Shown here: positions 1 through 61,388 of the stretch, one piece after another | How the letters are laid out: the number at the start of each line of letters is the position of its first letter | How positions within the stretch are numbered: position 1 is the stretch's first letter | Virus record (IMG/VR): IMGVR_UViG_3300031228_000006 | Span: 1 to 61,388 of that record | Origin: a virus | Taxonomy: Duplodnaviria > Caudoviricetes | Reading direction: 5' to 3' (one strand) | Length of the DNA stretch: 61,388 bases | Notes under the pieces: model-generated | Databases searched by the model: none | Seen by the model: only the letters and a program-made list of their open reading frames with translations | What the model was told of the DNA's origin: nothing | Translations under genes and position numbers: made by a program

Positions 1-289
1 GTAAGGCGCCTAAGAGGTCCAAAGGGGTACTCCCCCACCCCTTTGATCGTGGAGTTGTGCACACATTGCAACGACTTGGGTCTCGCGAGTACCAAAGATG
101 GACACGTATCAACGAGTGAACAAGGGCAACGAGAGGCATCACTAAGCGCACTCGATCACTAGTAGTGGTGTGCACTAGTGAGGTCATTGCAATGTGTATG
201 CGTGTACGTATGTCATCGATGCGTAGATAGTCACCATGGCCCATGTGTGTGGGGGTACGTAGTCATAGTGGGCCATACGTGTGGACAGT

Positions 290-479
290 AGATCCTCCTG
301 TATATGCACCAATGTGCAGGAGGATCTCTCGTATACAGGGGTATATGCAGGATGGGGGTAGGTATGTGCATGTGAACAGGAAGATGTGTGGTGCATAGGT
401 AGAAAGACAGGAGGATCTGTTGTGTAGGTAGGTATGGGACAGCAAGACATCCATATATACGGGGTAATAGCAGGAGGAT
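290..479 (+). repeat. Degenerate ~31-bp-period repeat (core CAGGAGGAT) near the genome end
   Basis: Cores at 317, 348, 377, 408, 440 and 471, plus an inverted copy at 290-300, in C-poor non-coding DNA. Confidence 0.65.
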
Positions 480-534
480 ATGTGGTGCTAGCAGTAGCAA
501 GCACCCTGTTAGCAGGGCTCAGAAGTATGTGTGA

Positions 535-549
535 TCTCAGGATGTGGAC
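535..549 (+). promoter_or_regulatory. TCTCA-N5-TGGAC operator-like site
   Basis: TCTCAggatgTGGAC; one of 9 intergenic copies. Confidence 0.6.
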
Positions 550-702
550 AACGAATATGTGGGCCCTGACCTGGGAAAACGCAACTAATGTATGTGCGAC
601 GTTCGTTCTCTAGTTGTGAACCCCCGTTGTTAGCGGCCAGTGTTCTTCTCGTAGCACCCGCCCCGCTCACACAGGGGGTGAGCGTGCAGGAGCAAAGCAT
701 TA

Positions 703-724
703 GTTTGAAAACTCAACAGTGTGT
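703..724 (+). promoter_or_regulatory. rrn-leader-like boxA/CL2 antitermination element
   Basis: GTTTGAAAACTCAACAGTGTGT closely resembles the actinobacterial rRNA leader motif (TTGAGAACTCAAYAGYGTG) as I recall it. It sits at the head of the long early arm. Confidence 0.65.
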
Positions 725-1140
725 GCAGATCATCCGCCCGGCGGTGAATTCTGTCTGAAGCCCGATCTACCGGCGCCCCTGGTCCTCTCGACCGGATGCA
801 GGCGCCGACACGGTCACACTGCTTCCCCGTGCACGGCACGGCGGACGGTGACCACGGGAGACGACGACGGATGCCACGGTTCCTAGGTTTCGGGGGCGCT
901 TCGGTGCCAGCAGGACTACGCGGGATGTGATCGGAAGACGCACGATGAACGAGACAGCAAGTAGCCCCAACGTGCTACCGCGTGATTGCCGAGAATCCAG
1001 AGGGACGGAATGGCCCGAAGGTAGGTGAGCAACGGTGAGAGGCAGGGGAAGAAAGCGACCCGACAGGGTGAGGTACAACGACAGGCCTGCCGCATGGGCC
1101 TGTCTGGCAGTGATCGCAAACGGTGATCTGTCCCAGCAAC
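725..1140 (+). ncRNA. Candidate large structured non-coding RNA
   Basis: No credible ORF. Many stems: CGGCGCC/GGCGCCG, GGTCAC/GTGACC, GGCGC-TTCG-GTGCC, TACGCGG/CCGCGTG, GACAGGCCTG/TGGGCCTGTC. Confidence 0.45.
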
Positions 1141-1143
1141 ATC

Positions 1144-1205
1144 GGCGCGCATGGGTTCCCTGACACATGCGAGCAAGTCACCCGGTTCGATCCCGGGGCG
1201 CGCCA
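1144..1205 (+). ncRNA. tRNA-like element (acceptor stem plus T-arm, no canonical D-arm)
   Basis: 7-bp stem GGCGCGC (1144-1150)/GCGCGCC (1198-1204), followed by A. T-arm CCCGG-TTCGATC-CCGGG (1181-1197). Confidence 0.6.
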
Positions 1206-1239
1206 CTCAGACCACCTAGCACCAACTGAGGAGATTCCC

Positions 1240-1458
1240 ATGTCCTACATCATTCGCATCCTTGTCGACGGACAGGCCAACGACTGGCACCACGACAGCG
1301 AGATCATTGCAGAGGCTCGCTACTCCAGCACGGAGCACCTGGTCACCAATGACGACCGCTACCACGACTTTGAGGTCTCGGTCCAGTTGATTGAGTCCTT
1401 CACCGATGGCCGCGAGCCTGAGGTGCGCTACGAATTCACGAAGCCCATGGGCGAGTGA
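1240..1458 (+). CDS. hypothetical protein
   Basis: GAGGAG RBS, ATG at 1240, phage-like codon usage. Confidence 0.8.
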   Translation: MSYIIRILVDGQANDWHHDSEIIAEARYSSTEHLVTNDDRYHDFEVSVQLIESFTDGREPEVRYEFTKPMGE

Positions 1459-1462
1459 CCAA

Positions 1463-1523
1463 GCCGAAACGTCGCGAGACGTCCGTGCCCGGATGGCTTC
1501 CGGCACGCTGATGAGGCAAGCCA
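1463..1523 (+). ncRNA. Type II hammerhead ribozyme with loop I/3' tail pseudoknot
   Basis: GCC-GAAA-CGTC(gcga)GACG-TC-CGTGCC(loop)GGCACG-CTGATGA-GGC. Loop TGGCTT is complementary to AAGCCA at 1518-1523. Predicted cleavage after GUC (C1483). Confidence 0.92.
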
Positions 1524-1541
1524 CCTACCGAGGAGTTCACC

Positions 1542-1769
1542 ATGCACGATTACCACGTCGTCACGTTCGATCACGAGAAGGCGGCCGACTCCCTGGTCAG
1601 CGACCTGACCACGCTGAAGGTCCCCGACTTCATCGCCTACCCGTTCGAGTCGGCCTATGCGGTCGCCGTACGGATCCCGGATGGCGTGAGCACCGCCGAT
1701 CACATGGCGGCGGTCAAAGCCATTGCCCTGGGGCGCGGCTCGCACAACGTCCGATTCGCGAGGTTCTGA
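1542..1769 (+). CDS. hypothetical protein
   Basis: GAGGAG RBS, 75 aa ORF. Confidence 0.8.
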   Translation: MHDYHVVTFDHEKAADSLVSDLTTLKVPDFIAYPFESAYAVAVRIPDGVSTADHMAAVKAIALGRGSHNVRFARF

Positions 1770-1930
1770 TGTTCCACGTTCACGTCAGGACCTACAACAT
1801 CGCCACCCGCACGTGGACGCGCGAATTCGGACGCGCGTTCTCCTCCTACTCCCGCGAAGAGGCAGAGGCCAACTACGCGGAACAGCGTCGGGACCTTCCC
1901 GACGCCGAGATCACGATCACCGAAGACTGA
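1769..1930 (+). CDS. hypothetical protein
   Basis: TGATG coupling with the upstream gene; begins MFHVHVRTY. Confidence 0.7.
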   Translation: MFHVHVRTYNIATRTWTREFGRAFSSYSREEAEANYAEQRRDLPDAEITITED

Positions 1931-1957
1931 CCAACCACACCGGGCCCACGGGCCCGC

Positions 1958-2035
1958 GTGCCTGCCGGGGTACGGCGATGGCGACACGACCGCACATGCG
2001 GCGCGTTAGGGGTTCGACTCCCCCGCTGGGCACCA
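1958..2035 (+). ncRNA. Second tRNA-like element ending in ACCA
   Basis: T-loop GGGG-TTCGACT-CCCC, terminal pairing GTGCCT/GGGCAC, then CA. Intergenic. Confidence 0.45.
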
Positions 2036-2064
2036 AAGCACACCCACAACAACAGGAGATCATC

Positions 2065-2457
2065 ATGAGCACCTTCCGAGGATTCACCGTCGGCCTGATC
2101 ACGCGAGTCGAGCGCGCTGGCAACCATCACCTGGACCGGAACACCCTGAAGTTCTTCAACGCCTACGGTGGCACGCACGCGCCGATCAGTGACGACGCCG
2201 TAGCCGTGGTCGAGTCGGTCAAGTTCGACGACGAGCCGCGCGTCTACCGCGTGATGCTGTTCCGGTTCTTCCCGGCCGCCAAGCACGCCGAGACGCACGA
2301 GCGGTGCGAGTCGGCCGCGATCACCACGAACGGCACCAAGTACGCCGCCGAGAAGGCGCTCACCGACTTCGCCCGGGTCGCCCGGGCGAAGGGCGTGGCG
2401 TACTGGTCCGAGAACGACCGCTGGCTGAGCCGCCAGGAGAACTACAAGGGCTTCTGA
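2065..2457 (+). CDS. hypothetical protein
   Basis: CAGGAG RBS; begins MSTFRGF. Confidence 0.8.
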   Translation: MSTFRGFTVGLITRVERAGNHHLDRNTLKFFNAYGGTHAPISDDAVAVVESVKFDDEPRVYRVMLFRFFPAAKHAETHERCESAAITTNGTKYAAEKALTDFARVARAKGVAYWSENDRWLSRQENYKGF

Positions 2458-2464
2458 CACCTTG

Positions 2465-2501
2465 CATCGGCCATCCGTTCGAGGGGGATGGATGGCCGGT
2501 G
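2465..2501 (+). other. Long intergenic stem-loop without U-tract (RNase III-like processing site?)
   Basis: CATCGGCCATCCGT pairs with ATGGATGGCCGGTG. Confidence 0.45.
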
Positions 2502-2537
2502 TTCAGTGCCACGACACCCACCGAGAAAGGCACCATC

Positions 2538-3095
2538 ATGAGCGACCACGCACGCCCGACCGACTACACCCGCGAGGAGTGCCTCCAGGCTGCCCGCGAC
2601 GCCGAGCACGTCGCGGCCCACTCCGGCACCACCGAGATGCGAGAGCACTCCACACGCCTTGCCGCTGAATGGCGCGCACGGGCCGAAGCCCTGGACACCG
2701 ACACCCGCGACGAGCACTGCAACACCTGCGCCCACGCGCCCGGCTCGCACATCCTGCACGCCCACGTTGAGTCCGAGTCTGCCGACTGCGACGGCCGGTA
2801 CTCCCGAGACTACGTTCTCACCATGTGGGACGACGAGAAGACCGACGAGATGGGTGACCTGAAGTTCGAGTCACGCGTCATTGGCGACGTGGTGAGCACC
2901 AACTACCCCGGCACGCTCACGGTCACCCCGGCCGATCCGAGCGACCCCATCCGCGACCCGGCCATGCTGGAGTGGAGCGCCTCTACCGAAGAGGGATTCG
3001 AGGCCAAGGTCGTCCGGTTCTGCCGCGATGCCGACTGCGACCTGGACGAGCCCGGCACCCAGCGCGACCACAGCGCCGAAGCCGCCGGTTACTGA
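2538..3095 (+). CDS. hypothetical protein
   Basis: GAAAGG RBS, 185 aa. Confidence 0.8.
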   Translation: MSDHARPTDYTREECLQAARDAEHVAAHSGTTEMREHSTRLAAEWRARAEALDTDTRDEHCNTCAHAPGSHILHAHVESESADCDGRYSRDYVLTMWDDEKTDEMGDLKFESRVIGDVVSTNYPGTLTVTPADPSDPIRDPAMLEWSASTEEGFEAKVVRFCRDADCDLDEPGTQRDHSAEAAGY

Positions 3096-3097
3096 CC

Positions 3098-3199
3098 ATG
3101 GCCACCGTGCCGAAGCGACCGACCCCCAAGCCGTTCGCGCCCATCACCCACACCGTACGCAACTCCGCCCGGGTCCCCGGGCAGACCAGAAAGGCATGA
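3098..3199 (+). CDS. small basic hypothetical protein
   Basis: Fills the gap between genes with an ATGA overlap downstream. Confidence 0.45.
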   Translation: MATVPKRPTPKPFAPITHTVRNSARVPGQTRKA

Positions 3200-3687
3200 C
3201 CATGCGCATCCACACCAACACCATCGAACTCGCCGACGTCTACCGCGCCGATGTCCCGGCGCGTACTCAGGTCAACGTCACCGTGCACGGATCCCGCACC
3301 CACGCCCGCGCGTTCGAGGTCAGCCTGACCGGCGAGTCCCGCCGCAACAACCAGTCCAACACGGGCAAGGCTGCCACCTGGGACCAGTGGGGAGTCTTCC
3401 TCTCCGTCCTCTTCGACCGCGACCCCGAGATGGTGGTCGGATCGGTCAAGCGTCCGGTCTACGCTGACCGCTATGACTTCGACCGCAAGACCAACGGCCG
3501 GTTCGGACCCACCGACACCAACGGAGTCCGCTACGACATGAACCCCGGCACCACGGCACCCGTCGGCCGCTACTGGCCCACCGATGCCCACGGTGACCAC
3601 AAGTTCGAGTTCGAGGGCGTCCGCTACGACAGCGCGATCGTCCACCGATGCACCAAGTGCACCGCCGCACAGATCCGGTTCGCCTGA
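3196..3687 (+). CDS. hypothetical protein
   Basis: ORF with typical codon usage and C-terminal CxxC. Confidence 0.8.
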   Translation: MTMRIHTNTIELADVYRADVPARTQVNVTVHGSRTHARAFEVSLTGESRRNNQSNTGKAATWDQWGVFLSVLFDRDPEMVVGSVKRPVYADRYDFDRKTNGRFGPTDTNGVRYDMNPGTTAPVGRYWPTDAHGDHKFEFEGVRYDSAIVHRCTKCTAAQIRFA

Positions 3688-3944
3688 TGAGCGACGCGAT
3701 CCCCTACTGGGAAGTCAACGATGAGCGCGTGCTGCCCGAGACCCTGCCTAAGGTCCTGGAGGTCATCACCGCACAGGAGAACGCCACTGGTGAGCCGATC
3801 GACCGCAACCGACTCACGTTCGCCTGCCTGACCTGTGGATCGACTGCCGAGGTCAAGAGCCCCGAAGAGCGCGATACCACAGCGCTCCACCTGTCCATGC
3901 CGTGCGCCGAGTCACACGACACGGTCTACTTTCTGTCCAAATAG
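3687..3944 (+). CDS. hypothetical Zn-binding protein
   Basis: TGATG coupling; CxxC...HxxxxC. Confidence 0.75.
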   Translation: MSDAIPYWEVNDERVLPETLPKVLEVITAQENATGEPIDRNRLTFACLTCGSTAEVKSPEERDTTALHLSMPCAESHDTVYFLSK

Positions 3945-3959
3945 CGGTCCTCCAGTCAT

Positions 3960-3996
3960 CCGCCCATCCCATGGAACGACAGCATGGTATGGGCGG
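3960..3996 (+). other. Intergenic stem-loop without U-tract
   Basis: CCGCCCATCCCATG pairs with CATGGTATGGGCGG. Confidence 0.4.
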
Positions 3997-4036
3997 GTCA
4001 TCGGGTCGACCGACCCCACCTGAACAGGAGATCATC

Positions 4037-4105
4037 GTGAACACCATCATCAACGCGCTGGGCCGCTTCATCATGGCGTTCGAGCGCTTCCTGGAGGGAC
4101 GCTGA
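4037..4105 (+). CDS. small peptide (22 aa)
   Basis: CAGGAG RBS, GTG start. Confidence 0.5.
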   Translation: MNTIINALGRFIMAFERFLEGR

Positions 4106-4107
4106 CC

Positions 4108-4473
4108 ATGCTGGAGAAGATCGCCCAACTCTTCCTTGCCCACCTGCTCACCTGGGCCGTCGTCGGCATCCTGGGCTCGTACGTGGCCAACGCCTACTAC
4201 ACCGATCTGGAGGGTGTCGACCACCCGGACCAGGTCATGGCGACCCGCCCCGACGCGCCCGGCACCGACCGCGCCCTCTGGACCCAGTACGAGGACAAGT
4301 GCTGGAGGTACGAGGCCAGGGGTGAGGCTACCGGCGCCATCCTGCGCGTCGACCCCAACGACCCGTTCGTTTACACGACCAAGCCCCGGCTGGTCCAGCG
4401 AGCGATCGACCAAGCCGTTAACAAGCACGACCGAGGGCTCGACCGAGTCCTCGCCTTCTGCACCGACAAGTAA
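4108..4473 (+). CDS. membrane-anchored hypothetical protein
   Basis: N-terminal hydrophobic helix. Confidence 0.75.
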   Translation: MLEKIAQLFLAHLLTWAVVGILGSYVANAYYTDLEGVDHPDQVMATRPDAPGTDRALWTQYEDKCWRYEARGEATGAILRVDPNDPFVYTTKPRLVQRAIDQAVNKHDRGLDRVLAFCTDK

Positions 4474-4485
4474 AGGACACCCACC

Positions 4486-4665
4486 ATGATCTGGCTCGCC
4501 CTAGCCGTCACGATCGTCTACGTCTTGACGACCACCACCGTCCTCGCCACCCCGCAGGTGGCCAGCCCTCGCCGTAGCGTCGTCTGCTACCTGGTCACGA
4601 CGTTCTGCGTCGCTTTGGTCTGGTTCACGGCGTACGGCTACTACAACATGCGAGTCCCGGCATGA
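4486..4665 (+). CDS. small membrane protein (2 TM)
   Basis: AAGGA RBS; begins MIWLALAVTIV. Confidence 0.65.
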   Translation: MIWLALAVTIVYVLTTTTVLATPQVASPRRSVVCYLVTTFCVALVWFTAYGYYNMRVPA

Positions 4666-4796
4666 TCACGCAAGCCACGGCCATCATGGCCCGCGCCGAC
4701 TACAACAGCAACGAGGGGCTGGCATGGATCCTGATCGGCGGCGCCATCATGCTGTTCATCCTCTGGCTGATCGGCCCCAGCGACAGGAACAAGTGA
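4662..4796 (+). CDS. small membrane protein
   Basis: ATGA overlap; hydrophobic segment LAWILIGGAIMLFILWLI. Confidence 0.6.
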   Translation: MITQATAIMARADYNSNEGLAWILIGGAIMLFILWLIGPSDRNK

Positions 4797-4888
4797 TGAC
4801 GTTCCGCCAGGGCTTCACCGCCGCCGTCCTCTGCATCCTGCCCGTCTGGGCAGGCGTCATCATCTACATCATTCGAACGAAAGGCTGA
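4796..4888 (+). CDS. small membrane peptide
   Basis: TGATG coupling; hydrophobic, 30 aa. Confidence 0.55.
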   Translation: MTFRQGFTAAVLCILPVWAGVIIYIIRTKG

Positions 4889-4892
4889 ACCC

Positions 4893-5039
4893 ATGGCAAC
4901 CCACCACCCCGCGTGCCCCGCCCGCCACGACCCGAACAAGCAGTGCATCTGCGCAGGCCTGGGCCGTCCGCCGAAGAAGCCGACGAGCCCCAAGACCCCC
5001 AACACTCCGAAGCGCCCCGGCGGAAGGCCCAAGCGATGA
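4893..5039 (+). CDS. small basic hypothetical protein
   Basis: H/C-containing N-terminus, K/P-rich tail, ATGA overlap. Confidence 0.5.
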   Translation: MATHHPACPARHDPNKQCICAGLGRPPKKPTSPKTPNTPKRPGGRPKR

Positions 5040-5536
5040 GCGGCCTGCAAGTCGGCGACAGGGTCCGACTGATCAACGACGACGAGCCCAAACTCAAGAG
5101 GGCGGGGGTCGTCAACGGTCACACCGGCACGATCACCCTCGCCGATACTGTCCCGCCCGACGCCGTCCAGTTCGTGGAGTGGCGCCCAGACGGAAGGGAT
5201 GGATTCCGCGACGGGGACGTCTTCAAGGCGAACCGATTCGAGAAGATGCCCACCACGGGTCCCGGCGAGGCCATCGCCGCCGTCCAGCAAGCCAACTTCG
5301 AGGGCTTCTCGGATCTGGTCGACGCCGAGAACGCCAAGATGGTGGACCAGGCCGAGAAGGACCAGATCACCGCCCTTCAGGACATGCTCAACGAGGCCGA
5401 GGGTCAACTCATCGTCGCCCGCGACTCCCTGAGCCGACAAGCCGCCGTCACCAACTGGCTGTGCGAGTCCGACCCCGAACTGAAAGCCAAGATCAACGCC
5501 TTCAGCGCTGGTTGGACCCGCGCTAAGCGCTCCTGA
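5036..5536 (+). CDS. hypothetical protein (SH3/KOW-like N-terminus, coiled coil)
   Basis: Begins MSGLQVGDRVRL. Confidence 0.75.
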   Translation: MSGLQVGDRVRLINDDEPKLKRAGVVNGHTGTITLADTVPPDAVQFVEWRPDGRDGFRDGDVFKANRFEKMPTTGPGEAIAAVQQANFEGFSDLVDAENAKMVDQAEKDQITALQDMLNEAEGQLIVARDSLSRQAAVTNWLCESDPELKAKINAFSAGWTRAKRS

Positions 5537-5537
5537 G

Positions 5538-5552
5538 TCTCACATCGTGGAC
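5538..5552 (+). promoter_or_regulatory. TCTCA-N5-TGGAC operator-like site
   Basis: TCTCAcatcgTGGAC, intergenic. Confidence 0.6.
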
Positions 5553-5616
5553 AGTCACTAGCCTGTCCTCGGTGTGATCCGACAGGATCGACACCCACTA
5601 GAGAAACGAGATCATC

Positions 5617-5958
5617 ATGAGCGACCGATACGACCGCCTGCCGAAGTGGGCGCACGAGGAGATCCTTGACCTCCAGCGTCGCGCCCTGGCCGCCGAGAAC
5701 GACGCCACCCTGGCCCGCCGGGAGGCCAGCGAGGCCAACCCCGACACCCGCACCTTTCTGGACGCCGGGTTCGGCCGCGAGGACATCCCGCTTCCCGAGC
5801 GCCAGAACGTCATCTTCAAGTTGCCCAACGGCAAAGTGACCGTCCGCGAGGAGAGCGGCAGCGTCTACGTGAACACCGTCAGTGACGGCAGGACGATCAC
5901 GGTTGTCATGCCGCACGCCTCCAACGCTCTCACGATCGCTCTGGTGGAGATCCGGTGA
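5617..5958 (+). CDS. hypothetical protein
   Basis: 113 aa ORF. Confidence 0.8.
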   Translation: MSDRYDRLPKWAHEEILDLQRRALAAENDATLARREASEANPDTRTFLDAGFGREDIPLPERQNVIFKLPNGKVTVREESGSVYVNTVSDGRTITVVMPHASNALTIALVEIR

Positions 5959-6566
5959 GGACCATCTTCGGCCGGGTCCACATGACCCGTGAGGAGTGGC
6001 TCAACGCCGCCGCCGCCCGGCTGGCCACCGACTTCGATGACGTCTTCGCCGAGCACGGCAAGCCGGAGATCTTCAGGAACGCCATGTACGCGGCCGGATG
6101 GCCGAGCCGTGGCGGCCAGTCCAAGGTGATCGGGCAGTGCTGGCCGACCAGCGCGTCCGGGGTCGCCCACGTCTTCATCAACCCCCGCCTCGGTGAGGAC
6201 ATCGTCGAGGTCCTCGCCACCCTCGCCCACGAGATGGCGCACGCCGCTGACGACTGTGGGTCAGGCCACAAGGGCCCCTTCACCAAGATGATCCGCAAGA
6301 TGGGCCTGACCGGGAAGCCCACGGCCACCGTGGCCGGTGAGGAGTTCGAGGCTTGGGCCAAGTCGGCCGCCGCCGCGCTGGGGCCCTACCCCCACAAGGC
6401 GATCACCGGCGTCAACCCCAACCTGAAGAAGCAGGTCAGCCGCCAGTTGAAGGTGTACGCCAAGGACTGCGACTCCTGCGACTACGTCGCCCGGACCACC
6501 CGCAAGTGGCTGGACGACCTGGGGGCGCCCAAGTGCCCCCACGGCGTCACCATGACCGAAGCCTGA
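5955..6566 (+). CDS. SprT-like zinc metalloprotease domain protein
   Basis: TLAHEMAH (HExxH), downstream GHKGPF and C-terminal Cys motifs. Confidence 0.75.
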   Translation: MRTIFGRVHMTREEWLNAAAARLATDFDDVFAEHGKPEIFRNAMYAAGWPSRGGQSKVIGQCWPTSASGVAHVFINPRLGEDIVEVLATLAHEMAHAADDCGSGHKGPFTKMIRKMGLTGKPTATVAGEEFEAWAKSAAAALGPYPHKAITGVNPNLKKQVSRQLKVYAKDCDSCDYVARTTRKWLDDLGAPKCPHGVTMTEA

Positions 6567-6600
6567 CCCGTTTACACGACCAGAGAGAGACACCCACATC

Positions 6601-7194
6601 ATGAAGAAGAACGAGATCAAGATCGGCGAGCACTACGCCTACCAGGAGCACTCCTACTCCCGGGTCTACCGGGTCATGGTCGAGGCCGAGGCGCAGATCC
6701 CGAAGGCCAAGTACCCGAAGTACGGTAACCAGAACACCGTCACCGGTTGGCGTCTCCGCATGGCCGACGGCGGCAAGTTCTCCGTCACGGGGTCGAACTG
6801 GACCACCACCAAGGTCGACACCATCGACGTCCCGAGCCGCACCCTGCTGGCCACCTGGGCCGACCACGTCGCCGCTCGCGAGGCCAGCGAGAAGGCCCAG
6901 CGAAAGGCCGCCGAGCACCGCCTGGAGGGACTCACCAAGAAGTTCCGACTCCTGTTGCAGGTCAGCGACGCGATGGACTTCCTCCAGCCCGAGCGCGAGT
7001 ACCGCGAGGTCACCCTGCGCAACGGCCATGCCGAGGCGGCAAGGGCGGCCGGATGGACCGTCACCATCGGGGCGATCCGCACCCGGCTCGACCTCGGTCA
7101 CGGCTACTTCGATGTCTCCCGAGACGAGGTCAGCCTGAAGGATGTCGCCGTCCTCGCGCGGGCGATCGTCGACACCCCCGAGTACACCGAGTGA
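6601..7194 (+). CDS. hypothetical protein
   Basis: 197 aa ORF. Confidence 0.8.
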   Translation: MKKNEIKIGEHYAYQEHSYSRVYRVMVEAEAQIPKAKYPKYGNQNTVTGWRLRMADGGKFSVTGSNWTTTKVDTIDVPSRTLLATWADHVAAREASEKAQRKAAEHRLEGLTKKFRLLLQVSDAMDFLQPEREYREVTLRNGHAEAARAAGWTVTIGAIRTRLDLGHGYFDVSRDEVSLKDVAVLARAIVDTPEYTE

Positions 7195-7370
7195 AGAGCA
7201 AGGCTCTGCTGATCTGGGGCGCGGTGGCACTGGTCATCGCGCCCTTCTTCACCATCCCCGTCCTGATGCTGGTCGCCGTCGTGTGGCTGTGCGTCTACCT
7301 GTCCAAGTCTCCCCAGCGGGACGCGGCCAACATCAACCACCTCGCCAACGAAGGGCGCCACTGGCTATGA
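7191..7370 (+). CDS. small membrane protein
   Basis: GTGA overlap; hydrophobic. Confidence 0.6.
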   Translation: MKSKALLIWGAVALVIAPFFTIPVLMLVAVVWLCVYLSKSPQRDAANINHLANEGRHWL

Positions 7371-7810
7371 CGATCGACCAACTCCCCCTCCTCTTCGACT
7401 GGGACGACTTCGAGGAGGCCGTCCGGACCGGACGCTTCAGCACCATCCGGGACGCGAAGATCTTCGTCGCCAAGGTGCTCGGTCTGGATGCCAAGATCAA
7501 CCACGACGTCTGGCGACAGATCAAGGGCGGCATGTTCCCCGAGGAGCGCAAGATGCTCACCGGCCTGCCGCCCTACGACTTCGGCAAGTACGAGGCCGAG
7601 CGGATGAGGCGACTGGCCGAGTTCGGCCAGGACCCGCCGCCGCGCCCCGACCCCACGTCGAAGTGCTCCCACTGCGACACCCCCCTGAACGACGAGAACA
7701 TCGCCCTGCGGATCCGCAAGCCGTACGCCATCTGGCAGTGCCTCAACTGCGAGCGGATCCGCAGCCGGAACCGCCGAGCCGCCAATCGCAACCAGAAAGC
7801 GAGCACATGA
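7367..7810 (+). CDS. Zn-finger hypothetical protein
   Basis: CSHC...CLNC followed by a basic tail. Confidence 0.7.
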   Translation: MTIDQLPLLFDWDDFEEAVRTGRFSTIRDAKIFVAKVLGLDAKINHDVWRQIKGGMFPEERKMLTGLPPYDFGKYEAERMRRLAEFGQDPPPRPDPTSKCSHCDTPLNDENIALRIRKPYAIWQCLNCERIRSRNRRAANRNQKAST

Positions 7811-8193
7811 TCAACTCCCACACGCGAGACCAGCGCGTCATCCTGGCCGGAACCACCGTCGTCGAGTTGACGGCAGAGCACCGCATGACCCTCCTTCTGA
7901 CCGGCAACCGGCGCAAGTTGGTCGAGCGCGTCGAGGCGCGCTGGCAGCGCACTCTGGATCAGATCCTGGATCGCCCGAGCATGTACCTCTCGAACATGAC
8001 GTGGAGCGGCCGGAACGTCCTGAAAGACTCCAGCATCGGTGCCGAGTGGTCCGAGTCCTACCCTCGCCCGGCGCACGGTCACTCCCAGACCATCGTCCAC
8101 CTGCGCACCATCGAGGACATCCTCGCGATCCAGGTCCAGAAGGACCAGCAGGCGGCCGTCCAGGCGCTGAAGGCCCGGATGGGGACGCTGTGA
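7807..8193 (+). CDS. hypothetical protein
   Basis: ATGA overlap. Confidence 0.75.
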   Translation: MINSHTRDQRVILAGTTVVELTAEHRMTLLLTGNRRKLVERVEARWQRTLDQILDRPSMYLSNMTWSGRNVLKDSSIGAEWSESYPRPAHGHSQTIVHLRTIEDILAIQVQKDQQAAVQALKARMGTL

Positions 8194-8441
8194 CGCAGGT
8201 CGCACACATCGACGAGCGCGACGCGCACCACGGGGGCGTCGAGAGCCTGACCATCGTCATCACGGTCGAGCCGACCAAGCACCGCAAGTACGACCGCGAC
8301 GCCGGGGACCTGCGCTTCCAGAAGAAGGACCCCGCGATCGACTTCGCGACCGACATGACGATCAAGACCGGACAGCGCTACATCGTCCGGCCCGACAAGA
8401 CCCGCTGGCTCGTTCAGCGAGTGATACCCACGGGGGCATAG
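8190..8441 (+). CDS. hypothetical protein
   Basis: GTGA overlap. Confidence 0.65.
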   Translation: MTQVAHIDERDAHHGGVESLTIVITVEPTKHRKYDRDAGDLRFQKKDPAIDFATDMTIKTGQRYIVRPDKTRWLVQRVIPTGA

Positions 8442-8561
8442 AGCCTCACTTTCATACCCCATATTGGGTACGGTTTTGCTCTCGGGGCAAAACATAGTTA
8501 TGGATAGTGAGAGACTCTTACTAAAGAACCCCCTTCCATCCCCCGAAGGAAGTGATCGATC
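8442..8561 (+). promoter_or_regulatory. AT-rich intergenic region, probable promoter
   Basis: AT-rich gap with inverted repeat GTTTTGCTCTCGGGGCAAAAC. Confidence 0.4.
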
Positions 8562-8798
8562 ATGACCCTGATCGACATCCACGCCGAGCATCACCAGTTC
8601 GATGTCCCCGACGACGCCCGTGGCTTCCGCCGGGGGACCTACTACATCCGGTGCCGGACCGGGAAGGTCGCCATCGAGACCGCCTTCACCGCGTCGGTCC
8701 GCACCCGGAAGCGCTTCCGGGCCTTCCGCGTCGAGCCCTACCTGGGTTCGTGGGCGTGGGCCGTCGAGGAGACCGGTCCCAGAAAGCCCCGCAAGTGA
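8562..8798 (+). CDS. hypothetical protein
   Basis: GAAGGAAG RBS, 78 aa. Confidence 0.7.
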   Translation: MTLIDIHAEHHQFDVPDDARGFRRGTYYIRCRTGKVAIETAFTASVRTRKRFRAFRVEPYLGSWAWAVEETGPRKPRK

Positions 8799-9418
8799 GA
8801 CGCTCGTGCTCCCTGTGCGGCCAGGAGGTCCGCTGGGGCTGGCGCAACGAGGGCCAGGGCCTGCGACAAGGCTGGTGGCATCGCGACCACGCCACCCACC
8901 CAGCCATCTTCGGCCAGCAGGCTGACCTGAAGACCGTTTACACGCCAGTCCTCCAGCGCCGCCGGGAGAAGAACCCCGACTGGGCCGGATGGACCGACGT
9001 GGACGAGGACGGCGCCAAGATCGAGCCTGAGGCTATCGAGCCCGAGGATGAGCCGATCGAGGACGCCATCCCCGCCCCCGAGGTGCGAGCCACCGGCATC
9101 CACCCCGACGACCCGCGTACGCCGGGCGGCGCCAAGCAGATCTGCAACCTGCTGAAGAAGCACGGCTGGGAACGCCGTCGGCTCTCCTTCGCGCGCGGCC
9201 CTTACCTCGGCGCGAAGAGCGACGTGCTCTCCATCTCCGACCACGTCGTGCTGGTTGCGCGTGTCATCAATAGTGAGGAACGTCGCTACGTCGTATGCTC
9301 ATGGCGAGATGGAAAGTTCGACTCGGCGTGGATCCATTCAAAAGACCTCAACGGCAAGCAGACGATGCTGGACAAGGTGAACGCGAACCAACTCAAGGAA
9401 TGGATCCGAAACGCATGA
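8795..9418 (+). CDS. hypothetical protein
   Basis: GTGA overlap, N-terminal CxxC. Confidence 0.7.
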   Translation: MRRSCSLCGQEVRWGWRNEGQGLRQGWWHRDHATHPAIFGQQADLKTVYTPVLQRRREKNPDWAGWTDVDEDGAKIEPEAIEPEDEPIEDAIPAPEVRATGIHPDDPRTPGGAKQICNLLKKHGWERRRLSFARGPYLGAKSDVLSISDHVVLVARVINSEERRYVVCSWRDGKFDSAWIHSKDLNGKQTMLDKVNANQLKEWIRNA

Positions 9419-9879
9419 CGACGACACCCCTGATCGAGACCTGGAATCAGATCTTCGATGGCAAGTACCGCATCGACGGCGACTGCTTGATCTGGACGAA
9501 ATACTTGAACAACAGGGGCTATGGCGCAGAGACTCGCCAGGGCAGGACATATCTCGCCCATCGCGAGTCCTGGAGGCTCGCGAATCAAGTTGAGATTCCG
9601 GCCGGAATGCAGGTGGATCACTTCACCTGCTTTAACCACGCCTGCATCAACCCGAACCACCTGAAGTTGAAGACACCGTCCGGGAACAACTTCAACCGAA
9701 AAGGTGCCAACCCGAACAATCGCACCTCTGGGTTTAGGAACGTCTACCCGCAGAAGGGCTCATCCACCTGGTATTACCGCATCAGACTAAGGGGTGTGGC
9801 CTATATGGGGTCGGGTTTTGCCACCGCAGAAGAGGCCAACCAGGCCGCCACCACTCACCGAGAGCGACTGTCCCGATGA
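9415..9879 (+). CDS. HNH homing endonuclease with AP2-like C-terminal domain
   Basis: CLIW...AHR...VDH.C.NHACINPNHL...N, then SGFRNVY...W...F.TAEEA. Visibly lower GC than neighbours. Confidence 0.85.
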   Translation: MTTTPLIETWNQIFDGKYRIDGDCLIWTKYLNNRGYGAETRQGRTYLAHRESWRLANQVEIPAGMQVDHFTCFNHACINPNHLKLKTPSGNNFNRKGANPNNRTSGFRNVYPQKGSSTWYYRIRLRGVAYMGSGFATAEEANQAATTHRERLSR

Positions 9880-10280
9880 CGGATTACCGCCCGCCTTGCC
9901 AGACGGCGCCAGACGCGGATGCCTGGTTCATCGACATCCACGGCAAGAAGTCGCTGGATGAGGAAGTCAAGGACTTCCCGGGGGTGGACGCCGAGATCCG
10001 GGCCTGGGAGTCGCTGATGAACCAGCCGATCAGCGAGGACATCCGCGAGCGCATCGAGGCACAGGCCCGGCGCCGTCGACTGATCGAGCGTCGGCAGGCC
10101 AAGCAGGAGTGCTACCAGTGCTACTTCCGCCTCCAGTGCCTGGACCTGGCGCTGGCCGATCCCAATCTCCGCTCCGGAACGTGGGGCGGCTACCACGAGA
10201 ACGAGATCGCCGAGATTCGGCGCCTCATCAAGCGCCGCGTGAGGCGGCAGGAAGCGAGACATTCAGATGCCACGCCGTAA
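9876..10280 (+). CDS. WhiB-like Fe-S transcription factor
   Basis: PPC...WF...AKQECYQCYFRLQC...GTWGG motif with an insertion between Cys1 and CxxC. Confidence 0.8.
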   Translation: MTDYRPPCQTAPDADAWFIDIHGKKSLDEEVKDFPGVDAEIRAWESLMNQPISEDIRERIEAQARRRRLIERRQAKQECYQCYFRLQCLDLALADPNLRSGTWGGYHENEIAEIRRLIKRRVRRQEARHSDATP

Positions 10281-10677
10281 CGATCGAGTCGGCAAGAAGA
10301 ACACCCGGGGCCGCTACGCCCTCCCCCGCGAGGTCTACAAGGCCGGGGTCGCCATGCCGAGCATCGCGCTCAAGGTCGAGACCCTGGTCATTCCGGACGG
10401 CCGCTGCCTGGGCCGCCGTACGAAGGTGGGGTACGCCACCGAGGGCAAGGCCAAGCAGGCCCTCCTGCAGGTCCGCCGGTCCCGCAAGTTGATCAATCCG
10501 GCCGCCGTCGAGAAGCGGGTCTACGAGTGCCCGATCACGGTGAGGGTCGAGGACGAGCACGGAGATGAGATCATCGAGGAGTGCGGTCTGTGGCACCTGT
10601 CCAGCCGCGAGGAGTTCGACGCCGAGCAGGCCAACCGGCTCTACGAGCAGCGTCAGCAGATGAAGGAAGAGGTCTGA
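10267..10677 (+). CDS. hypothetical protein
   Basis: Phage-type motif RVYECP...CGLWHLSS. Confidence 0.75.
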   Translation: MPRRNDRVGKKNTRGRYALPREVYKAGVAMPSIALKVETLVIPDGRCLGRRTKVGYATEGKAKQALLQVRRSRKLINPAAVEKRVYECPITVRVEDEHGDEIIEECGLWHLSSREEFDAEQANRLYEQRQQMKEEV

Positions 10678-10679
10678 CC

Positions 10680-10907
10680 ATGGGCATCCTGTCCACCATC
10701 TACTTCGGCAACGAGATCACCCGGCAGCAGCGCGAGGCCAAGCAGGCCCGTCGGCGTCGCCGGGAGCCCAAGATCGTCGGGATCCCGGTCCCCGTGGTCG
10801 AGGCCGAGCCCGCCCGGCTCACCTGGGCAATCGCAGTCATCCTGGAGCAGGGCGAGGAGATCCGAGACCTGCGCCGCCGCATCGAGACCCTGGAAGGCGG
10901 CCAGTAA
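10680..10907 (+). CDS. hypothetical protein
   Basis: GAGG RBS; begins MGILSTIYF. Confidence 0.7.
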   Translation: MGILSTIYFGNEITRQQREAKQARRRRREPKIVGIPVPVVEAEPARLTWAIAVILEQGEEIRDLRRRIETLEGGQ

Positions 10908-11197
10908 TGAGCCGGTGGAACGGATTCAAGGGCGTCGGCGAGAAGACCGACGGCGGCTGGCTCTACAGGTGCGACGGCATGCCCACCGTGATGGGCTGTG
11001 GCGCGCAGGTCACAATCACCGTGCCCTACGCCCGTGTCGGCAAGAAGTCGACCGGCTGGCTGGTGACGTATGGCCTGGCCGACCCCGAGTCCACGACCAA
11101 CGCCGATAGCAAGGGCAACGACCTGGACGTGGTCCTGGTCTTCTGCCCGAGTTGTGCCAAGGTCGTCGAAGAGCAGGACAAGAGGAGAGGGGGGTGA
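10907..11197 (+). CDS. Zn-ribbon hypothetical protein
   Basis: TAATG coupling; CDG...GC...CPSC. Confidence 0.7.
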   Translation: MSRWNGFKGVGEKTDGGWLYRCDGMPTVMGCGAQVTITVPYARVGKKSTGWLVTYGLADPESTTNADSKGNDLDVVLVFCPSCAKVVEEQDKRRGG

Positions 11198-11342
11198 TCC
11201 GCATGCGACAGGACACGAGTTGGTGACCAAAGGGCGGCCCCCGCCGGTGCTTAACCGACGGGGGCCACGCTCATCACGCCCGATCGCTGACGCTGGATCG
11301 GGCTTCCTCATCCCATCCCCACGAGACACAAGGACAACGACA

Positions 11343-11924
11343 GTGATTCAAGACGGTTACGGCGACATGGTGCCGGACGAGGAGTTCGTCGAGCGCTGGA
11401 TCGGACATGCACACGCCAGCGCTGACCGCGCGGTCCGGCGCAACGACCCCCGCTACGACGACGTGCTCCAGGAAGCCCTGATCGAGATCTGGCGCACCGC
11501 GCAGGCCCACCCCGGCGCCATGGCGTCCTATGTCGCTAAGGCGTCCAAGTATCACGCCATGGACATCGCCATGGGCGCCCGGCCGATGCTGAGCACCGAG
11601 AACACTCCCGGCCCCAAGTACCGCCCCGAGACCGTCGCCGTGGACTGGCAGGCTGACAAGGATGAGTCCGTCATGGACGAGCCCGTCGAGATGTCCGACC
11701 CGCTAGCCGCCGTCGAGTGGGGCTACCACCACGGATTCTTGGCGCAGGTGCTGGACACCCTGAGGCCGGACGACCGGGAGTACGTCGTACGCCGGTTCTG
11801 GCTCGATCAGTCGGTCGACCAGATCTCAGACGAACTCGGGATCCATCGCAACAAACTCGACGCCGCCTGGAAGCGACGGATCAAGCCCCGACTCGCCAAG
11901 GCCCTGGAACTTCTGGCCTCCTAA
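11343..11924 (+). CDS. sigma-70 (ECF-like) region 2/region 4 protein
   Basis: DDVLQEALIEIWR (region 2-like) and LDTLRPDDREYVVRRFWLDQSVDQISDELGI (region 4 HTH-like). Start uncertain (11343 or 11367). Confidence 0.65.
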   Translation: MIQDGYGDMVPDEEFVERWIGHAHASADRAVRRNDPRYDDVLQEALIEIWRTAQAHPGAMASYVAKASKYHAMDIAMGARPMLSTENTPGPKYRPETVAVDWQADKDESVMDEPVEMSDPLAAVEWGYHHGFLAQVLDTLRPDDREYVVRRFWLDQSVDQISDELGIHRNKLDAAWKRRIKPRLAKALELLAS

Positions 11925-11932
11925 CACACCAG

Positions 11933-11959
11933 CGCCCGCCCGGATCATCCGGGCGGGCG
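11933..11959 (+). terminator. GC-rich hairpin after the sigma-like gene
   Basis: CGCCCGCCCGGA-TCA-TCCGGGCGGGCG. Confidence 0.5.
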
Positions 11960-12068
11960 TCGTGGTGAAGGGCTGAGTCGGGCGTTTACACACCCTGCGC
12001 TCAGGTCAGCGAAGAGGCTGTACCTGAGCGTTTGCCCCCTCCCCCTCAGCCGTGGCTGTGTTCGCGTG

Positions 12069-12083
12069 TCTCATCATGTGGAC
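12069..12083 (+). promoter_or_regulatory. TCTCA-N5-TGGAC operator-like site
   Basis: TCTCAtcatgTGGAC. Confidence 0.6.
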
Positions 12084-12184
12084 CTCCTGGAGGGAAGGGG
12101 ATGTGTCCCTGCCAGGATAAGGCATCTCAACTACCCAGACGCCCTGCTGGACGGTTTACCACTAGCCCCAGTAGGTTCTGCATT

Positions 12185-12265
12185 ATGAACAGACAGATTC
12201 CAATCGGGGCCCTGGTCCTGTTTCTCCTCGCAGTGGTCATCACCCTCTGCGTCATCTACCACTAG
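12185..12265 (+). CDS. small membrane peptide (leaderless?)
   Basis: TAGGTT -10-like hexamer 7 nt upstream of ATG; hydrophobic, 26 aa. Confidence 0.45.
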   Translation: MNRQIPIGALVLFLLAVVITLCVIYH

Positions 12266-12280
12266 CCCTAGGAGGCAAAC

Positions 12281-12667
12281 ATGTCGAAGGCATCAGACCT
12301 TCTCGCCGAGCACGATGTGATTCAAGGCCAGGAATACAGCATCCTCGGATCCTCGGTCCGCTGCCAGACCTGCGGTCCCGGCAGGGTCTTCATGGGGTCC
12401 GAGCGGATCGACGCTATCCGGCGCCACGACCTGGAGGTCCTTCAGGGGGCCGGACTCCTGGCCGACGAGAACGAGATCACCTACTCGGCCAGCGGTCAGT
12501 TTGAGGTCAGCCTGGGCCTGACTCAGACCCAGGACTCCCGCGATCCGATCACCGCCGACCTGCGGGTCGAGCAGGACGGGAACATGCTGGTCGCCTTCGA
12601 TCTCAGCGAGCACGACTTCATGCGGCTCCTGCGCGGCGGCGTCGTACGCACCAAGGCGGCGCTCTGA
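12281..12667 (+). CDS. hypothetical protein
   Basis: AGGAGG RBS. Confidence 0.8.
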   Translation: MSKASDLLAEHDVIQGQEYSILGSSVRCQTCGPGRVFMGSERIDAIRRHDLEVLQGAGLLADENEITYSASGQFEVSLGLTQTQDSRDPITADLRVEQDGNMLVAFDLSEHDFMRLLRGGVVRTKAAL

Positions 12668-12897
12668 TGATCGAGACCCTCATCTACATCGCGCTCTTCA
12701 TCGTCGGATGGATCACGATCGGCGGCTTCGTCGCGATCTGGTTCAACTACCTGATCTTCAAGAAGATGCCCAAGGACGATGAGGTCTTCATCGGCTTCTT
12801 CGCCCTGGTCTGGCCGGTCGTTCTTGTGATGTCGATCGCCATCGTGATCAGCCGCTGGACTGTCCGTGCGGTCTCCTGGGCACAAAAGCGTGGGTGA
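12667..12897 (+). CDS. membrane protein (2 TM)
   Basis: Two hydrophobic helices. Confidence 0.75.
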   Translation: MIETLIYIALFIVGWITIGGFVAIWFNYLIFKKMPKDDEVFIGFFALVWPVVLVMSIAIVISRWTVRAVSWAQKRG

Positions 12898-13117
12898 CAT
12901 CGAGAACGCCGCCAAGGCCCTGAGCCACATGCCTCGGTGGGTTGCGATCCACGAGAACACGCTGGCCAAACTGGACGTGATCGTGGCCATGGCTGGCGCC
13001 GAGGGATACGACGTCGATGACATCCTGAGAGATCTGGATGAGGTTCGCCGCGAGCGCGATCGAGCCATTGGAGTAGATCCTGACGGACCTCCAAAAAAGC
13101 ACGCCCCCCGGCCGTAG
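12890..13117 (+). CDS. hypothetical protein
   Basis: Overlapping GTG start. Confidence 0.6.
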   Translation: MGDIENAAKALSHMPRWVAIHENTLAKLDVIVAMAGAEGYDVDDILRDLDEVRRERDRAIGVDPDGPPKKHAPRP

Positions 13118-13130
13118 CCAGGGGGCGTGC
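13099..13130. terminator. Hairpin between convergent genes
   Basis: GCACGCCCCC...GGGGGCGTGC preceded by AAAAAA, which is a U-tract on the - strand. Confidence 0.6.
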
Positions 13131-13144
13131 TCCATGGGGGAAGA

Positions 13145-13777
13145 CTACGGGGTCTCGTCCACGTAGGTGAACCCGCCGGTGAGCGTGTCGGTACCGCTCG
13201 GGTTGGTCGCGACCACGTTGACCGCACCGGCCGCGTGAGCGCCGGTCGTCACGGTGATCTCGTCGTCGTCCACGACATCGAACGCCGTACCGGCCACGCC
13301 ACCGAAGGTCACGCCGGTCACGCGGATCAGGTTCTGACCCTTGATGGTGACCACGGTGCCACCGGCGATGTCGCCCTCGGCGGGCTCGACCGTCTCGATG
13401 TTCGGGACATCGGTGTCCACGCCGCCAGCGTCGAAGTCGTAGTCGTGCTCGACGTCGCCCTCGTCCTGGGGCCAGTAGGGATCCTCGCGGTTCTCCGCCA
13501 GGGTCGGGTCGTTCGCGGGCAGGGCGCCGGTAGCGAGCCCGGCGTCGCCGGTCAGGTCGACCAGTCCGGAGCCCTTCAGGGTGCCGGTGTAGTCGGTCTG
13601 GTTGTCGTTGCCGACCTCGGGCGTGTACGAAGCGTTGACAGCCTTGTCGGCGCCCGGCGTGGCGAGGTTGGCCGAGTTCTTCGCGTACCCGTTCGCGATC
13701 AGCCATTCCTCCTCGGGTCCGGTGTAGGTCCCACCCGGCTGGACGCCGTAGACCTCGGAAGTGACGGTTACCGCCAT
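13145..13777 (-). CDS. IPT/TIG (Ig-like) domain protein, probably virion-associated
   Basis: P.IETVEPAEG..AGGTVVTIKG.NL...V.FGG...VDDDEITVTT...AGAVNV IPT signature; AGGAGG RBS. Confidence 0.8.
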   Translation of the reverse strand: MAVTVTSEVYGVQPGGTYTGPEEEWLIANGYAKNSANLATPGADKAVNASYTPEVGNDNQTDYTGTLKGSGLVDLTGDAGLATGALPANDPTLAENREDPYWPQDEGDVEHDYDFDAGGVDTDVPNIETVEPAEGDIAGGTVVTIKGQNLIRVTGVTFGGVAGTAFDVVDDDEITVTTGAHAAGAVNVVATNPSGTDTLTGGFTYVDETP

Positions 13778-13827
13778 GATGGTTCCTCCTGTTGGATTGA
13801 GTCGACTCGACCTCAGTCTACCGCGAC

Positions 13828-14145
13828 TCAGCGCCGCTCGCCTGGGTGCTGTTCGACCCGCCGCTCACGCTTCGGCTTCCGCCGATTCCGGCCCTGGATC
13901 GCCTGCTGCGCCGTCACCTGCTTGTGGTGGTGTTTGCACAGGGTGCGCAGGGCCCACATGGCGTGGTTGCGGCGGCCGTACATGTGGTCGACTTCGAGTT
14001 CCTCGGTGCGCGGGCACCGCTTCCCCGAGGGGAGGATGAACTTGCACTGGAACTCGTCACGCTCCTTGACCCGCTGAGCGATCTTCCACCAATCCGGCGG
14101 TAGGTCGTCCTTGCGGTCCGAGTCAGCCCACCGGCCCGACACCAT
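13828..14145 (-). CDS. HNH endonuclease (packaging-associated type)
   Basis: LPPDW..I..RV.ERD...C...C....EVDH...NH....L.TLC..HH..VT; resembles terminase-associated HNHs of cos phages. Confidence 0.85.
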   Translation of the reverse strand: MVSGRWADSDRKDDLPPDWWKIAQRVKERDEFQCKFILPSGKRCPRTEELEVDHMYGRRNHAMWALRTLCKHHHKQVTAQQAIQGRNRRKPKRERRVEQHPGERR

Positions 14146-14311
14146 TGGCGTCTTCCTTGTCGAAGTAGGGCAGGCTGGCGGCGATCACCCGGCGCACCAT
14201 CTCGGCCTGAGAGACGCCATACTGAGCCGCGACGCGCCGGATGTCCTCGCGCATCTCAACGTCCGTCAGCACCTGGAGAGGTGTGGCGTTGTACTTCTTC
14301 GGCGGCGGCAT
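14123..14311 (-). CDS. ribbon-helix-helix (CopG/Arc-like) DNA-binding protein
   Basis: PLQVLTDVEMREDIRRVAAQYGVSQAEMVRRVI fits the RHH pattern. Confidence 0.7.
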   Translation of the reverse strand: MPPPKKYNATPLQVLTDVEMREDIRRVAAQYGVSQAEMVRRVIAASLPYFDKEDANGVGPVG

Positions 14312-14314
14312 AGT

Positions 14315-14329
14315 GTCCATCCCTTGAGA
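14315..14329 (-). promoter_or_regulatory. TCTCA-N5-TGGAC operator directly upstream of the RHH start codon
   Basis: + strand GTCCAtccctTGAGA, 3 nt from the ATG at 14311. Confidence 0.65.
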
Positions 14330-14400
14330 CAAGTGGTATGTACCACCCACTATACCTCTGATAGGTTTCGATCATCACTATAGGCTCCCCAGGAGGAGAC

Positions 14401-15264
14401 ATGTCAGCACTACCCACCGTCGAGAAGATCGCCCATGTGATCGCCGCACACCCTTCGGCCGTGCCGAATGCGCGGGTGCTCGCCGAGGAGATCCACGCTC
14501 TCCTGCCCGTCCTCCCGGATGGATACGACATCCAGTTCGGAAGGATCGGCCCCGTCTGCGGCGCCAGCAATCCCCACACGGACCACCCGAACCCCAACGT
14601 TCGAGATGCCACCTGCACCTTCCTTCTCGGGCATCCCCGGATTCCCGACGAGGACGAGGACAGCGACGCTCTCTGGGACCACGGCGGCCACTTCGGCAAC
14701 GGATCCACCGTCTACTGGAACGGCGGCACCGTCCCGATCCACGAAGCCTCCTACAACGCGATCCGCGAGCGCGCCCAGCGCGCCGAAGCGTACGCCGAGG
14801 AGCAGCGACTTCGCGCCGAGCGGGCTGAGGCGGTCATCGAGAGCCAGCCCGAGCCCGTCCGCGACTACTCCGCCCTCCTGCACCGTACGCACGTCGCCGA
14901 GGAGCGCGCCAACGCCCTGGAGCAGGGTGCGGTCATCGATCGCGAGGTCTACGAGACCATGAAGAAGACCGCGAGGCTGATGCAGATCGACCACACCCGA
15001 GACCCGCAGGTCGTCATGGAGGAGATCTTCGAGCAGGCCAGGTCGGCCGTGACCGAAGGGGCCTACGACGACATGCGTCACCGCGCTGAGCGTGCCGAGA
15101 AGGCCGTCAAGGCCGCGCAGATCCTGCTTGCCGCTCAGTCCCAGGCCAAGCAGGCCAACAGGGACTACGAGGAAGCCAGCGCCGCCGCGCTCGACGCCGA
15201 CGACCGGGCCGAGAAGGCCTACGCCACATTCAACGCCCTCGCCAACGGAATCGGAGACAACTGA
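14401..15264 (+). CDS. coiled-coil hypothetical protein
   Basis: AGGAGGAG RBS; repeated RAERAE-like helices. Confidence 0.8.
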   Translation: MSALPTVEKIAHVIAAHPSAVPNARVLAEEIHALLPVLPDGYDIQFGRIGPVCGASNPHTDHPNPNVRDATCTFLLGHPRIPDEDEDSDALWDHGGHFGNGSTVYWNGGTVPIHEASYNAIRERAQRAEAYAEEQRLRAERAEAVIESQPEPVRDYSALLHRTHVAEERANALEQGAVIDREVYETMKKTARLMQIDHTRDPQVVMEEIFEQARSAVTEGAYDDMRHRAERAEKAVKAAQILLAAQSQAKQANRDYEEASAAALDADDRAEKAYATFNALANGIGDN

Positions 15265-15265
15265 C

Positions 15266-15427
15266 ATGGCAATCGAACTTCAGCAGATCCTGGCCCTCCT
15301 CGCCTTCGCCTTGGTCTTGCTCGGGATCAACATCAAGGCCAACGAGACATACGTGATGCTGCCCACTTTCATCGCGATGGTCGCCACCCTTGTCGTCGCG
15401 GGTGTTCTTCTGGTGGGGTGGATCTGA
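15266..15427 (+). CDS. small membrane protein
   Basis: Two hydrophobic segments. Confidence 0.65.
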   Translation: MAIELQQILALLAFALVLLGINIKANETYVMLPTFIAMVATLVVAGVLLVGWI

Positions 15428-15957
15428 TGACCGCCGTCGAGAAGACGAGCGCCTGGATCACCCAGGACGAGAACCGCATCCTGGAGCGCATCCGGGAAGG
15501 CGAGGTGTTCGCCGTCGAGCGCTCCGTCCTGGTCAACCCCGAGCACGACAATCCCGTGTGCATCTGCGGCTTCGACGAGGGCCCCGAGGAGACGTGCCTC
15601 TTCCACGGCCGCTCCAAGTTGGAGTGGATGAACCGCCACGGGGAGGCTCTCGACCGGGCCAATGCACTGGAGATCGACCTGGCGAGCGCCGAGGAGGAGA
15701 ACGAGCGCCTGGCCGCTCACGTCGAGGAGCAGGCCGCCGAGATCGAGAAGTACAAGCGCGACCGAGGTACCCACGAGAACCGGATCACACACCTGGAGTA
15801 CCGACTCGCCGAGGCTGGCAATCAGGCCGAGCACACCGACGCGCTCCGGGTCCGGCTGGCTAAGTCCAACGAGCGCTTCTTCGTCCTGCTGAAGGCACAC
15901 ATCTTCGCCTGGGAGACCATCGCGACACTGGTCGAAGGGAGCGAGGAGGGGCCATGA
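15427..15957 (+). CDS. coiled-coil hypothetical protein
   Basis: TGATG coupling; CIC...CLFH motif. Confidence 0.75.
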   Translation: MTAVEKTSAWITQDENRILERIREGEVFAVERSVLVNPEHDNPVCICGFDEGPEETCLFHGRSKLEWMNRHGEALDRANALEIDLASAEEENERLAAHVEEQAAEIEKYKRDRGTHENRITHLEYRLAEAGNQAEHTDALRVRLAKSNERFFVLLKAHIFAWETIATLVEGSEEGP

Positions 15958-16241
15958 AGGCACGCCTGTTCAACGAGGGCGGCGGCATGGTGACGGGCAC
16001 CCACGACATCAAGGCCGCCCGGCGGCTGATGGTGGCTGAGGTAGCCGACCTGAGCGACCGCTACGACGTCGCCTGGGCCTCTCATCGGTTCAGCGCCCGG
16101 TGCGCCGAACTCGAAACTGGCCGGATCGTTCCGGTCGGTCCGAACAGTGCGTACGCCGACGAGGGGTATTCCTGGTTCTGGCGCCCTGGCTACGAACTCG
16201 GCAAGCCGGGCGTGACGAAGGCGGTGGTCTGGCATGCCTGA
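15954..16241 (+). CDS. hypothetical protein
   Basis: GAGGAGG RBS. Confidence 0.75.
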   Translation: MKARLFNEGGGMVTGTHDIKAARRLMVAEVADLSDRYDVAWASHRFSARCAELETGRIVPVGPNSAYADEGYSWFWRPGYELGKPGVTKAVVWHA

Positions 16242-16671
16242 GCGCAAGCAGGGCGACATCGCCCTCGTCCGTGGCGCCGTCGCGATGCGGGTCCAGTTCG
16301 ACTGGGACTCCCACGAGACGACCGGCTGGGTCATGCCCGACGGCAAGGTCTTCCCGGACTCGAAGGTCGACGGCGAGATCGGCCCCACGCTGTGGAACGT
16401 CCACGACATCGCGAAGGCGGCAGTCGAACTCTGGCCCGAGATCCCCGAGGAGATCCGGGAGGACCTCCATGGCGCCTGGACCGAGCGCGAGGAGATGATC
16501 TACTGGCACGGCCGCGCGGTCGGGCACGCCTGGAACGACGTCGCCCGTAAGAACGGTCGCTCCGAGGTGATCCGCATCGTCAACCAGATGCACGAGGGTT
16601 CGGTGGGTTACGCCGGGGGCACCCTGAACACCCTGATCGACGAGATCAAAGCGGCGTTCCCCGATGACTGA
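16234..16671 (+). CDS. hypothetical protein
   Basis: Overlapping ORF, 145 aa. Confidence 0.75.
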   Translation: MPERKQGDIALVRGAVAMRVQFDWDSHETTGWVMPDGKVFPDSKVDGEIGPTLWNVHDIAKAAVELWPEIPEEIREDLHGAWTEREEMIYWHGRAVGHAWNDVARKNGRSEVIRIVNQMHEGSVGYAGGTLNTLIDEIKAAFPDD

Positions 16672-17071
16672 GGTCTTCCTGCTCATCCTGACCACGGTCA
16701 TCGTCGTAGTCGCGATCCTCTGGCACCGGCAGATCTCCCTCGGCATGCTCCAGGTCATCGCCGGTCGCAGGATCAAGCGCCCGTTTCTGAGCGCCGAGGA
16801 CCTCGAAGCGCTGGAGATCGAGTGCAAGATCATCGAGGACCCCAAGCCCTTCACCCAGGGCGGAGTCATCCCCAAACCGCCCACCCAGACCACGGCCGGA
16901 ATGGGCCCCATCCCTGCGCGGGTCGAGAACTCTCGCAGGGAGACAGTGACCCGAAAGACCAGCATGGGATTCACGGTCACGTCGACCATCGACATCAACG
17001 TCGTCAATACCCCAGGCGAGCAGATCGCCGCCGCCATCATCAACCAGCAGAGGAGAGCCCACCATGGCTGA
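16664..17071 (+). CDS. membrane-anchored hypothetical protein
   Basis: N-terminal TM helix. Confidence 0.7.
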   Translation: MTEVFLLILTTVIVVVAILWHRQISLGMLQVIAGRRIKRPFLSAEDLEALEIECKIIEDPKPFTQGGVIPKPPTQTTAGMGPIPARVENSRRETVTRKTSMGFTVTSTIDINVVNTPGEQIAAAIINQQRRAHHG

Positions 17072-17273
17072 ACTGACGCCATTCCAGCGTGGCATGATTC
17101 AGATCCGCGATCGCCACAAGCGGAACATCAAGAGCATCGAGGCTAGCCTCGTTGCCGACAAAGAACAGGTCAGGCAGACCGAGAAGGACCTCCGCGAGGC
17201 CAAGGGTCTCCTGGTCGACACCGAGGAGGCCCTGGCCACCCTCGGAATCACCGAGGAGAACACCGATGGCTAA
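17064..17273 (+). CDS. hypothetical protein
   Basis: GAGGAG RBS; ends EENTDG. Confidence 0.75.
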   Translation: MAELTPFQRGMIQIRDRHKRNIKSIEASLVADKEQVRQTEKDLREAKGLLVDTEEALATLGITEENTDG

Positions 17274-17502
17274 CCCCGAGCGAGACGTCAAGGCCACCCT
17301 GATCACCCTCCGGGCGGACCTGGAGAAGCAGATCATGGCCGCCAGGAGCAGAAGGACGAACTACGCCCAACTGTCCGAGGACGCGGCCACCGAGATCAGC
17401 CTGGTGATCCCCGAACTGGAGAAGGTCCGCGTGCTCTGGGACGCCATGGGCATGAAGTGGGACACCGACGAAGACACCGAAGAGGAGAACACCGATGGCT
17501 GA
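17266..17502 (+). CDS. hypothetical protein
   Basis: Starts inside a boundary repeat; ends EENTDG. Confidence 0.75.
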   Translation: MANPERDVKATLITLRADLEKQIMAARSRRTNYAQLSEDAATEISLVIPELEKVRVLWDAMGMKWDTDEDTEEENTDG

Positions 17503-17830
17503 CCACCTGGACCCCAGGGCCGCCCGTCACTATGCCATGGCCCGCTACGACGATCGCCTCACCGAGGCCATCGGCCTGCTAGACGGGAACGGCAATCACT
17601 ACACCGTCTACCCCTCTCGGGCTGACGCTGTCGCTGCCCTGGTCAAGGCTACCGAGGACGCCCCGGCCGACGCACGAGTCACCGGAGAGTACGACATCAG
17701 CCTCATGACGGATCGGCTGGTAGTCGACTGGATGTCCATCGGCCCCCAACCCAAGCCCCTCAGGGCCCATCCACCCTTCACCCGCTGCACCTTGTCCGAA
17801 CTGAGAGAAGAGGAGAACACCGATGGCTGA
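17495..17830 (+). CDS. hypothetical protein
   Basis: Starts inside a boundary repeat; ends EENTDG. Confidence 0.75.
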   Translation: MADHLDPRAARHYAMARYDDRLTEAIGLLDGNGNHYTVYPSRADAVAALVKATEDAPADARVTGEYDISLMTDRLVVDWMSIGPQPKPLRAHPPFTRCTLSELREEENTDG

Positions 17831-18098
17831 CCGCATCGCTATCGACCTGAGCACCGTCCGCGTACCCGAGTCCGGCAGGATCATCTGGCCGAACGGCAAC
17901 GAGGTCACCGCCCAGGAAATCCAGGACGCCCTGGTCGCCTTCAAGGTCGGCCGCCGCATCGAGCGCGAGGAGTCCGTCAAGGTGGCCGAGAACCAGATGG
18001 ACGCCTTTCTGCCCAGCCCCGGCCTCAACCCCGCCTGGGTCGCTGGGTGGCACGCCGCCATCCGGCACGCCACGCTCGCCCTCAAGCGAGGTTTCTGA
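17823..18098 (+). CDS. hypothetical protein
   Basis: Starts inside a boundary repeat. Confidence 0.75.
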   Translation: MADRIAIDLSTVRVPESGRIIWPNGNEVTAQEIQDALVAFKVGRRIEREESVKVAENQMDAFLPSPGLNPAWVAGWHAAIRHATLALKRGF

Positions 18099-18460
18099 TG
18101 ACCGACTTCGACAAGGGCATCGAGATCGTCGGGTCAGCCCGGGAGCAACTGGCCGCCAAGGTGATCGCGAAGACGCCCAAGGCCAAGCGCGCCGCCCCGC
18201 TCCCGGCCACCCCGCCGGAGGATGAGGTGGCGTCGCCCTGGCTGAACATGGACGCCATCTTGCAGGAGATCCGCCGGGATTATGACTTCCAGGCTCAGCG
18301 GTTCATCCTCAACAAGTGGGCCACCCAGGTCTACCGGGGCGCCTTCGAGGATGGCGCCGAGAACGTCGGCTCGTGCTGCGGATGCTCGATCAACGGGAAG
18401 CCGGTCAACCCCTTCACTCAGGAGTTGCTCTTCCCCGAGGGAGATGTGCTCGATGGCTGA
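18098..18460 (+). CDS. hypothetical protein
   Basis: TGATG coupling; begins MTDFDKG. Confidence 0.7.
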   Translation: MTDFDKGIEIVGSAREQLAAKVIAKTPKAKRAAPLPATPPEDEVASPWLNMDAILQEIRRDYDFQAQRFILNKWATQVYRGAFEDGAENVGSCCGCSINGKPVNPFTQELLFPEGDVLDG

Positions 18461-18683
18461 ATCGATCCAGATCACCATCACCGGCGAAGAGCAGCGGGAG
18501 GTGAACACCAGGATCTCCGACGAGATTACGGAGATCCTGGCCGATCTCGACTTCTGGTTCGACCAGAAAGAGCGTGGAGGAGAGGACTGGCCGCTCAGAA
18601 AGCGCCTCGCGGCGGTCAAGGCGTCCGGCCTCTCGGACATCTCCGACGCCTACGAGGAATACATCCATGAAGCCAACCTCTGA
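18453..18683 (+). CDS. hypothetical protein
   Basis: ATGGCTGA overlap; begins MAESIQI. Confidence 0.7.
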   Translation: MAESIQITITGEEQREVNTRISDEITEILADLDFWFDQKERGGEDWPLRKRLAAVKASGLSDISDAYEEYIHEANL

Positions 18684-19284
18684 CGACTTCAAACCCCGCA
18701 AGGACGGCTGGTTCGGCCACAAGGGGATCTGGGACGAGGTCACCGTCGGAACGGTGGTGGCCAACCCCCACAAGCGCACCGAGCGGTGGGAGGTGCTCGA
18801 CACCGCCCACGGCGCCGCGATCAACTACGGCGAGACGCTCTGGTTCAAGATGCGTGAACAGACCACCGGCGCCGAGGCCACCTTCCCCCCCAGGATCAAG
18901 ACCATGCCGGTCGAGATCCTCACCCAGAACCCGGCCGACACCACCACCCCCGTTTACACGCCTCCCTCAGACTCGGACGCCATGGCGCTCCTGGTCGAGC
19001 AACTCGGCGCCACGCTGATCGCTACCCGCGATGAGGCCACCGGCGAGGTGACGTGCCCTGGCTACGAGTGGGGCCACGGGCACCAGGAGGGTCCCGGCTC
19101 GGAAAGTCTGCGAGCCGGGATCCTCTACCACCTCCAGGTCGGCCACGGGCTCACGTACCAGCCGACCGGCCGGGTGGACGAGGACACCATGGCCATAGCC
19201 CGTTTACACGACCAGGGTCATCGTCAGCCGAGTGGCGTTGGCTTCCCGCACCGACACGTCCCCGAGGACCTGTCTTTCATGTAA
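18667..19284 (+). CDS. hypothetical protein
   Basis: Begins MKPTSDDF; His-rich C-terminus. Confidence 0.75.
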   Translation: MKPTSDDFKPRKDGWFGHKGIWDEVTVGTVVANPHKRTERWEVLDTAHGAAINYGETLWFKMREQTTGAEATFPPRIKTMPVEILTQNPADTTTPVYTPPSDSDAMALLVEQLGATLIATRDEATGEVTCPGYEWGHGHQEGPGSESLRAGILYHLQVGHGLTYQPTGRVDEDTMAIARLHDQGHRQPSGVGFPHRHVPEDLSFM

Positions 19285-19292
19285 GGAGCATC

Positions 19293-19673
19293 ATGACCAC
19301 CTACCGATTCGTCATGAGCGCCGCTCAGGTCCTGAGCGAGCAAAAAGTTACCGAAGGCTGGACCCTCCAGGGTCAGCCCGACACCAAGCACGTCTCGATC
19401 CTGGCCGAGAACACTGGGGACGCCATCCGGAAGTCCCTCAGTCTGCTCCCCGAGTTCGCAGGGGACATGGAGTGGCGCTTCGAGATCGACTCGATCATCG
19501 AGCAGGACCCCGAGTCGGAACTGATCACGGTCGACGAGGTCAGCCCGCCGACGACCTACAACGTCCAGATAGAGTTCGGACCCAGGTCCTCGGTCGCACT
19601 ACGAGCAATGCGGGACGCTATCCGTGACTCCCTCAACAACATCGCCCACAACATCCGCCGCATCGGATCCTGA
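19293..19673 (+). CDS. hypothetical protein
   Basis: AAGGAG RBS. Confidence 0.75.
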   Translation: MTTYRFVMSAAQVLSEQKVTEGWTLQGQPDTKHVSILAENTGDAIRKSLSLLPEFAGDMEWRFEIDSIIEQDPESELITVDEVSPPTTYNVQIEFGPRSSVALRAMRDAIRDSLNNIAHNIRRIGS

Positions 19674-19688
19674 TCTCACATCCTGAGA
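19674..19688. promoter_or_regulatory. Palindromic operator variant TCTCA-N5-TGAGA
   Basis: TCTCAcatccTGAGA, followed by a GC hairpin. Confidence 0.55.
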
Positions 19689-19762
19689 CGCCCCGGTCCT
19701 CCTCGGAGGGCCGGGGCGCTAGTGTTCACCCATCGCCTTACCCGATCTCCCCAGGAGGAATC

Positions 19763-20239
19763 ATGAACATCTTCGACGGCATCGCCAACGTCTTCCAGAA
19801 GGGCGTCATGGACACCGAGGAGGAGACCGACCAGAAGGTCAACCCGTTCCCGAACGGGCCGGTCACCTACAAGACCATGACCAACGGTCAGATCCGTCGT
19901 CAGCGGGCCCGTGCCGGGAGGACCCGCCAGCGCAAGCAGGTCGAGAGGGCCCGGCGCCAGCACTTCGCCGACAAGCGCGAGGCCAGCGTCCTGCGTGCCC
20001 ATCTCCAGAACCTCGCCGTCATGCCCCGCCACGACGGCTACTCGCTCCCGAGCGACGTCAGCCGGTTCGCCCACTCGCTCGACTGGGTCGTCCGCAACTT
20101 CACCACCGACGAGGACCACGCCGACGAGAGCCAGAAGTGGATCGTGGAGACCGGCGCCCAGAAGGCGTACGACCGCTACCGTGACCTGGTCAACCAGCCG
20201 CACCGCCCGATCTCGGAGACCGGCTGGAAGTCACTCTGA
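19763..20239 (+). CDS. hypothetical protein
   Basis: AGGAGG RBS. Confidence 0.8.
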   Translation: MNIFDGIANVFQKGVMDTEEETDQKVNPFPNGPVTYKTMTNGQIRRQRARAGRTRQRKQVERARRQHFADKREASVLRAHLQNLAVMPRHDGYSLPSDVSRFAHSLDWVVRNFTTDEDHADESQKWIVETGAQKAYDRYRDLVNQPHRPISETGWKSL

Positions 20240-20424
20240 TGTGGCTCTGGTACGTGTGGGACAACGGCAACCGGATCTACGCGATCTACATGACCCCGGA
20301 GGCCGCGATCATGCGCCAGACGGCCGAGGGGTACGGCACCATTGCTCTGATCCCCGCCGGTGAGGATGTCCCCGACGTCGAGGCGGCCATCAAGTCCTAC
20401 GAGCGGGAGGCGCGCAAGCCATGA
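20239..20424 (+). CDS. hypothetical protein
   Basis: TGATG coupling. Confidence 0.7.
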   Translation: MWLWYVWDNGNRIYAIYMTPEAAIMRQTAEGYGTIALIPAGEDVPDVEAAIKSYEREARKP

Positions 20425-21458
20425 GTATGGACTTCGATGACTTCTTCGACACGACGATCGGCCCGGCGCGCGACAAGCACGAGCGCCCGCTCCTGATCCC
20501 TCGCGGCGGCACCGAGGACGACCGGAAGCCCTACACCAGGGCGTCCAGCCTCGCGGACATGATCGAGGACTTCACCTTCCTGCACACCTGGGAGAAGCGG
20601 TACCTCGCGCGCGGCATGGCGCTCCGGATGGACCTGTGTCGCCTCGCCGCCGCCGAGCCCTACACCACCGGGTTCGACAAGGGCGAGGACGCCATCAACC
20701 GGGCCTCGGGCAAGCGCCTGGACGAGATCATCGAGCGGGCCCTGGACGCCGTCAAGATCCACGAGAAGGCGGACTACGGGACCGCCGTCCACGCTCGCAC
20801 CGAGCCGGGCAACGACGGCACCGACCCCGACCAGAAGCAGCAGATCGAGGTCCGATCCTTCTGGGAGAAGGTCAAGGAACTCGGGATCGTCATCATCGAC
20901 ACCGAGGTCTTCACGGCCAACGACGAACTCGGGTCGGCGGGCACCTTCGACCACCTGATGTACGTCCCCGGGATCGGCATCGTGGTGACGGACAAGAAGA
21001 CCTCGTCCAAGGCCAAGGAGACCTACGACGTCCAGTTGGCTGGGTACGCCAACTCCGATGTCTGCGACTACCAGGGAAAGAACCGCCAGACCCTGGAGGA
21101 GTTCGTCGAGTCCAAGGGCTGGTCGCCGGATCTCATCCGTCGAGACATCGGCTACCTGATCTGGATCAAGAACGGGAAGACCACCTTCCATCCTCTCGAC
21201 CTGGACGCGGGCTACGAGGCTGCCAAGGTGGCCGCCTGGGTCCGCGACAACCACCGCACCAAGGGGTCGGCGAAGAACGCCACCGACGACCTGATCAAGG
21301 GCCTGGCCGAGCAACGTGGCATCCTCCTGGAGGCCATCGTGGCGGCCGAGTCCGAGCAGGAACTTCTCGAGATCTGGGAATGGCCCGAGCACCAGGCTAT
21401 CTGGACCGATACCCACACCGAGGCAGCAAAGACACGAAAGGCGGCGCTCACCTCATGA
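20421..21458 (+). CDS. PD-(D/E)XK (RecB/Cas4-like) exonuclease
   Basis: GTAVH...E...AGTFD...VTDKKTS...QLAGYA motifs. Confidence 0.85.
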   Translation: MSMDFDDFFDTTIGPARDKHERPLLIPRGGTEDDRKPYTRASSLADMIEDFTFLHTWEKRYLARGMALRMDLCRLAAAEPYTTGFDKGEDAINRASGKRLDEIIERALDAVKIHEKADYGTAVHARTEPGNDGTDPDQKQQIEVRSFWEKVKELGIVIIDTEVFTANDELGSAGTFDHLMYVPGIGIVVTDKKTSSKAKETYDVQLAGYANSDVCDYQGKNRQTLEEFVESKGWSPDLIRRDIGYLIWIKNGKTTFHPLDLDAGYEAAKVAAWVRDNHRTKGSAKNATDDLIKGLAEQRGILLEAIVAAESEQELLEIWEWPEHQAIWTDTHTEAAKTRKAALTS

Positions 21459-21790
21459 CATTCGACCCGAGCAACCACGAGCACGACGATCAAGACCGCT
21501 GCCTGGACAGCGAGGGCGAGCCCATCGTGCTGGCCGAGTCGGCCGCCCACGCCACTCCCCAGTGGATGTGGTCCTGGTGGGAGGTCCCTGCCGTCCTTGC
21601 TTCCATGGCGAGCGGCATCGGCCGGGAGATCCACCAGGCCATGGCCTACCTCTCCCGTGAGTTCCTGGCGGCAGGCAACCTGTCCCGGACCAAGCGGGTC
21701 GCCTTCGAGCAGGAGGTCCACATGGCCCAACGCCGTCAGCAGATCGCCGACGACATTCGGCGACTCCAGGAAGGTGACTCCGATGGGTGA
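21455..21790 (+). CDS. hypothetical protein
   Basis: ATGA overlap. Confidence 0.7.
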   Translation: MTFDPSNHEHDDQDRCLDSEGEPIVLAESAAHATPQWMWSWWEVPAVLASMASGIGREIHQAMAYLSREFLAAGNLSRTKRVAFEQEVHMAQRRQQIADDIRRLQEGDSDG

Positions 21791-22007
21791 ACTCGCCGAC
21801 TGGGCCGACTACGTCATCCGTACGGAGACCAACGAGACCCTGGTAGATGGCCGCCAGGTCATCACCGTCAAGACCAGCCTCGCGCTCGATGACGAGCGCC
21901 TGCGGGCCGCGATCGACGAGATCTGCCCCGACCACGACGGCTTCATCGTGGGGCTGGAGCCGGACGAACTCTACATCTACAAGAACCCGGAGGCCATCGA
22001 TGGCTGA
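21783..22007 (+). CDS. hypothetical protein
   Basis: ATGGGTGA overlap. Confidence 0.7.
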   Translation: MGELADWADYVIRTETNETLVDGRQVITVKTSLALDDERLRAAIDEICPDHDGFIVGLEPDELYIYKNPEAIDG

Positions 22008-22245
22008 GACCGAGGCACCGTCGCTCGACGACGCCCAGGACATGGTCGCCATGGACTGGAAGCGCGACGACGACAAGTTCACGATCACCCTGAAGTACGG
22101 CCACGCCGAGGTCGTGATCACCGACACCCAGACCGAGTTCGAGGACGGCCAGCCCGGCGACCTCGAACTGCTCTTCGCGACGTTGCCCGAGTGCATCGAA
22201 CTCGTGATGCAGCAGGCTTTCCCCAAGGAGGAAAACGATGGGTGA
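22000..22245 (+). CDS. acidic hypothetical protein
   Basis: GGAGG RBS, ATGGCTGA overlap. Confidence 0.7.
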   Translation: MAETEAPSLDDAQDMVAMDWKRDDDKFTITLKYGHAEVVITDTQTEFEDGQPGDLELLFATLPECIELVMQQAFPKEENDG

Positions 22246-23029
22246 CGCCGTCAACAACCCCGACCACTACCAGCAGTTCCCGGTCGAGGTCATCGAGATC
22301 ACCGAGCACCTGAACTTCTGCATGGGCAACGCCGTGAAGTACATCCTCCGGGCCGACTTCAAGGGCAACGCCATCCAGGACTTGGAGAAGGCCCGCTGGT
22401 ACATCGATCGTGAGATCCGGCGCCGCAAGGAGCAGGACGACGCCGTCGACCAGGCTCTGGAGGACCTGAAGGTAGGCGACGACCCTGCTGTTCAGTGGGG
22501 CGACCCCGAGACGCCCACCCAGAAGGCCCGCGCAGAGGCCATCCGCGATCTCATCGAAGACGACGTGATCCAGGTCGGCCTGTCTGACCCTTATGGCGCC
22601 TTCGCCGGTCGCAATCTGGAGGCCATGGACCGCGTCGGCTTCAACACGATGCACGCCGCCGCCCTCGCCCAGAACGGCCTCTTTCAGCAAACCTTCATAG
22701 CGGGGATTGCCGAGGAGGACCTCACCGAGGAGCAGAAGCAGAGGGTCGCCGAACAGACGGCCAAGCCGAGATTCTCGAACCTCAAGCCGACGCACCGGAA
22801 GAACCCCGACGGCTCGATCACCGAGATCTCCACCGGCAAGGTCGTTGCCCACGTCTCGGGCCCGCCGATCGAGATCAAGTCCTTCAACTGGGTTGAGGAC
22901 TACGACGCCGAGCACCGGAAGTTCGCGAAGTTCCCCGTGCAGGACCTGAGCAAGTACCAGGATGCGTTCGACGACACCATCAGGACGATGGTTCGCATGT
23001 ACGCCGTCCCGCCCGAGCAACACCCGTAG
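22238..23029 (+). CDS. DUF3310-like (T7 gp1.7-related) domain protein with long C-terminal extension
   Basis: DAVNNPDHY...EVIE...NFCMGNAVKYILRA..KG...QDLEKARWYI. Confidence 0.8.
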   Translation: MGDAVNNPDHYQQFPVEVIEITEHLNFCMGNAVKYILRADFKGNAIQDLEKARWYIDREIRRRKEQDDAVDQALEDLKVGDDPAVQWGDPETPTQKARAEAIRDLIEDDVIQVGLSDPYGAFAGRNLEAMDRVGFNTMHAAALAQNGLFQQTFIAGIAEEDLTEEQKQRVAEQTAKPRFSNLKPTHRKNPDGSITEISTGKVVAHVSGPPIEIKSFNWVEDYDAEHRKFAKFPVQDLSKYQDAFDDTIRTMVRMYAVPPEQHP

Positions 23030-23030
23030 A

Positions 23031-23045
23031 TCTCACCATGTGGAC
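23031..23045 (+). promoter_or_regulatory. TCTCA-N5-TGGAC operator-like site upstream of the SSB-like gene
   Basis: TCTCAccatgTGGAC. Confidence 0.6.
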
Positions 23046-23164
23046 GCCTCCGACCCCCTGTCGGAGGCGTCTGCTAGTGTCAAACCCGCCGCACCGCGCA
23101 ATAGTGGAGCGGAAGGTCCGGGAGTACCAAAGCGGCTCTCGTGAAAGTGCCATAGGAGGCAACA

Positions 23165-23962
23165 ATGACCGACAACTTCTTCGACATCGGTGGCGGCGCG
23201 ACCGCCCCCGGCCCCAGGATGAAGGTCGTGGGCGACTGGGTCGCTGGCACCGTCGTCGAGTCCTACAAGCGGGAGTTCGTCCCCTTCGAGAACAGCGAGT
23301 CGAAGATCCCGCAGCGGATCATCGACCCGAAGACTGGCGTCGAGCGCGCCCGGATCGAGATGGTCGTCATCCTCCAGACCGACCTGCGCCAGTGGCAGGG
23401 CCTGGAGAAGGTTCCGCTCGTGGACCCCAAGGACCCCTCGAAGGGCTACAAGGACCCCTCCCAGGACGACGGCAAGCGCGGCCTGTACGTCCCGGAGATG
23501 GTGAAGGGCGCTGGCCACAACAGCGTCGTCTTCGCCATCGGCAAGGCGATCCAGGACGCTCGGATGGACGGTCTCCCCGACGGCTCGCAGGTCGCTCTCA
23601 AGTTGACCGAACTGAAGCCGACCAACAAGGGCAACGACCTGAAGGTCTTCGTCGCCCAGGTCAAGCCTCCCGCTGGCAACGCCGATGTCTTCGGCTCGGT
23701 CCCCCAGGCTCCGGCCCAGGCCGTCCAGGCGCCGCAGAACAACGTCGCGGCTCCTGCCCCGGTCCAGGCTCCTGCTCAGCCCCCGGCCGCCCCCCAGGCA
23801 CCTGCCGCCCCGGCCGCTCCGGTAGCCCCCCAGGCCCCGGCAGCGCCCGCCGCACCTGCGGCTCCCGCCCCGGCCCCGGCTGCACCTGCCGCCCCGGCCG
23901 CGCCCGCCCAGGTCGACCCCTGGTCTGGCGAGTCGGCTCCCGCCGCTCAGCCGCCGTTCTGA
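23165..23962 (+). CDS. single-stranded DNA-binding protein-like (OB-like core, Pro/Ala tail, DPW...PPF end)
   Basis: Beta-rich N-terminal domain, long disordered P/A tail, C-terminal PF, position next to the exonuclease and resolvase genes. Confidence 0.6.
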   Translation: MTDNFFDIGGGATAPGPRMKVVGDWVAGTVVESYKREFVPFENSESKIPQRIIDPKTGVERARIEMVVILQTDLRQWQGLEKVPLVDPKDPSKGYKDPSQDDGKRGLYVPEMVKGAGHNSVVFAIGKAIQDARMDGLPDGSQVALKLTELKPTNKGNDLKVFVAQVKPPAGNADVFGSVPQAPAQAVQAPQNNVAAPAPVQAPAQPPAAPQAPAAPAAPVAPQAPAAPAAPAAPAPAPAAPAAPAAPAQVDPWSGESAPAAQPPF

Positions 23963-23968
23963 TCCCCG

Positions 23969-24015
23969 AGGGGGCCAGGTCTGAGTTCGCTCGGATCTGG
24001 CCCCCTTTTTCTTTA
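23969..24015 (+). terminator. Intrinsic terminator
   Basis: AGGGGGCCAGGTCTGAG-TTCG-CTCGGATCTGGCCCCCT followed by TTTTTCTTT. Confidence 0.85.
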
Positions 24016-24032
24016 TCCACTGGAGGTACGCA

Positions 24033-24302
24033 ATGCCTGAATCACCCCGCAAGCACCTGGTCGAGGTCGCCGTGGTCGACTTCGACAAGGGCACCATCAC
24101 CCTCGACGGTGAGGAGTTCCCCTACCACGTCAGCGAGGAGGTCTCGGCCACCGTTGGCACCACCGGAATGGCGACCCTGAACCTGAAGATCCAGATCAAC
24201 ACCAAGGTGCACCTGAAGAACGGGCCCTCGGAGTCCATCATGTACACCCAGCCGGACCCCTTCCGCCCTCACCTCCCGGTCGATCGCCGTGGCGAAGACT
24301 AG
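24033..24302 (+). CDS. hypothetical protein
   Basis: GGAGGT RBS. Confidence 0.75.
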   Translation: MPESPRKHLVEVAVVDFDKGTITLDGEEFPYHVSEEVSATVGTTGMATLNLKIQINTKVHLKNGPSESIMYTQPDPFRPHLPVDRRGED

Positions 24303-24960
24303 GCCGTGTAAACACGCCAAGACGATCGGCTGCCCCTACCCGGCCGCGAAGTCTCGGCAGACCTGTATCTGGCACTGGCTGGAAAATCAGCCCGCCAGGA
24401 TCCAGGAGGCCTATGCCCAGCAGCGCCGCGAGAATTCCCTGAAGGTGATCGAGAAACTCAGGTTTCGCGTGCCTGAGTCCGAATGGCCGAACGGCGAGAG
24501 ATTCTGCTCGCTCTGCCAGGGCTTCGTCCCGCTCTTCTACTGCTCGGGCTCGCGCTGCAAGGCCCACGCCAGCAAGGCCAGCCACGCCAGCGCGGTGAAG
24601 TCGAAGTACGGCCTCGAAGACGGGGAGTACGACGCCCTCATGGCTCGGCAGGGCGGCCGGTGCGCTATCTGTCTGGGGCGCCCTCAGGGCAAGCGGTTCG
24701 CCGTGGACCACCACCACCAGACCCTGGAGAACCGGGGCATCCTGTGCTCGCGCTGCAACCACGAGTTGCTCGGGGCGGCCCACGACGACCCGAAAATGCT
24801 CTGGAGGGCCCTGGCGTACCTGCTGATGCCCCCGGCCCAGTTCTCAGCCTCCAAGCGCAACAGGGACGCCCTGCTGGCCCGCCTGGCAGAGGTTTTAACC
24901 CCGGTCACCGTCTTGCGTACGCCGCCCAGCCTGGGGGATGATGAGAGACCGCCCTTCTGA
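24289..24960 (+). CDS. endonuclease VII family protein (Holliday junction resolvase-like)
   Basis: KYGL...Y..L...QGGRCAIC...AVDHHH...RGILCSRCN..LG; ends DDERPPF. Confidence 0.85.
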   Translation: MAKTRPCKHAKTIGCPYPAAKSRQTCIWHWLENQPARIQEAYAQQRRENSLKVIEKLRFRVPESEWPNGERFCSLCQGFVPLFYCSGSRCKAHASKASHASAVKSKYGLEDGEYDALMARQGGRCAICLGRPQGKRFAVDHHHQTLENRGILCSRCNHELLGAAHDDPKMLWRALAYLLMPPAQFSASKRNRDALLARLAEVLTPVTVLRTPPSLGDDERPPF

Positions 24961-25310
24961 TGGGCGGTCGAAAAGATCCCGAGGCTCGGCGCCAGTACGA
25001 CGCCGAATACCGCGCTGCCAATCGCGAGAAGATCGTTGACACTGTCAGGTGGATCAAGATTCTTCAGAAGTTTGGCCTAACCAAAGAAGCGTGGCACGCA
25101 CTGCTGGATTCCCAAGGCGGAAGATGCGCAGTCTGCGGAAGTGATTCACCCGGCGGCAGGGGGCAGTGGCACACAGACCACTGCCACAAAACGAACAAGG
25201 TTCGCGGCCTACTATGCGCCGGGTGCAACCGTGGAATCGGACTCCTAAAAGACGATCCAAACGTCCTTCTAGCCGCCGCCATCTATCTAGAACTGAACTC
25301 ACCTGAGTAG
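24960..25310 (+). CDS. second endonuclease VII family protein (lower GC, possibly homing)
   Basis: KFGLT...QGGRCAVC...TDHCH.T.KVRGLLC..CN.GIG..KDD. Confidence 0.85.
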   Translation: MGGRKDPEARRQYDAEYRAANREKIVDTVRWIKILQKFGLTKEAWHALLDSQGGRCAVCGSDSPGGRGQWHTDHCHKTNKVRGLLCAGCNRGIGLLKDDPNVLLAAAIYLELNSPE

Positions 25311-25314
25311 CGAA

Positions 25315-25428
25315 GCAACTCGACCCCGGACTCATTCGATCCGGGGTCGAGTTGCACCTGAGGTAGCGAATCTCGGCTAGCCCCAGCATACGCGACAGCG
25401 CCCCTGGTCAATGACCAGGGGCGCTGTC
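25315..25428. terminator. Two hairpins at the convergence of the two genome arms
   Basis: GCAACTCGACCCCGGA/TCCGGGGTCGAGTTGC (25315-25355) and GACAGCGCCCCTGGTC/GACCAGGGGCGCTGTC (25394-25428). Confidence 0.75.
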
Positions 25429-25439
25429 TGTACGGTGAG

Positions 25440-25751
25440 TCAGGCAGCGTGGCGGCTGGAGTCGCCGACGGCTTGTACCTTGGCGGTCACGCCGGTCGGG
25501 GTCCAGAGGCCGTAATAGGTGGCCACACCCACGACGAAGGTCACGACGGAGGTCAGGAGGGCCTGGTCCCAGGCGAAGTTGCCGGTGTTGGCGATGAACT
25601 CGGTCAGGAACCCCGAGACAGCGGAGAGACCCAGCAGAAGCAGGGACTTGACGGTCGGGTTGGTCGCACGCTTGGTGACGAGCCCCACCAGGATCGGGAG
25701 GAACACGCCGACGAAGAGCGACGCTACTTGGACGGTAGTGATGGTGGTCAT
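25440..25751 (-). CDS. holin
   Basis: Three TM segments, ATYYGLW.PTGV actinophage holin-like motif, last gene of the late arm. Confidence 0.7.
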   Translation of the reverse strand: MTTITTVQVASLFVGVFLPILVGLVTKRATNPTVKSLLLLGLSAVSGFLTEFIANTGNFAWDQALLTSVVTFVVGVATYYGLWTPTGVTAKVQAVGDSSRHAA

Positions 25752-25766
25752 GACCATCACTATACG

Positions 25767-26141
25767 TCAGGAGGCGTCGTGAACGCGCGGGACCGGCGGG
25801 GGATCGGGCAGCGTGACGCCGAACTCGGCCATCTTCTGGATGGCGATCCCGTCCCAGGCGACGTGCGCCGCCAGGGTGTTGCGCACCTCGATGCGCTCCT
25901 GCTGCCACTCGGCCCGCTGACTGCGGTGGTCGTCGGCCATCTTCAGGATGAGAGTCTCCTGACGCCGAACCTCGGCCTCAAGCCGCTCGACGACGCCAGC
26001 GGCGGCCCGGCTGATCGCCTCGGCCGCGTCGGCGCCCAACTTCTTGCGCGAGAAGATGCCGTTGATGACGGCGGCCAGCACGGAGACGATACCGCCCGAC
26101 GCGAGGGCGGCTACGATCACCTTCATCATGTCGTCACCCAT
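25767..26141 (-). CDS. membrane-anchored coiled-coil protein (lysis accessory?)
   Basis: N-terminal TM plus coiled coil, adjacent to the holin. Confidence 0.65.
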   Translation of the reverse strand: MGDDMMKVIVAALASGGIVSVLAAVINGIFSRKKLGADAAEAISRAAAGVVERLEAEVRRQETLILKMADDHRSQRAEWQQERIEVRNTLAAHVAWDGIAIQKMAEFGVTLPDPPPVPRVHDAS

Positions 26142-26601
26142 CTTCATCATCTCCAAAGATCTGCTCAGCGATCGCCTGCTCAGCACCCATGATGATCTTC
26201 TCCCGATAGGCGACGTCGATCAGGATCTGAAGTTGGAAGTACCTGAGCGCACAGGCGATCCCCCAGGCCAGGATGATCCCGGCCGATATGGTGGCTGCCG
26301 ACCCAGCGAAGACCAGGATCAGAATCGCGTAGAAGACGGTAGCGACGCTGACCATGGCCGAGCCAACCTGCTCGATGATGATTCCGTTGATCGACTGGAT
26401 CCACATCCCCATCAGGGCGATGGCCGATCCGACAATCAAGGTCCCGTTCCAGACGTAGATACCCCACCGAGGCAGGACAAATTCCAGCGCTCCCGGCTCG
26501 GCTCTGAGCGCCAGGGCGACCACTCCAGAGAACACCGAGAAGGCCAGGATGAACACGGCGCGAGGATCCGCCGGGAATCGAGAGGCCGCACTGAAGATCA
26601 T
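26134..26601 (-). CDS. multi-TM membrane protein (lysis cassette)
   Basis: Four hydrophobic segments. Confidence 0.7.
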   Translation of the reverse strand: MIFSAASRFPADPRAVFILAFSVFSGVVALALRAEPGALEFVLPRWGIYVWNGTLIVGSAIALMGMWIQSINGIIIEQVGSAMVSVATVFYAILILVFAGSAATISAGIILAWGIACALRYFQLQILIDVAYREKIIMGAEQAIAEQIFGDDEDG

Positions 26602-26656
26602 GTGCCCATGGTATCTCACTAGGAGACCAGCCCGTTTACACGACCGAAGAATCGAT

Positions 26657-26953
26657 CTACTGCGCGAGCCGGGCCTCAAGGGCGTCGATGACCTGCTGAG
26701 CCATGGCGTCGTCGATGACCGGAACGTCACTCCCGCCCATGCCGGGCTCGAACGTGCTCGGGGACATGTTGATCGCAGCCAGGAGAATCTCGACCTTGTC
26801 TGCCCCGTAGCCAGGAGCCTGTTGCAGAGTGGAGAAGATGCCGCTCGGAGCGTATCTAACCCAGTTCCTCCGGCTCTGCTCGGACTGAACCGCCTCAATC
26901 TCTGCGACCGCGTCGGCTAGTTCCTGATCTGTCATCTGAGTGTAGTCAGTCAT
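26657..26953 (-). CDS. hypothetical protein (tail fibre chaperone-like position)
   Basis: Directly follows the tail fibre gene. Confidence 0.7.
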   Translation of the reverse strand: MTDYTQMTDQELADAVAEIEAVQSEQSRRNWVRYAPSGIFSTLQQAPGYGADKVEILLAAINMSPSTFEPGMGGSDVPVIDDAMAQQVIDALEARLAQ

Positions 26954-26962
26954 GGCCCTATT

Positions 26963-29900
26963 CTACGCCTTTCGGAAGATCTGCATATAGCGAGAGTAGG
27001 ACGTCCCATCAATCTTGAAACCCTGCGTAGCCGTAGCCGACAGTGAGGCTCCACTGTCCTGTCGGTAGCCAAACTGAAAGGTGTCACCTACAACCAGTTT
27101 AACGACTATCCGGAGGACGCTCTGGAAGTTTCCAGAGATGCACGCCTGATTCAGGAAGCGGTATGCGGTGGTGTCATTGATGGTGGCCTCATTGATTCCG
27201 ACCATAATCCATCGTCGAGTGTTTGCACTGCCCGACGCGAAGTTGAAACCATTCTCGATCTCATAGATCCCACTCTCGGTGCAGGTGAAGACACCACCGC
27301 CCGAGTACGAAACTCCTACCCATCCGTCATTCGCAGTGTGCTCGCCAAGCGTGGAAGTGTAACCACCGGTATCGGCCTGGTAGGTGGCATGGGCTACGGC
27401 GGTTCCTGCAGCGGTCATGACCCAGGTCGCCATCCGGCCGGTCCTGGTCGACAACTTGCCGAGGATGTAATCCCCGTTGCCCTTAAGGCTGATCAGCGGG
27501 TTCGAGGATCCGTCCACGGCCGCCGAGATGATCTTGCCAGGTCCGGTTGCCGGGAAGTTGTTCGTGGCGGGCGGATTCGTCCCCGAGGTAACCAAGCCGT
27601 TGGCTGGAATGATATACGTCGTCTGCTGAGACGGCGAGCCGCCCTGGGACTGGAGGAACATCGACGTACGCCCGCCGGGCAGGGCCAGCGCGGAGCCCTT
27701 GTAGGCGTACAAGCGCCAGCGGTCGGGGTCGTCCGAGCCGCCATTGTCGGGGACCTGGGGCAGCGTCACCCGGATGCCTGAGATGCGCTTCTTCAGGGCG
27801 ACGGAGGCCAGCGTGGTAATGTCAGTCTCGTGGACGCCAGTACCACCGGTGTCGGAATCGAACCAGGTGAGGCCAGCAAAGATCTTATGGTTGGTCTCGG
27901 TCCAGGTCCAGTCGGAATACTTCGTCAGCCTTCCGGCGGTGTCGACGGCGAAGAAGTTGGTGGCATCCCGAGTAAAGCCAACAGAGTTGCCAGCCAGATC
28001 CCATCGACTGCCGGGGATGGATGCCCCATCGTCTCCAGCGGCGAAAACATAGACCTGCACCGCCGTGGTGCCGCGAGCGATGGTATAGATCGTCCCGCCA
28101 TCGATGAACGCGCCAGCGAGGTTCGTTGAGGATGGGGCGGTGCCAGACCCGCTGACCGTCGTCGCCTCCAGGGTCATTGTCCCGGCGGAGGTGTTGTTGA
28201 TGTTCAGGCGCTTGTAGACGTTGCGACCGGAGCCATCAATGTGAGGGTAGAAGACATAGAACCGATCGTTGACCGGGTTCCAGAAGGCCTGAGCCTTTAC
28301 TCCGGTGGGAACGACTCCGGCAGGGATCCTGTTCGAGATGACGGAAGTTCCGTTATAGACCCAAGCCCAATGAGCGCCACCAAACTCTCCCATGAACAGG
28401 TTTCGACTGGGATCACGCGTGTCGGTAAACGGAGAAGCCCAGGACCACCCGCTGAAGAAGTCGGCATAGAACATCGTGCCGCCCATTCGCATCATCCAGG
28501 TGGCGACACCTCCGCTGCGATTCTCGGTGAGATGAAGGTAGCCATTCCGATACGTCATTCCGGTGATGTTCGACGGGTTCAGTGTCGGCTTCGAACTGAA
28601 GCCAGGCCCCCAGGTGTCAGGTTCGCGCTGGATGGTGTACTGCTCATACTCCTGCGTCAGCGTCGGCGTCCCAACCGGCGACTTGATGCCGTCGGAGAGG
28701 GAGATGGTGGCGTCCTTAGCGATCTCGGACTGCCCCTCGAAGGAGGCGCCTCCGAGGAACCGGGCCCAGGCCGCCTGGATGCCGCCGTTGAAGACGGGGG
28801 TCTCGCTCTCGTCGGTCGGGATCGAGATCTGGATCTGGCCCTGAGCATTGACCAGCCGAATGCCGCTGGAGTCGATCTGAACATGCCGCTTCGCCATCGA
28901 GCCGTAGTTGTAGTTGATCGCGTCCAGCGTGTAGAGCCGCAGGCCATGGAGGGTCGGCATCTGATCGGTGCTGGCCGTGATGTTCCCTGCGGGCCCATTC
29001 GACCACTCGCCCCAGAAGACCACCTTCGTGGCACCGACGGGCGGGGACAACTGGAGCGTGAAGTAGTTCTCAGTCACGTTCGTGATGCCCTGGGCGACCA
29101 GCCCGGCTGCATCAAGGTCGATCAGAGCCTGGTTCGAGATAAGCACGTTGGACGAGTCGTACCAGGATGCCGTGAAGGTGATGTCGTCCAGCCCGGTCGC
29201 AGACTGCGTCAGCCCCCCGAGCCCGACCGCGACCAGGAGGCTCTCCATCGGCGACAGCGCCGGGACGGCCTGAGCCGGGGCGACGATGCGAGCCCGAAGC
29301 CCCAGGCCGGTACCGCCGGACTGGGTGGTGACGCGAACGCCCTTGGCCTGCTGGAAGGAGAGGTTCTCGCCGGGGGTGGCATAACGTCCGGGCGTGCTGA
29401 AGTACGAGGGGCCGAAGGCGCCACCGGAGGAGGAGGCGGTGATGACCGCAGAGGAACGCACGATGCTGCTCGTGGTCCCCGACCAGACCGCGCTCGCCTT
29501 CCAGGCGGTACCGGCCGGGTCGGGCGTGACGTCGGCAGCATCGACGGAAGCCGGGTTGGCCACAGTCAGCGCAACGGTGGTCGACTCCACCTTCCGGAGT
29601 TCGGGCATCGGCATGACGTAGCCGCCGGTGTTGCCGACGAGATGCTCCGCCCGGATCTGAAGTTCGAGCCAGAGGACGGTCTGGCCGTTCCCGGTCTTGA
29701 CGACCCCTCGGTCGAACTTGGTCAGGTCCGGTCGCGGGGTGTCCTCCTTCCGGAACGACTTCCACGAGATCGTCTCCGCGTCCTGGAAGGTGCTGTCCGA
29801 GGACGCCATCCAGCGCACCGAGTTGAACGCGGGAGTGATGCCGGAGGCGGCCATCGCGGGGTCCATGCCGGGCATGGAGGTGTTGAACTCGAAGCGATAC

Positions 29901-31231
29901 TCGGTGTTCGGCTCGACCACCACCTGCGTACGCCAGCGAGCCGGGGTAGATCCGCTCGCGGCGGCGCGCTCGAAGCGGGCCGCCTGGACCGCGCCGGGCG
30001 CCATACGCTCCCAGTAGGGGTCGTCGTTGGCCGGGGAGAACTGCTCGCTGGTGACTGTCCAGCCAGAGACGTCCCCGCGACCCCACATACCGACGGCGGG
30101 CGCGGCCGAGTCATTCATGTTGGCCGTGACCAGCGCGGGCAGCATGTTGGGATTCATCGTGGTCGGGTCGAGCCCGGTGTTGTCCAGGCTGCCCAGGAGC
30201 AGTTCGCTGGCGACGACCAGGCGGGCGGCCAGTTTGTCGGCGTCGATCGCCCCGGCCTGAATCTGGTCCACGCCGACCGAGTCAGCCTGGAGGTGCCGAG
30301 TCGCGATGGCGTCGGTGGCGATGTCCGGGTCGGTGATCAGGACCGACTGGGCGATGGCGGGCAGCGAGTCCGGGCCCTGTCCGTCGGCGTCGTACGCAAC
30401 CACGATGCCGTAGTAGTCGACACCGGGCGTGACGTCCTGCAAGACCTCGGGGCCACCCGGGTCGTCGGGAGCAGGTCCGATCGCCTCGCGGATCGACTCC
30501 TGCTGAATCAGTCCAGAGGCGACCAGGTAGGTGTCGTCGGTCGTGGTCGGAGGCGACCCTGCGCGCACGTAGAGGGCGTACTCCACCGGGTCATCGTTGG
30601 GGACCGGCGTCCAGCGATAGAAGACAGATCCGATGCCACCGGCCCACAAGACGGTGGGCGCCGTGGCGGGGGCGAAGCCATCGGGTCCGGTGTCGGCCTC
30701 GATGATCTCGGAGGTGCCGAGGCCGACCTGGGACTCCTCGGAGAACTTCCCGGCCAGCGTCCACGAGACGAGCACGACGACGTAGTCGCCCGGCTCCAGG
30801 ATGGCCGAGATCTCACCACCGGCGGCATGAGCGAAAGAGCCGTAGATGTTGGCCTGGTTGGTCGGGTCGAAGGTCGCGTCGTCATAGTCACCATCGGGGA
30901 GGATGTGGACGGTGACGCGCGAGAAGTCCATGGGCGCGAAGTCCGCGTTGGCGAAGGTCCCGTCCCAGTAGATCCGAATCGCCCCCGGCGAGGAGAAGAC
31001 GCCAGGGACGCTCGGGATCGGAGGGGTGGGCCCGAGCACCACGGACGGAGCGTTGGTGCCGTCGAACTGCTGCCCCATCACCATGGTGAGCGTGCCGGAC
31101 TCGTTCACGGCCTGGATGGCGCCCGAGTCGATCGTCGAGTTGCCCAGTTGGGGCTGGCGCTGCCTGAGGCGGGACTTCTCCAGATCCGCGATGCGTCGCG
31201 CGAGCATCCGCGTCTGGTAGCCACCTGTCAT
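26963..31231 (-). CDS. large minor tail / tail fibre (receptor-binding) protein
   Basis: About 1420 aa. N-terminus LARRIADLEK, FN3-like segment, IATDAIATRHLQADSV...IQAGAIDADKL repeats, divergent low-GC C-terminus. Confidence 0.8.
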   Translation of the reverse strand: MTGGYQTRMLARRIADLEKSRLRQRQPQLGNSTIDSGAIQAVNESGTLTMVMGQQFDGTNAPSVVLGPTPPIPSVPGVFSSPGAIRIYWDGTFANADFAPMDFSRVTVHILPDGDYDDATFDPTNQANIYGSFAHAAGGEISAILEPGDYVVVLVSWTLAGKFSEESQVGLGTSEIIEADTGPDGFAPATAPTVLWAGGIGSVFYRWTPVPNDDPVEYALYVRAGSPPTTTDDTYLVASGLIQQESIREAIGPAPDDPGGPEVLQDVTPGVDYYGIVVAYDADGQGPDSLPAIAQSVLITDPDIATDAIATRHLQADSVGVDQIQAGAIDADKLAARLVVASELLLGSLDNTGLDPTTMNPNMLPALVTANMNDSAAPAVGMWGRGDVSGWTVTSEQFSPANDDPYWERMAPGAVQAARFERAAASGSTPARWRTQVVVEPNTEYRFEFNTSMPGMDPAMAASGITPAFNSVRWMASSDSTFQDAETISWKSFRKEDTPRPDLTKFDRGVVKTGNGQTVLWLELQIRAEHLVGNTGGYVMPMPELRKVESTTVALTVANPASVDAADVTPDPAGTAWKASAVWSGTTSSIVRSSAVITASSSGGAFGPSYFSTPGRYATPGENLSFQQAKGVRVTTQSGGTGLGLRARIVAPAQAVPALSPMESLLVAVGLGGLTQSATGLDDITFTASWYDSSNVLISNQALIDLDAAGLVAQGITNVTENYFTLQLSPPVGATKVVFWGEWSNGPAGNITASTDQMPTLHGLRLYTLDAINYNYGSMAKRHVQIDSSGIRLVNAQGQIQISIPTDESETPVFNGGIQAAWARFLGGASFEGQSEIAKDATISLSDGIKSPVGTPTLTQEYEQYTIQREPDTWGPGFSSKPTLNPSNITGMTYRNGYLHLTENRSGGVATWMMRMGGTMFYADFFSGWSWASPFTDTRDPSRNLFMGEFGGAHWAWVYNGTSVISNRIPAGVVPTGVKAQAFWNPVNDRFYVFYPHIDGSGRNVYKRLNINNTSAGTMTLEATTVSGSGTAPSSTNLAGAFIDGGTIYTIARGTTAVQVYVFAAGDDGASIPGSRWDLAGNSVGFTRDATNFFAVDTAGRLTKYSDWTWTETNHKIFAGLTWFDSDTGGTGVHETDITTLASVALKKRISGIRVTLPQVPDNGGSDDPDRWRLYAYKGSALALPGGRTSMFLQSQGGSPSQQTTYIIPANGLVTSGTNPPATNNFPATGPGKIISAAVDGSSNPLISLKGNGDYILGKLSTRTGRMATWVMTAAGTAVAHATYQADTGGYTSTLGEHTANDGWVGVSYSGGGVFTCTESGIYEIENGFNFASGSANTRRWIMVGINEATINDTTAYRFLNQACISGNFQSVLRIVVKLVVGDTFQFGYRQDSGASLSATATQGFKIDGTSYSRYMQIFRKA

Positions 31232-31254
31232 GGGGGTAATTCTATCGGAGTTGA

Positions 31255-32397
31255 TCAGGTGCTCAGTCGGTCGACCCGCGCCACGGTGTAGGAGGCGATC
31301 TTGCCGCTGGCGGGCTCGGTTGAGATGGCCAGAATGCGGACCCAGATGTCGAGCGTGGTCCACTCGTCGCGGGACTGAAGCAGGATCTCATCACCCACGC
31401 CAGCGGCGCCGAGCGGGGCGTGCTTGTGGTCGTGGACGATGATCTCCTGGATGTCCTCCAGGCGCGAGCGCCACTGGTTCTCGGCCATGGCACGCTTGCG
31501 AGCGTTGTTGGTCGTCTTGATCGAGGCGTCCTCGACGATCGCGATCCGACGAAGCCGCTTCTTCTTGGTGGGCTGCTCGACGACAGCGTGGATCATCGAG
31601 GCACCCTCCCCGGCGCCGAGCACCAGGGAGCCGGAAGCGTAGGTCTCGCCATCTCGATCCACAGTCGGCGACTCGAAGACATTCTCGCCATAGACGAACC
31701 GCAGGTCATTCCGTTTGCGACCGATCTTCGGGTAGCCGAAGTCCAGGTAGTGCTTGATGGTGCCGTCGGCGCCCCAGGCATGGCGCTCGTGGTAGTCGAA
31801 GCCGTACTCATTGGCCAGGTCATCAACCATGCCCATCAGGTCATGGGTGGTGTAGAAGTTGAGTTTCACCGGCCCGGCCTCGAAGGAGACGGGGCCCGAG
31901 ACGGTATCGAACTCAACCTGCTTCAGTTCGGTGCCGATCTCCAGCCCGGTCGTCGTCGAGCCCAATATGAGCCCGAGGTTGCCAGCGCGCTGAGACTGGA
32001 TATGGCTCCAGATCACCCTGACGACGTCGAGCGGGTCGACCTCGACGCCCGCGTACCCGGAACCAGTGTAGGGAAGCCTTCGGCCGTACCCGGTGAATCC
32101 GACACAAGAGAGAGTCCAGTTGGGGCCGTCGAAGCCGGACTGGCGCAGGATGCCCCCGCCACGAATCTCGCCATCGGCCTCGGCGTAGATCGCCGTGGAC
32201 CACTCGTCAAAAAGTGGCTCGCCATCGTCGGCCATCACGCTCGCCATGGCGGGGGCGATAGTGCCGTTTAGGCCGATGTCGCCAGAAAGCACGTCTTCGA
32301 CGTTGACGTTCTCCAGAGGGACGTCGGCGTGCAGGAGGGTCTCGGTCCCATCCCCGTTTACACGGGTAGCGAGGTAGCGCCATCCTCTGCGCTGCAT
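31255..32397 (-). CDS. minor tail protein (Tal/hub-like)
   Basis: Position and size typical of actinophage siphovirus baseplate genes. Confidence 0.7.
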   Translation of the reverse strand: MQRRGWRYLATRVNGDGTETLLHADVPLENVNVEDVLSGDIGLNGTIAPAMASVMADDGEPLFDEWSTAIYAEADGEIRGGGILRQSGFDGPNWTLSCVGFTGYGRRLPYTGSGYAGVEVDPLDVVRVIWSHIQSQRAGNLGLILGSTTTGLEIGTELKQVEFDTVSGPVSFEAGPVKLNFYTTHDLMGMVDDLANEYGFDYHERHAWGADGTIKHYLDFGYPKIGRKRNDLRFVYGENVFESPTVDRDGETYASGSLVLGAGEGASMIHAVVEQPTKKKRLRRIAIVEDASIKTTNNARKRAMAENQWRSRLEDIQEIIVHDHKHAPLGAAGVGDEILLQSRDEWTTLDIWVRILAISTEPASGKIASYTVARVDRLST

Positions 32398-32400
32398 CGT

Positions 32401-33372
32401 TTACACGGCCCGCGAGGAGAAGACCACCTGGACGAAGGCGGTCGCCGTGCTGGAGACCTGCATGTTGCCGGTGCCAGCGGTGCGGTAAGCGCGCATCGAG
32501 AGGGTCTGACTGGTGCCGCGCATCGCTGAAGGGATGGCGGCCTCTCCGCCAATCGTCAGGCCACGGTAGACGTCGAGGTCCTCGTTGATGTTCAGGTTGG
32601 CGATGTCGACGGTGCCCAGGCGCACGAGAGAGACCCCGGTGAAGGAGTTGGGCGAGCCCTCCATCCGAACACCTTCGAGGTTGGCGATGATGTCGACGTG
32701 GGTTGCCCAGGAGGGTACGTCGACCGACCAGGTCGCCGTGCTCGGGAAGACCACGCCGGGATCGGCGGCCGTCAGCGTCTGGAGCGAGCCGGGGCCGATC
32801 GCGCGCTTCGTGGTCCGGTCGGTCATCGGCCGGGCGACCTTGCGCAGGTCGTGGATCATCGCGTTGGTGATGGTCGTGGTACTGGCCGGGATGTCGATCC
32901 GAGCCAGGGGGAGGTTGGGGTAGGCAGCCCCGGAGATCGTGGTGGATCCACCAGCGACCGGCACGAGGACCGCTCGGACGTAGTCGAAGGTGGCCTCCTC
33001 GCCGACGGGCGGGTCATCGGTACCCATGAACGGGTGACCGACCTGGGAGAACTCGGGGTCTCCGACCACGATGGCGAGGATGTAGGACTGCGCCGAGGGG
33101 TTCGAGCCGGGCATCTCGCCCGAGGACACGATGTGAACCGACGGGTTCGAGACACCGTAGGTCTCGTTGGGAACCGCCTGGTAGCGGTTCAGGATCGAGC
33201 CGGAACCGGCCGAGATCTGCACGCCGACGCCGGGGGTGTCCAGTTGGGCCACCTTCAGGTCGCCGGGCGAGACGATGCCCTGATTCGGGTTGGCCGTGTA
33301 GGCCTGACCTCGCGCCAGCGAGGCGGACATGAGGGCCCCGTCGATTGCCCAAGCGGCTCCAACAAGTGTCAT
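32401..33372 (-). CDS. minor tail protein
   Basis: GDLKV...GVQISAG...LARIDIPASTTTITNAMIHDLR motif typical of actinophage minor tail proteins. Confidence 0.75.
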   Translation of the reverse strand: MTLVGAAWAIDGALMSASLARGQAYTANPNQGIVSPGDLKVAQLDTPGVGVQISAGSGSILNRYQAVPNETYGVSNPSVHIVSSGEMPGSNPSAQSYILAIVVGDPEFSQVGHPFMGTDDPPVGEEATFDYVRAVLVPVAGGSTTISGAAYPNLPLARIDIPASTTTITNAMIHDLRKVARPMTDRTTKRAIGPGSLQTLTAADPGVVFPSTATWSVDVPSWATHVDIIANLEGVRMEGSPNSFTGVSLVRLGTVDIANLNINEDLDVYRGLTIGGEAAIPSAMRGTSQTLSMRAYRTAGTGNMQVSSTATAFVQVVFSSRAV

Positions 33373-33384
33373 GGCTGAATCATC

Positions 33385-34290
33385 TCACAGACTGGTGTAG
33401 GCGTTTCTCCAGCGCAGGCGCGCGGAAGCCCCGCCACCTCCGACGACTCCGCCGAGGCGGACCTGGACCTGGGTCTTCGGCGGCAGCCAGAGATCCTCCA
33501 GCCATGTCCGCCGGGCGAGCATGTCGGACCGGTTGGCGCCGGACTGGTTCAAGATGGTGAGCGCCCAGGGCCGGGTGTCGATCTCGACCCACTGGCCCGC
33601 CGCGATGGTCCCGGTCAGCGACAGGGTCCAATCATCGGTCTGCACGGACGGGTTGGTCCAGGGACCGCTCAGGCGGATCACGGGGTAGACGCGCTGGGAT
33701 CCGCCGACGTAGACCGACTGCTGGGTCTCGGCCGAGGGCATGGTCACCGTGGGCAGAGTGAGCGGGAACTCGAAGCCGGAGGGCTCGGGATCGGACGCGA
33801 ACGGGATCAGGGCCTCGGTGGCCTCGTCGTCGTAGGTGTAGCCGTCGACCAACTCGAAGTCGTGCGTCAGGTCGACGTACCCACCGAGGATCCGGTTGCC
33901 CGGCGGCCCCGAGAAACGCCGGGGCCGCCCGAAGACGCGTCGGTACCGGTCGTTGATCCGGTACCGGATGGCGGTGGTCGCGCCGGGCCCCAGGAGCAGG
34001 TCGGAGGGCGACCAGGCGGTCGAGATCTGCTCCAGGGTCTCCAGGGCGGTGTCGACGTCGGTCTCGTTGACGTGGGAGGCCCAGGTCCAGGTGCGGTTCG
34101 AGCGTACGTCGCGGCCGAACGCCTTCACGCCGCGCCGCGAGTTCTGCGAGTCCTGGGTCAGCCAGGACTGCTCGCCGGGGTCGAAGCCCTCGTTGTTGAC
34201 CGACACCTTGGCGCCGATGCCGAAGACGAAGCCGTCCATAGCCTCGGCCTGGGGCAGGATCTCGAACTGGAATTCCGACAGTGCCGTCAT
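33385..34290 (-). CDS. distal tail (Dit)-like protein
   Basis: Immediately after the tape measure gene; ends RWRNAY. Confidence 0.7.
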   Translation of the reverse strand: MTALSEFQFEILPQAEAMDGFVFGIGAKVSVNNEGFDPGEQSWLTQDSQNSRRGVKAFGRDVRSNRTWTWASHVNETDVDTALETLEQISTAWSPSDLLLGPGATTAIRYRINDRYRRVFGRPRRFSGPPGNRILGGYVDLTHDFELVDGYTYDDEATEALIPFASDPEPSGFEFPLTLPTVTMPSAETQQSVYVGGSQRVYPVIRLSGPWTNPSVQTDDWTLSLTGTIAAGQWVEIDTRPWALTILNQSGANRSDMLARRTWLEDLWLPPKTQVQVRLGGVVGGGGASARLRWRNAYTSL

Positions 34291-37200
34291 GATCCCGGGC
34301 CCCCTACTCCTGCGTACTTGCCGCCTCGATTGAACTTGTGGAACTGGAAGTTGAGATCCCCGGCCACGTCCTCGGCGGTCAGGTCACTGCCCTCGAAGTG
34401 CGGCTCGTAGTGGACGCCAGCCCCGGTTCCGCCGCCCATCTTAGCGAACTGGTCGGCCGTGAATACGGGCTCCGGCTTACCGGTCAGGTTGACCACCGTG
34501 GTCAGACCCGGCGGCAGGTAGCCGCCGCTGTCGTACATCATGGTGCCGTTGTTCGCCAGCCCTGTGCCGTCGTACGCAGGGCCATCGTTCTCACCGTAGA
34601 TGCCACCCTCGTCGTACCAGTTGTTCCGGTTGTGGAACGCCAGGGCAGCGATCGGCGAGCCGTAGCGGTCGGCGATGTAGCGAGCCCCGGCGGCAGCCTG
34701 TTCGGCCGGGCTGGCGTTCTTGGACAGGCCGTACGCCGCCCGGGTGCTGTCCAGGAACTGGAAGAGGCCGTACGCCGTTGAGGTCGGGTTGTCCGCCTTC
34801 GGGTTCCAGGAGGACTCCTTGCTGATCAGGGTCGACAGCGCGTTCCACTGAGCGCCCTTGGCCCAGGACGGGTGGCCCTCGCCGACAGCCTTGCGAACCT
34901 GGTCCTGGACACTGCCGCCGACGATCTTGCTGATGGCGCCGGACAGCATCCCGAGCGGAGTCATCGAGGCCACGTCGCTGACCCAGTCCGGGATGATGTC
35001 CTTCATCTTGCTGATGACCCCGGGGATCAACTTCTTGGGGACCTCGCTGATGATCTTGTGGAACGGCGAGTCGCCCAGTTCCTCCAGCGGCTTGGAGATC
35101 CAGCCCTTGACCACGTCGGCCGGACCCTTCAGGAAGTCCTTGACCGCGTTGGGGACGCTGAAGCCGCTGGCCTGACCGTAACCAGCCTTGGCAGCACCGG
35201 ACAGGAGCGCCATCGCGGCGCCGTAGGAGCCGCCGGGGAAGCCGAAGTGAAGGTGAGGCCCGGAGGAGTTGCCCGTCGATCCCACGTTGCCGATGTACTG
35301 CCCGGCGGCGACCGTCTGACCGACCTTGACGGCGGTCCGGCTGGAGTGACCGTAGACCAGCGTGCCGTACTTCGACTGCTGGAAGATGGCGTTGCCGTAG
35401 CCCCGGCCGGAGCCGACGTAGACGATGTTGCCCGGGACGGCGGCGTAGTAGGGCTTGCCGTTATCGTTGGGCGCGTTCAGGTCGACGCCGTCGTGGCCAG
35501 GGTAGGTAGAGGCACTGCCGCCCGGGAGCGGCCAGAAGACGCCGCCCTTGGCGTACGCCTGTCCGCCTTCGAGAACCTGCTTCAGGCCGTTTACACCCTT
35601 CTTCCGGGCGATGGCGTTGAGGCGGTGAATGTTCGAGGGGCCGATCGCGGCGGTGAACTCGGGGCGCATGATCGCCTCGCCGCCAGACAGGTGCAGGCGT
35701 CCGCCGGTGGGGGAGTAGAAGTCGTGCACGTCGCGGCCCGGGGTGTAGCCGGGCATGATGCCGCCGGACCTGAACCGGTTGGCGTTCTTGGCGCCCTGGG
35801 CGGTGAGCGTGTTCTTCTTGCTGGACTCGCCGGTCAGCCACTTCGGCGGGGTAATGTTGCTGATCTGGGTCTTGGCGCCGACCTTGCGGCCCAGCGAGTT
35901 CATGCCATCGATCAGAGCGTTCAGAATCTTGAACCCAACGATGATCGGGCTCGCCAGAACCTTCCGGAGCCCGCTCCAGTAGTCGGAGACCCTGGCAACC
36001 ACCCAGCGGAAGGCCTCGGCCAGCGGCGAAAGCCGCTTCTTCATGCCGTCGAACAGCGGCTGGCCCCACTTGTTCCAGGCCGCCCTGAGCGCCTTGACCG
36101 TGATCTCCCAGACCAACTTGATCGCCTGGAATACCGGCTTGATCACGTTCTTCCAGGTCCAGGAGAAGACCTTGCCCATCGTGGTGAGCCACGGGACCAG
36201 GATGTTCTTGATGTACCAGGCGATCCCTCGGATGACGGCGCCGAAGACCTTGCCCAGAACCGGGATGATCTTGGTGGCAGCCCAGAGGATGATCGGGCCG
36301 AGCCACTTGAAGAAGGGGAGCAGGACCTCCTTCCAGAGCACCATGAAGGCCGCCTGGAGTTCGGTGAGGGCGGGCTTGATGTCCTTCTCCCACGCCTTCA
36401 TGAAGGCGGCCGAGATCTCAGCCCAGGCCTTCTTGATCCACTTCCGGAAGGCCTCGTTCTCGCGAGCGAACCCGGCCAGGGCGACGCTCAGAGCAACGAA
36501 GACGCCGACGAAGATGGCCCACAGCGGAGCCGTCGCGACGGCCGTGGCGACGGCGGCCAGGGCGATCGAGGACAGGACGGCGCTGATGCCGAAGAAGGCA
36601 GCCATGACTACCGTCAGGACCTTCTGGAGGGTCGCCGAATCCATCTGAGCGATCCACTCGGCGAAAGCCGTGACGATCCCGATGACGACCTCGCCGACCG
36701 GCGCCAGCGCCTTCATCACGTTGAAGACGGCACCGCCGATGGCCCGGAAGAACCTCACGACCTTGGGGCCAACCCGCTGGACATAGTCCAGGAAGTCCTG
36801 GATATCCTCCCGGCCCTTCTTCGAGGAGGCCCAGTCGGCGAAGGCGGTAGCGATCCTCTCGATGCCCCGAGCGAACAGCAGGGCGAAGGGGGCGCTGACC
36901 GTCAGGATGCTGGCCAGCGCTTCAAGGAACTTGATGAAGGCGTTGCCGTACGCCTTCTGAATCTCGGGCCCGAGGGTGCCCAGCATCCGGAAGAAGCCGC
37001 CCCAGGCGTCGCCCTGGAAGGACACGCTGAGCGCCTTGGTGAACTCGCCGAACCCGGCGGCCAGCCCGATGAGGGATCTGGCCAAGGTCGAGGCGTTCTC
37101 GCTGGAGAGGAAGCCGCTCAGGGCCTCCTGGATGGCAGGCAGCATCGCCGCCTGCACCGCGTCACGGAAGCGGTAGAACCCGGCCGTCAGGGAGGCGATG

Positions 37201-39116
37201 TAGAGCGCGAACCGCTGCCCGGCCGGACCGAGTGCGTCGAAGGCCTCGTTGACGGCCTGCTGCTGGCTGGAGACCTCGCCGAGCGACTCGGACTGGCTGG
37301 CCAGGGCGTCGCTGATGCCCTGCTGGGCGTCGGCGATGGCGCGGGCCGAGTCCTGAGCACTGCGAGCCTGGTCCTGAAGAGCCTCGGAGACTCTCTCGGC
37401 GCCGTCGGCGCGGGCCTCGTCCACGCCCTCGGCCGCATCGAACGCGTCCTTCTGGGCATCCTTCTGGGCCTTGATGGCGTCGGTCAGGGACTCCTGGGCG
37501 GTCTTGACCTGCTCGGTGCCGTTGACGCCCTCCTTGTCCCACTTCTTCTTGGCGGCGGCCAGGTCAGCCTGCTCGTCGCGCAACTTCTCCACGGCCAACT
37601 GCGCCTCGGCGTCGTTGATCCGGGCCTGCTCGCGATCGAGGTTGGTCGAGGAGCCGTCGGCGTTGACCGACTGCAACTCGACGCGCGCGTTGAAGGCGTC
37701 GATGAGCGCCTGGTCGATGGCCAGTTGGTTCTCGCGGATCTGCTGGTTCAGGTCCTTGCCAGTGTCGGCGGCAGCGGCTCGGGCCTCGGCCAGATCACGC
37801 TCAGCCTCCTGGACCTCCCTGACCGAGTCGCGGTAGCGCTCCTGCGCCTCGCGCTGGCGTTCCAGGGCATCCTCGATCGCGTCAGCCGCGTCCTCGCGCG
37901 CGTCGGCGACCCGCTTGGCCGCGTCCTGGGCCGCCTGAGCGGCGTTGCGCTCGGCGTCGGCGAGAGACCGCTTGGCGTCGCGGACAGCCTTAGCCGAGGA
38001 GCGCACCTTCTTGCCGAAGTCCTGCTGGATCTTCCCGGCCTGGGTGCTCTTCTTGTTCAGTGCCTGGACGGCCGGGCCGATGCCGGACAGACCGATCACC
38101 AGGGTCGTCAGGGATGCGGCGGCCACGCCCCCAGCCGTAGCCAATGCCAGGAGTCCTCCGCCAGCGGCGGCGGCCATCGGCCCGAGGGTGGGCAGGATGG
38201 CCACGACCGCGACCAGGACATAGTTCAGCGATCGGAACGCCGTCGCTGCGGAGAGCGCGTCGTTGGACGAGGAGTGGAAGATCCGCCCTAGCATCGAGCC
38301 GCTCTTACCGGCCCGGTCAGCGGCAACGGAGACGGCCGCCAGTTCAGCGATAGCGGCCCGCGTCGAAGCGCGTACGTTGATGTCGACCCGCTTGGAGTCG
38401 AGTGCGGCCAACTGACCCTGGAGCGCCTTGATCTCGGAGTTGATGGCTCCAGCCGACAGGGTCGCCGTGACGCGCACGTCGCCGAGGGACTCCAGGCGGG
38501 CCTTCAGCCGGTTGATCGCCGGGTCGGTCTGCCCCTCCAGAGCCTTGGCGGCCTTGCGAGCCGAGTTTCGTACCTTGGACTCGAACCGGGTGAGTGCGAC
38601 GTCGGACTTGTCCAACTTGCGCTCGAACTCGGTCACCGAGGCGATGGCCTCGGAAAAGTCGGCGGTGCCCTTGATGTCCACGTCCTTGACCGTCTCCAGA
38701 CGGCTCTCCAACTTGCGGAGATCGCGGAGCACGTGATCGAAGTTGGCGCGGGCGGTGATGTCGACGTCGTGGATCGAGGCGAGGTCCTCCTTCATTCGGA
38801 GGACTTCCTGCTTCATCTTCGAGGACAGGCGCGAGACGTTGATGCTGTCGAGCGACTTGCCGATCGCCTCGACGTTGCGGTTGAAGTCCTTCTGGATCTG
38901 GTCTCCGGACTTGCCGAACTCGGACGCCATCTCGCGGCCCATGGCCTTGCCGTACTTCCGGCCAGTCTCGGCGCCCTGGCGTTCCATGTCGCGGCCGAGC
39001 ACGCCGCTGGCGTCCTTGACCTCCTCGCGGATGGCCTCCTGGACGCCAGCGAAGACGGGAACGACCTGAAGGAAGATCGTCCCCGCTGAGAATCGCTTGC
39101 CCGCACCAGCCGCCAT
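34287..39116 (-). CDS. tape measure protein with M23 peptidase and lytic transglycosylase-like domains
   Basis: 1609 aa, helical. HDGVDL...YGH...VG.TGNSSGPHLHF (M23) and ESSWNPKADNPTSTAYGLFQFL (SLT-like). Confidence 0.92.
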   Translation of the reverse strand: MAAGAGKRFSAGTIFLQVVPVFAGVQEAIREEVKDASGVLGRDMERQGAETGRKYGKAMGREMASEFGKSGDQIQKDFNRNVEAIGKSLDSINVSRLSSKMKQEVLRMKEDLASIHDVDITARANFDHVLRDLRKLESRLETVKDVDIKGTADFSEAIASVTEFERKLDKSDVALTRFESKVRNSARKAAKALEGQTDPAINRLKARLESLGDVRVTATLSAGAINSEIKALQGQLAALDSKRVDINVRASTRAAIAELAAVSVAADRAGKSGSMLGRIFHSSSNDALSAATAFRSLNYVLVAVVAILPTLGPMAAAAGGGLLALATAGGVAAASLTTLVIGLSGIGPAVQALNKKSTQAGKIQQDFGKKVRSSAKAVRDAKRSLADAERNAAQAAQDAAKRVADAREDAADAIEDALERQREAQERYRDSVREVQEAERDLAEARAAAADTGKDLNQQIRENQLAIDQALIDAFNARVELQSVNADGSSTNLDREQARINDAEAQLAVEKLRDEQADLAAAKKKWDKEGVNGTEQVKTAQESLTDAIKAQKDAQKDAFDAAEGVDEARADGAERVSEALQDQARSAQDSARAIADAQQGISDALASQSESLGEVSSQQQAVNEAFDALGPAGQRFALYIASLTAGFYRFRDAVQAAMLPAIQEALSGFLSSENASTLARSLIGLAAGFGEFTKALSVSFQGDAWGGFFRMLGTLGPEIQKAYGNAFIKFLEALASILTVSAPFALLFARGIERIATAFADWASSKKGREDIQDFLDYVQRVGPKVVRFFRAIGGAVFNVMKALAPVGEVVIGIVTAFAEWIAQMDSATLQKVLTVVMAAFFGISAVLSSIALAAVATAVATAPLWAIFVGVFVALSVALAGFARENEAFRKWIKKAWAEISAAFMKAWEKDIKPALTELQAAFMVLWKEVLLPFFKWLGPIILWAATKIIPVLGKVFGAVIRGIAWYIKNILVPWLTTMGKVFSWTWKNVIKPVFQAIKLVWEITVKALRAAWNKWGQPLFDGMKKRLSPLAEAFRWVVARVSDYWSGLRKVLASPIIVGFKILNALIDGMNSLGRKVGAKTQISNITPPKWLTGESSKKNTLTAQGAKNANRFRSGGIMPGYTPGRDVHDFYSPTGGRLHLSGGEAIMRPEFTAAIGPSNIHRLNAIARKKGVNGLKQVLEGGQAYAKGGVFWPLPGGSASTYPGHDGVDLNAPNDNGKPYYAAVPGNIVYVGSGRGYGNAIFQQSKYGTLVYGHSSRTAVKVGQTVAAGQYIGNVGSTGNSSGPHLHFGFPGGSYGAAMALLSGAAKAGYGQASGFSVPNAVKDFLKGPADVVKGWISKPLEELGDSPFHKIISEVPKKLIPGVISKMKDIIPDWVSDVASMTPLGMLSGAISKIVGGSVQDQVRKAVGEGHPSWAKGAQWNALSTLISKESSWNPKADNPTSTAYGLFQFLDSTRAAYGLSKNASPAEQAAAGARYIADRYGSPIAALAFHNRNNWYDEGGIYGENDGPAYDGTGLANNGTMMYDSGGYLPPGLTTVVNLTGKPEPVFTADQFAKMGGGTGAGVHYEPHFEGSDLTAEDVAGDLNFQFHKFNRGGKYAGVGGPGS

Positions 39117-39121
39117 AGTGC

Positions 39122-39847
39122 TTATTCTACCGGCTCGGGCGGGGTGCTCTTGTGCGGCAGCATCCGGGCCACCAGGCTCCTGTGCGACCTCTCCTTGCGC
39201 TCCATGGTCGCCTTCACCATCGCTGTCTGGAGGGGGCTCATCGGACGCTCGCGAGGCTTCGGCGGCTGGCCCGCCTTCTGGCCCAACTGGACGGCGGCCA
39301 CGGTGTGGGCGACGTGTCGTACGGCGTCGTAGACGTCCTCCAGGAGGCTGGCCTCGCGGGTCCAGCCGATCATCGAGAGAGGCTTCTTCTGGTCGTCCTG
39401 GGCCTTCCGATTCGCCATGGCCTCGGCGAGCATCTTCATGTGCTCCTCGTCATCCCCGACGGCGCTGGCGTAGTGCGAGTGAGCGGGCAGGCGATCGATG
39501 ATGGCCAGGAGCGTACGCCAGCGCCGCGAGCGCCACATCTCGACCAGGTCGACGCCGAGCGGGGTCAGGTCGGTAGTGAGGGCGTCACGGTAGTGGTCAG
39601 CCAGGTAGGTCAGGCGCCGAGCCTGGTCGAAGGGCGGCAGGTCGTGAGCCAGTCGCCATCGCTCGAAGACCTGGGCGCGCTTCCACTCCGGCATGGAGGG
39701 GGTGTCGGGGGCGTGCTCCAGGTAGAGGTACTGAAGCACGACCTGGAAGTGCATCGCCCGAGGGTTAGGCAGTGTAAACGTCCTGCCAGCATGCCTGATC
39801 CTGAGATCGTCGCCGACGGCGTACTCCAGGCTGTCGATGTCGCCCAT
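39122..39847 (-). CDS. tail assembly chaperone (pre-tape-measure)
   Basis: Own RBS (GAAGGAG); LAIIDRLP..S motif; directly upstream of the TMP. Confidence 0.65.
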   Translation of the reverse strand: MGDIDSLEYAVGDDLRIRHAGRTFTLPNPRAMHFQVVLQYLYLEHAPDTPSMPEWKRAQVFERWRLAHDLPPFDQARRLTYLADHYRDALTTDLTPLGVDLVEMWRSRRWRTLLAIIDRLPAHSHYASAVGDDEEHMKMLAEAMANRKAQDDQKKPLSMIGWTREASLLEDVYDAVRHVAHTVAAVQLGQKAGQPPKPRERPMSPLQTAMVKATMERKERSHRSLVARMLPHKSTPPEPVE

Positions 39848-39923
39848 CGTTCTCCTTCAGAACTGGAAGAACGCCCCCGCCGTCGCTGTACATCCGACAG
39901 GGGGGCGTTCGGCTGGTGGGGTC

Positions 39924-40271
39924 TCAGCGGCCGGTCGCAGCGCGACGCTTGGCCTTCTGAAGGACCTTCTCCAGTTCGTAATACTCCGAGTAGGCCTCAA
40001 GGATCTGGTTGAACAGCCAGCCCGGGGTGTCGACGGTCTCGATGTGCCGGAGGTCCTCCGGGTTCATCGTGAAGCGCAGGAGTTCGCCGGGACCCTCCAG
40101 GGTCGCCAGGTCCTTCCAGTCAACCTCGGCCGGGTCACCCATGGTCACCTTGCGACCACCGACCTTCGTGACGAAGGGCGGCTTGACCTCGGTCTGCGGC
40201 CTCTGAGCGGCATCAGCGTCGAACATGACGCTGGTGTCGGGCATCGGCACGACGTTGGAGTCGTCGGTCAC
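39924..40271 (-). CDS. tail assembly chaperone
   Basis: Position between major tail and TMP, 115 aa. Confidence 0.65.
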   Translation of the reverse strand: MTDDSNVVPMPDTSVMFDADAAQRPQTEVKPPFVTKVGGRKVTMGDPAEVDWKDLATLEGPGELLRFTMNPEDLRHIETVDTPGWLFNQILEAYSEYYELEKVLQKAKRRAATGR

Positions 40272-40510
40272 TTAGCACCTCCGGTGGGGGGCTTCGGGCC
40301 GGGCTTGGGGGCAGAGCCCGGAGTGTCCCCGGCGTCAGGCTTGCCGGAGTCGGTCGACTCGTCGGGGGCCTCGGCCTTGGTCTCCTGCACGCGCTTGAAG
40401 CCGTCGAAGGACAACTTCACGGCATCGGCGGGGGTCTGAGCGACCTTGACAACGTCGCCCTTCTCGAATGTGCCCGGCTGGTAGCGGGGGTCCTTCTTAC
40501 GGCTCGTCAT
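40268..40510 (-). CDS. hypothetical protein
   Basis: 80 aa; TAGGAT -10-like hexamer 7 nt before ATG. Confidence 0.7.
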   Translation of the reverse strand: MTSRKKDPRYQPGTFEKGDVVKVAQTPADAVKLSFDGFKRVQETKAEAPDESTDSGKPDAGDTPGSAPKPGPKPPTGGAK

Positions 40511-40536
40511 GCCTACGATCCTAACATGACGCTAGT

Positions 40537-40668
40537 GGGGGTCGTGATGCGACCGCACGCCCCCGAGCCGGTGTCGCGCGACGAACCGGGGGCAACCTGC
40601 TCGGACGACATCTGGACACGGGGGCGTGCGCCAGCCGAGAGACACCCACTGACCCCGGCTGGAGCCCC
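40537..40668 (-). ncRNA. Candidate structured small RNA (three adjacent stems)
   Basis: CCAGCCGGG/CTCGGCTGG, CGCACGCCCCCG/CGGGGGCGTGCG and GTCG/CGAC on the - strand; TACACT at 40669-40674. Confidence 0.35.
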
Positions 40669-40685
40669 AGTGTAGCCAGGGCCGG

Positions 40686-40931
40686 TCACTCGGTCACCTC
40701 GGACTTCTTTCGCTCAGCCCAGACGCCGACATATGTGTGAACGATGAGTTCGTCGTCGGTCAGCGCGAGGGCGGCCTGGGAGATCTCCAGTTGGCGCTGG
40801 TGGTACTTGCGGAAGGTCTCGATCATCTCGGACCGCGTCTTACGGCCGTAGTCAGCGATTCCAACCCCAATGCCCTTGTTCGGGAAGTTGCTGGAATCAC
40901 GCGGGCCGACGCTAGTCATCCGCTCGCTCAT
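40686..40931 (-). CDS. hypothetical protein
   Basis: ATGA overlap; insertion within the tail module. Confidence 0.65.
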   Translation of the reverse strand: MSERMTSVGPRDSSNFPNKGIGVGIADYGRKTRSEMIETFRKYHQRQLEISQAALALTDDELIVHTYVGVWAERKKSEVTE

Positions 40932-41107
40932 GACTTGCTCGCCTTCTCGACGGTGGCGGACAGGTCGATGATGGCCAGGGTCTGGAGGTGGATCGCCTCA
41001 GCCTGCCATCCGGCCGCTGTGCCGGGGTTGGCGTAGCGCGTCTTCTTGATGTTCTCACGCTCCCTGTTGACGGTGTCGCGCAGGGCCTCTCGGTTAGCCT
41101 TACCCAT
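40928..41107 (-). CDS. hypothetical protein
   Basis: GGAGG RBS; begins MGKANREAL. Confidence 0.6.
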   Translation of the reverse strand: MGKANREALRDTVNRERENIKKTRYANPGTAAGWQAEAIHLQTLAIIDLSATVEKASKS

Positions 41108-41291
41108 TGGGATCCTCCAAGTAGGACAGGAACAGTTTCCAGGCCGACTCGGCGTCGTAGCCACGGTTGTACACCGCGAAGAAGGCGGAGCGAAGGCTGG
41201 CATTCAGGGACGCGGTAAGCGTCTGGGCGAGGTCATCCTTCGCCTTGTCGATGGCCTCGTCGATGAGGCCCTGCAATTCGGTGGGTGCCAT
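41100..41291 (-). CDS. hypothetical protein
   Basis: TATGCT 6 nt before ATG; begins MAPTELQ. Confidence 0.6.
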   Translation of the reverse strand: MAPTELQGLIDEAIDKAKDDLAQTLTASLNASLRSAFFAVYNRGYDAESAWKLFLSYLEDPNG

Positions 41292-41350
41292 ATCCCCAGC
41301 ATAGAGAACGGCCGCCCCCGATGTGGGGACGGCCGTCTCATTGGCTGAGA

Positions 41351-42025
41351 TCACGGAGCCTGGTCGATACCCATCTCGTCCAGGAGAGCGAGCCAGCCGG
41401 GCCCGCCGAAGAGCCAGCGCTCGGAGTACCCGAGGGTGCTGTCCTCCTCGCCGGTGAGCGTGACGCCCCAGCCGATGGGGTCGTCGCCGCCGCCGAAGTT
41501 CTGCTCGGCGTAGCCGGTCACCTTGGCGCGGGGGAGGAACCGGCCGATGTAGATCTCGCCGCCGTCGCCCTCGTCCACCGCGAGCGAGAGCGTGCGGTAG
41601 TGACGGCTGGTCGGGCGGGTCGGCTTGGCGATGGAAACCTCGCCGCTGTCGGCGTCGGCGAGGATGCCCGAGAGGTCGGCCCCGGTCGCCATGCCGAGGG
41701 TCAGCAACTTGGTCTCCTGCGCGAGGAACGTCAGGGTCGTGGTGTCCGAGGTGATGTCGGTTCGGGTCGGCGATACCGAGCCCCACGAGGTGACCTCGGA
41801 GTTCGCGACATCACGAGAGAACTGGGCACCGTCCGAGGACAGCCAGCCCGCGTCGTCCCAGTCGGTCGGGAGCGCGGTCAGGTCAATGACCACGGGCGGC
41901 CCGGCGGAATAGGTCGTCAGGTCGACGATCGGCCCGGCGGTGATGGGGGCGACAAAGACGGAGCCGTCGAGCGCCTTCCGGATCAGTTCCTGCTGCTTGT
42001 TCCGCAGGGTGGCGTAGTTGGGCAT
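41351..42025 (-). CDS. major tail protein
   Basis: LIRKAL.GSVFVAP...GWLSSDG...TSWG...PTRTDITS; GGAGG RBS; terminator-like hairpin downstream. Confidence 0.85.
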   Translation of the reverse strand: MPNYATLRNKQQELIRKALDGSVFVAPITAGPIVDLTTYSAGPPVVIDLTALPTDWDDAGWLSSDGAQFSRDVANSEVTSWGSVSPTRTDITSDTTTLTFLAQETKLLTLGMATGADLSGILADADSGEVSIAKPTRPTSRHYRTLSLAVDEGDGGEIYIGRFLPRAKVTGYAEQNFGGGDDPIGWGVTLTGEEDSTLGYSERWLFGGPGWLALLDEMGIDQAP

Positions 42026-42105
42026 CTTGCCTCCATAGGTCAGGGTTGCTTGGGTCTTCAGCGCCCCAAGCCTAGGAGGCACGTCTTCTCAGCCCAGTTT
42101 ACACG
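42026..42105 (-). promoter_or_regulatory. Conserved structured leader, copy 1 (major tail)
   Basis: 42057-42089 is identical to 47281-47313; anti-SD/SD stem plus inner hairpin. Confidence 0.8.
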
Positions 42106-42106
42106 T

Positions 42107-42499
42107 CTAGCCCTTTCGGCGAGACGTGAAGACGTAAGTAGCGCTCAGCCTGGTGACGTTGTCGTCCTCCCAGGGGCCGGGCGCCGGGGCGACGTTCTGG
42201 AACACCCTGTCGATCAGCATGGTGCTGGTCTTGTGATACTTGCCGACCAGCAGGGCACTGATGGCGTTCGCGTGGTCCAGGGTCGTCAGGTAGTTGTCGC
42301 CGAAGACGTCGATGTCTACGGTCCAGGAGCCGTTGGTCTGGGTCTCCGCTCCGCCGCCAGGAACCAGCATCACGCAGACGTAGAGTCCCTGTCCTGCGGT
42401 GTAGTTGAGCGCGCCACCGACCTTCCCGGCCGCAGCCGGGTACTTGGTCTGGATGACCTCCTGCACGGCCTTTTGGATGCTTGTGAATGGCTGAGTCAC
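42107..42499 (-). CDS. tail terminator-like protein
   Basis: Position before the major tail gene; VDIDVFG motif. Confidence 0.7.
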   Translation of the reverse strand: MTQPFTSIQKAVQEVIQTKYPAAAGKVGGALNYTAGQGLYVCVMLVPGGGAETQTNGSWTVDIDVFGDNYLTTLDHANAISALLVGKYHKTSTMLIDRVFQNVAPAPGPWEDDNVTRLSATYVFTSRRKG

Positions 42500-42927
42500 C
42501 TGGGGCCCCCTTTGAAGTCGCCGACTTCTCCGCCAGCATGTGCCAGCGCGCGTACCCGAGGCTGACCTCGGCCACCGAACTCGATCAACGCCGATCCTGC
42601 GACGTTGTTGACGACCTCCACCTTAACGCGAGCATTGCCGCCGACCAGCATGAGACCCGCGTTGCGGCGAACTCGATAGCCCTTGGCGACGCTGGCGTGC
42701 CAGCCGGTCGTCTTCTCGTCGGTACCGCTCTTCTTCTGCTGCTTGGGCGAGAGCGCCCCGGCCCGGACCGCAATGTGCCCAGAGGCCTCGGCGGTGACAT
42801 CGCGCATCTGCTCCGAGCGCATGAACGCACCGAAGGATTTTCTGTTCTCGACGTAGCGAACACGCTCGCCGGGCCTGAACCTGATCCGCGTACGGCGCTC
42901 CGGGAAGACGATCCCGGCGTCGCTCAT
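42496..42927 (-). CDS. neck/tail completion protein
   Basis: Position; ALIEFG motif. Confidence 0.65.
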   Translation of the reverse strand: MSDAGIVFPERRTRIRFRPGERVRYVENRKSFGAFMRSEQMRDVTAEASGHIAVRAGALSPKQQKKSGTDEKTTGWHASVAKGYRVRRNAGLMLVGGNARVKVEVVNNVAGSALIEFGGRGQPRVRALAHAGGEVGDFKGGPR

Positions 42928-43253
42928 GAGCCGACCTTGGTCAGGTAGAAGATGGTCGCCTTGCCGATCCCACGCTTGTTCTCGTAGTGACCGGGCTCAC
43001 CGTCGACGTCCCAGGGCTCGGGGTCGCCGGGCAGAAGGATCTTGTCGTCGGCCTTCACGTCTGAACCGAAGGGGGCGACGACCATCTGGCCCTCGACGAT
43101 CACCCAGCCGCGCTCTTCCTCGAAGGAGGTTCGCGGCACGATCATGCACCCGAGAATCTGGTGGTTCGCCGGAGTACTCGGGGTCGAGTCGAGCGGGTCT
43201 CGTCGCTCCTCGCGACGGACCGTGACCGTCCGCTTGCCGATCTTCTTGGCCAT
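42924..43253 (-). CDS. head-to-tail stopper
   Basis: APFGSDVKADD.I...W.VDGEP motif. Confidence 0.7.
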   Translation of the reverse strand: MAKKIGKRTVTVRREERRDPLDSTPSTPANHQILGCMIVPRTSFEEERGWVIVEGQMVVAPFGSDVKADDKILLPGDPEPWDVDGEPGHYENKRGIGKATIFYLTKVGS

Positions 43254-43792
43254 CAGCCCTGGCCGCCCGGGTCGCCCGGATTGAAGAGGGGGATCTTCCA
43301 CTCGCGCGGGTCGGACGAGGTGGAGAGGTTGATCTGCTGGTCGTCGCCGACGTACAGGGTCTCGACCGGTAGCAGGGACTCGGGGCCAGGCGAGGTCGGG
43401 ATGGTGAAGACCTCACCGGCGCCCTCGGGCGGGTTCGGGTCGCCGTCCGGGTTGTACTTGGTGATCGTCGTACGCTCGGACTTGGTCAGATCCATGAAGA
43501 GCGCGTAGTCGTCCACGTGGCGGTCTCCGCCGATCGGGCCGACGTTACCCTCTGCGACCACCTGGGTCGGGTTCTCGTAGGAGCGTTTACACACCTGGAG
43601 GACGACCATCTCGACGTCGAGCGGAACCCGGTTCTCGCCCGGGTCGAGCGTCCAGTCGACGTTTCCGCCGAGGAAGCGAGCCAGGTTCGACATCTTCTCG
43701 CAGATCTCGATCGCGAGGGGGTCCTCTTCGACCTCGTCCTCGTCGTTCTGCGTCCACGCGGCCAGAGTGCCGAAGGTGATCAGGTTCGCCAT
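43253..43792 (-). CDS. head-to-tail adaptor
   Basis: VP.DVEMVVLQVCKRSYENP...LTKSER motif. Confidence 0.75.
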   Translation of the reverse strand: MANLITFGTLAAWTQNDEDEVEEDPLAIEICEKMSNLARFLGGNVDWTLDPGENRVPLDVEMVVLQVCKRSYENPTQVVAEGNVGPIGGDRHVDDYALFMDLTKSERTTITKYNPDGDPNPPEGAGEVFTIPTSPGPESLLPVETLYVGDDQQINLSTSSDPREWKIPLFNPGDPGGQG

Positions 43793-43804
43793 GTCACTAT
43801 CCTA

Positions 43805-44095
43805 TCAGCGCTGCTTGACGCGGATCTTCAGCGTACGGTCGTCCTGGCGGCCAGCCGAGGTCGTGATGTGGCAGGTCGCCAAGTAGACGACGCCCTCGAC
43901 GCCACCCTGGAGCCACACGACGCACTTGCCGTCGGTGATGGACTCCTCGTGGACCGTGGCCTTCTCCAGGGCGCCTACACCGGTGGGCGAGAGGGTCCAG
44001 GTCGCGTCCTCGATCGTCTCGTCAGCCTCCAGCCAGGTGCTGTAGTCGAAGCCGTATTCAAGGACGGCGTCAGGGTCATGCGGGATCGACGCCAT
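43805..44095 (-). CDS. putative fibre adaptor protein
   Basis: DPDAVLEYGFDYSTWL...VWLQGG..G..Y...C.ITTSAGR.DDRT. Confidence 0.6.
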   Translation of the reverse strand: MASIPHDPDAVLEYGFDYSTWLEADETIEDATWTLSPTGVGALEKATVHEESITDGKCVVWLQGGVEGVVYLATCHITTSAGRQDDRTLKIRVKQR

Positions 44096-45299
44096 GGATG
44101 CGGTCCTCTTTCTCGACTGAAACGATGCGGTTCTCCGCTGCTACGGAGTATACGCGAGACTCACTAGCCACGGTCGTCATTCGGCCGGGGTCGGGGGTGA
44201 CGTCGGACGGCGGCGGCTGGAACCGCAGGAAGCCCCCGGAGACCGAGTCAGACTGGCCGCTGACCGGCAGGGCGAGCGCGATGACGCCCCCGGAGCCGGA
44301 CGTCGCTGCCGAGGTTCCCGAGACGCCCAGGGCGGCCGAGGTTTCGATCGTAGAGGTGCTCGTGCTGGCCGACTCGCCGGACACCGGGATCCGGGCCGCG
44401 ATATCGAGCGAGGAGTCACTCAGGGTGGCCGTCTCGCCCGACATGGGTTTCCGGGCCGCGATTGCCAGCGAGGAGTCGCTGATCGATTCGGAGGTCCCGG
44501 CGATCGGGCGCGTGGCGGCAATCTCCGCCGAGCCGGACGACGAGGACTCGGACGGCCCCGAGGTCACCGTGGCATTCAGAGTGGGGGTCAGCGACGAGGC
44601 CGAGGCGCTCGCGCTCGTGCCGGAGATGGCGTACGCCGTACCGGGCGGGGGCGGGTCTACAGCGTTGATCGCGAAGACCAGTCGCTCGCACGACATGCTC
44701 GTGATCGTCGAGGTGGCCGCCGAGGAGTACGTCGCCCCGACCTGATCTTCGAGGTAGGAAAGCGAGTAGCCGTAGCCGTCGGTCACCGCCAGGGGTACGC
44801 CGGTGTCCACAGCCTCGGCGCCGTTGCTCCAGGTGAACGACGACGGCGTCGCGCCGGTGATGTCCTGGCCGACGACTGCCGCTCGGAAGTCGGCCGCAGC
44901 GGTCAGGCCAGACAGCGAGGGCCCGGCGCCGCCAGAGGCTGAAACATTTCCCTGTGCGGCGGAGCCGATGAAGGCCGATCCGGCGGCGAACTCATAGATG
45001 TCGAAGACGACCGGGTAGTTCGAGCCGTTGTGCGTCGTGGAGAAGGTGTCGCCACCGGCGGCCGTCCGGTACCAGAGGTAGAGACCGGTGTTGTTGACCG
45101 CCGAGCCCCCGGCGGGCAGCGTCCAGCCGCTCGGGGTCGTGCTCGTCACGGCACCCTCGGCCAGGACGACCAGGAGCCGCCCGGCGGTCGGTGTAAACGC
45201 GCTGCCAGCGACAACCGTCCCAGAGGCCGGATTGACCGTGTGCGAGTTCGTGCCGTTGCGCGGGGCGGCGATGGTGACGTGGTTCAGCCACTTGACCAT
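44076..45299 (-). CDS. putative head/neck fibre protein with Ser/Ala-rich ~19-aa repeats
   Basis: Beta-rich N-terminal domain followed by (I/V)SG.S...S.SS..I repeats. Confidence 0.6.
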   Translation of the reverse strand: MVKWLNHVTIAAPRNGTNSHTVNPASGTVVAGSAFTPTAGRLLVVLAEGAVTSTTPSGWTLPAGGSAVNNTGLYLWYRTAAGGDTFSTTHNGSNYPVVFDIYEFAAGSAFIGSAAQGNVSASGGAGPSLSGLTAAADFRAAVVGQDITGATPSSFTWSNGAEAVDTGVPLAVTDGYGYSLSYLEDQVGATYSSAATSTITSMSCERLVFAINAVDPPPPGTAYAISGTSASASASSLTPTLNATVTSGPSESSSSGSAEIAATRPIAGTSESISDSSLAIAARKPMSGETATLSDSSLDIAARIPVSGESASTSTSTIETSAALGVSGTSAATSGSGGVIALALPVSGQSDSVSGGFLRFQPPPSDVTPDPGRMTTVASESRVYSVAAENRIVSVEKEDRIHGVDPA

Positions 45300-45312
45300 G
45301 GCCTATAGCCCG

Positions 45313-45663
45313 TCAGTCGAGCGTGTGGCGAAGGGACCCGGCGGCCACGGTCAGCGTGTCGCCGGTCAGGAGCGAGCGCGGGTTGTCGACGGGCTCCCAG
45401 GTCGACTTCTGAACGCCACCGGTGGAGGCCGAGAAGGTAGCCCAGTGCGTGACGTCGGTGGGGCCGGTGGCAACGGCCGAGGTGAGCGCGCTGGCGTTCT
45501 CCTTGACGGACGGAGTCGCGGCGGAGGCGTTCGTCCAGTCGGTGACCGCCGTACGCGCCACGGCTGACAGGGTGCCCGATGAGTCCGAGGCCCACGCGAT
45601 ATAGTCGGTGTCGACGAACACGTTATCCAGTGCCTGCTGCTGCATCGCCTGAGTCATTGACAT
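45313..45663 (-). CDS. putative virion fibre-associated protein
   Basis: VTHWATFSASTGG...L.GDTLT..AGSL...LD. Confidence 0.6.
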   Translation of the reverse strand: MSMTQAMQQQALDNVFVDTDYIAWASDSSGTLSAVARTAVTDWTNASAATPSVKENASALTSAVATGPTDVTHWATFSASTGGVQKSTWEPVDNPRSLLTGDTLTVAAGSLRHTLD

Positions 45664-45704
45664 GGTGGTGCTCCTGAGTCCTAGTGGTGTGCTCAGGATA
45701 GCAG

Positions 45705-46028
45705 TCAGGAGCCGACCTTCAGGTCAGTTGTCCGGCCGTTCTCAATCCAGACGAACTCGCCGTCAGGACCAACCGGCAGATGCTTCCGGCACCCGCAGCA
45801 GTAGGTGGCTCCGTAGAACCTCGGATCGCGAGCGTACGTCTCGGCGATCGGCAACGCCATGGTGGTCTGGGCGCCACACGGGAGGTGCAGGTAGGACTTC
45901 CTGACCGGACGAATGAAGCCCTGCTTGCGCTCCTCGTCGGAGAGGACCAGGTACGCCTCGGCTTGGTCTACGGGCTCCTCGTCGGCGCCATGCGTCAGGC
46001 GAGGGTCGTTCGGGTCGTCGGTGATCAT
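45705..46028 (-). CDS. Cys-rich hypothetical protein
   Basis: YLVLS.EER..GFIRPVR..Y.H..CG..TTM...AETYARDP.FYG.TYCCGC; TATCCT 6 nt before ATG. Confidence 0.75.
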   Translation of the reverse strand: MITDDPNDPRLTHGADEEPVDQAEAYLVLSDEERKQGFIRPVRKSYLHLPCGAQTTMALPIAETYARDPRFYGATYCCGCRKHLPVGPDGEFVWIENGRTTDLKVGS

Positions 46029-46148
46029 GTCTCCAGGATACCAGCGGAACGCGCGGCCCGACCCGGGGTCATCTTCCACCGTTCCGGACTTCTCGGGCCG
46101 CGCTAGTCCTCGTCAGGACTTCCTGCCCAGGAGGCCCCGCCAGCATAG

Positions 46149-46180
46149 CAAAACCCCCCGACCCGAAGGCCGAGGGGTCT
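46149..46180 (-). terminator. Terminator after the major capsid gene
   Basis: Hairpin followed by TTTTT on the - strand. Confidence 0.6.
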
Positions 46181-46200
46181 CACTATCCGAGATGGGTGAC

Positions 46201-47247
46201 TCAGGCGAAGACTGCGCCACCGTTGGAGAAGGTCGGCGTCAACTTGACGATCCGAACGTTCTTCCGGGTGTTGACGGCCTGGACGGAGATGTCCGTGCCG
46301 TCCTTGTTCTTCATGACGGCGAGGTCCTCGTCGTTGAACTCGCCGGTCTCGACGATGAAGTTGCCGTTGGCGTCCCGCTCGTCCCGGATCTCGTTGACAC
46401 CCATGAAGGTGGAGACGATCGACCGGTCGCGCAGGTAGTTGGCGTCGTAGTCCTGGACCCAGCGCATCGAGATCCCCCGACGGGAGATGCCCGAGTTGCC
46501 GGTGACCGCACCACGGGGCACGTCCGGCGCAGCGTTTCCGAGCACGAAGGACGTGCCGTGGAAGTAGAACGCCTCGTCGGGCTCAAGCCCGTTGTGCTCG
46601 ATCACGAGCGAGTTGGACAGACGGCCGATGACCGCGTCGCGAACGGCCGGGGAGACCGTGTCAGCGAGGTCGGCGTTGGACAGACGCTCGGAGGCACGCC
46701 AGGCGGCTCCGACGTTGTTGCCGACCACGAAGAGGCGACCCGAATACGGGGCGACCTTGTCGGAGTCCATGAGACGCTTCGCCTCGGCGGCCACCAGGTG
46801 GGGGTCGTCGGTGTTGGCGTTGAACGCGAGATCGTGCTTCGCGTTGTTGGCGCGGATGGCCGTGAGCGCCCGGGACTCGATCCGACCCGCGACCGCCTCG
46901 GTCTGCGGGAGCAGAACGTCGGATGCGAACTCGATCTCGTCCAGGGTGAAGTGCTCATCCTCAAGGCCGGTGGCCGAGTAGATGTGGCTGTCCAACTTGA
47001 TCGGGATCCGGCCGCCGGTCTGGTAGATGTCGTCCAGCACGATGGGGCCGGTACGGCCACGGAAGTCGTAGTCGCGGGCGACAGCGATGCTGCCGTCCTT
47101 GACCTTGAGCATGACCGTGTCGCCCTTGGCGCCGACGAAGTTCTGCTTGCCTGCGATGGTGAGGAAGAGCGGCAGGATCAACTGCTGCTCGACCATCGGC
47201 AGGACAAGGCTGGACTGCTTTTCGGCCTTGACCTTCTTTACCGCCAT
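46201..47247 (-). CDS. major capsid protein (P22-coat-like actinophage type)
   Basis: F.GAKGDTV...ARDY.FR...IV.DD...MRWVQDYD...DRSIV; AAGGAGG RBS; follows the scaffold gene. Confidence 0.9.
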   Translation of the reverse strand: MAVKKVKAEKQSSLVLPMVEQQLILPLFLTIAGKQNFVGAKGDTVMLKVKDGSIAVARDYDFRGRTGPIVLDDIYQTGGRIPIKLDSHIYSATGLEDEHFTLDEIEFASDVLLPQTEAVAGRIESRALTAIRANNAKHDLAFNANTDDPHLVAAEAKRLMDSDKVAPYSGRLFVVGNNVGAAWRASERLSNADLADTVSPAVRDAVIGRLSNSLVIEHNGLEPDEAFYFHGTSFVLGNAAPDVPRGAVTGNSGISRRGISMRWVQDYDANYLRDRSIVSTFMGVNEIRDERDANGNFIVETGEFNDEDLAVMKNKDGTDISVQAVNTRKNVRIVKLTPTFSNGGAVFA

Positions 47248-47330
47248 GAGCGGCCTCCTTAGGAACTTGGGTTGCTTGGGTTCAGCGCCCCAAGCCTAGG
47301 AGGCACGTCTTCTTCAGCCAGTTTACACGG
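47248..47330 (-). promoter_or_regulatory. Conserved structured leader, copy 2 (major capsid)
   Basis: Near-identical to 42026-42105. Confidence 0.8.
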
Positions 47331-47338
47331 CTTAAGGT

Positions 47339-47959
47339 CTAGAAGAGGTCGCGGTTCACCAAACCGGCAGCGATCTTCTCGGGATCGAAGTTGGCAGGCT
47401 CCTTGCCGCTCTTCGGGTCGCCGGGGGTCTTGAGGCGCGAAACGGGGCGAACGAAGCCGTTGAACTCGGGCTCGTCCTCATCGTTGTCGTCGTCGTCATC
47501 GTCGCCGGGCTTGCCGTCCTCGCCGAGGCCGAAGTCCTTCTTGACGTCCTCGATGGACTTCTTGATCGCGTCCTCGTCCTCGCCGGTGACGTACTTGGCG
47601 TGGGTGTCGGAGAGGCCAGCCTCGCGGAGCAGGTCTGCGCGCGTCTTCGCCTTCACGGCGTCGTCGCGCTCGGTGGTCATCTTGGCCAGGTCGGTCTCCA
47701 ACTTGGAGATCTTCTTGGTCGCCTCGGCGCCGTTGGCGGACTCGGCCTGGGTCTTCAGGTCCTCGTTCGTCGCCTCCAGCGTGGTCACCTGCTCCTTGGC
47801 GTCGTCGCGAGCGTCCTGGGCCTTGGCCTTGTCGGTGACAAGCCCGTGGATGTACTTCTTCAACTTGGGCTTGTCGATCTCGGCGTCGGTGCCACCCTCG
47901 GTCTCCCACGGGGCGCGGAAGTTGTCGAGGGCCGGGATTGCTTCGATGTGCTTCGGCAT
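47339..47959 (-). CDS. scaffolding protein
   Basis: Acidic coiled coil directly upstream of the capsid gene. Confidence 0.8.
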   Translation of the reverse strand: MPKHIEAIPALDNFRAPWETEGGTDAEIDKPKLKKYIHGLVTDKAKAQDARDDAKEQVTTLEATNEDLKTQAESANGAEATKKISKLETDLAKMTTERDDAVKAKTRADLLREAGLSDTHAKYVTGEDEDAIKKSIEDVKKDFGLGEDGKPGDDDDDDNDEDEPEFNGFVRPVSRLKTPGDPKSGKEPANFDPEKIAAGLVNRDLF

Positions 47960-47978
47960 TGCGGGTGACCTCCTGCGG

Positions 47979-47993
47979 TCTCAGTCCATGAGA
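47979..47993. promoter_or_regulatory. Operator variant TCTCA-N5-TGAGA upstream of the scaffold gene
   Basis: TCTCAgtccaTGAGA. Confidence 0.5.
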
Positions 47994-48049
47994 TGCCTCT
48001 TGACATCTCTAGTGTGGATCAGGCTATCAGATTGACTCGTGTAAACGAC

Positions 48050-48889
48050 TCAAGCGTCCGGCTTCCAATCCTTCGATCCAGTCTCGCGCCAGTGGTTGTA
48101 GCCCTGGCGGAAGTTGTTGATGGCTTCCTTGCCCTTGCCGACGCCCCACAGGCCCCACAGTTCGGCGGCCTCCAGCGACTCCTTGGCGTACTTGTCGTCG
48201 CGCGAGTAGACCGGCTTCAGTGAGCAGTGGCACTCGTCGTGGACCTTGGCATCTGCGGCGCCGGTGAAGCGCGAGTTCGATTCCCGGAAGGAGTCCTCGT
48301 TGAACGGGCGCCACTCGAACCTGCTGGCCAGCATTACGCAGAAGTAGCAGGGGCCGGTCTCGCTGGTGCCGAGCACCCTGACGTACGCCAGGGCGGTCTC
48401 ATCCTTCGCGGAGTTCTCGAAGATCGTCTGGCGCCCTCCGGCCTGGGCGTGCCGGAGCGTGGCGGCGGCCAGGTTGTTGGCGATGATCAACTGCTCCTTG
48501 CTGGATAGCCTCTTGACGCCGTCGTCCTTCTTCTTCATCTTGTTGGCGTAGTCGTAGGGGCCCACGGCCAGCAGGGACTCGCGTACGCCCTGGTCCACGG
48601 TGCCGGTGGCGATCACCGGCGAGTAGAGCGGGGCGCCGGGTGCCTCGATGCCTCGGATGCCGAGGAAGTACGCCGCCGCGCGCCGGGCGCTGTCGTCGGA
48701 GGTCTTGATCAGCGCCGGGACCATGAGATCCAGCCAGCGGTTCACGCTGGCCAGACTCATCGGGTCCACCTTCTGGAGGTAGTAGGCGGCGACGATCGCG
48801 GCGATCTTGTCGGCCGCCATACCCTCGACGCGCCGGTACGCCTCCGTCAGTGCCACCGCCTGGGCGATCTGGGCCTCACTCAGTGTCAC
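48050..48889 (-). CDS. capsid maturation / MuF-like head protein
   Basis: GGR.T...YVRV...PCYFCVMLASR...HDECHC. Confidence 0.75.
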   Translation of the reverse strand: MTLSEAQIAQAVALTEAYRRVEGMAADKIAAIVAAYYLQKVDPMSLASVNRWLDLMVPALIKTSDDSARRAAAYFLGIRGIEAPGAPLYSPVIATGTVDQGVRESLLAVGPYDYANKMKKKDDGVKRLSSKEQLIIANNLAAATLRHAQAGGRQTIFENSAKDETALAYVRVLGTSETGPCYFCVMLASRFEWRPFNEDSFRESNSRFTGAADAKVHDECHCSLKPVYSRDDKYAKESLEAAELWGLWGVGKGKEAINNFRQGYNHWRETGSKDWKPDA

Positions 48890-50342
48890 CGGCGGGCTCC
48901 GGGTTCGGGTTGTTGTTGCCTGCCTCGATGGCCAACTGCTCCAAGATCTGGTTCAGCGCGCCGGACTCGATCAGTTGCTTGGCTCGGGTGGAGTCGTTGT
49001 CGGTCCAGCCGGGCAACTTCTCCCAGAGCATCTCGACGGGGATGTGCAGTCCCTCGGCCAACTTCGTCAGGGCGTCGGCGGTCTGGGACAGCGAGCGGGA
49101 CTCGACGTCGCGCCACTGCACCTGGAGATCCCAAGCAGCGGCGGTGATCATGTCGCCCTCCATCATGGCGGCCAGGCGAGCCATCTGCTCGTGGAACTCG
49201 GCCGCGTTCGTACGGAAGGCGTGGCCTCGTCGCTGGAGACCCTCGTTGGCAGCGGCGAGCGCCTCGGCCTGAAGATTCGAGGAGAGGCCCAGCAGGTGGT
49301 GCGGGGGGATCTGTGCGACGGCCGAGAGGATCCGCAGGTCGGCGTCGGTCACCGAGATCTGGCCGTCCAGCGGGTCAGCCGGGAGCACGCCGAACCTGGT
49401 CTCATGACTGGTCGAGACCAGGAGGTCCTGCATGCTCAACTTCATCGCCTGGGCGTTCTCTTCGTCCTCCTTCGACGGCTTCGCCATGCCCGCGATGTAG
49501 CGGACCTGCCAGGCGCCGAAGCGCTGCTTGATCAGGCGATCGAAGGTGCCCTGGTCGATCCGGCGGAGCAGGGGGAGGACGGGCTCGATCTCACCGACCG
49601 CGTTCCCGTCCAGGTCCATCCTGTTGGCCAGGCGAGCGACCGGCGGGACCGGGACGCCGTGCGTAGAGTGGTCGAGGTACTTCCACTCCTTCCTCTCGGT
49701 CCCGTTGCTGGTGCAGGTCAGGTTGTGAATGACGTACGCATCGAAAACGCGCACGGACCAGCCATCGGCGATAAAGCCGGTCTCCGGGTCCTTGACCTGG
49801 TTCGGCTCAGCCTCGATCGTGAAGATCGACCACTCGTCGTCGTCGTTGTCATAGAAGCCAGCCATCCGAATGGCAGAGCGACCCATCATCTTCGACATCT
49901 TGTTGCCGGTCAGCGGATCCTTGCCCGGGATGACGATGCCGTAGGAGACGCCGTGGGCGGTGGCCGACTCGTGGATGGCGTTCTGCTTGGAGCCCCAGCG
50001 GTTGCGCTCGAAGGTCTCCCAGGTCGACAACTTGACGCCCGAGTTCCCCTTGCTGATGCCCTCCATGTTGGCCAGGCTGGCGATCGTGGTGGAGATCAGC
50101 CCGGCGAACATGTTCGAGGAGAGGCCGCGCAGGTTCTCGAACTCGGCGCTGTGGGCCGCCTTGTCCGGCGAGAACGGCTGGCCGAAGGCGCGGTCATCCT
50201 CGTTCAGATCCTCGCTGTACTCGTACTGGCGACCGGTGCGCCAGGCCTCCAGTTTCTGAGCCTCCTGGCGCGATCGGAGGAAGGACGGGAAGTATTCCAC
50301 GCACATATCGATGACGTCGCCCTGCCGCATGGCCTTCGCCAT
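48876..50342 (-). CDS. portal protein (SPP1 gp6-like)
   Basis: About 488 aa; HGVPVPPV...NR.DL.G...GEIEP...W.D.ESRS. Confidence 0.9.
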   Translation of the reverse strand: MAKAMRQGDVIDMCVEYFPSFLRSRQEAQKLEAWRTGRQYEYSEDLNEDDRAFGQPFSPDKAAHSAEFENLRGLSSNMFAGLISTTIASLANMEGISKGNSGVKLSTWETFERNRWGSKQNAIHESATAHGVSYGIVIPGKDPLTGNKMSKMMGRSAIRMAGFYDNDDDEWSIFTIEAEPNQVKDPETGFIADGWSVRVFDAYVIHNLTCTSNGTERKEWKYLDHSTHGVPVPPVARLANRMDLDGNAVGEIEPVLPLLRRIDQGTFDRLIKQRFGAWQVRYIAGMAKPSKEDEENAQAMKLSMQDLLVSTSHETRFGVLPADPLDGQISVTDADLRILSAVAQIPPHHLLGLSSNLQAEALAAANEGLQRRGHAFRTNAAEFHEQMARLAAMMEGDMITAAAWDLQVQWRDVESRSLSQTADALTKLAEGLHIPVEMLWEKLPGWTDNDSTRAKQLIESGALNQILEQLAIEAGNNNPNPEPAGDTE

Positions 50343-50422
50343 CGTGTCCTCCTGGAGATCGTGTAAACGCGAGTAGTGACATCGTACCGGAGCCCGGCGG
50401 CCCGAGCCGCCAAGCACCGGTA

Positions 50423-51868
50423 TCAGATCTCGACGTCGAACTCCTTGTAGAAGTGCGTGTCCGAGCCCTGCTTACCGTGGTTCTCGGAGGCGATCTTCTT
50501 GACCCGCTTGAAGACGATCATGTCGGGCGCCTTGCCGTCGACCACCGAGCCGGACGGCTCGGCGACGCGGTCCATGACCTGAGCGAACTCCTGGTTGTAG
50601 TCGCCACCGGCCAGAGTCGGGTACGGCGAAGACTTCACCCAGTCGACGATCTCGGCGTTGAACTCGGCTACCGGGTCGCGCTGGAAGGGCCCGTGGACGT
50701 CGAGGAGGCGCAGTTCCCTGCCGTCCACCTCGATGGTGACCGTGATCGGAGCCCGGGGATCGTGCATGGCGCCGACCTTGGGACCCTTCCAGGTCTCCTC
50801 CAGGTCGAGGAGGCCCTTGAACAGCACCGCGACGTCATTGCGCACGAGCACCGTGTTGGACGAGGTCTCGATGACGTGGCCGTCGTTCTTGCGTACCGGC
50901 GCGAACTGGATGACCCTGTAGCCCGGGATGTTCCACTTGCCGTACATCTGCGCCGTCTCCTGGAGGAGCACGGCGTGCGGCCGGGTCTTCGCCAGGAGTG
51001 CGGAGTAGGTCTTGTTGACCTCGGCCGGAACCCGCTTGACGTAGACGTTGTGGATGCCGATCCGCACCCGGACCTTGGCCGGGGGCTCCTCGACCGGGGG
51101 CACGTTCACGAACCGATGAAGGATCTGAAGACCCTCGGGTCCGAGCGACTCGGCGTCGGGGGTGGTCCCTCGGCCGGTCCCGACCTTGTGCCTGCTCTCG
51201 TAGGCGGCCATGGCCTTCCCTGTGGCCGATCCGGCGAAGCCGTCGACCTTCAGGTTGGCGCCGCCCTTGACGTTGAGGGCGTTCTGGATCGCTGCGACAC
51301 CGTGGTAGCGCTTCAGGGGCTCGCCGGTGATGACGCCAGCGCCCTTCTGGAACTCGCGCTGGACCAGCGGCAGGTCGGACTTGACCGTCGGATCCCACTT
51401 CCAGGTGTCCCCGGCCGGTCGGGCGAGGGTGCCCTTGCGGATCTTGTCGGCGACCCGCTTGGCCGTAGCCGCGTTGCTGACGATCTCGAAGTGCATCTCG
51501 TCGGCGCGGTTCTGGTAGTCACCACCCCAGCGGACGACACCCTCCAGGTCGCGGAGGATCGCACGGATGCGCCGCTCCTGCTCGTTACTGAAGGTGTTGC
51601 GCTTCCCGAGAACGTGGGCAGGCGCGTTCAGATCGATGGCCGTGGCCGAGGCGTGGTTGCTGATCGTGCTGGTCGAGCCACGCACGTTCCGCTTGGCCCA
51701 GCCCCAGGACCAGTCCTTGCGGATCTTCTCCACCTCGGAGTCGAAGCGGTCGCTGAGGTAGGTGAAGATGACGTCGACATCGCCGGGCCGAATGCGCCCG
51801 GTGATGTGCGGCATGGTTGCGGGCGGCGGCGAGTCGAAAACAATCCAGCCGTTCTGTGACCGGGCCAT
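50423..51868 (-). CDS. endolysin: M15-type peptidase, PG-binding segment and C-terminal EEP-like domain
   Basis: SQNGW...SNHASATAIDLN...RWGGDY...DEMHFE; C-terminus HNV...LLQE...DVH...GGDYN...D...SDTH. Confidence 0.85.
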   Translation of the reverse strand: MARSQNGWIVFDSPPPATMPHITGRIRPGDVDVIFTYLSDRFDSEVEKIRKDWSWGWAKRNVRGSTSTISNHASATAIDLNAPAHVLGKRNTFSNEQERRIRAILRDLEGVVRWGGDYQNRADEMHFEIVSNAATAKRVADKIRKGTLARPAGDTWKWDPTVKSDLPLVQREFQKGAGVITGEPLKRYHGVAAIQNALNVKGGANLKVDGFAGSATGKAMAAYESRHKVGTGRGTTPDAESLGPEGLQILHRFVNVPPVEEPPAKVRVRIGIHNVYVKRVPAEVNKTYSALLAKTRPHAVLLQETAQMYGKWNIPGYRVIQFAPVRKNDGHVIETSSNTVLVRNDVAVLFKGLLDLEETWKGPKVGAMHDPRAPITVTIEVDGRELRLLDVHGPFQRDPVAEFNAEIVDWVKSSPYPTLAGGDYNQEFAQVMDRVAEPSGSVVDGKAPDMIVFKRVKKIASENHGKQGSDTHFYKEFDVEI

Positions 51869-52014
51869 CACTCGTCACCCGCGTCCGGCTGCTGGTCGCC
51901 CTCGGGCTCAACACCGTCCCAGTCGGGCATCGGCGGAGCGTCGGGGTCGGCGACGGGGTAGAACGGTGGTTCGAGGTTCTCGGGCTCAACCTCGGTGTTC
52001 TCGGTGTCAGACAT
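51868..52014 (-). CDS. small acidic hypothetical protein
   Basis: GGAGG RBS; stop overlaps the endolysin ATG. Confidence 0.55.
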   Translation of the reverse strand: MSDTENTEVEPENLEPPFYPVADPDAPPMPDWDGVEPEGDQQPDAGDE

Positions 52015-52053
52015 GGGTCCTCCAGGGTGGGTGATGGGGTCCAGCGTATCTCA

Positions 52054-54057
52054 CTAGCCCCAGATCTCTCCGGGCTGCTCTTCCTCTTCCTCCTCGAAGG
52101 CGTTGAGCACCATCCGGGCGAGCATGCGGGCGCCGACCAGACAGACCGCGCCGTCGATCTTGCGGTTCGACTCGCGGTGCTCCTTGGCCAGCGAGGTGCC
52201 GAACCCGCGCGAGTCCGCGAACTCGACGGCGTTGCCGATGTGATTGACCAGAGCCGGGTGTCCGTCGAAGAGGAAGTTGGGGGCGTACTCCTCAACGTCG
52301 TTGATCGTCTCGAAGTCCTCGACCGTCTGCTCCGCGCTCTTGATGAAGGCCTTCAGGTTCGGCACCACCGACATGTCGAAGTTGATCGCGTGGGTACCGA
52401 CGCCGGACTTGACCGGCCAGTACTTCTTGTCGAGGCGGTCCTTGTAGGCCTGCATCCAGGCGTCGAACATCGGCATCCAGTACGACGTCTCGGTGGTCTC
52501 GTCCTTGGCGTGCGATGGGTCGCCCCACATGGCCACCACGTTGAAGCGGTCGAAAGCCATCTTCACACGCTGGCCCACGGCGGCCCTGGGGGCGAGCCAA
52601 CCCTTACCACGCTCGCCATCGGGCTTGGCCCACAGGCCGACCAGGAAGCAGTAGCCGTCCGAGAGGCGGCAGCCGACCAGGGCCGTGGCGTCGTCCGACT
52701 TCGAGCCGTCGAAGAAGAGCACGATCTGGTCGGCGGGGTTGATCAGCGTCCAGCCGCACTCCAGCAGGGCCAGTTCGGCCGAGTGTCCGGCGCGGGCCCG
52801 GTTCTCCCTCGCCATCGGGTGGATCGCGGCCTTGACGGCGGCCGGGTCGACCCAGGTCTCCTCGGAGGCGACGATCTGGTTGTACCAGAACCGGCGAGAC
52901 TCGGACATCGAGTTCTCGCTGGAGAGGATGAAGTTGGTCAGTGCCTCGATCTCCAGCCACCAGGAGCCGCCGCGCACCGCTCCGAGCACGCGCCCGATGT
53001 AGCGGATCGTCAGCATGTCCTTGATGTCGCCGGGGATCTCGGGGCCCTGGTAGTCCTTCGCCTCATCAGGGAAGATCGGGCGCAGGCGAGCGTCCTTCGG
53101 TGCCTCCAGGCTGTCGTAGGCCACGCCGGTGTAGAAGGCCTGGCCCGCCATCTCCTTGTCGTACGACTCGCGCACCAGGCGACCGACGGACTCCTCGTTC
53201 GGGTTGTAGGCGTTCGTGATCCAGAGCACCCGGGCACCGCCGCCCTTGGCCTTGGTGATGTTTCGCACGATCGCCTTGCGCATCTCCAGACCACCGTTGG
53301 ACTTGACCCACTGGTGGGGCTCGTTGCCGATGATCAGCGTTGGCCGGTTGCCCTCCAGGGTTCGAGGGGAGGAGGTCACGGCCTCGATCGCCTTCTGGCC
53401 GCCGTACGCGTAGATGACCGTCTTGCCAGGGTCGATCTTGTGCTCGGCGATGCACTTGTCAGTGAAGATGCCCAGGAACAACTTCATCGTGTTCTTGGTC
53501 TGGTCGAGCGAGACGGCGGCGGTCTGGATCCACGCGCGCGGGTGTGGGCGCGCGACCGGGTCCTTGGCCTTCAGGCCCTTGTCCGGCAGCGGCTCCTTCG
53601 TCCAGCCAGCGAACCGGCAGGGGCCGACGAACTCGATGGCCGCGATGAAGGCCGCGAGAGGATCCTTGCCCCAACCCTTCAATCTTTGCCAAGTTACTTG
53701 TCTTTGGATGAACTTGCCGCGCTCGTCGATGGCGTAGAACCACAGGATCATCCGGACCTGCTCGGCCGTCGGCTTGAAGGGCAGGCGGTTGTTGTTCTCG
53801 TCCACCTCCTCGCCGAGAAGGTTCTCCTTGGCCCAGTGGATCGCCTGGTAGCCGAGAGTGAAGTGCGGAAGGATGTAGCCCTGCTTGTCGCGCGGGCCGT
53901 CCCAGTCGGGGTCCTTGGACCACACCGGCCCCAGGCACTCGGGGATGACCTCCCAGTCGACGTTGCCCGTCACCCAGTCAGCGGTGGTCGGCTGCCCGAG
54001 CGTGTAAACGCCGGGAGGCTTCACGCCGACGCCCGGCTCGTCAAGCAGGGTGGTCAC
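52054..54057 (-). CDS. terL: terminase large subunit
   Basis: QRLKGWGKDP Walker A (L5-like), FDGSKSDDATAL nuclease motif, KIDGAV. Confidence 0.95.
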   Translation of the reverse strand: MTTLLDEPGVGVKPPGVYTLGQPTTADWVTGNVDWEVIPECLGPVWSKDPDWDGPRDKQGYILPHFTLGYQAIHWAKENLLGEEVDENNNRLPFKPTAEQVRMILWFYAIDERGKFIQRQVTWQRLKGWGKDPLAAFIAAIEFVGPCRFAGWTKEPLPDKGLKAKDPVARPHPRAWIQTAAVSLDQTKNTMKLFLGIFTDKCIAEHKIDPGKTVIYAYGGQKAIEAVTSSPRTLEGNRPTLIIGNEPHQWVKSNGGLEMRKAIVRNITKAKGGGARVLWITNAYNPNEESVGRLVRESYDKEMAGQAFYTGVAYDSLEAPKDARLRPIFPDEAKDYQGPEIPGDIKDMLTIRYIGRVLGAVRGGSWWLEIEALTNFILSSENSMSESRRFWYNQIVASEETWVDPAAVKAAIHPMARENRARAGHSAELALLECGWTLINPADQIVLFFDGSKSDDATALVGCRLSDGYCFLVGLWAKPDGERGKGWLAPRAAVGQRVKMAFDRFNVVAMWGDPSHAKDETTETSYWMPMFDAWMQAYKDRLDKKYWPVKSGVGTHAINFDMSVVPNLKAFIKSAEQTVEDFETINDVEEYAPNFLFDGHPALVNHIGNAVEFADSRGFGTSLAKEHRESNRKIDGAVCLVGARMLARMVLNAFEEEEEEQPGEIWG

Positions 54058-54569
54058 TCGAACAGTTCCTCACGCGACTGGACGATGGCCTTGTGGATCT
54101 CTCCGGCATCCATGGCCGCCGCGTCGATCTGATTCTGGCGAGTGAGTTCGAGGCGCAGTTTCCGGCGGTCGCCCTCGTTCAGCAGAAGCGCGGTGAACGC
54201 CTTCTGGTACGCGGACAGCGAGGCGCCCTTGAGCGGGATCGTGTCCTTGACGACGTTCCCCTCCTCGGTGATGCCGACGACCTGCGGGTTGAGGTCGCGC
54301 GAGAGCGACTCGCACACCAGGAAGGCCACGGCCCAGTCCGAGGGCTCGTAGTAGATCGACTGGCCGGAGCGCTGGATCGAGTCCCAGAGCATCCGGGCAA
54401 CAGAGTGCCAGGTCGGGTCCGGACTCGGCACGACGACCTCACCCTGGAGGACGTGGTCATCCAGGATGACGGCCTCGATGGTCTCCTCGTACGGCCGTCC
54501 GGCGTAGTCGGTCTTGTTCCGCCTCCGCCGTTCGCTGGAGCGCTTGGGGGGAGGCCCGTTACCGGGCAC
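54054..54569 (-). CDS. terS: terminase small subunit
   Basis: GPPPKRS.ERRRRN...WH..A...W.S...SGQ..YYEPSDW...EGDRR; directly upstream of terL. Confidence 0.85.
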   Translation of the reverse strand: MPGNGPPPKRSSERRRRNKTDYAGRPYEETIEAVILDDHVLQGEVVVPSPDPTWHSVARMLWDSIQRSGQSIYYEPSDWAVAFLVCESLSRDLNPQVVGITEEGNVVKDTIPLKGASLSAYQKAFTALLLNEGDRRKLRLELTRQNQIDAAAMDAGEIHKAIVQSREELFE

Positions 54570-54573
54570 GGCC

Positions 54574-55404
54574 TCAGGCCTCTACGTGGGTCGCCGCGTG
54601 CGCCTCGACGTCGTCCGGCTCGATGAGTTCGTCGCACGACTTGCAGCGGCGGCGGCGCCGGTTGACCTTGGGCTTGACTTCCGCCGGAGCCTCTTCAGGA
54701 TCTTGGCTCGGCTCGGCCTCTGCGGTCTGGGCACTCGGCTCCTCGGGCTCGACGTCGTTCTTCATGGTCGTGGCGATGCTGTCCCAGGTGTCGGCCGGGA
54801 TGACGGGCTCCGGCTTGCCGGTGTCGTTGGTCGCCAGGGTGCTGAAGTCACCGAACACGGCCTCGATACCGGCGGCGTCCCAGTCCTCCTGCGAGAGGGG
54901 CGGCAGCGGCGGCGGGGTCGGCTCGACATCGCCGGTCTCGGGAGCCGGGACCAGGGGGCCGCCGTGCTGCCAGTCCTCGGCCGGGACGTCCTGAATCTTC
55001 TCCGTGGCCCACTCGAAAGCCCGCTCGGGGATCTCGCCGGAGACCGGGAAGGTGACGGTGCCCTTGGCCTCGTCGACCTGTGCGCCCTTACCGAGATTCT
55101 CCAGAACCTTCTGGGTCTCGGCGTCGCTCTGCTCCAGGTGCTCGTGGACGACCTTCTGCATCGGAGGCGCGTCCACCGGCGCCGGTCGCTTGACCGTGGC
55201 TCGGGTGTAGCGCAGTGCGTTCTCGATCGCGAACTTCGCCGGGTTGCCCTCCCAGCCGGGGAGGAGCCAGACGATGTCGCTGGGGACGAGGCGTCGTACG
55301 CCTGCGGCCCCGAAGACGTAGGTGAAGCGGCTGATGCCGTAGTCGGGAGCGAGACGGTTCGCCTCGATTCGACTCTTCGCAACGAGCAAGACCTTGTTTG
55401 CCAT
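54574..55404 (-). CDS. hypothetical protein (acidic, C-terminal C2H2-like)
   Basis: AGGAGG RBS; CKSC...H...H. Confidence 0.75.
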   Translation of the reverse strand: MANKVLLVAKSRIEANRLAPDYGISRFTYVFGAAGVRRLVPSDIVWLLPGWEGNPAKFAIENALRYTRATVKRPAPVDAPPMQKVVHEHLEQSDAETQKVLENLGKGAQVDEAKGTVTFPVSGEIPERAFEWATEKIQDVPAEDWQHGGPLVPAPETGDVEPTPPPLPPLSQEDWDAAGIEAVFGDFSTLATNDTGKPEPVIPADTWDSIATTMKNDVEPEEPSAQTAEAEPSQDPEEAPAEVKPKVNRRRRRCKSCDELIEPDDVEAHAATHVEA

Positions 55405-55471
55405 TAGCCGCCTCCTGGGGCTTTACGTCGGGGGTTGGGCCGGATCTGACCGGCTCGATGGGGACAGCGTA

Positions 55472-57109
55472 TCAGTTCAACTTGCTGAACTCGGTCAGGT
55501 GCCGCGTGAGGGGGTCGCTGCCGTTGACCAGGCGGCGGCCCCGGGAGTCGGCCACCCACACCACGCCGGTGTCGTCGGTGGTGCGGATCAGGCGGCCGAT
55601 GCCCTGGACGGCCGAGACCGTCATCGAGTCCTGGTACTTGCCCGGGTTCGAGTTCATGATCGCCTTGTTCACCGGGTCGACGCTCGGGTAGGGCAACTTC
55701 CACAGGATCACGCAGCGCAGGGCGTTGCCGGGTACGTCGAAGCCGGTGGCGAACGACGCGGAGCCGAACAGGATGGCGTTGCCGTCGGCCTTGAAGGTCT
55801 CGGCCATCTTCTGGCGCTCCGTAGGCGTCGTCTCCCGGCCCTGGATGAGCCAGGTGAGGCCCAGTTCGGTGATCACGCCCGCGAGCCGCCGCTCGGCCTC
55901 CTCCATGTCCGAGAACGCCGAGAAAAGCATCAGCACGCCGCCCTTGGCCCGGCGGATCAGGTCCTCGACCTCCTGGAAGCGGATGTCGAAGTTCTGAGGC
56001 ACTTTCGAGTCGCGGTAGGAGCCGCTGTACTGCGAGAAGCCGATGAAGGCCTTGCGGTAGTCGAAGGGGTGGCCGACGTCCACGAACGGCGCCTCGACGA
56101 CGCCCAGGCTGGACGCCATGGTCTTCGGGATCGTCGCCGAGACCAGGCCGAAGGAGCGCGAGGTGAGGAGTTCGCGCGAGGAGGCAGCGATGTTGATCCA
56201 GTCCAGTTTCAGGCTGCCATCATCGACGTACGCAACAGCGCTGTCGTGGGGCTCCTGGAGGTAGGCGTAGAGGCGTCGGGCGCCCTCCTGGGTCTGACGC
56301 TGTCGGGTCAGTTTGTCGCCGGGGTACGGCGCTGGCATCTCGACCGAGCACAGGTGGATCAGATCCTCCATCGGGAAGCCCTTCGTCTCCGAGAGCGCCA
56401 TCGCCCTCTCCTGCCGCGCGAGCCAGTTGGCCAGGCGCGGCCCCGAGGTCCCGGCGAAGGAGAAGCCCTCCAGGTTCTTGTGGAAGATCGAGCGCGAGGC
56501 ATAGTCGCGCAACTTCTGCTCCAGCGTGTGCGCCTCGTCCACGAACAGCGAGCCGTCCGGATCGAAGATCTCGGCACCGAGCGGGCGCAGAATCCGGTCG
56601 TTGACGATGAGCATGTCGGAGTTCGTGACCACCACGTTGGCGACCATGGCGGCCAGTTTCGCCGCCTGGTAGCCGCACTCGTAGATGGTCTCCTGGGTCT
56701 CGTAGGCCTTCATCGTGCAGCCGACCTCATAGCCGTCGCAGCCAGTGACGTACGAGCCCGGCATGACCACGTTGGCCGAGGCGGCGCTCAGGTCGCAGCG
56801 GTAGTGGATCTTGCCGCGCAGTTCGGCGAACTTCAGGTCCTCGAAGGCCTTGCGCGCCACCGGCACGTCGCCATCGAGGTACTGGTTCATCAGGGTCAGC
56901 GTCGGCGTCACCACGATCGAGGCCTTCTTCGACTCGCGCGCCCGGTCGGCGGCGGCCGAGAGGATGGCGGCCGACTTGCCAGTGCCGGTCCCGGCCTGAG
57001 CGATCACGCCCGTGCTGGTCGCGGTGATCAGGTGCTCGAACAGCGCCACCTGGGGCTTGCGAGCGGAGAATCCTGCTGCATCGAGGTACTGCTGGAGTGC
57101 GGTTGCCAC
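55472..57109 (-). CDS. DinG/XPD-family SF2 helicase
   Basis: AGTGTGKS, DEAH, LVSAT, GFDVPG, KLPYP, QGIGRLIR; four Cys after LRGK..Y. Confidence 0.9.
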   Translation of the reverse strand: MATALQQYLDAAGFSARKPQVALFEHLITATSTGVIAQAGTGTGKSAAILSAAADRARESKKASIVVTPTLTLMNQYLDGDVPVARKAFEDLKFAELRGKIHYRCDLSAASANVVMPGSYVTGCDGYEVGCTMKAYETQETIYECGYQAAKLAAMVANVVVTNSDMLIVNDRILRPLGAEIFDPDGSLFVDEAHTLEQKLRDYASRSIFHKNLEGFSFAGTSGPRLANWLARQERAMALSETKGFPMEDLIHLCSVEMPAPYPGDKLTRQRQTQEGARRLYAYLQEPHDSAVAYVDDGSLKLDWINIAASSRELLTSRSFGLVSATIPKTMASSLGVVEAPFVDVGHPFDYRKAFIGFSQYSGSYRDSKVPQNFDIRFQEVEDLIRRAKGGVLMLFSAFSDMEEAERRLAGVITELGLTWLIQGRETTPTERQKMAETFKADGNAILFGSASFATGFDVPGNALRCVILWKLPYPSVDPVNKAIMNSNPGKYQDSMTVSAVQGIGRLIRTTDDTGVVWVADSRGRRLVNGSDPLTRHLTEFSKLN

Positions 57110-57119
57110 CTGGGGCCTC

Positions 57120-59501
57120 CTAGTTGCCGAAGAGCGAGTTGTTGGTGTAGATGCCAGCGCGCGACTCTGCCTTCAGGCCGACGCCGAGAGTGTAGTTCCT
57201 GCCGTTGGACTTCTGCACCTGGAGCGTGACGCCGAACAGGTCCTTGATCGTCTTGCGGATCAGATGGGCCGACCGATGCGGCGCGTCGCCCTCCAGGTGG
57301 AGCGCGAGGGCGTCGCGGAGATCGTCGGCGCTCTCCCGGTATCCGTCGCCCAGGATCAGGTCCTCACGTACAAACTTCCGGATCCGGTCGTGGTCGTCCA
57401 GGGCGGCCTCTCGCAGGGCGTTGGCCTCGTCCTCGTTGGAGATCTCCCACGCCTGGTCGAAGAGTACCCGGTGAGCGATGGCAGCCGCCTCGGCCGGGAG
57501 TTGCTCCTCCATGTCGGCCTGCCGTACGTAATCCTCGGACCGCTGGAAGTGGACCGAGGTGAAGCGCCGGAACAGCGCCTTGCCCTGGTCGGGAAGCGGG
57601 GCATCGTCCTCGTTCGAGAGCACGATCACCACGCGCTTGAAATCCTCGGTGTACGCGGTCTTGTTCTTCGGGTTGATCCGGACCTGGCCGTCGGAGAGTT
57701 TCTTCAGCCAGGCCACGATGACCCGGGGCGAGACCGTCTTCGAGGATTCCATCTCCTCAAAGACGATGAAGGGCTTGTCGGCGACGTCTTCGAGGGCGTG
57801 GGAGTCGCGCTCCAGGTCGGCCATCGAGAGCACGCCGACCGAGTCCTGACCGAAGGCGGCCTTCAGGATCTTCACGGTCATGCCCTTGCCGGTGCCGCCG
57901 TCGCCCCGGAACTCATAGACCCCGTTCTCCAACTGGAAGATGCGACGCAGCGCCAGGCCGTAGAGGCGACGCTGGGCGGGGTCGGCGAGGCCGTTGCGCA
58001 GGATCAGGTCGAGCATCGGCGTCGGGCCCGGAGCGGGATCGTAGTCCACCGGCTTTCGCAGCGTCATGTAGTCGTTGGTGGGCTCGATCCACTGGTTGCG
58101 CTGGGGGTCGTACCAGCGAGTCTTGAAGAGCACCAGTGGCCGCCTCTGGGTCTGGCCCCGGAAGACGTCCGGGCGCCACTCCTCGTGCTGTCCCTGGGGG
58201 CCCATCCCCGAGGCCATGACCGTGCGGGTGATGATGCCGGTGACCGTGGCCGTGGGGACCATCCGCTGGATCACGGTGTACTTGCTACCGTCGGGCTTCT
58301 CCTTGCGGGCCTGGACCTTCAGCGTGTTCAGCCAGGAGGTGACCATGTGGTCGATCTGAGCCTTGTCGAAGGCCGTCCACTGGTCGTTTACACGAGCCAT
58401 CAGGGTGCCCATGCCCCGGTAGAGCGGCTTGGACTCGGTGAGGAAGTTCGCCCTGGTGAAGTCGTCGGCGAGATACCAGGGCATGTCGCCCTCGTCCTCG
58501 TAGATCGTCTTCGCATCGGGTGGAGACATCTCATCATCGGACTCGCCAAAAGGGCGGGTCGACGGCGCCTCGAACCTGATGCTCGGGTTGTTGAAGCCGA
58601 CGAGATCGTTGATGTCGTTGTCGACGCTGGCGCCCAGCGGGCTGTTGAAGCCCTCGCGCAGGGCCTTGATCATCGTGTTGCGCTGGTGATGGTCGAACGG
58701 GAAGCGGCCGTTGGCCCGGCAGGCCTCCTGGACGAGTTCGACCGCGCGCTCCTTGGTCAGGATCCCACCGGCGGCAAGGCCTCCGATGATGAAGCAGGAG
58801 CGGTTCAGGGTGGAGTGCTTGTCGCCGTCCTGGGCGGCCAGGAGCATCCCCAGGGCGTTGCGCAGGCGTACGTCGGACTCGTCGATGTTGACCTCGACGG
58901 CCTCGGTGACGGCGGCCAGCGACTTCTTCTTCTGGGCTTCCTTCTCGTCCTGCCAGGAGCACAGGGTCTCGAAGAGCCAGTCCGGCATCGGGATCGGGTC
59001 GGACTCGTCCTCGATGCGGTAGCCGGTGCCGTCCGAGCACGAGGAAGGCGGGGCGAAGACGATGCGGCCGTTGGCCCGCAGGTCGACCGCGCCCATCTTG
59101 ATGTCGTCCACCTTGTGGAGCGCCAGGCCGGTGTCGTTCTTCGTGAACCGCTCCATGCGCTCGTCCCACGCGAAGCCGTAGTGCTTGCCGAACGAGCGGG
59201 TCTCCACCGTCCAGGTCTCGGGCTCGCCATGCTCGGCGAGGAGGGCGTCCCAGCGCGGGCAATCGCCGTCCACGTCCACGAGCATCACGCCGGAGATCGA
59301 GCCGGTGCGTACGCCGACCGCCTCCGCCGCCGAGGAGCCCGGCCGCTGGACCGGCATGTCCGCCGTCGCCTTCTCCCAGGCCTCGACGCCTTCAAGGACC
59401 TTCTTGCCGTCGGCGTCGATCGCGATCCGGTTGATGTACACCGTGGGCCAGCCTCGCGACTGGTAGTCCTCGGCGGCCCTCTCGATCGGGGTGAGTTCCA
59501 A
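57120..59501 (-). CDS. bifunctional DNA primase-polymerase with C-terminal SF3 (D5-like) helicase
   Basis: GVRTG...VDVD...T.S.GKH...VDLR...APPS (prim-pol) and GDGGTGKG (Walker A). Confidence 0.85.
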   Translation of the reverse strand: MELTPIERAAEDYQSRGWPTVYINRIAIDADGKKVLEGVEAWEKATADMPVQRPGSSAAEAVGVRTGSISGVMLVDVDGDCPRWDALLAEHGEPETWTVETRSFGKHYGFAWDERMERFTKNDTGLALHKVDDIKMGAVDLRANGRIVFAPPSSCSDGTGYRIEDESDPIPMPDWLFETLCSWQDEKEAQKKKSLAAVTEAVEVNIDESDVRLRNALGMLLAAQDGDKHSTLNRSCFIIGGLAAGGILTKERAVELVQEACRANGRFPFDHHQRNTMIKALREGFNSPLGASVDNDINDLVGFNNPSIRFEAPSTRPFGESDDEMSPPDAKTIYEDEGDMPWYLADDFTRANFLTESKPLYRGMGTLMARVNDQWTAFDKAQIDHMVTSWLNTLKVQARKEKPDGSKYTVIQRMVPTATVTGIITRTVMASGMGPQGQHEEWRPDVFRGQTQRRPLVLFKTRWYDPQRNQWIEPTNDYMTLRKPVDYDPAPGPTPMLDLILRNGLADPAQRRLYGLALRRIFQLENGVYEFRGDGGTGKGMTVKILKAAFGQDSVGVLSMADLERDSHALEDVADKPFIVFEEMESSKTVSPRVIVAWLKKLSDGQVRINPKNKTAYTEDFKRVVIVLSNEDDAPLPDQGKALFRRFTSVHFQRSEDYVRQADMEEQLPAEAAAIAHRVLFDQAWEISNEDEANALREAALDDHDRIRKFVREDLILGDGYRESADDLRDALALHLEGDAPHRSAHLIRKTIKDLFGVTLQVQKSNGRNYTLGVGLKAESRAGIYTNNSLFGN

Positions 59502-59619
59502 GGGGGTGCCTTCTTTCTGACCTAGCAGGTGGGTGATGCGGGCACGTCGTCCCGGGCGGGCGAAACCGATGGTACGCCTGATCGCTGGGCCAGCATACCA
59601 ACTATGGGCGAGTCGGCGT

Positions 59620-59990
59620 CGGCGGGACGCCTTCGAGATGGTCCCTGGAGCCGCAGATGGCCCTAATTAAGCCCCAAGCACTGGCACTGCCATAGTCACT
59701 GGCCAATGCACTAAGCGTTTCCCCTGGTCAACCCTACTATTACTACCTATTAGTGCCTAAGTGCCTATAAATCAGGTAGTAAGGTCACATGTAGTACAGG
59801 GGTAATAAGCCTTATTAACGTATGGATCTCTCCCGCACATGTATAGGCTAGGTCAGAAAAAAAAATGGCACTTCGTCACTTTGGCACTATTTTAGGGTCT
59901 TTCCGCAGGTCAGAGCGGGTTTCCAAGAGCACTTACGGGCAGTCCCGAGTGCTTTGGGTTCAGCACTTTGGGCCCTGCGGCTTAGTTCGT
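59620..59990. other. Candidate replication origin / divergent promoter region
   Basis: AT-rich non-coding DNA next to prim-pol, with many (G/T)CACT and AGTGC repeats and a 9-A run. Confidence 0.5.
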
Positions 59991-60004
59991 CTCACCATGT
60001 GGAC
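59990..60004 (+). promoter_or_regulatory. TCTCA-N5-TGGAC operator-like site
   Basis: TCTCAccatgTGGAC, overlapping the -35 zone of a leaderless promoter. Confidence 0.6.
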
Positions 60005-60034
60005 AGTCCTTAACGCCCTGTTAGTCTGTTGAGC

Positions 60035-60346
60035 ATGAACCTGACCCAGTACGTAGACGTGGCGATCCTGATGGTCGCCTGCATCATCTACGGGATGGTC
60101 TTCGCCGTCGCGGTGCTCCTCGTGCTCAAGGAGGGCAAGATCGAGGCACCCGCGTTCGAGCGGATCATCTCCCGGTTCCAGGAGCGGCAGCGCCAGAAGA
60201 CGGCCGCGCTCGTGGATGAGTACGAGGACTACCTGGTCCGCTATGAGCGCTGGTACATCAAGCACTGGCACCTGAAGGTCTCCAGCATCGACCTCTCCCT
60301 GATCGCTCCCTCCTTCGACACATGGCGCGAGGCGAGGGGCCGATGA
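60035..60346 (+). CDS. membrane-anchored hypothetical protein
   Basis: TAGTCT 7 nt before ATG; N-terminal TM. Confidence 0.7.
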   Translation: MNLTQYVDVAILMVACIIYGMVFAVAVLLVLKEGKIEAPAFERIISRFQERQRQKTAALVDEYEDYLVRYERWYIKHWHLKVSSIDLSLIAPSFDTWREARGR

Positions 60347-60630
60347 GCGAGCATCCTCTAGAGCCCCAGTACCGCGACGCCCATGAGTTCGCGCGCGAGA
60401 TGGTCACCCTGATCAAGTTCGGCCAGGAGAGCGGCCAGGACGACAACGAGATCGCCGTCGCCATTCGGGGGCAGATCCGCCAGAAGATCCGCGAGTGGAC
60501 CGACGCTGGCAGCCCGGCCCGCGTATGGATCCTCGTCGAGGTCCTCTGCTTCGGCGTTGCTGGATCCTTCGAGGACCTCAGCGACTGGTCTGAGTCCGTC
60601 ATCAACGCCCTGTCCGAGGAGGACCGATGA
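60343..60630 (+). CDS. hypothetical protein
   Basis: ATGA overlap. Confidence 0.7.
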   Translation: MSEHPLEPQYRDAHEFAREMVTLIKFGQESGQDDNEIAVAIRGQIRQKIREWTDAGSPARVWILVEVLCFGVAGSFEDLSDWSESVINALSEEDR

Positions 60631-60830
60631 GCCGCCCATTCATCGCTCAGTACCGAGGCGCCTGCATCGCGTGTGACGGTTCAGTCGAGCCCGGCCAGGA
60701 GGTTCGCTTCGTCGGAACCGGATGGCTGGAGCACGTCGCATGCCCGAAGGAGCCGACGCCGGGTCCCATCTGCGGCGGCTGCCAGATGGAGATCCCAGCC
60801 GGTCTCTCCGAGTGTCCGGACTGCGGATGA
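60627..60830 (+). CDS. Cys-rich Zn-binding hypothetical protein
   Basis: CIAC...HVAC...CGGC...CPDC. Confidence 0.7.
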   Translation: MSRPFIAQYRGACIACDGSVEPGQEVRFVGTGWLEHVACPKEPTPGPICGGCQMEIPAGLSECPDCG

Positions 60831-61069
60831 GGACGCCCTGGGAGGAGCGACCACTGTTCGCTCGCGATGCCGACGTCACCGTCTACTGGCCCGACGTCCG
60901 GCCGGAGTACGACAACGAGCAGGACGACACCTGGCGCCCGGAGGACGTCGATGACTGCCCCGGCGCCGGGGTGTGCGAGGGTCACTGCGACCAGCACCAG
61001 TGCATCGACGGCTGCTGCGGTGGCGGCTGCGAGGCCTGCCTAAGCATGTGTCCGGGGTGGCACGAATGA
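60827..61069 (+). CDS. Cys-rich hypothetical protein
   Basis: ATGA overlap; 9 Cys in the C-terminal half. Confidence 0.6.
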   Translation: MRTPWEERPLFARDADVTVYWPDVRPEYDNEQDDTWRPEDVDDCPGAGVCEGHCDQHQCIDGCCGGGCEACLSMCPGWHE

Positions 61070-61281
61070 CGCGCGGCGCCCACTTCGACTGGCCCCAGAC
61101 CGCCTACCGCGTTGTCGTACGCAGCGGGGACGAGGTCATCGGGATGTATGGCCCGTTCCGCAAGCCCGAGTCGGCCGAGATCACCAAGGTCCGCATGCAG
61201 AACACCGCAAAGCGCGCGGGATCACAGGTCGACGTACGGATCCAGGTCTGCCACCTGCGCTGGGATGACACGGGGCTCTAA
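61066..61281 (+). CDS. hypothetical protein
   Basis: ATGA overlap. Confidence 0.65.
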   Translation: MTRGAHFDWPQTAYRVVVRSGDEVIGMYGPFRKPESAEITKVRMQNTAKRAGSQVDVRIQVCHLRWDDTGL

Positions 61282-61305
61282 CCGAACACCTGCGCGCATA
61301 CAGTC

Positions 61306-61336
61306 CACCCCCGAGCCATCCCCCGGCTCGGGGGTG
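61306..61336 (+). terminator. Terminator hairpin
   Basis: CACCCCCGAGCC/GGCTCGGGGGTG. Confidence 0.65.
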
Positions 61337-61351
61337 CTTCGTTCTCTAGTT

Positions 61352-61366
61352 GTCCAAATGGTGAGA
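61352..61366 (-). promoter_or_regulatory. TCTCA-N5-TGGAC operator near the genome end
   Basis: + strand GTCCAaatggTGAGA. Confidence 0.55.
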
Positions 61367-61388
61367 CTCGTACAGCGTACGAAGTGCT

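What the first reader, a model, noticed from the sequence alone, without database searches (positions are those of the whole stretch)
620..4030. Early operon built like a mock rRNA operon: boxA antiterminator plus a series of different cis RNA-cutting elements
Seen in sequence, in order: an rrn-leader-like boxA/CL2 (703-724), a ~420-nt structured region, a tRNA-like element (1144-1205), a hammerhead (1463-1523), a second tRNA-like element (1958-2035) and two long U-tract-less stems (2465-2501, 3960-3996). Each of the last five lies just upstream of a strong RBS. Known: T7 cuts its early RNA with RNase III, and rrn operons use boxA/Nus factors plus RNase III/P/Z. Inference: one antiterminated early transcript is cut into separately stabilised mRNAs by interchangeable devices (self-cleavage, RNase P/Z mimics, RNase III stems). 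I am not aware of this combination being described as a system.
Basis: partly seen in the sequence, partly recalled or inferred. Interest (0 to 1): 0.88.

Follow-up and report, generated by a model that had tools for sequence, protein, structure and literature searches.

The report
BoxA-led, RNA-punctuated phage early operon
The first genes of this soil actinobacterial phage sit behind a copy of the host's ribosomal-RNA anti-termination signal and are separated by conserved RNA folds (a self-cutting ribozyme, two tRNA look-alikes, two long hairpins) that probably mark where one long message is cut into stable pieces, although no RNA data exist yet.

Summary
Window 704-723 matches, at 20 of 20 positions, the motif found upstream of 16S rRNA in Actinomycetota. 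A complete type II hammerhead with its pseudoknot lies at 1463-1523. Two acceptor-stem/T-arm tRNA mimics and two long hairpins lie where stated, each 18-38 nt before a ribosome-binding site and start codon. In the only close relative found (metagenome contig L139), 4 of 4 covered elements are kept in order at 94-96% identity. The genes there are 69-81% identical, and 9 of 16 have no counterpart in the window. Hairpin 1 shows three compensatory pairs and hammerhead helix III one. Not supported: the "420-nt structured region" folds no better than shuffles; the tRNA mimics fail the tRNA models; L139's hammerhead has a core G8-to-A change. New here: the same boxA motif heads leaders in other phage contigs. 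Three of these, plus cultured Streptomyces phage Alsaber, carry arrays of 6-9 covarying mini-tRNA-like elements in their early intergenic gaps. Cutting, antitermination and interchangeability are inferred, not shown. Earlier agents of this scan noted tRNA-minihelix punctuation in other phages. Verdict: real, conserved RNA punctuation; a new variant built from known kinds.

The parts
602..617 (+). 16-nt word holding a -10-like CTAGTTGT (610-617); a candidate early promoter element only
   Evidence: The same 16-mer recurs at 61340-61355. CTAGTGT follows the operator motif at 19674, 23031 and 47979, and L180 has CTAGTTGTG, then a hairpin, then boxA. This is inference; the consensus scan did not call a promoter here.
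654..688 (+). GC-rich hairpin just upstream of boxA (the boxB-like position)
   Evidence: Seen in the fold and by direct reading. rrn leaders and phage leaders also show a hairpin before the motif.
704..723 (+). rrn-leader boxA/boxC-type motif
   Evidence: Exact match to the degenerate pattern, 0 expected by chance. In 12 of 12 genomic loci checked the motif lies upstream of 16S rRNA.
724..1143 (+). Non-coding leader, not demonstrably structured
   Evidence: z = +1.6; no codon periodicity; not covered by any relative.
1144..1205 (+). tRNA-like element 1: 7-bp acceptor stem, 30-nt linker, 5-bp T stem with T loop, discriminator A, no CCA
   Evidence: The mini-tRNA-like model R1 matches only its T arm (10.6 bits, E 0.25).
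1463..1523 (+). Type II hammerhead; predicted cut between 1483 and 1484; pseudoknot 1494-1499 with 1518-1523
   Evidence: Conserved in L139 at positions 999-1064.
1942..1955 (+). Small conserved hairpin immediately 5' of tRNA-like element 2
   Evidence: 5 pairs, identical in L139.
1960..2035 (+). tRNA-like element 2: acceptor 1960-1966/2025-2031, T arm 2009-2023, middle hairpin with a 4-nt loop, CCA 2033-2035 (the CCA is not conserved)
   Evidence: All 21 model pairs are kept in L139, with one G-U to G-C change.
2458..2508 (+). Hairpin 1: 17-bp stem 2464-2502, a 3x3 internal loop and a 3-bp lower helix
   Evidence: z = -5.3. All 20 pairs are kept in L139, with 3 double compensatory changes, 1 one-sided change and 1 deleted pair.
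3947..4010 (+). Hairpin 2: core 3958-3998 with outer helices
   Evidence: z = -2.5. 96% identical in L139 between unrelated genes. Both substitutions in the core stem keep pairing.
1240..4105 (+). Gene blocks set off by the elements: 1240-1458 | 1542-1769, 1769-1930 | 2065-2457 | 2538-3095, 3098-3199, 3202-3687, 3687-3944 | 4037-4105...
   Evidence: ORFs, third-codon-position GC content and Shine-Dalgarno motifs. Genes within a block overlap or are 2 nt apart. The proteins have no known family except PHROG phrog_18547 for 3202-3687.

Best explanation
Window 620-4030 is the head of the phage's early operon, and the phage most likely infects an actinobacterium. A hairpin followed by an rrn-type boxA/boxC motif in the untranslated leader most likely recruits host NusB/NusE and the other Nus factors. 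RNA polymerase would then be able to read through about 520 nt of untranslated leader and several structured intergenic RNAs.

The transcript is punctuated at gene-block boundaries by five conserved RNA elements:
- The hammerhead cuts itself after C1483. This would leave the upstream RNA ending in the helix III hairpin and the downstream RNA starting with a 5'-OH and the helix I hairpin.
- The two tRNA top-half mimics are most likely cut by the host tRNA-end enzymes (RNase P on the 5' side, RNase Z or similar on the 3' side).
- The two extended hairpins act either as double-strand RNase sites or as protective ends.

The result would be separately stabilised mRNAs for each translationally coupled gene block.

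Shown: the presence, placement, strand and conservation of the elements, their covariation, and the recurrence of the boxA-plus-tRNA-like layout in other actinophages. Inferred: every biochemical step.
For: boxA: exact match with 0 expected by chance, and the motif is the conserved element upstream of 16S rRNA in 12 of 12 actinobacterial loci checked.

Hammerhead: full-length Rfam match. All 22 pairs, including the 6-bp pseudoknot, are kept in L139, with one compensatory pair in helix III. The architecture matches the type II consensus of PMC3088659.

Conservation: 4 of 4 elements covered by L139 are retained in the same order, at 89-96% mean column identity; the hammerhead and tRNA-like 2 intergenic stretches are 84-86% identical end to end. 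Coding sequence is 69-81% identical by comparison. 9 of 16 L139 genes and 5 of 12 window genes have no counterpart.

Hairpin 1: 3 double compensatory changes.

Placement: all five elements lie between a stop codon (or the leader) and a ribosome-binding site, while genes lacking an element are translationally coupled.

Parallel systems: the boxA pattern occurs in 9 viral contigs. Of five records scanned whole, three carry 7, 8 and 6 hits to the mini-tRNA-like model R1, downstream of boxA on the same strand. Streptomyces phage Alsaber has promoters, a hairpin and a boxA-like motif (3 mismatches), then 9 R1 hits: 8 in gaps between annotated early genes and one in the leader before the first. R1 covariation: 93% of cells paired against 62% in shuffles, and 10 of 12 pairs show changes on both sides, across 19 copies.
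Against: There is no RNA evidence of any kind.

The hammerhead scores below Rfam's gathering threshold, and its z-score is unremarkable (-0.37). L139 carries G8-to-A in the catalytic core without the compensating C3-to-U change. Under PMC3088659 this predicts weak or no activity, unless it is an assembly error.

tRNA-like 1, the boxA and the leader are not covered by any relative, so their conservation is untested.

tRNA-like 1 and 2 are not found by ARAGORN, by the Rfam tRNA model or by model R1.

No promoter upstream of boxA is established. The only consensus promoter-like hit (705-733) overlaps boxA itself.

Conservation rests on one relative, a 4.9-kb metagenome contig.

Conserved islands between unrelated genes are also what recombination at shared linkers would leave behind.
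Confidence: 0.5

Rival explanations
1. The hairpins, and possibly the tRNA-like folds, are not cut. They act as pause or termination signals, or as 3'-end barriers against exonucleases. The boxA complex modulates read-through, so the elements set the polarity of expression along the operon rather than directing RNase III-type processing.
For: Hairpin 1 is a near-perfect 17-bp GC-rich stem followed by a U-poor tail. Elsewhere in this genome, strong U-less hairpins sit at operon boundaries next to the operator motif. Terminators without U tails have been claimed for actinophage early regions; I recall a title to that effect and it was not read here.
Against: No terminator-like site is called at either hairpin. 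Purified mycobacterial RNA polymerase did not terminate at hairpins lacking U tracts, even with NusA and NusG (PMC3993855, abstract and passages read). The conserved internal loop and lower helix of hairpin 1 are not needed for a simple barrier.
Confidence: 0.25
2. The conserved intergenic islands are mainly DNA-level recombination linkers. Their shared sequences at module boundaries would let gene cassettes be swapped between related phages. On this reading their RNA folds are incidental or secondary.
For: Every gene replacement between the window and L139 ends at or next to one of the elements. Hairpin 2 is 96% identical between unrelated genes on both sides.
Against: Compensatory changes keep hairpin 1 and hammerhead helix III paired, which selection for DNA identity would not produce. 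The hammerhead core and pseudoknot are too specific to be incidental. The related mini-tRNA-like arrays covary strongly and occur only on the coding strand.
Confidence: 0.12
3. The tRNA-like elements are decoys or sponges for host factors that act on tRNA acceptor ends or elbows (defence nucleases, nucleotidyltransferase toxins), or they are decaying phage tRNA genes. On this reading they are not processing signals.
For: They keep the acceptor stem and T arm but lack an anticodon loop. Their only database likeness is to the T arms of real phage tRNA genes, at E 0.6-0.9.
Against: Decay is unlikely: tRNA-like 2 is 95% identical in L139 while the neighbouring coding sequence is 75% identical. The elements sit precisely between a stop codon and the next ribosome-binding site, and the arrays in other phages occupy early gene gaps. 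That fits punctuation better than a decoy, although the two roles are not exclusive.
Confidence: 0.08
4. Part of the picture is chance. The boxA match would in fact be the -35 part of a promoter, tRNA-like 1 a fortuitous palindrome with a T-loop-like word, and the leader ordinary spacer.
For: A promoter-like site TTGAAA-17-GATCAT at 705-733 overlaps boxA. tRNA-like 1's perfect pattern appears in 7 of 200 shuffles. Neither feature is covered by a relative.
Against: A 20-of-20 match to the rrn motif had 0 matches in 100 shuffles, while promoter-like hits are expected at 0.8 per 6 kb. The same motif heads non-coding leaders in other phage contigs. The T-arm motif is enriched, 4 against 0.75 expected.
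Confidence: 0.05

Closest known systems
rrn operon leader antiterminator (hairpin, boxA, boxC; NusB/NusE and the rrn antitermination complex) and the lambda nut sites
   Same: Same 20-nt motif as upstream of actinobacterial 16S rRNA genes. It has the same order as rrn (hairpin, then boxA, then a GU-rich stretch) and the same position in an untranslated leader. Phage use of boxA is classic for lambda (PMC2724277, passages read).
   Different: It heads protein-coding genes, not rRNA. No N-like or Q-like protein was recognised (which covered only 10 early proteins). Likeness to rrn leaders stops after about 25 nt. Binding and antitermination are untested.
Type II hammerhead ribozymes flanking genes in prophages (Perreault et al. 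2011, PMC3088659; Rfam RF02276)
   Same: Same permuted architecture, same core, same pseudoknot between loop I and the 3' tail, and an intergenic position in a phage polycistron. That paper proposed processing of long phage transcripts and showed in vitro cleavage of three tandem arrangements.
   Different: There is a single hammerhead here, sharing the operon with non-ribozyme elements. The score is below Rfam's gathering threshold, and the relative has a G8-to-A core change.
t-elements of plant mitochondria (Forner et al. 2007, PMC1920247); the mitochondrial tRNA punctuation model and MALAT1 mascRNA are recalled
   Same: Non-canonical tRNA-like folds with a conserved GGTTCRANYCC T arm lie beside mRNA ends and direct RNase P or RNase Z cuts. 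Both window elements carry that motif. One Alsaber mini-element gave a weak, sub-threshold hit to the mascRNA model (21.5 bits, E 0.97).
   Different: The host here is a bacteriophage of Actinomycetota. The elements keep only the acceptor stem and T arm, and no ends have been mapped.
Mini-tRNA-like intergenic arrays of Streptomyces Camvirus-type phages and related contigs (defined here as model R1; unannotated in the records seen)
   Same: A boxA(-like) motif at the head of the operon is followed by acceptor/T-arm minihelices, in 8 of Alsaber's annotated early intergenic gaps and in its leader, always on the coding strand.
   Different: The window's elements are not members of R1; only local T-arm matches were found. 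The window mixes element types, whereas those phages repeat a single type.
RNase III processing sites of the phage T7 early polycistronic mRNA (recalled; no paper read)
   Same: Extended hairpins with an internal loop lie between early genes and leave hairpin-capped mRNAs.
   Different: No RNase III evidence exists here. Hairpin 1 is a nearly perfect 17-bp helix rather than a T7-type bulged site.

Membership tests
Hammerhead ribozyme type II (RF02276) | Conserved core CUGAUGA ... GAAA and a cleavage triplet ending in C17 | tested here: met
   Direct reading of 1466-1469, 1481-1483 and 1508-1514; Rfam alignment.
Hammerhead ribozyme type II (RF02276) | Helices I and III closed by loops, helix II open, and a pseudoknot between loop I and the 3' tail | tested here: met
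   All 22 pairs form in both the window and L139, including the 6-bp pseudoknot. The consensus is described in PMC3088659.
Hammerhead ribozyme type II (RF02276) | Score at or above Rfam's gathering threshold | tested here: not met
   27.3 bits against 37; L139 scores 22.9 bits. The model cannot score the pseudoknot.
Hammerhead ribozyme type II (RF02276) | Self-cleavage | not testable with these tools
   No RNA run holds the sequence.
tRNA (RF00005) | Cloverleaf with a D arm and a 7-nt anticodon loop, detected by tRNA models | tested here: not met
   ARAGORN found 0. No Rfam tRNA hit at E up to 10. The middle parts are a 30-nt linker (element 1) and a hairpin with a 4-nt loop (element 2).
t-element-like tRNA mimic (processing signal) | Acceptor-like stem stacked on a T arm with GGTTCRANYCC, next to mRNA boundaries | tested here: met
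   placement.
t-element-like tRNA mimic (processing signal) | RNase P / RNase Z cleavage at its ends | not testable with these tools
   No RNA data.
rrn-type boxA antiterminator | Sequence match to the host-clade rrn leader boxA | tested here: met
   Published consensus sequences from E. coli and B. subtilis share the UUUGAAA/CUUUA core (PMC13753749).
rrn-type boxA antiterminator | Lies in the transcribed leader downstream of the promoter | tested here: inconclusive
   No promoter could be assigned with confidence.
rrn-type boxA antiterminator | NusB/NusE binding and terminator read-through | not testable with these tools
   Needs biochemistry or reporter assays.
Mini-tRNA-like family R1 (Streptomyces phage arrays) | Full-length match to the covariance model | tested here: not met
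   Only local T-arm matches at 10.6 and 8.4 bits, E 0.25 and 0.69, with filters off.
Intrinsic terminator | GC-rich hairpin followed directly by a U tract | tested here: not met
   No terminator-like site at 2464-2502 or 3958-3998.
RNase III site | About two turns of double-stranded RNA, often with an internal loop, cut by RNase III | tested here: inconclusive
   The 17-bp stem plus 3-bp lower helix with a 3x3 loop is compatible. Cleavage is untestable here.

The most novel reading that the evidence does not exclude
Many actinobacterial phages may build their early operons as imitation stable-RNA operons. An rrn-type boxA would load the host's rRNA antitermination and RNA-chaperone complex. 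tRNA top-half mimics, ribozymes and hairpins would take the place of the tRNA and rRNA processing sites, so that the host's stable-RNA maturation enzymes, not its mRNA decay machinery, define and stabilise each early mRNA. The same elements would also serve as fixed joints between which gene cassettes are exchanged.
Probability: 0.4. Interest if true: 0.85.

Novelty: new variant of a known kind. Interest (0 to 1): 0.72.

Why it matters
How phages with dozens of tiny early genes control the dosage and stability of each message is poorly understood outside T7, T4 and lambda. This operon combines four known devices: boxA antitermination, a self-cleaving ribozyme, tRNA-like processing signals and extended hairpins. 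The parallel arrays found in cultured Streptomyces phages make the idea directly testable in a tractable host.

If confirmed, several things would follow:
- Nus-factor antitermination by phages would extend to Actinomycetota without an N-like protein.
- Bacteria and phages would have a counterpart to the tRNA punctuation of organelles.
- The conserved non-coding islands at mosaic junctions of actinophage genomes would be explained.
- Compact parts for building multi-gene operons in Streptomyces would become available.

I found no description of this layout in the searches. Those cover open-access papers and preprints only. The supplementary lists of PMC10690425 and PMC3088659, which might include such motifs, could not be opened.

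Tried and rejected
- Rfam at gathering thresholds on the whole window gave 0 hits.
- ARAGORN at default settings found 0 tRNAs. At lowered thresholds it gave 549-775 calls, which is noise, so I did not use it.
- The "structured 420-nt region" is rejected on energy (z = +1.6).
- The leader as a hidden rRNA fragment: no SSU/LSU hit.
- Close relatives in the phage collection: none; there was only a 66-nt match inside a gene.
- Single-protein scans of viral contigs with 2538-3092, 3202-3684 and the portal gave no close full-length relative.
- A profile scan gave only distant relatives, none of which had the elements.
- Exact-pattern scans of viral contigs for the 3' half of tRNA-like 1 and for hammerhead helix I gave 0 and 0.
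- The other metagenome loci L140-L174 showed no clear elements.
- Homologues of the 3202-3684 protein lie on contigs of 59-62 kb (P0004, P0027, P0040, P0111).
- Sequencing runs: no RNA holder is listed; the only holder is a DNA run that may be the source sample.
- Model R1 does not include the window's elements.
- The other boxA-bearing loci L176-L180 and L183 have no ribozyme at E up to 0.5 and no R1 hits inside the loci.
- L180 is not a relative in its early region.
- The minimum-free-energy cloverleaf of tRNA-like 2, which uses 1950-1958 as the acceptor strand, is rejected. By my reading of the alignment, two of its pairs break in L139. This alternative was not run through the pair counter.
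- The scan of our own findings showed no look-alike stretches of this window in other genomes.

Full report
**What the window is.** The window is a complete 61,388-bp IMG/VR virus record, about 65% G+C. Genes run on the plus strand from 1.2 to about 26 kb. Portal, lysin, helicase and primase-polymerase genes lie on the minus strand. An SprT-like protein has its nearest relatives in Arthrobacter and Microbacterium phages. With the rrn-type motif below, this points to an actinobacterial host. The early proteins between 1240 and 4470 match no Pfam family. One (3202-3684) matches an uncharacterised PHROG.

**boxA.** I loosened the window's 704-723 at three positions, guided by my memory of mycobacterial rrn leaders.
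- The pattern matches the window once, and 0 of 100 shuffles match.
All 80 titles shown name Actinomycetota by my reading.
- In 12 of 12 loci tested with Rfam, the motif lies 101-358 nt upstream of the 16S gene on the same strand (distances worked out by hand).
- Among 121 genomic matches the variants were split 63, 32, 14, 11 and 1. The window's exact 20-mer was not among them, and likeness outside the motif is weak.
- A GC-rich hairpin (654-688) precedes the motif, as in rrn leaders visible. A GU-rich stretch follows it. This is the rrn order described in PMC2724277 and PMC13753749 (passages read).
- No promoter could be fixed. The only consensus hit (705-733) overlaps the motif. A CTAGTTGT word at 610-617 resembles words that follow an operator motif elsewhere in the genome.

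**Hammerhead.** Rfam's type II model aligns end to end at 1462-1525 with 27.3 bits (gathering score 37) and E = 0.014 for this search.
- The core, GAAA, the helix III A-U pair and the GUC site are intact by direct reading.
- Loop I (1494-1499) pairs with the tail (1518-1523), a feature the covariance model cannot score.
- This pseudoknot is the hallmark of type II hammerheads and is needed for fast cleavage (PMC3088659).
- The fold is not unusually stable (z = -0.37).

**tRNA-like elements.**
- Element 1 (1144-1205) has a perfect 7-bp acceptor stem, a 30-nt linker, a 5-bp T stem with a canonical T loop and a discriminator A. This perfect pattern arose in 7 of 200 shuffled genomes.
- Element 2 fits only a looser pattern that is not significant by itself (3 sites against 2.4 expected).
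- The t-element motif GGTTCRANYCC occurs 4 times against 0.75 expected. Two copies are these elements; the other two lie inside long minus-strand ORFs.
- Neither element is a tRNA by ARAGORN or Rfam.

**Hairpins and leader.** The folded windows 2455-2510 and 3945-4010, which hold hairpins 2464-2502 and 3958-3998, give z = -5.3 and -2.5. Neither hairpin has a U tract. The 622-1239 leader is non-coding, but it folds no better than shuffles (z = +1.6).

**The one close relative.** A profile of three homologues of the 3202-3684 protein retrieved metagenome contig L139 (4,940 bp). It is collinear with window positions of about 1220-5000. It starts just after tRNA-like 1, so it says nothing about boxA, the leader or element 1.
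- Shared coding sequences are 69-81% identical in DNA.
- Only 7 of 16 L139 genes have a window counterpart. 5 of 12 window genes have none in L139.
- The hammerhead, tRNA-like 2 with its small upstream hairpin, hairpin 1 and hairpin 2 are all present in the same order. Mean column identities are 94, 95, 89 and 96%.
- Hairpin 1 keeps all 20 pairs, through three double compensatory changes, one one-sided change and one deleted pair. Its loop, internal loop and flanks are unchanged.
- Hammerhead helix III has one compensatory pair, and the pseudoknot keeps six pairs.
- tRNA-like 2 keeps all 21 pairs of my model, with one G-U to G-C change. The CCA at its end is not kept.
- Both substitutions in the core of hairpin 2 keep pairing.
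- Against the reading: L139's hammerhead has A at core position 8 without the compensating change at position 3. PMC3088659 reports 3/8 covariation in active variants, so that copy may be weak, dead or mis-assembled.

**A wider pattern.** The boxA pattern occurs in 9 IMG/VR contigs, and none has 16S or 23S rRNA in the fetched DNA.
- One contig (L181) has the flank of Arthrobacter rrn leaders and is probably host DNA.
- A 20-nt pattern may occur about once by chance in a collection of this size (my rough estimate, not computed). The context matters more: the motifs sit in non-coding leaders after promoters and a hairpin.
- In L175 and L182 I noticed repeated minihelices about every 500 nt downstream of boxA, just after stop codons.
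- Ten copies aligned with 94% of cells paired and 10 of 12 pairs changed on both sides; 0 of 500 shuffles reached this. They gave model R1.
- R1 found 7, 8 and 6 copies in the whole records of L175, L182 and L183, and 0 in those of L180 and L178.
- blastn of the L175 array hit unannotated DNA in 9 named Streptomyces phages (12 records) and 2 Microbacterium phages.
- In Streptomyces phage Alsaber (NC_054677) the right end shows three consensus promoters, a hairpin and a boxA-like word with 3 mismatches. Nine R1 hits follow: eight lie in gaps between annotated early genes and one lies in the leader before the first gene.
- Across 19 copies, 93% of cells pair against 62% in shuffles. That alignment was fitted to the model, which favours it.
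- No Rfam family covers these elements. The only hit was a sub-threshold one to mascRNA, E 0.97.
- The window's own elements are not members of R1; they are analogues.

**Reading.** The layout is a leader with an rrn antiterminator, followed by gene blocks separated by structured RNAs that resemble substrates of stable-RNA processing.
- Hammerhead cleavage would leave hairpins at both new ends.
- The small hairpin 1942-1955 would cap the upstream RNA after an RNase P cut at 1959/1960.
- Both points are inferences.
- Interchangeability of devices is not shown: in L139 each slot holds the same device.
- The elements may double as recombination joints, since every cassette difference ends at one.

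**Literature.** Hammerhead punctuation of phage polycistrons was proposed in 2011 (PMC3088659). tRNA-like processing signals are established in plant mitochondria (PMC1920247). Mycobacterial polymerase does not terminate at U-less hairpins in vitro (PMC3993855). For all three I read passages only. Searches for boxA or tRNA-like punctuation in actinophages found nothing. Supplements were closed.

**Earlier work in this scan.** Earlier agents reported tRNA-minihelix punctuation, and in one case a twister ribozyme beside minihelices, in other uncultured phages. These are unchecked notes and I do not count them as independent evidence.

Noticed in passing
L185 (Streptomyces phage Alsaber NC_054677, reverse complement of 41529-48803) 644-6006; also L175 8617-11250 and L182 13-1603 (minus strand): Arrays of covarying mini-tRNA-like elements (acceptor stem, an 11-nt conserved linker, 6-bp T stem, T loop) lie in early intergenic gaps downstream of a boxA(-like) motif. 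They are unannotated in the records and absent from Rfam 15.
   Followed up: yes
L175 7027-7062: A 36-nt stretch after the boxA looks like a 16S rRNA helix. It matched a feature annotated as 16S ribosomal RNA in a phage-collection record and is 100% identical to Streptomyces phage Stella 45558-45593.
   Followed up: no
At 47979 CTAGTGT follows without an obvious hairpin. These may be combined operon ends and promoters.
   Followed up: partly
window 602-617 and 61340-61355: The same 16-nt word stands near both genome ends in the same orientation. At the right end it abuts the operator motif.
   Followed up: no
window 11070-11921: A 284-aa protein gives a weak sigma-70 region 4 match (E 2.6e-4, below the Pfam cut-off). 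It may be a phage sigma-like factor.
   Followed up: no
   Followed up: no
L175 about 7190-7420 and L185 about 220-610: Runs of two or three consensus TTGACA-N17/18-TAGAGT promoters, each with a hairpin-forming spacer, stand upstream of the boxA motifs.
   Followed up: no
L151 about 2885-2960: A CUGAUGA ... CGAAAC arrangement in a distant relative's contig might be another hammerhead. It was not folded or scored.
   Followed up: no

Follow-up and report, generated by a model that had tools for sequence, protein, structure and literature searches.

A probable type II hammerhead ribozyme between two genes of an uncultured phage

Introduction

The 83-nt gap between two small genes in an uncultured phage genome holds a sequence laid out like a hammerhead ribozyme, and the question that this locus raises is whether the sequence cleaves itself and, if it does, what a cut at this place would do to the messages on either side. 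The DNA analysed, called the window throughout, is a complete IMG/VR virus record of 61,388 bp, whose sequence occurs in a soil-metagenome DNA run that may be its source, and in no RNA run listed. An initial annotation had read positions 1463-1523 as a complete type II hammerhead and had remarked that such ribozymes are already known in phages, as indeed they are, having been described in 2011 (PMC3088659). We conclude, with a probability that we put at about 80%, that positions 1462-1525 of the + strand form a genuine type II hammerhead, which self-cleaves at C1483 and lies in sense within a polycistronic mRNA. Below we set out the evidence from architecture, model scores, family covariation and gene context, and weigh three other readings of the same sequence.

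Results

The genome and the gene block that carries the element

Judged by its PHROG matches, which include a WhiB-like regulator, an SprT-like protease family, an exonuclease, endonuclease VII, a tape measure, minor tail proteins, a portal and a terminase, the genome is that of an uncultured actinobacterial siphovirus. The terminase is at most 39% identical to that of any cultured phage, the best match being Microbacterium phage Footloose, and megablast and blastn searches against phage records returned no near record, only a 66-nt match to Rhodococcus phage E3. The structural, primase and helicase genes lie on the − strand between 25.4 and 59.5 kb, and small genes occupy the + strand from 1240 to about 25 kb and again from 60.0 kb up to the record's end. 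The neighbours of the element belong to this non-structural + strand block and are as follows.

1240-1458, + strand: upstream gene, 72 aa, with a Shine-Dalgarno sequence GAGGAG at 1228-1233, a TGA stop at 1456-1458 and a GC3 of 0.82
1531-1536, + strand: Shine-Dalgarno sequence GAGGAG of the downstream gene, 7 nt past the pseudoknot tail of the element
1542-1769, + strand: downstream gene, 75 aa, with its ATG at 1542 and a GC3 of 0.87

Neither gene has a match in PHROGs or Pfam. The Atlas model of the upstream protein is confident (pLDDT 0.81) and points to no family; that of the downstream protein (pLDDT 0.80) gives fold-level leads only, again with no family. The initial annotation had placed the element between two early genes. 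It does lie between two genes, which present small size, the + strand, membership of no family and a place in the non-structural block; early timing is no more than plausible from their position.

Upstream of these genes, positions 1-1240 hold no convincing gene, and the GC content here is lower (0.588 over 1-2000). Four CAGGAGGATCT-like 17-mer copies are found at 317-487, together with inverted repeats at 61-75/183-197 and 285-314/394-423, and the stretch, which precedes the gene block with the hammerhead, may serve in regulation or as an origin. A tRNA-like minihelix occupies 1144-1204 (+ strand): inside a GC-rich stem of 7 bp (GGCGCGC/GCGCGCC), after which comes an A, lies a 5-bp hairpin whose loop, TTCGATC, resembles a T-loop. 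Neither ARAGORN nor Rfam made a call at 1144-1204, no tRNA genes were found in the window and no integrase appears among its PHROG matches; the minihelix could represent a tRNA 3' portion retained as the core of an attachment site, or else a tRNA-like element. Elsewhere in the genome, a small island of − strand genes (12848-14350) interrupts the + strand block; among its products are an HNH endonuclease (13831-14145) and, encoded at 13148-13777, a protein of 210 aa that has an IPT/TIG domain. Where the last + strand genes stop, just short of the record's end, a 12-bp GC-rich hairpin followed by CTTCGTTCTC (61306-61336, + strand) has the appearance of a terminator.

Architecture of the element

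The element can be divided into the following parts.

1462-1525, + strand: whole putative type II hammerhead ribozyme, its extent taken from the full-length covariance-model matches
1462, + strand: A preceding the first stem II strand
1463-1465, + strand: 5'-proximal strand of stem II, GCC (positions 11.3-11.1), pairing with GGC at 1515-1517
1466-1468, + strand: core G12 A13 A14 (GAA), whose columns are invariant in alignment A1
1469-1482, + strand: stem III hairpin of 5 bp, A15.1-CGTC/GACG-U16.1, with the GNRA loop GCGA at 1474-1477
1483, + strand: C17, the predicted cleavage-site nucleotide, with the putative cut at 1483/1484
1484-1507, + strand: stem I hairpin of 6 bp, CGTGCC (1484-1489) with GGCACG (1502-1507), flush with the core
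1490-1501, + strand: stem I loop, cggatggcttcc, 12 nt
1494-1499, + strand: pseudoknot strand TGGCTT within loop I, a 6-bp complement of AAGCCA
1508-1514, + strand: core C3 U4 G5 A6 U7 G8 A9, CTGATGA
1515-1517, + strand: 3'-proximal strand of stem II, GGC (positions 10.1-10.3), pairing with GCC at 1463-1465
1518-1523, + strand: 3' tail AAGCCA, the partner of loop I, directly 3' of stem II

The order GCC-GAAA, stem III hairpin, UC, stem I hairpin, CUGAUGA-GGC is that of the type II permutation, in which stems I and III are capped and stem II is open. All the nucleotides required of the core are present, namely C3 U4 G5 A6 N7 G8 A9, G12 A13 A14, the pair A15.1-U16.1 (A1469-T1482) and, at position 17, where any nucleotide but G is accepted, a C, and alignment with RF02276 and with the two models described below, R1 and R2, gives no core mismatch. 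The pairs that adjoin the core (C1484-G1507, G1515-C1465 and A1469-T1482) are all standard. The helices measure 6 bp (stem I, where an inner GGA/UCC extension is possible), 3 bp (stem II) and 5 bp (stem III). In the common type II form, loop I and the nucleotides that follow stem II make a pseudoknot of 4 bp or more; the element offers 6 bp, and the minimum-energy fold of 1459-1528 recovers the three-way junction. As far as sequence can tell, the element thus agrees with the pseudoknot form of the type II hammerhead (RF02276) at every structural criterion tested and falls short of the Rfam score threshold only. Re-reading the sequence reproduced the parsing of 1463-1523 given in the initial annotation exactly, including its count of 58 nt between the cut and the downstream ATG (1484-1541).

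Chance match or ribozyme

An element of this appearance could be an inactive look-alike, either a chance match or a decayed relic without a useful rate of cleavage. The frequency of the core pattern argues against this. The descriptor CGAAA N8-30 TC N18-48 CTGATGAG matches once in the window, compared with an expectation of 0.01, and found a match in one of 100 dinucleotide-preserving shuffles; this descriptor leaves out the 3+5+6 helix pairs and the six pseudoknot pairs. The intactness of the core, which deviates at no position and is adjoined by no mispair, argues in the same direction. The Rfam score, on the other hand, favours a look-alike. The Infernal search that had been proposed as a check did return a full-length match, with RF02276 (Hammerhead_II) aligned end to end (model positions 1-66 of 66), but at 27.3 bits this match lies below the gathering cut-off of 37 bits, which is an operational threshold and not a structural definition. 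The E-value is 8e-4 when 221 nt are searched and 0.23 over the whole window. What lowers the score is how stem I and its loop are laid out, together with a short loop on stem III and the stem II register. By itself, the Rfam match does not settle what the element is.

Two models built from phage-type hammerheads bear more directly on its identity. Model R1 was made from 71 distinct hammerheads among 137 pattern matches in 129 IMG/VR loci, with the window left out and with rows kept when the core measured 53-59 nt and GGC was followed by A. R1 scores the element at 58.3 bits, a large part of which is circular, because the search pattern that yielded the loci, 21 nt long, had itself been taken from the core and stem II of the window. 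Model R2 was made from 9 of the 10 hammerheads of the Streptomyces phage Puginator that pass the Rfam threshold; none of these was retrieved by the window-derived pattern, and the Puginator copy that had first been found by its BLAST similarity to the window was omitted. This independent model scores the element at 43.4 bits, with an E-value near 5e-10 on a rough calibration and with 17 of 17 modelled pairs standard, which is hard to reconcile with a chance resemblance. The claim of a complete type II hammerhead, with full core, three helices and type II order, is borne out. With filters off, the runner-up in the window reached 12.5 bits with R1 and 12.1 bits with R2, and we therefore count one hammerhead copy in the window. 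No other ribozyme class was found there, a search of Rfam at E≤5 giving unrelated weak matches only.

Folding energies were less informative. The z-score is -1.0 over 70 nt and +0.65 in a 161-nt context, where the nested minimum-energy fold is not the hammerhead, a point in favour of a look-alike. Since these z-scores are not distinctive, thermodynamic stability was dropped as evidence for the ribozyme.

In the 161-nt minimum-energy fold, GAAGCC at 1440-1445 (+ strand), inside the upstream gene and near its end, pairs with GGCTTC of loop I and could compete there with the pseudoknot tail.

Covariation in the family

Alignment A2 was obtained by searching 100 sources with R1, these being the window, one Puginator locus (L132) and 98 of the 129 IMG/VR loci. 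It holds 129 matches at E≤1e-4, which make up 127 distinct rows and span 29.2-77.2 bits, a range in which the window falls near the centre. Over the 127 rows and 21 pairs, 94.2% of cells hold a standard pair, compared with 66.1% after shuffling and with 26.0-41.3% when the partners are slid by 1-3 columns. Two-sided changes occur at 19 of the 21 pairs and all four helices, the pseudoknot among them, covary. Stem II (helix 1) is paired in 99.7% of cells, stem III (helix 2) in 99.6%, with two-sided changes at 5 of 6 pairs, and stem I (helix 3) in 94.7%, with such changes at all 7 pairs. For the pseudoknot the corresponding values are 81.4% and 5 of 5 pairs, and it was absent from the model to which A2 was fitted. 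A script-based comparison had given a mean of 4.33 bp for each member's own tail and 3.19 bp for permuted tails; it is superseded by the pairing result from A2.

The tertiary contact that had been proposed between TGGCTT of loop I and AAGCCA at 1518-1523 is upheld by these data, having 6 bp in the window and a covarying counterpart in the family. The particular pseudoknot TGGCT/AAGCCA is common to 6 of the 129 A2 rows, the window and five others, whose stem I sequences are unrelated. In the window, 10 nt separate the cleavage site from TGGCT and 9 nt separate TGGCT from CUGAUGA, and both distances are identical in 4 of the 5 other members with this pseudoknot. A 6-bp contact with the spacing of its relatives is a further point against a look-alike. 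The proposed cleavage after C1483 fits the core layout, and of 113 family members that were parsed, 111 have C at position 17 and 2 have A; the parse was made with a crude script, which left 16 sequences unparsed and over-extended stem I into the loop.

Two other patterns were seen among the viral contigs. In six loci (L027, L043, L049, L057, L083 and L085) the tail after GGC is CATCAG, the exact complement of the core CTGATG, which replaces the partner of loop I and could, from its sequence, mask the core. A single 71-kb viral contig carries six pattern-matching type II hammerheads within about 4 kb (L068-L071, roughly 2250-6350), all with GATC-type pseudoknots.

Placement between genes

The element lies in sense orientation in the gap between the two genes, 4 nt separating the stop codon from GCC at 1463 and 24 nt separating the ribozyme from the ATG. 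This slot is the usual one for viral type II hammerheads. An upstream frame of at least 60 codons that ends at most 40 nt away on the same strand is present at 106 of 133 distinct viral loci, compared with 36 when strands are flipped, and in 80 of these 106 the gap from stop to GCC is between -1 and 3 nt. Downstream, a Shine-Dalgarno sequence and the start of a frame of at least 60 codons follow within 60 nt at 94 of the 133 loci, compared with 5 when flipped, and the gaps are mostly 20-32 nt. A family-typical slot on the coding strand again speaks against an inactive look-alike.

The context also bears on whether the sequence is a ribozyme-like element at all. Three mechanical open reading frames cross it (1391-1930 on the + strand, and 1216-1524 or 1428-1745 on the − strand) and it contains two GC-rich hairpins, so that one might read it as protein-coding or as a terminator or attenuator. 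We consider this very improbable. The crossing frames have a GC3 of 0.60-0.66, compared with 0.82-0.87 in the flanking genes; there is no terminator-like site in 1-3200, and a T run follows neither hairpin; and hairpins alone would leave 15 invariant core nucleotides unexplained. Scans for promoters and terminators around the element added nothing to its interpretation.

Relatives of the locus

A search for related loci matched the downstream gene weakly to a single locus (L002, with 44% identity across 38 aa); queries with the upstream gene and with the SprT-like gene at 5955-6563 returned nothing. L002 carries no hammerhead, its best R1 score being 10.7 bits. A tblastx comparison of window positions 1-8000 with the hammerhead loci revealed no flanking genes in common. 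Among the five cultured phages nearest by terminase (Footloose, Bbif-1, BroPlease, phiHau3 and phiScoe3), none has an RF02276 match at E≤0.01, and the identical search recovered 10 in Puginator. The unshared flanking genes, L002 and the result for the nearest phages together indicate that the element is sporadic. No relative was found to have a homologous spacer in which conservation of this copy itself might be seen.

This last point weakens the case somewhat, since there is no orthologous spacer in which purifying selection might be seen, and so does the fact that the genome contains this sole copy. When these points, the sub-threshold score and the competing fold are set against the intact core, the score from R2, the pseudoknot and the slot, we regard an inactive look-alike as quite unlikely and retain the reading of the element as a genuine type II hammerhead.

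Discussion

Comparison with known systems

The type II consensus of Perreault et al. (2011; PMC3088659), in the portions of that paper drawn on here, has a pseudoknot that joins loop I to the nucleotides just past stem II, and the reduction of this pseudoknot from six to four pairs was accompanied by a loss of rate of about 20-fold. The same portions describe stem II as often just 2 pairs long. The window's element resembles the type II hammerheads of these passages in its core, its permutation, its short open stem II, its pseudoknot of at least 4 bp and its setting among phage or prophage genes. Which genes flank the ribozymes is described there as variable (PMC3088659), with which the sporadic occurrence seen here agrees. 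It departs from the norm of RF02276 in its score below the cut-off, its short stem III with a 4-nt loop and its stem I of 6 bp with a 12-nt loop, and further in stem II, where the middle pair is C-G and no extra nucleotide follows A9. It is also the only copy in the window and not one of a cluster.

Puginator (PP978857.1; L138) is the closest comparison. Between 42033 and 50135 of its record, on the − strand, 10 type II hammerheads pass the Rfam threshold with 37.9-60.4 bits within about 8 kb. All are on the gene strand in annotated intergenic gaps between small genes, and none of the 10 is annotated in the record. Like the window, then, this is an actinobacterial phage with sense-strand intergenic elements between small hypothetical genes, and its copy at 48477-48540 is the nearest relative of the window's element (76.9% identity by BLAST, 75.8% in A2). 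The two phages are distantly related, with terminases 37-46% identical, and have no flanking genes in common. Most Puginator copies, unlike the window's, read GGC-GAAA ... CUGAUGA-U-GCC in stem II, and there are 10 of them compared with one.

Two other systems can be likened to the window's by description, from parts of the respective papers. Three type II hammerheads near phage-like genes of Desulfovibrio vulgaris cleave in vivo and in vitro (PMC8782182); they belong to the same Rfam family and have a similar phage-like gene context, but reside at chromosomal loci of a proteobacterial host. In the haloviruses HF1 and HF2, a variant called HHphage lies in the early region, 13 nt ahead of a helicase ORF, and the 5' end of a transcript was mapped within 3 nt of the cleavage site (PMC3088659). 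HHphage resembles the window's element in its place just upstream of a gene start and differs in being a core variant in an archaeal virus.

A functional analogy, and no more than that, can be drawn between the window's element and the glmS ribozyme of Gram-positive bacteria, whose fold is unrelated and whose activity depends on a metabolite. This ribozyme cleaves in cis in an mRNA leader, and its 5'-OH product alters the decay of the downstream message. Collins and colleagues reportedly found in 2007 that this product is destabilised through RNase J1.

Proposed cleavage and its consequences

The most likely function of the element, judged from its layout, is self-cleavage after C1483, which would separate two cistrons. 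During transcription the stem III hairpin (1469-1482) would fold first and the stem I hairpin (1484-1507) next. CUGAUGA-GGC (1508-1517) would then close the three-way junction through the pairing of GGC with GCC at 1463-1465, and the tail AAGCCA (1518-1523) would pair with UGGCUU of loop I (1494-1499), so bringing stem I alongside stem II. With stem II and the pseudoknot in place, the 2'-OH of C1483 would attack its 3' phosphate, so that the upstream RNA would terminate in a 2',3'-cyclic phosphate and C1484, the first nucleotide of the downstream RNA, would carry a 5'-OH. Such an attack and such product ends are established hammerhead chemistry. The same ends are given for hammerhead products in the consulted part of PMC8782182.

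The predicted cut would detach the cistron at 1240-1458 from that at 1542-1769 and the genes behind it. Only the 3 bp of stem II would hold the products together, so that they should part at once. The upstream message would keep its stop codon and, 25 nt after it, end with the stem III hairpin and its GNRA cap. Starting 58 nt ahead of the ATG, the downstream message would open with the flush hairpin of stem I and retain its Shine-Dalgarno sequence. With its own signals and a terminal hairpin retained on each message, independent decay and translation would be possible. An uncoupling of the fates of cistrons has been proposed for long phage transcripts (PMC3088659, in the part used here).

How the downstream message might fare would depend on the RNases that it meets. 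Ends with a 5'-OH evade RNase E, in so far as it depends on a 5'-monophosphate, and in the glmS case they are targeted by RNase J1; actinobacteria possess both RNase E and RNase J. Given the glmS precedent, in which the 5'-OH product is reportedly destabilised via RNase J1, the downstream message in an actinobacterial host may be either stabilised or destabilised. If the element is a genuine cutter, the odds are roughly even that simple separation of the cistrons is its whole function.

A more elaborate possibility is that the ribozyme is active but gated by translation, so that it cleaves only when the last codons of the gene at 1240-1458 are free of ribosomes. Cleavage would then not be constitutive: it would either signal translation of the upstream cistron or take its timing from it. 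The footprint of a ribosome reaches past the stop codon. As the stop codon lies 4 nt before the ribozyme, a terminating ribosome would occupy GCC-GAAA as well as the stem III 5' half. The stop gap of -1 to 3 nt in 80 of 106 viral loci, next to 4 nt in the window, is what one might expect of such a device, and GAAGCC in the upstream gene, which can pair with loop I in the 161-nt fold, would provide an alternative partner. Against this, compaction of the genome explains the tight spacing equally well, the downstream side also being near its minimum once the pseudoknot tail and the Shine-Dalgarno sequence are accommodated. No conserved alternative structure was found, and the class cleaves during in vitro transcription, where no ribosome is present (PMC8782182, in the part consulted). 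For the window's element we hold gating to be unlikely.

At the level of the group, we have a related suggestion, which we regard as doubtful, that phage type II hammerheads, the window's included, may be translation-coupled separators of cistrons rather than passive cutters. If this were true, a ribozyme placed 0-4 nt past a stop codon would fold only when no ribosome was on the last codons, and a stem II of 2-3 bp would let the products part immediately. Both new ends would be capped by hairpins, the 3' end by stem III and the 5'-OH end by a flush stem I. The phage would in this way set the relative lifetimes of adjacent messages, in a direction that depends on the 5'-end-dependent RNases of the host.

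Significance

Taken by itself the finding is minor and ordinary in kind: phage hammerheads of this class have been known since 2011, and the window adds one that is cleanly built and scores below the threshold. Its wider bearing is on annotation. The Rfam cut-off misses a real-looking subclass that models built from phage sequences recover, and phage hammerheads are therefore under-annotated. Cultured actinobacteriophages hold unannotated copies, for example the 10 in Puginator. A literature search returned no description of natural hammerheads in actinobacteriophages, mycobacteriophages or Streptomyces phages, although the supplementary alignments of 2011 may include some, and their occurrence in actinobacteriophages seems to have gone unremarked in print. 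We add as a tentative side claim that actinobacteriophages may carry many such ribozymes that records and papers do not mention. The regular slot, with a stop codon abutting the ribozyme and a Shine-Dalgarno sequence following at 20-30 nt, offers a testable handle on the role of phage hammerheads, and Puginator offers a culturable system in which this role may be studied.

What the first reader, a model, noticed from the sequence alone, without database searches (positions are those of the whole stretch)
4368..58394. At least 20 copies of (C)GTTTACAC(G) across the genome, often forcing rare codons
GTTTACAC on + at 4369, 6570, 8936, 11984, 18952, 19202, 26634, 32356, 32399, 35589, 42097, 43585, 47321 and 58386. 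On - (GTGTAAAC) at 24306, 39772, 45191, 48039, 50361 and 54002. My rough estimate for an AT-rich 8-mer in a ~two-thirds GC genome is under 1 copy. Many copies sit inside CDS using otherwise avoided codons (GTT, GTA, CGT); others sit at gene boundaries and in both capsid/tail leaders. The site is a quasi-palindrome (CGT-KTAM-ACG) with no strict polarity relative to transcription, unlike L5 stoperators, and no repressor is evident. Inference: target of an unidentified phage or host protein (genome organisation, protection/modification mark, Chi-like or activator site).
Basis: partly seen in the sequence, partly recalled or inferred. Interest (0 to 1): 0.78.

Follow-up and report, generated by a model that had tools for sequence, protein, structure and literature searches.

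The report
Phage-wide 8-mer tied to SprT-like gene
The 20 exact copies of GTTTACAC are real and strongly selected, and they belong to a wider, apparently undescribed pairing between the 8-mer GTTTA(A/C)AC and one family of SprT-like zinc-ribbon proteins carried by many unrelated phages, which points to a candidate for the missing repressor and operator of several actinophage groups.

Summary
There are 20 exact GTTTACAC copies at the stated coordinates against 0.3 expected. The enrichment survives codon-aware shuffling (12 coding copies against 0.3-0.7). One-mismatch variants are not enriched. Copies are spaced more evenly than chance and are about 6-fold denser in non-coding DNA.

The motif is not peculiar to this genome. 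It recurs at 14-40 copies in Arthrobacter (cluster AZ), Microbacterium and Streptomyces phages, in metagenomic phages and in a prophage. It is at background level in the rest of that host chromosome.

The only non-structural window gene shared with the motif-bearing genomes compared gene by gene is g15 (5955-6566), a SprT-like HExxH protein with a C-terminal zinc ribbon. Of 80 IMG/VR loci encoding this family, 67 carry at least 3 copies of GTTTACAC or its palindromic sister GTTTAAAC. None of 74 control loci do.

In relatives the motif sits inside core promoters, and 53 of the 80 IMG/VR loci have a copy beside the SprT-like gene.

Best reading: it is the cognate DNA site of the g15 protein, used as dispersed operators resembling stoperators. 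Binding and function are inferred, not shown.

The parts
4369..4376 (+). GTTTACAC copy inside g9 (4108-4473 +), same orientation as the gene, read GTT TAC ACG
5955..6566 (+). g15: 203-aa SprT-like protein (HEMAH at residues 92-96, C-terminal Cys/His zinc ribbon). It is the candidate cognate protein of the motif.
   Evidence: Translation. Pfam SprT-like E=0.002, 18.3 bits, below the 25.6-bit cut-off. phrog_6361 E=1e-41. AF2 model pLDDT 90.6. Best fold match SPRTN 6mdx, Z 8.4, over residues 9-126. Only non-structural gene shared with motif-bearing genomes.
6570..6577 (+). Copy 3 nt after the g15 stop codon and 23 nt before the g16 start codon
8936..8943 (+). Copy inside g22, same orientation, GTT TAC ACG
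11984..11991 (+). Intergenic copy 59 nt after the stop of g27 (weak sigma-70 region 4 hit), following a terminator-like hairpin
18952..18959 (+). Copy inside g46, same orientation, GTT TAC ACG
19202..19209 (+). Copy inside g46, read CGT TTA CAC (TTA is 0.2% of Leu codons)
24306..24313 (-). Copy 18-25 nt into g57 (endonuclease VII), antisense to the gene
26634..26641 (+). Intergenic copy 15 nt after the g61 stop and 77 nt before the g60 start (genes on -), antisense
32356..32363 (+). Copy 35-42 nt into g63 (minor tail protein), antisense
32399..32406 (+). Copy at the g64/g63 junction. On the gene strand it reads GTG TAA ACG ATG, so the motif supplies the g64 stop codon.
35589..35596 (+). Copy inside the tape measure gene g66, antisense
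39772..39779 (-). Copy 69-76 nt into g67 (tail assembly chaperone), same orientation
42097..42104 (+). Copy 2 nt after the g74 stop, at the 5' edge of the conserved leader of the tail tube gene g73. On the gene strand: GTGTAAAC, 22 nt, then TAGGCT.
43585..43592 (+). Copy inside g77, antisense
45191..45198 (-). Copy 102-109 nt into g79, same orientation
47321..47328 (+). Copy 10 nt after the g83 stop, at the 5' edge of the conserved leader of the major capsid gene g82. Same arrangement as at 42097.
48039..48046 (-). Copy 3 nt after the g84 stop and 79 nt before the scaffold gene g83. Conserved in the 87%-identical fragment L015.
50361..50368 (-). Copy 18 nt before the portal gene g85 start, directly upstream of its AGGAGG. 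Conserved in L015.
54002..54009 (-). Copy 49-56 nt into the large terminase gene g88, same orientation, GTT TAC ACG
58386..58393 (+). Copy inside the primase-polymerase gene g92, antisense

Best explanation
GTTTACAC is the high-GC form of a conserved 8-bp element, GTTTA(A/C)AC. This element marks phages, prophages and some plasmid-like elements that encode one particular family of SprT-like metalloproteases with a C-terminal zinc ribbon. In this genome that protein is g15 (5955-6566).

The most likely mechanism is that the zinc-ribbon end of the g15 protein reads the exact 8-mer on double-stranded DNA. The copies would then act as dispersed operators. In non-coding DNA they overlap or abut promoters and gene junctions. 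Inside genes they are kept, at the cost of rare codons, so that no stretch of the genome is far from a site. The protein can then hold down or time transcription genome-wide, as cluster A stoperators do.

The protease domain may make the regulator inactivatable, either by self-cleavage or by cleavage of a partner.

What is shown: the enrichment, the exactness, the even spacing, the co-occurrence with the gene family, the co-variation of motif variant with protein subgroup, the clustering beside the gene, and the core-promoter positions in relatives.

What is inferred: direct binding by g15, repression as the outcome, and any role for the protease domain.
For: 1. Selection on the DNA word. 20 copies against 0.31 expected. 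12 coding copies against 0.26-0.75 under synonymous shuffles. Rare codons are used. Mismatch variants are not enriched.

2. Even spacing. The coefficient of variation of the gaps is 0.62 in the window and 0.38-0.77 in six other genomes, against about 0.93 for random placement. The p value is at most 0.03 in 5 of 7 genomes.

3. The same word in unrelated phages.
- IMG/VR records: G006 20 copies in 44 kb, G007 19, G009 15, G008 9.
- Arthrobacter phages: Tweety19 27, Lizalica 24, Emotion 17.
- Microbacterium phages: Zeta1847 22, UtzChips 23, IAmGroot 18, Gretchen 14.
- Streptomyces phage LazerLemon: 40.

4. g15 is the only non-structural window protein found by tblastn or blastp in all complete motif-bearing genomes compared: 47-50% identity in G006, G007, G009, Tweety19 and Zeta1847. 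By jackhmmer over the 65 left-arm and end genes of the window, only g15 hits all 80 IMG/VR loci that were themselves retrieved with a g15-family alignment, so the 80 of 80 is expected by construction. The informative result is that the sigma-like g27 and DUF7239 g14 hit only 2 of those 80 each. The window's complete structural relative G001 has 0 copies and no g15-type gene.

5. Family-wide association. 80 IMG/VR loci encoding the family hold 511 GTTTAMAC sites in 1.04 Mb, and 67 of 80 have at least 3. 74 control loci chosen by large terminase hold 2 sites in 0.84 Mb; 0 of 74 have at least 3, and none encodes the family.

6. Variant co-variation. Subgroups of the protein go with GTTTAAAC instead. 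The 'VRVAGKW' subgroup has 123 copies against 7.1 expected, in 18 of 18 loci. Another subgroup has 46 against 1.3, in 10 of 10 loci. High-GC members use GTTTACAC only, and a few loci carry both. Position 182 of the zinc ribbon is Thr in 20 of 21 ACAC-type proteins but in only 8 of 49 AAAC-type proteins.

7. Linkage to the gene. 53 of 80 IMG/VR loci have a site within about 150 nt upstream or 120 nt downstream of the gene, while a random 190-nt window holds a site 10% of the time. The window has a copy 3 nt after the g15 stop codon.

8. Element-specific, not host-wide. In a 12.8-Mb actinobacterial contig (G011), 21 of 53 sites lie in the 61.5 kb around the SprT-like gene. The genome-wide count equals that of the reversed-word control, 58 against 58.

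9. Operator-like positions in relatives.
- Zeta1847: TTGCGC, then a 17-nt spacer holding the motif, then TATGAT, then 7 nt, then ATG. Copies in the opposite orientation supply the -10 hexamer TAAACT.
- G006 group: TTGCGC, 18 nt, then TACACT.
- Tweety19: the motif directly follows TAGACT.

10. Literature, passages read. Cluster AZ and EH phages form immune lysogens but no repressor has been identified (PMC8758107). Phage Liebe has a frameshift that truncates the SprT-like protein and makes clear plaques, while its near-identical sister Maureen makes turbid ones (bioRxiv 10.1101/2025.05.26.655371).
Against: - No binding data exist. Nothing here shows that g15 touches DNA.
- The family alone is not sufficient. 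Four EB-type Microbacterium phages with orthologues (35-44% identity) have 0-1 copies of either word. Pseudomonas phage Epa5 and Bordetella phage FP1 have 0-1. 13 of 80 IMG/VR loci have fewer than 3 sites.
- G001 encodes a distant, classical SprT-like protein (jackhmmer E=2.5e-19) without any motif.
- Co-variation and association are confounded by phylogeny and GC content. The control loci differ in origin from the SprT loci.
- In the window itself the promoter contexts are not clear-cut, and 12 of the 20 copies are inside genes.
- Orientation relative to transcription is mixed: 11:9 in the window and 87:45 over seven genomes. Classical stoperators are oriented.
- The window has no detectable integrase or classical repressor, so a lysogeny role is uncertain here.
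- In 80 bacterial-genome loci, 60 of 164 sites lie inside the SprT-like ORF itself. Part of the signal there may therefore be a conserved coding feature.
- An all-or-none 8-mer is unusual for a transcription factor.
Confidence: 0.45

Rival explanations
1. Another phage protein reads the motif, for example an undetected small DNA-binding repressor or the sigma-like protein. The SprT-like protease travels with it as its processing or anti-repressor enzyme, as in ImmA/ImmR, IrrE/DdrO or CapP/CapH pairs.
For: Weak fold matches of g15 to CapP and IrrE besides SPRTN. Every motif-bearing genome examined in detail also has a divergent sigma-like protein. Small proteins diverge too fast for BLAST to track.
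Against: No second gene co-occurs. By jackhmmer, g27 and g14 each reach only 2 of the 80 SprT loci. The AZ-type sigma-like gene is also present in motif-free ChiliPepper. The clear-plaque Liebe mutant fits loss of a repressor better than loss of an anti-repressor.
Confidence: 0.2
2. The sites are docking or activation points that station the SprT-like protease along the phage DNA. There it degrades DNA-bound or DNA-crosslinked host proteins such as silencers, defence proteins or trapped topoisomerases. This would be genome maintenance or counter-defence, not transcription control.
For: Even spacing and copies inside genes. The best fold match is the DNA-activated crosslink protease SPRTN (Z 8.4). 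An intact HExxH motif is invariant across 50 family members. ArdC is a precedent for a DNA-binding metalloprotease used against restriction (PMC7213743, abstract seen in the listing).
Against: The motif sits in core-promoter positions in relatives. It clusters next to the gene itself. The Liebe lysogeny phenotype points elsewhere. No target protein is known.
Confidence: 0.15
3. The word is a boundary or recombination signal that promotes exchange of gene cassettes, and so spreads together with the SprT-like cassette.
For: Copies flank the SprT-like gene in G006, G007 and G009. Many copies sit at gene junctions. In lower-GC phages the motif often contains the stop codon of the upstream gene, as in GAGAGC GTT TAA AC. 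At 32399 in the window it supplies a stop codon. The variable early regions of G006, G007 and G009 are dense in repeats that contain the motif.
Against: Copies lie inside conserved structural genes at the cost of rare codons, and spacing is even genome-wide. Eight base pairs is too short for ordinary homologous exchange.
Confidence: 0.07
4. The word is a promoter element read by a phage-encoded sigma factor (g27 in the window).
For: g27 has a weak sigma-70 region 4 match. TTTACA resembles a -35 hexamer (from my own knowledge of the consensus). In G006-type phages the motif supplies a TANNNT hexamer.
Against: Orientation is mixed. The position relative to -35 and -10 differs between phages, and in Zeta1847 the motif lies in the spacer of an otherwise complete promoter in either orientation. 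g27-type proteins are absent from 78 of the 80 SprT loci.
Confidence: 0.05
5. The word is the target of a host factor, such as a Chi-like recombination signal or a nucleoid protein site.
For: Exact 8-mer, even spacing, and a density near one per 3 kb resemble Chi in E. coli (recalled).
Against: The hosts span Arthrobacter, Microbacterium and Streptomyces. The host chromosome G011 is not enriched outside the prophage island. There is no strand polarity. 74 other actinophage-like loci have 2 copies in 0.84 Mb.
Confidence: 0.03

Closest known systems
Stoperators of cluster A mycobacteriophages (L5 gp71 type)
   Same: A short asymmetric word in 20-35 copies spread across the whole phage genome. 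It lies in gene junctions as well as at a true operator and is bound by one phage protein that silences transcription. (Stoperators as numerous repressor sites across the genome: abstract of PMC9283540 seen in the listing. The other details are recalled.)
   Different: The word here is 8-10 bp rather than 13-14 bp. It has no consistent orientation to transcription (11:9 in the window). Many copies are inside genes. No homologue of the helix-turn-helix repressor was found. The candidate reader is a SprT-like metalloprotease with a zinc ribbon. The system spans phages of several phyla.
SPRTN/Wss1/SprT DNA-dependent metalloproteases
   Same: HExxH core. The best structural match of g15 is SPRTN 6mdx (Z 8.4, 100 residues aligned). 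A zinc-binding C-terminal module follows the protease core.
   Different: The Pfam SprT-like score is below the curated cut-off. The known members bind DNA without sequence specificity (recalled) and are not linked to a genomic word. No crosslink repair role is indicated here.
Protease and repressor switches (ImmA/ImmR, IrrE/DdrO, CapP/CapH)
   Same: A zinc metalloprotease coupled to DNA-bound transcription control of a mobile element or stress regulon. There are weak fold hits to CapP and IrrE.
   Different: Those systems have two proteins and palindromic operators near the genes only. Here a single polypeptide carries both modules and the sites cover the genome.
Repeated intergenic motifs of Microbacterium phage clusters EC, EF, EG and EI
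   Same: Conserved short repeats 14-30 bp upstream of start codons in actinophages, of unknown role (PMC7302621, passages read).
   Different: Those are 13-30 bp, 5-12 copies, intergenic only, uniformly oriented and cluster-specific. GTTTACAC does not appear in that paper (0 occurrences of 'tttaca', 'gtttac' and 'tgtaaa').

Membership tests
Cluster A stoperator system | Short asymmetric site in about 20-35 copies across the genome | tested here: met
   20 exact asymmetric copies spanning 4.4-58.4 kb, evenly spaced
Cluster A stoperator system | Sites oriented in one direction relative to transcription | tested here: not met
   11 with and 9 against transcription in the window; 87:45 over seven genomes
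Cluster A stoperator system | Sites mostly in short intergenic gaps | tested here: inconclusive
   8 of 20 intergenic in the window and 71 of 132 over seven genomes. This is a strong enrichment, given that about 89% of the DNA is coding, but many copies are coding.
Cluster A stoperator system | Bound by a gp71-type helix-turn-helix immunity repressor | tested here: not met
   No repressor or HTH repressor family among 96 predicted proteins in Pfam or 84 in PHROGs. Binding itself is not testable with these tools.
SprT-like / SPRTN metalloprotease (for g15) | HExxH zinc-binding motif | tested here: met
   HEMAH at residues 92-96. H92, E93 and H96 are invariant in 50 homologues.
SprT-like / SPRTN metalloprotease (for g15) | Match to Pfam PF10263 at its curated threshold | tested here: not met
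   18.3 bits against a cut-off of 25.6, E=0.002. Four of the 120 listed homologues carry PF10263.
SprT-like / SPRTN metalloprotease (for g15) | Protease-core fold like SPRTN or Wss1 | tested here: met
   VIA-align 6mdx_A: Z 8.4, rmsd 3.4 over 100 residues. Wss1 5xbn: Z 6.7. Foldseek E-values were only 0.05-0.4.
SprT-like / SPRTN metalloprotease (for g15) | DNA-dependent proteolysis | not testable with these tools
   Needs biochemistry
Chi-like host recombination signal | Over-representation in the host chromosome | tested here: not met
   In G011 (12.8 Mb) there are 58 matches against 58 for the reversed control word. 21 of the 53 distinct sites lie in one 61.5-kb island. The window's own host is unknown.
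Chi-like host recombination signal | Strand polarity along the replicon | tested here: not met
   14 on + and 6 on -, interleaved
Sigma-factor promoter element | Fixed orientation and distance relative to other promoter elements and genes | tested here: not met
   Either orientation. The motif is in the spacer, at -10 or at the start region in different phages. The window contexts are heterogeneous.

The most novel reading that the evidence does not exclude
A cross-phylum regulatory system in which a SprT-like metalloprotease has become a sequence-specific reader of an exact 8-mer (GTTTACAC or GTTTAAAC). Phages sow this 8-mer evenly through their genomes, even inside structural genes. The protein would be the long-sought immunity repressor of cluster AZ/EH-type actinophages, with a built-in protease acting as the induction switch. 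The window phage would be a distant carrier that acquired only this gene and the word.
Probability: 0.3. Interest if true: 0.9.

Novelty: new variant of a known kind. Interest (0 to 1): 0.8.

Why it matters
If the pairing holds, it names both halves (protein and operator) of a control system that two published studies of cluster AZ/EH phages report as missing. It would add a sequence-specific DNA-reading role to the SprT/SPRTN protease superfamily. It would also give a simple sequence signature, GTTTA(A/C)AC density, for recognising such phages, prophages and plasmid-like elements in genomes and metagenomes.

The hypothesis can be tested directly by gel shifts, immunity assays and recoding in harmless soil actinobacteria. 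The even spacing and the tolerance of rare codons show how strongly a phage can shape its coding sequence around a DNA-level signal.

Tried and rejected
- Hairpin-loop idea. By eye some copies have short flanking inverted repeats, but the position counts show no complementary flanks beyond C(-1)/G(+8). I dropped it.
- Reading TTTACA as a -35 hexamer. No conserved -10 lies 16-18 nt downstream in the window.
- Close relatives in the phage collection. None found: megablast hit only a 120-bp tape-measure stretch, and the best large terminase match is 39% identical.
- A scan with the primase-polymerase found nothing in IMG/VR.
- tRNA and tmRNA search: 0. Rfam at gathering thresholds: 0.
- Earlier notes of this scan: none for this genome.
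- PDB by sequence for g15: 0 hits at E up to 10. NCBIfam: 0. Foldseek: no match at E up to 0.001. The C-terminal zinc ribbon (about residues 160-203) was not covered by any fold match, and I did not fold it alone.
- Literature. The words GTTTACAC and GTGTAAAC return only primers and unrelated uses among the 30 of 1,422 papers listed. GTTTAAAC + phage + SprT returns one unrelated paper. The searches and the passages read give no description of the motif. Supplements of the bioRxiv preprint are closed and may hold the 'repeat sequences (data not shown)' it mentions.
- Identity level of the SprT-like protein as a predictor of the motif: rejected. LazerLemon at 38.6% identity has 40 copies, while ChiliPepper at 43.8% has none.
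- The stretch 'GYxVRxTxKW' as the sole determinant of the ACAC or AAAC variant: rejected. The same stretch occurs with both variants.
- No complex prediction was run.


Full report
**1. The observation**

The window is a complete 61,388-bp, 65% GC phage genome. Dinucleotide shuffles give 0.31, and 0 of 100 shuffles reach 20.

It is the most over-represented 8-mer of the genome (20 against 0.35 under a 3rd-order Markov model). All 20 TTTACAC and all 20 GTTTACA lie within it. CGTTTACACG occurs 12 times against 0.04 expected.

I called 96 genes with a codon-usage model. Genes run on + from 1.2 to 25 kb. From 25.4 to 59.5 kb they run on - and encode lysis, tail, head, terminase, helicase and primase-polymerase functions. 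Twelve copies are fully coding. Synonymous shuffling gives 0.75 (within genes) or 0.26 (genome-wide codon pool), and 0 of 200 shuffles reach 12 in either case.

The coding copies use rare codons: GTT is 7% of Val, GTA 4.5%, TTA 0.2% of Leu, and ACA 2.4% of Thr. The 24 one-mismatch variants together occur 6 times against 10 expected, so the element is all-or-none. The flanks prefer C before the word (17 of 20) and G after it (15 of 20). Eight of the 20 copies are in the roughly 10% of non-coding DNA, six of them 0-15 nt after a stop codon.

**2. Spacing and orientation**

Gaps between copies are more even than random placement. The coefficient of variation is 0.62 in the window (P=0.026). In six further motif-bearing genomes it is 0.38-0.77, against a null near 0.93.

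Orientation relative to transcription is 11 with and 9 against in the window, and 87:45 over 132 sites in seven genomes. In coding DNA the word is placed in the cheapest frames. GTT TAC ACN accounts for 36 of 42 same-sense copies, and NGT GTA AAC for 17 of 19 antisense copies. This is what one expects if the DNA word is selected and the protein sequence accommodates it.

**3. The motif is shared by unrelated phages**

The curated phage collection holds no close relative of the window.

IMG/VR fragments with about 70% identical capsid proteins hold 12 copies in 124 kb against 0.17 expected. A fragment with a 93% identical large terminase (87-90% identical in DNA) keeps both copies that fall in the aligned region. 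Two structural relatives have none: G001, which is complete at 59.6 kb, and G002.

A group with only 39% terminase identity is unexpectedly full of the word: G006 20, G007 19, G009 15, G008 9. The reversed-word control is 0.

Cultivated phages of three genera also carry it:
- Arthrobacter: Tweety19 27, Lizalica 24, Emotion 17.
- Microbacterium: Zeta1847 22, UtzChips 23, IAmGroot 18, Gretchen 14.
- Streptomyces: LazerLemon 40.

**4. The one shared gene**

By tblastn and blastp, the only non-structural window protein found in G006, G007, G009, Tweety19 and Zeta1847 is g15 (5955-6566), at 47-50% identity. It is a 203-residue protein with HEMAH and a C-terminal Cys/His ribbon. It gives a sub-threshold Pfam SprT-like hit and matches phrog_6361. 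The AlphaFold2 model is confident (pLDDT 90.6). The best structural neighbour of its core is SPRTN (Z 8.4), followed by abylysin, selecase and Wss1. Foldseek E-values were weak.

The phage records annotate the orthologues as SprT-like protease.

Iterative searches with the 65 left-arm and end genes of the window were run against the 80 IMG/VR loci. Those loci had been retrieved with a g15-family alignment, so the g15 result (80 of 80) is circular. The informative result is that the sigma-like g27 and DUF7239 g14 reach only 2 of 80 each.

**5. Family-wide association and co-variation**

The 80 IMG/VR loci retrieved with an alignment of the family carry 511 GTTTA(A/C)AC sites in 1.04 Mb, and 67 of 80 have at least 3. 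The 74 loci retrieved with the large terminase, after setting aside the five G006-group loci, carry 2 sites in 0.84 Mb. None of the 74 has at least 3, and none encodes the family.

Loci without GTTTACAC are instead rich in the palindrome GTTTAAAC:
- 123 against 7.1 expected in 18 of 18 loci of one protein subgroup.
- 46 against 1.3 in 10 of 10 loci of another.
- 39 against 2.1 in 6 of 6 loci of a third.

High-GC members use GTTTACAC alone, and a few loci carry both. Enterobacter phage Arya has 7 GTTTAAAC copies, one about 20 nt upstream of its SprT-like gene.

Among actinophages, the motif-bearing proteins share a C-terminal 'KKQxTRMxK ... GYxVRxTxKW' signature. The four EB-type Microbacterium phages without the motif have 'KSRSGKSIK ... 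YVVSISKAR' instead. Residue 182 in the ribbon is Thr in 20 of 21 ACAC-type proteins but in only 8 of 49 AAAC-type proteins. These contrasts are suggestive but are confounded by phylogeny.

**6. Linkage to the gene, and element specificity**

In 53 of the 80 IMG/VR loci a site lies within about 150 nt upstream or 120 nt downstream of the gene. A random 190-nt window holds a site 10% of the time. In the window a copy follows the g15 stop codon by 3 nt.

In a 12.8-Mb actinobacterial contig, 21 of the 53 distinct sites fall in the 61.5 kb around the SprT-like gene. The rest of the chromosome is at the level of the reversed-word control. Similar clusters appear around the gene in two other genomes in the same call.

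In 80 bacterial-genome loci, many of them from Sphingomonadales, there are 164 sites against about 19 expected from base composition. Sixty of these lie inside the ORF itself, so part of that signal may be a conserved coding feature.

**7. What the sites look like in relatives**

- Zeta1847: the word lies in the 17-nt spacer between TTGCGC and TATGAT, 7 nt before a leaderless ATG. It occurs there in either orientation. In other copies the reverse word supplies the -10 hexamer TAAACT.
- G006-type phages: TTGCGC, 18 nt, TACACT, so the word supplies the -10 hexamer.
- Tweety19: the word directly follows TAGACT.

These are operator positions.

In the window, the two late leaders upstream of the capsid and tail-tube genes share a roughly 60-nt sequence that begins with the word 22 nt before TAGGCT. 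Other window contexts are not obviously promoters.

**8. Published context**

Two studies of cluster AZ/EH phages report stable, immune lysogens without an identifiable repressor (PMC8758107, passages; bioRxiv 10.1101/2025.05.26.655371, passages). The preprint notes that Liebe, whose SprT-like gene is truncated by a frameshift, forms clear plaques. Maureen differs from Liebe at four nucleotides and forms turbid plaques. Neither text contains the motif: a search for 'tttaca' returned 0 occurrences in both, and 'gtttac' (searched in the preprint only) also returned 0. My other searches found no description of it.

**9. Reading**

The evidence fits best a phage-encoded reader, most simply the zinc-ribbon end of g15, with the copies acting as dispersed operators. 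The rivals, in order of my estimate, are:
- an undetected partner protein, with the protease as its processing enzyme;
- stationing of the protease along the DNA for counter-defence or repair;
- a cassette-boundary signal;
- a sigma-factor promoter element;
- a host factor site.

The last two fail direct tests here. What remains open is binding itself, the outcome of binding, and why orthologue-bearing EB phages and 13 of the 80 IMG/VR loci lack the word.

Noticed in passing
window 535-549, 2816-2830, 5538-5552, 12069-12083, 23031-23045, 59990-60004 (+) and 61352-61366 (-): A second repeated word, TCTCACCATGTGGAC. There are 7 matches at up to 3 mismatches against 1.9 expected. Most sit at the start of larger non-coding gaps, often followed by a hairpin and a CTAGTG-like box. 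It may be an early promoter or terminator module.
   Followed up: partly
window 42026-42106 and 47248-47338 (genes on -): Nearly identical leaders of about 60 nt upstream of the tail-tube gene g73 and the major capsid gene g82. On the gene strand: GTGTAAAC, about 22 nt, TAGGCT, then a CTTGGG/CCCAAG hairpin and the ribosome-binding site. A related arrangement lies at 26557-26656.
   Followed up: partly
window 1-1239: A 1.2-kb non-coding left end with several copies of a caggaggat-type repeat and lower GC. No tRNA, tmRNA or Rfam family was found there.
   Followed up: partly
window 9419-9875 and 24961-25439: Two stretches that my codon-usage gene caller left as 'intergenic'. By eye they read like coding sequence of different composition, possibly HNH or endonuclease-type insertions acquired from elsewhere. 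I did not translate or search them.
   Followed up: no
L167, L171, L187 (IMG/VR, GC 0.42-0.43): In lower-GC phages many genes end in ...GAGAGC GTT TAA AC, so the palindromic motif supplies the stop codon. It is followed by a ribosome-binding site, or by a hairpin plus a promoter-like box. Oriented by the nearest gene, the intergenic copies there share the flanks A-R-A-G-C before the word and A after it.
   Followed up: partly
L111 (Microbacterium phage Zeta1847), right arm: About 13 small genes begin with the same ATGACGAACACC (Met-Thr-Asn-Thr), each behind a near-identical leaderless promoter that contains the motif.
   Followed up: partly
G001 (IMG/VR relative, 59.6 kb): This motif-free relative instead carries a GC-rich repeat, AGGCAGGGCA, 17 times against 0.3 expected. 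I did not locate or study it.
   Followed up: no
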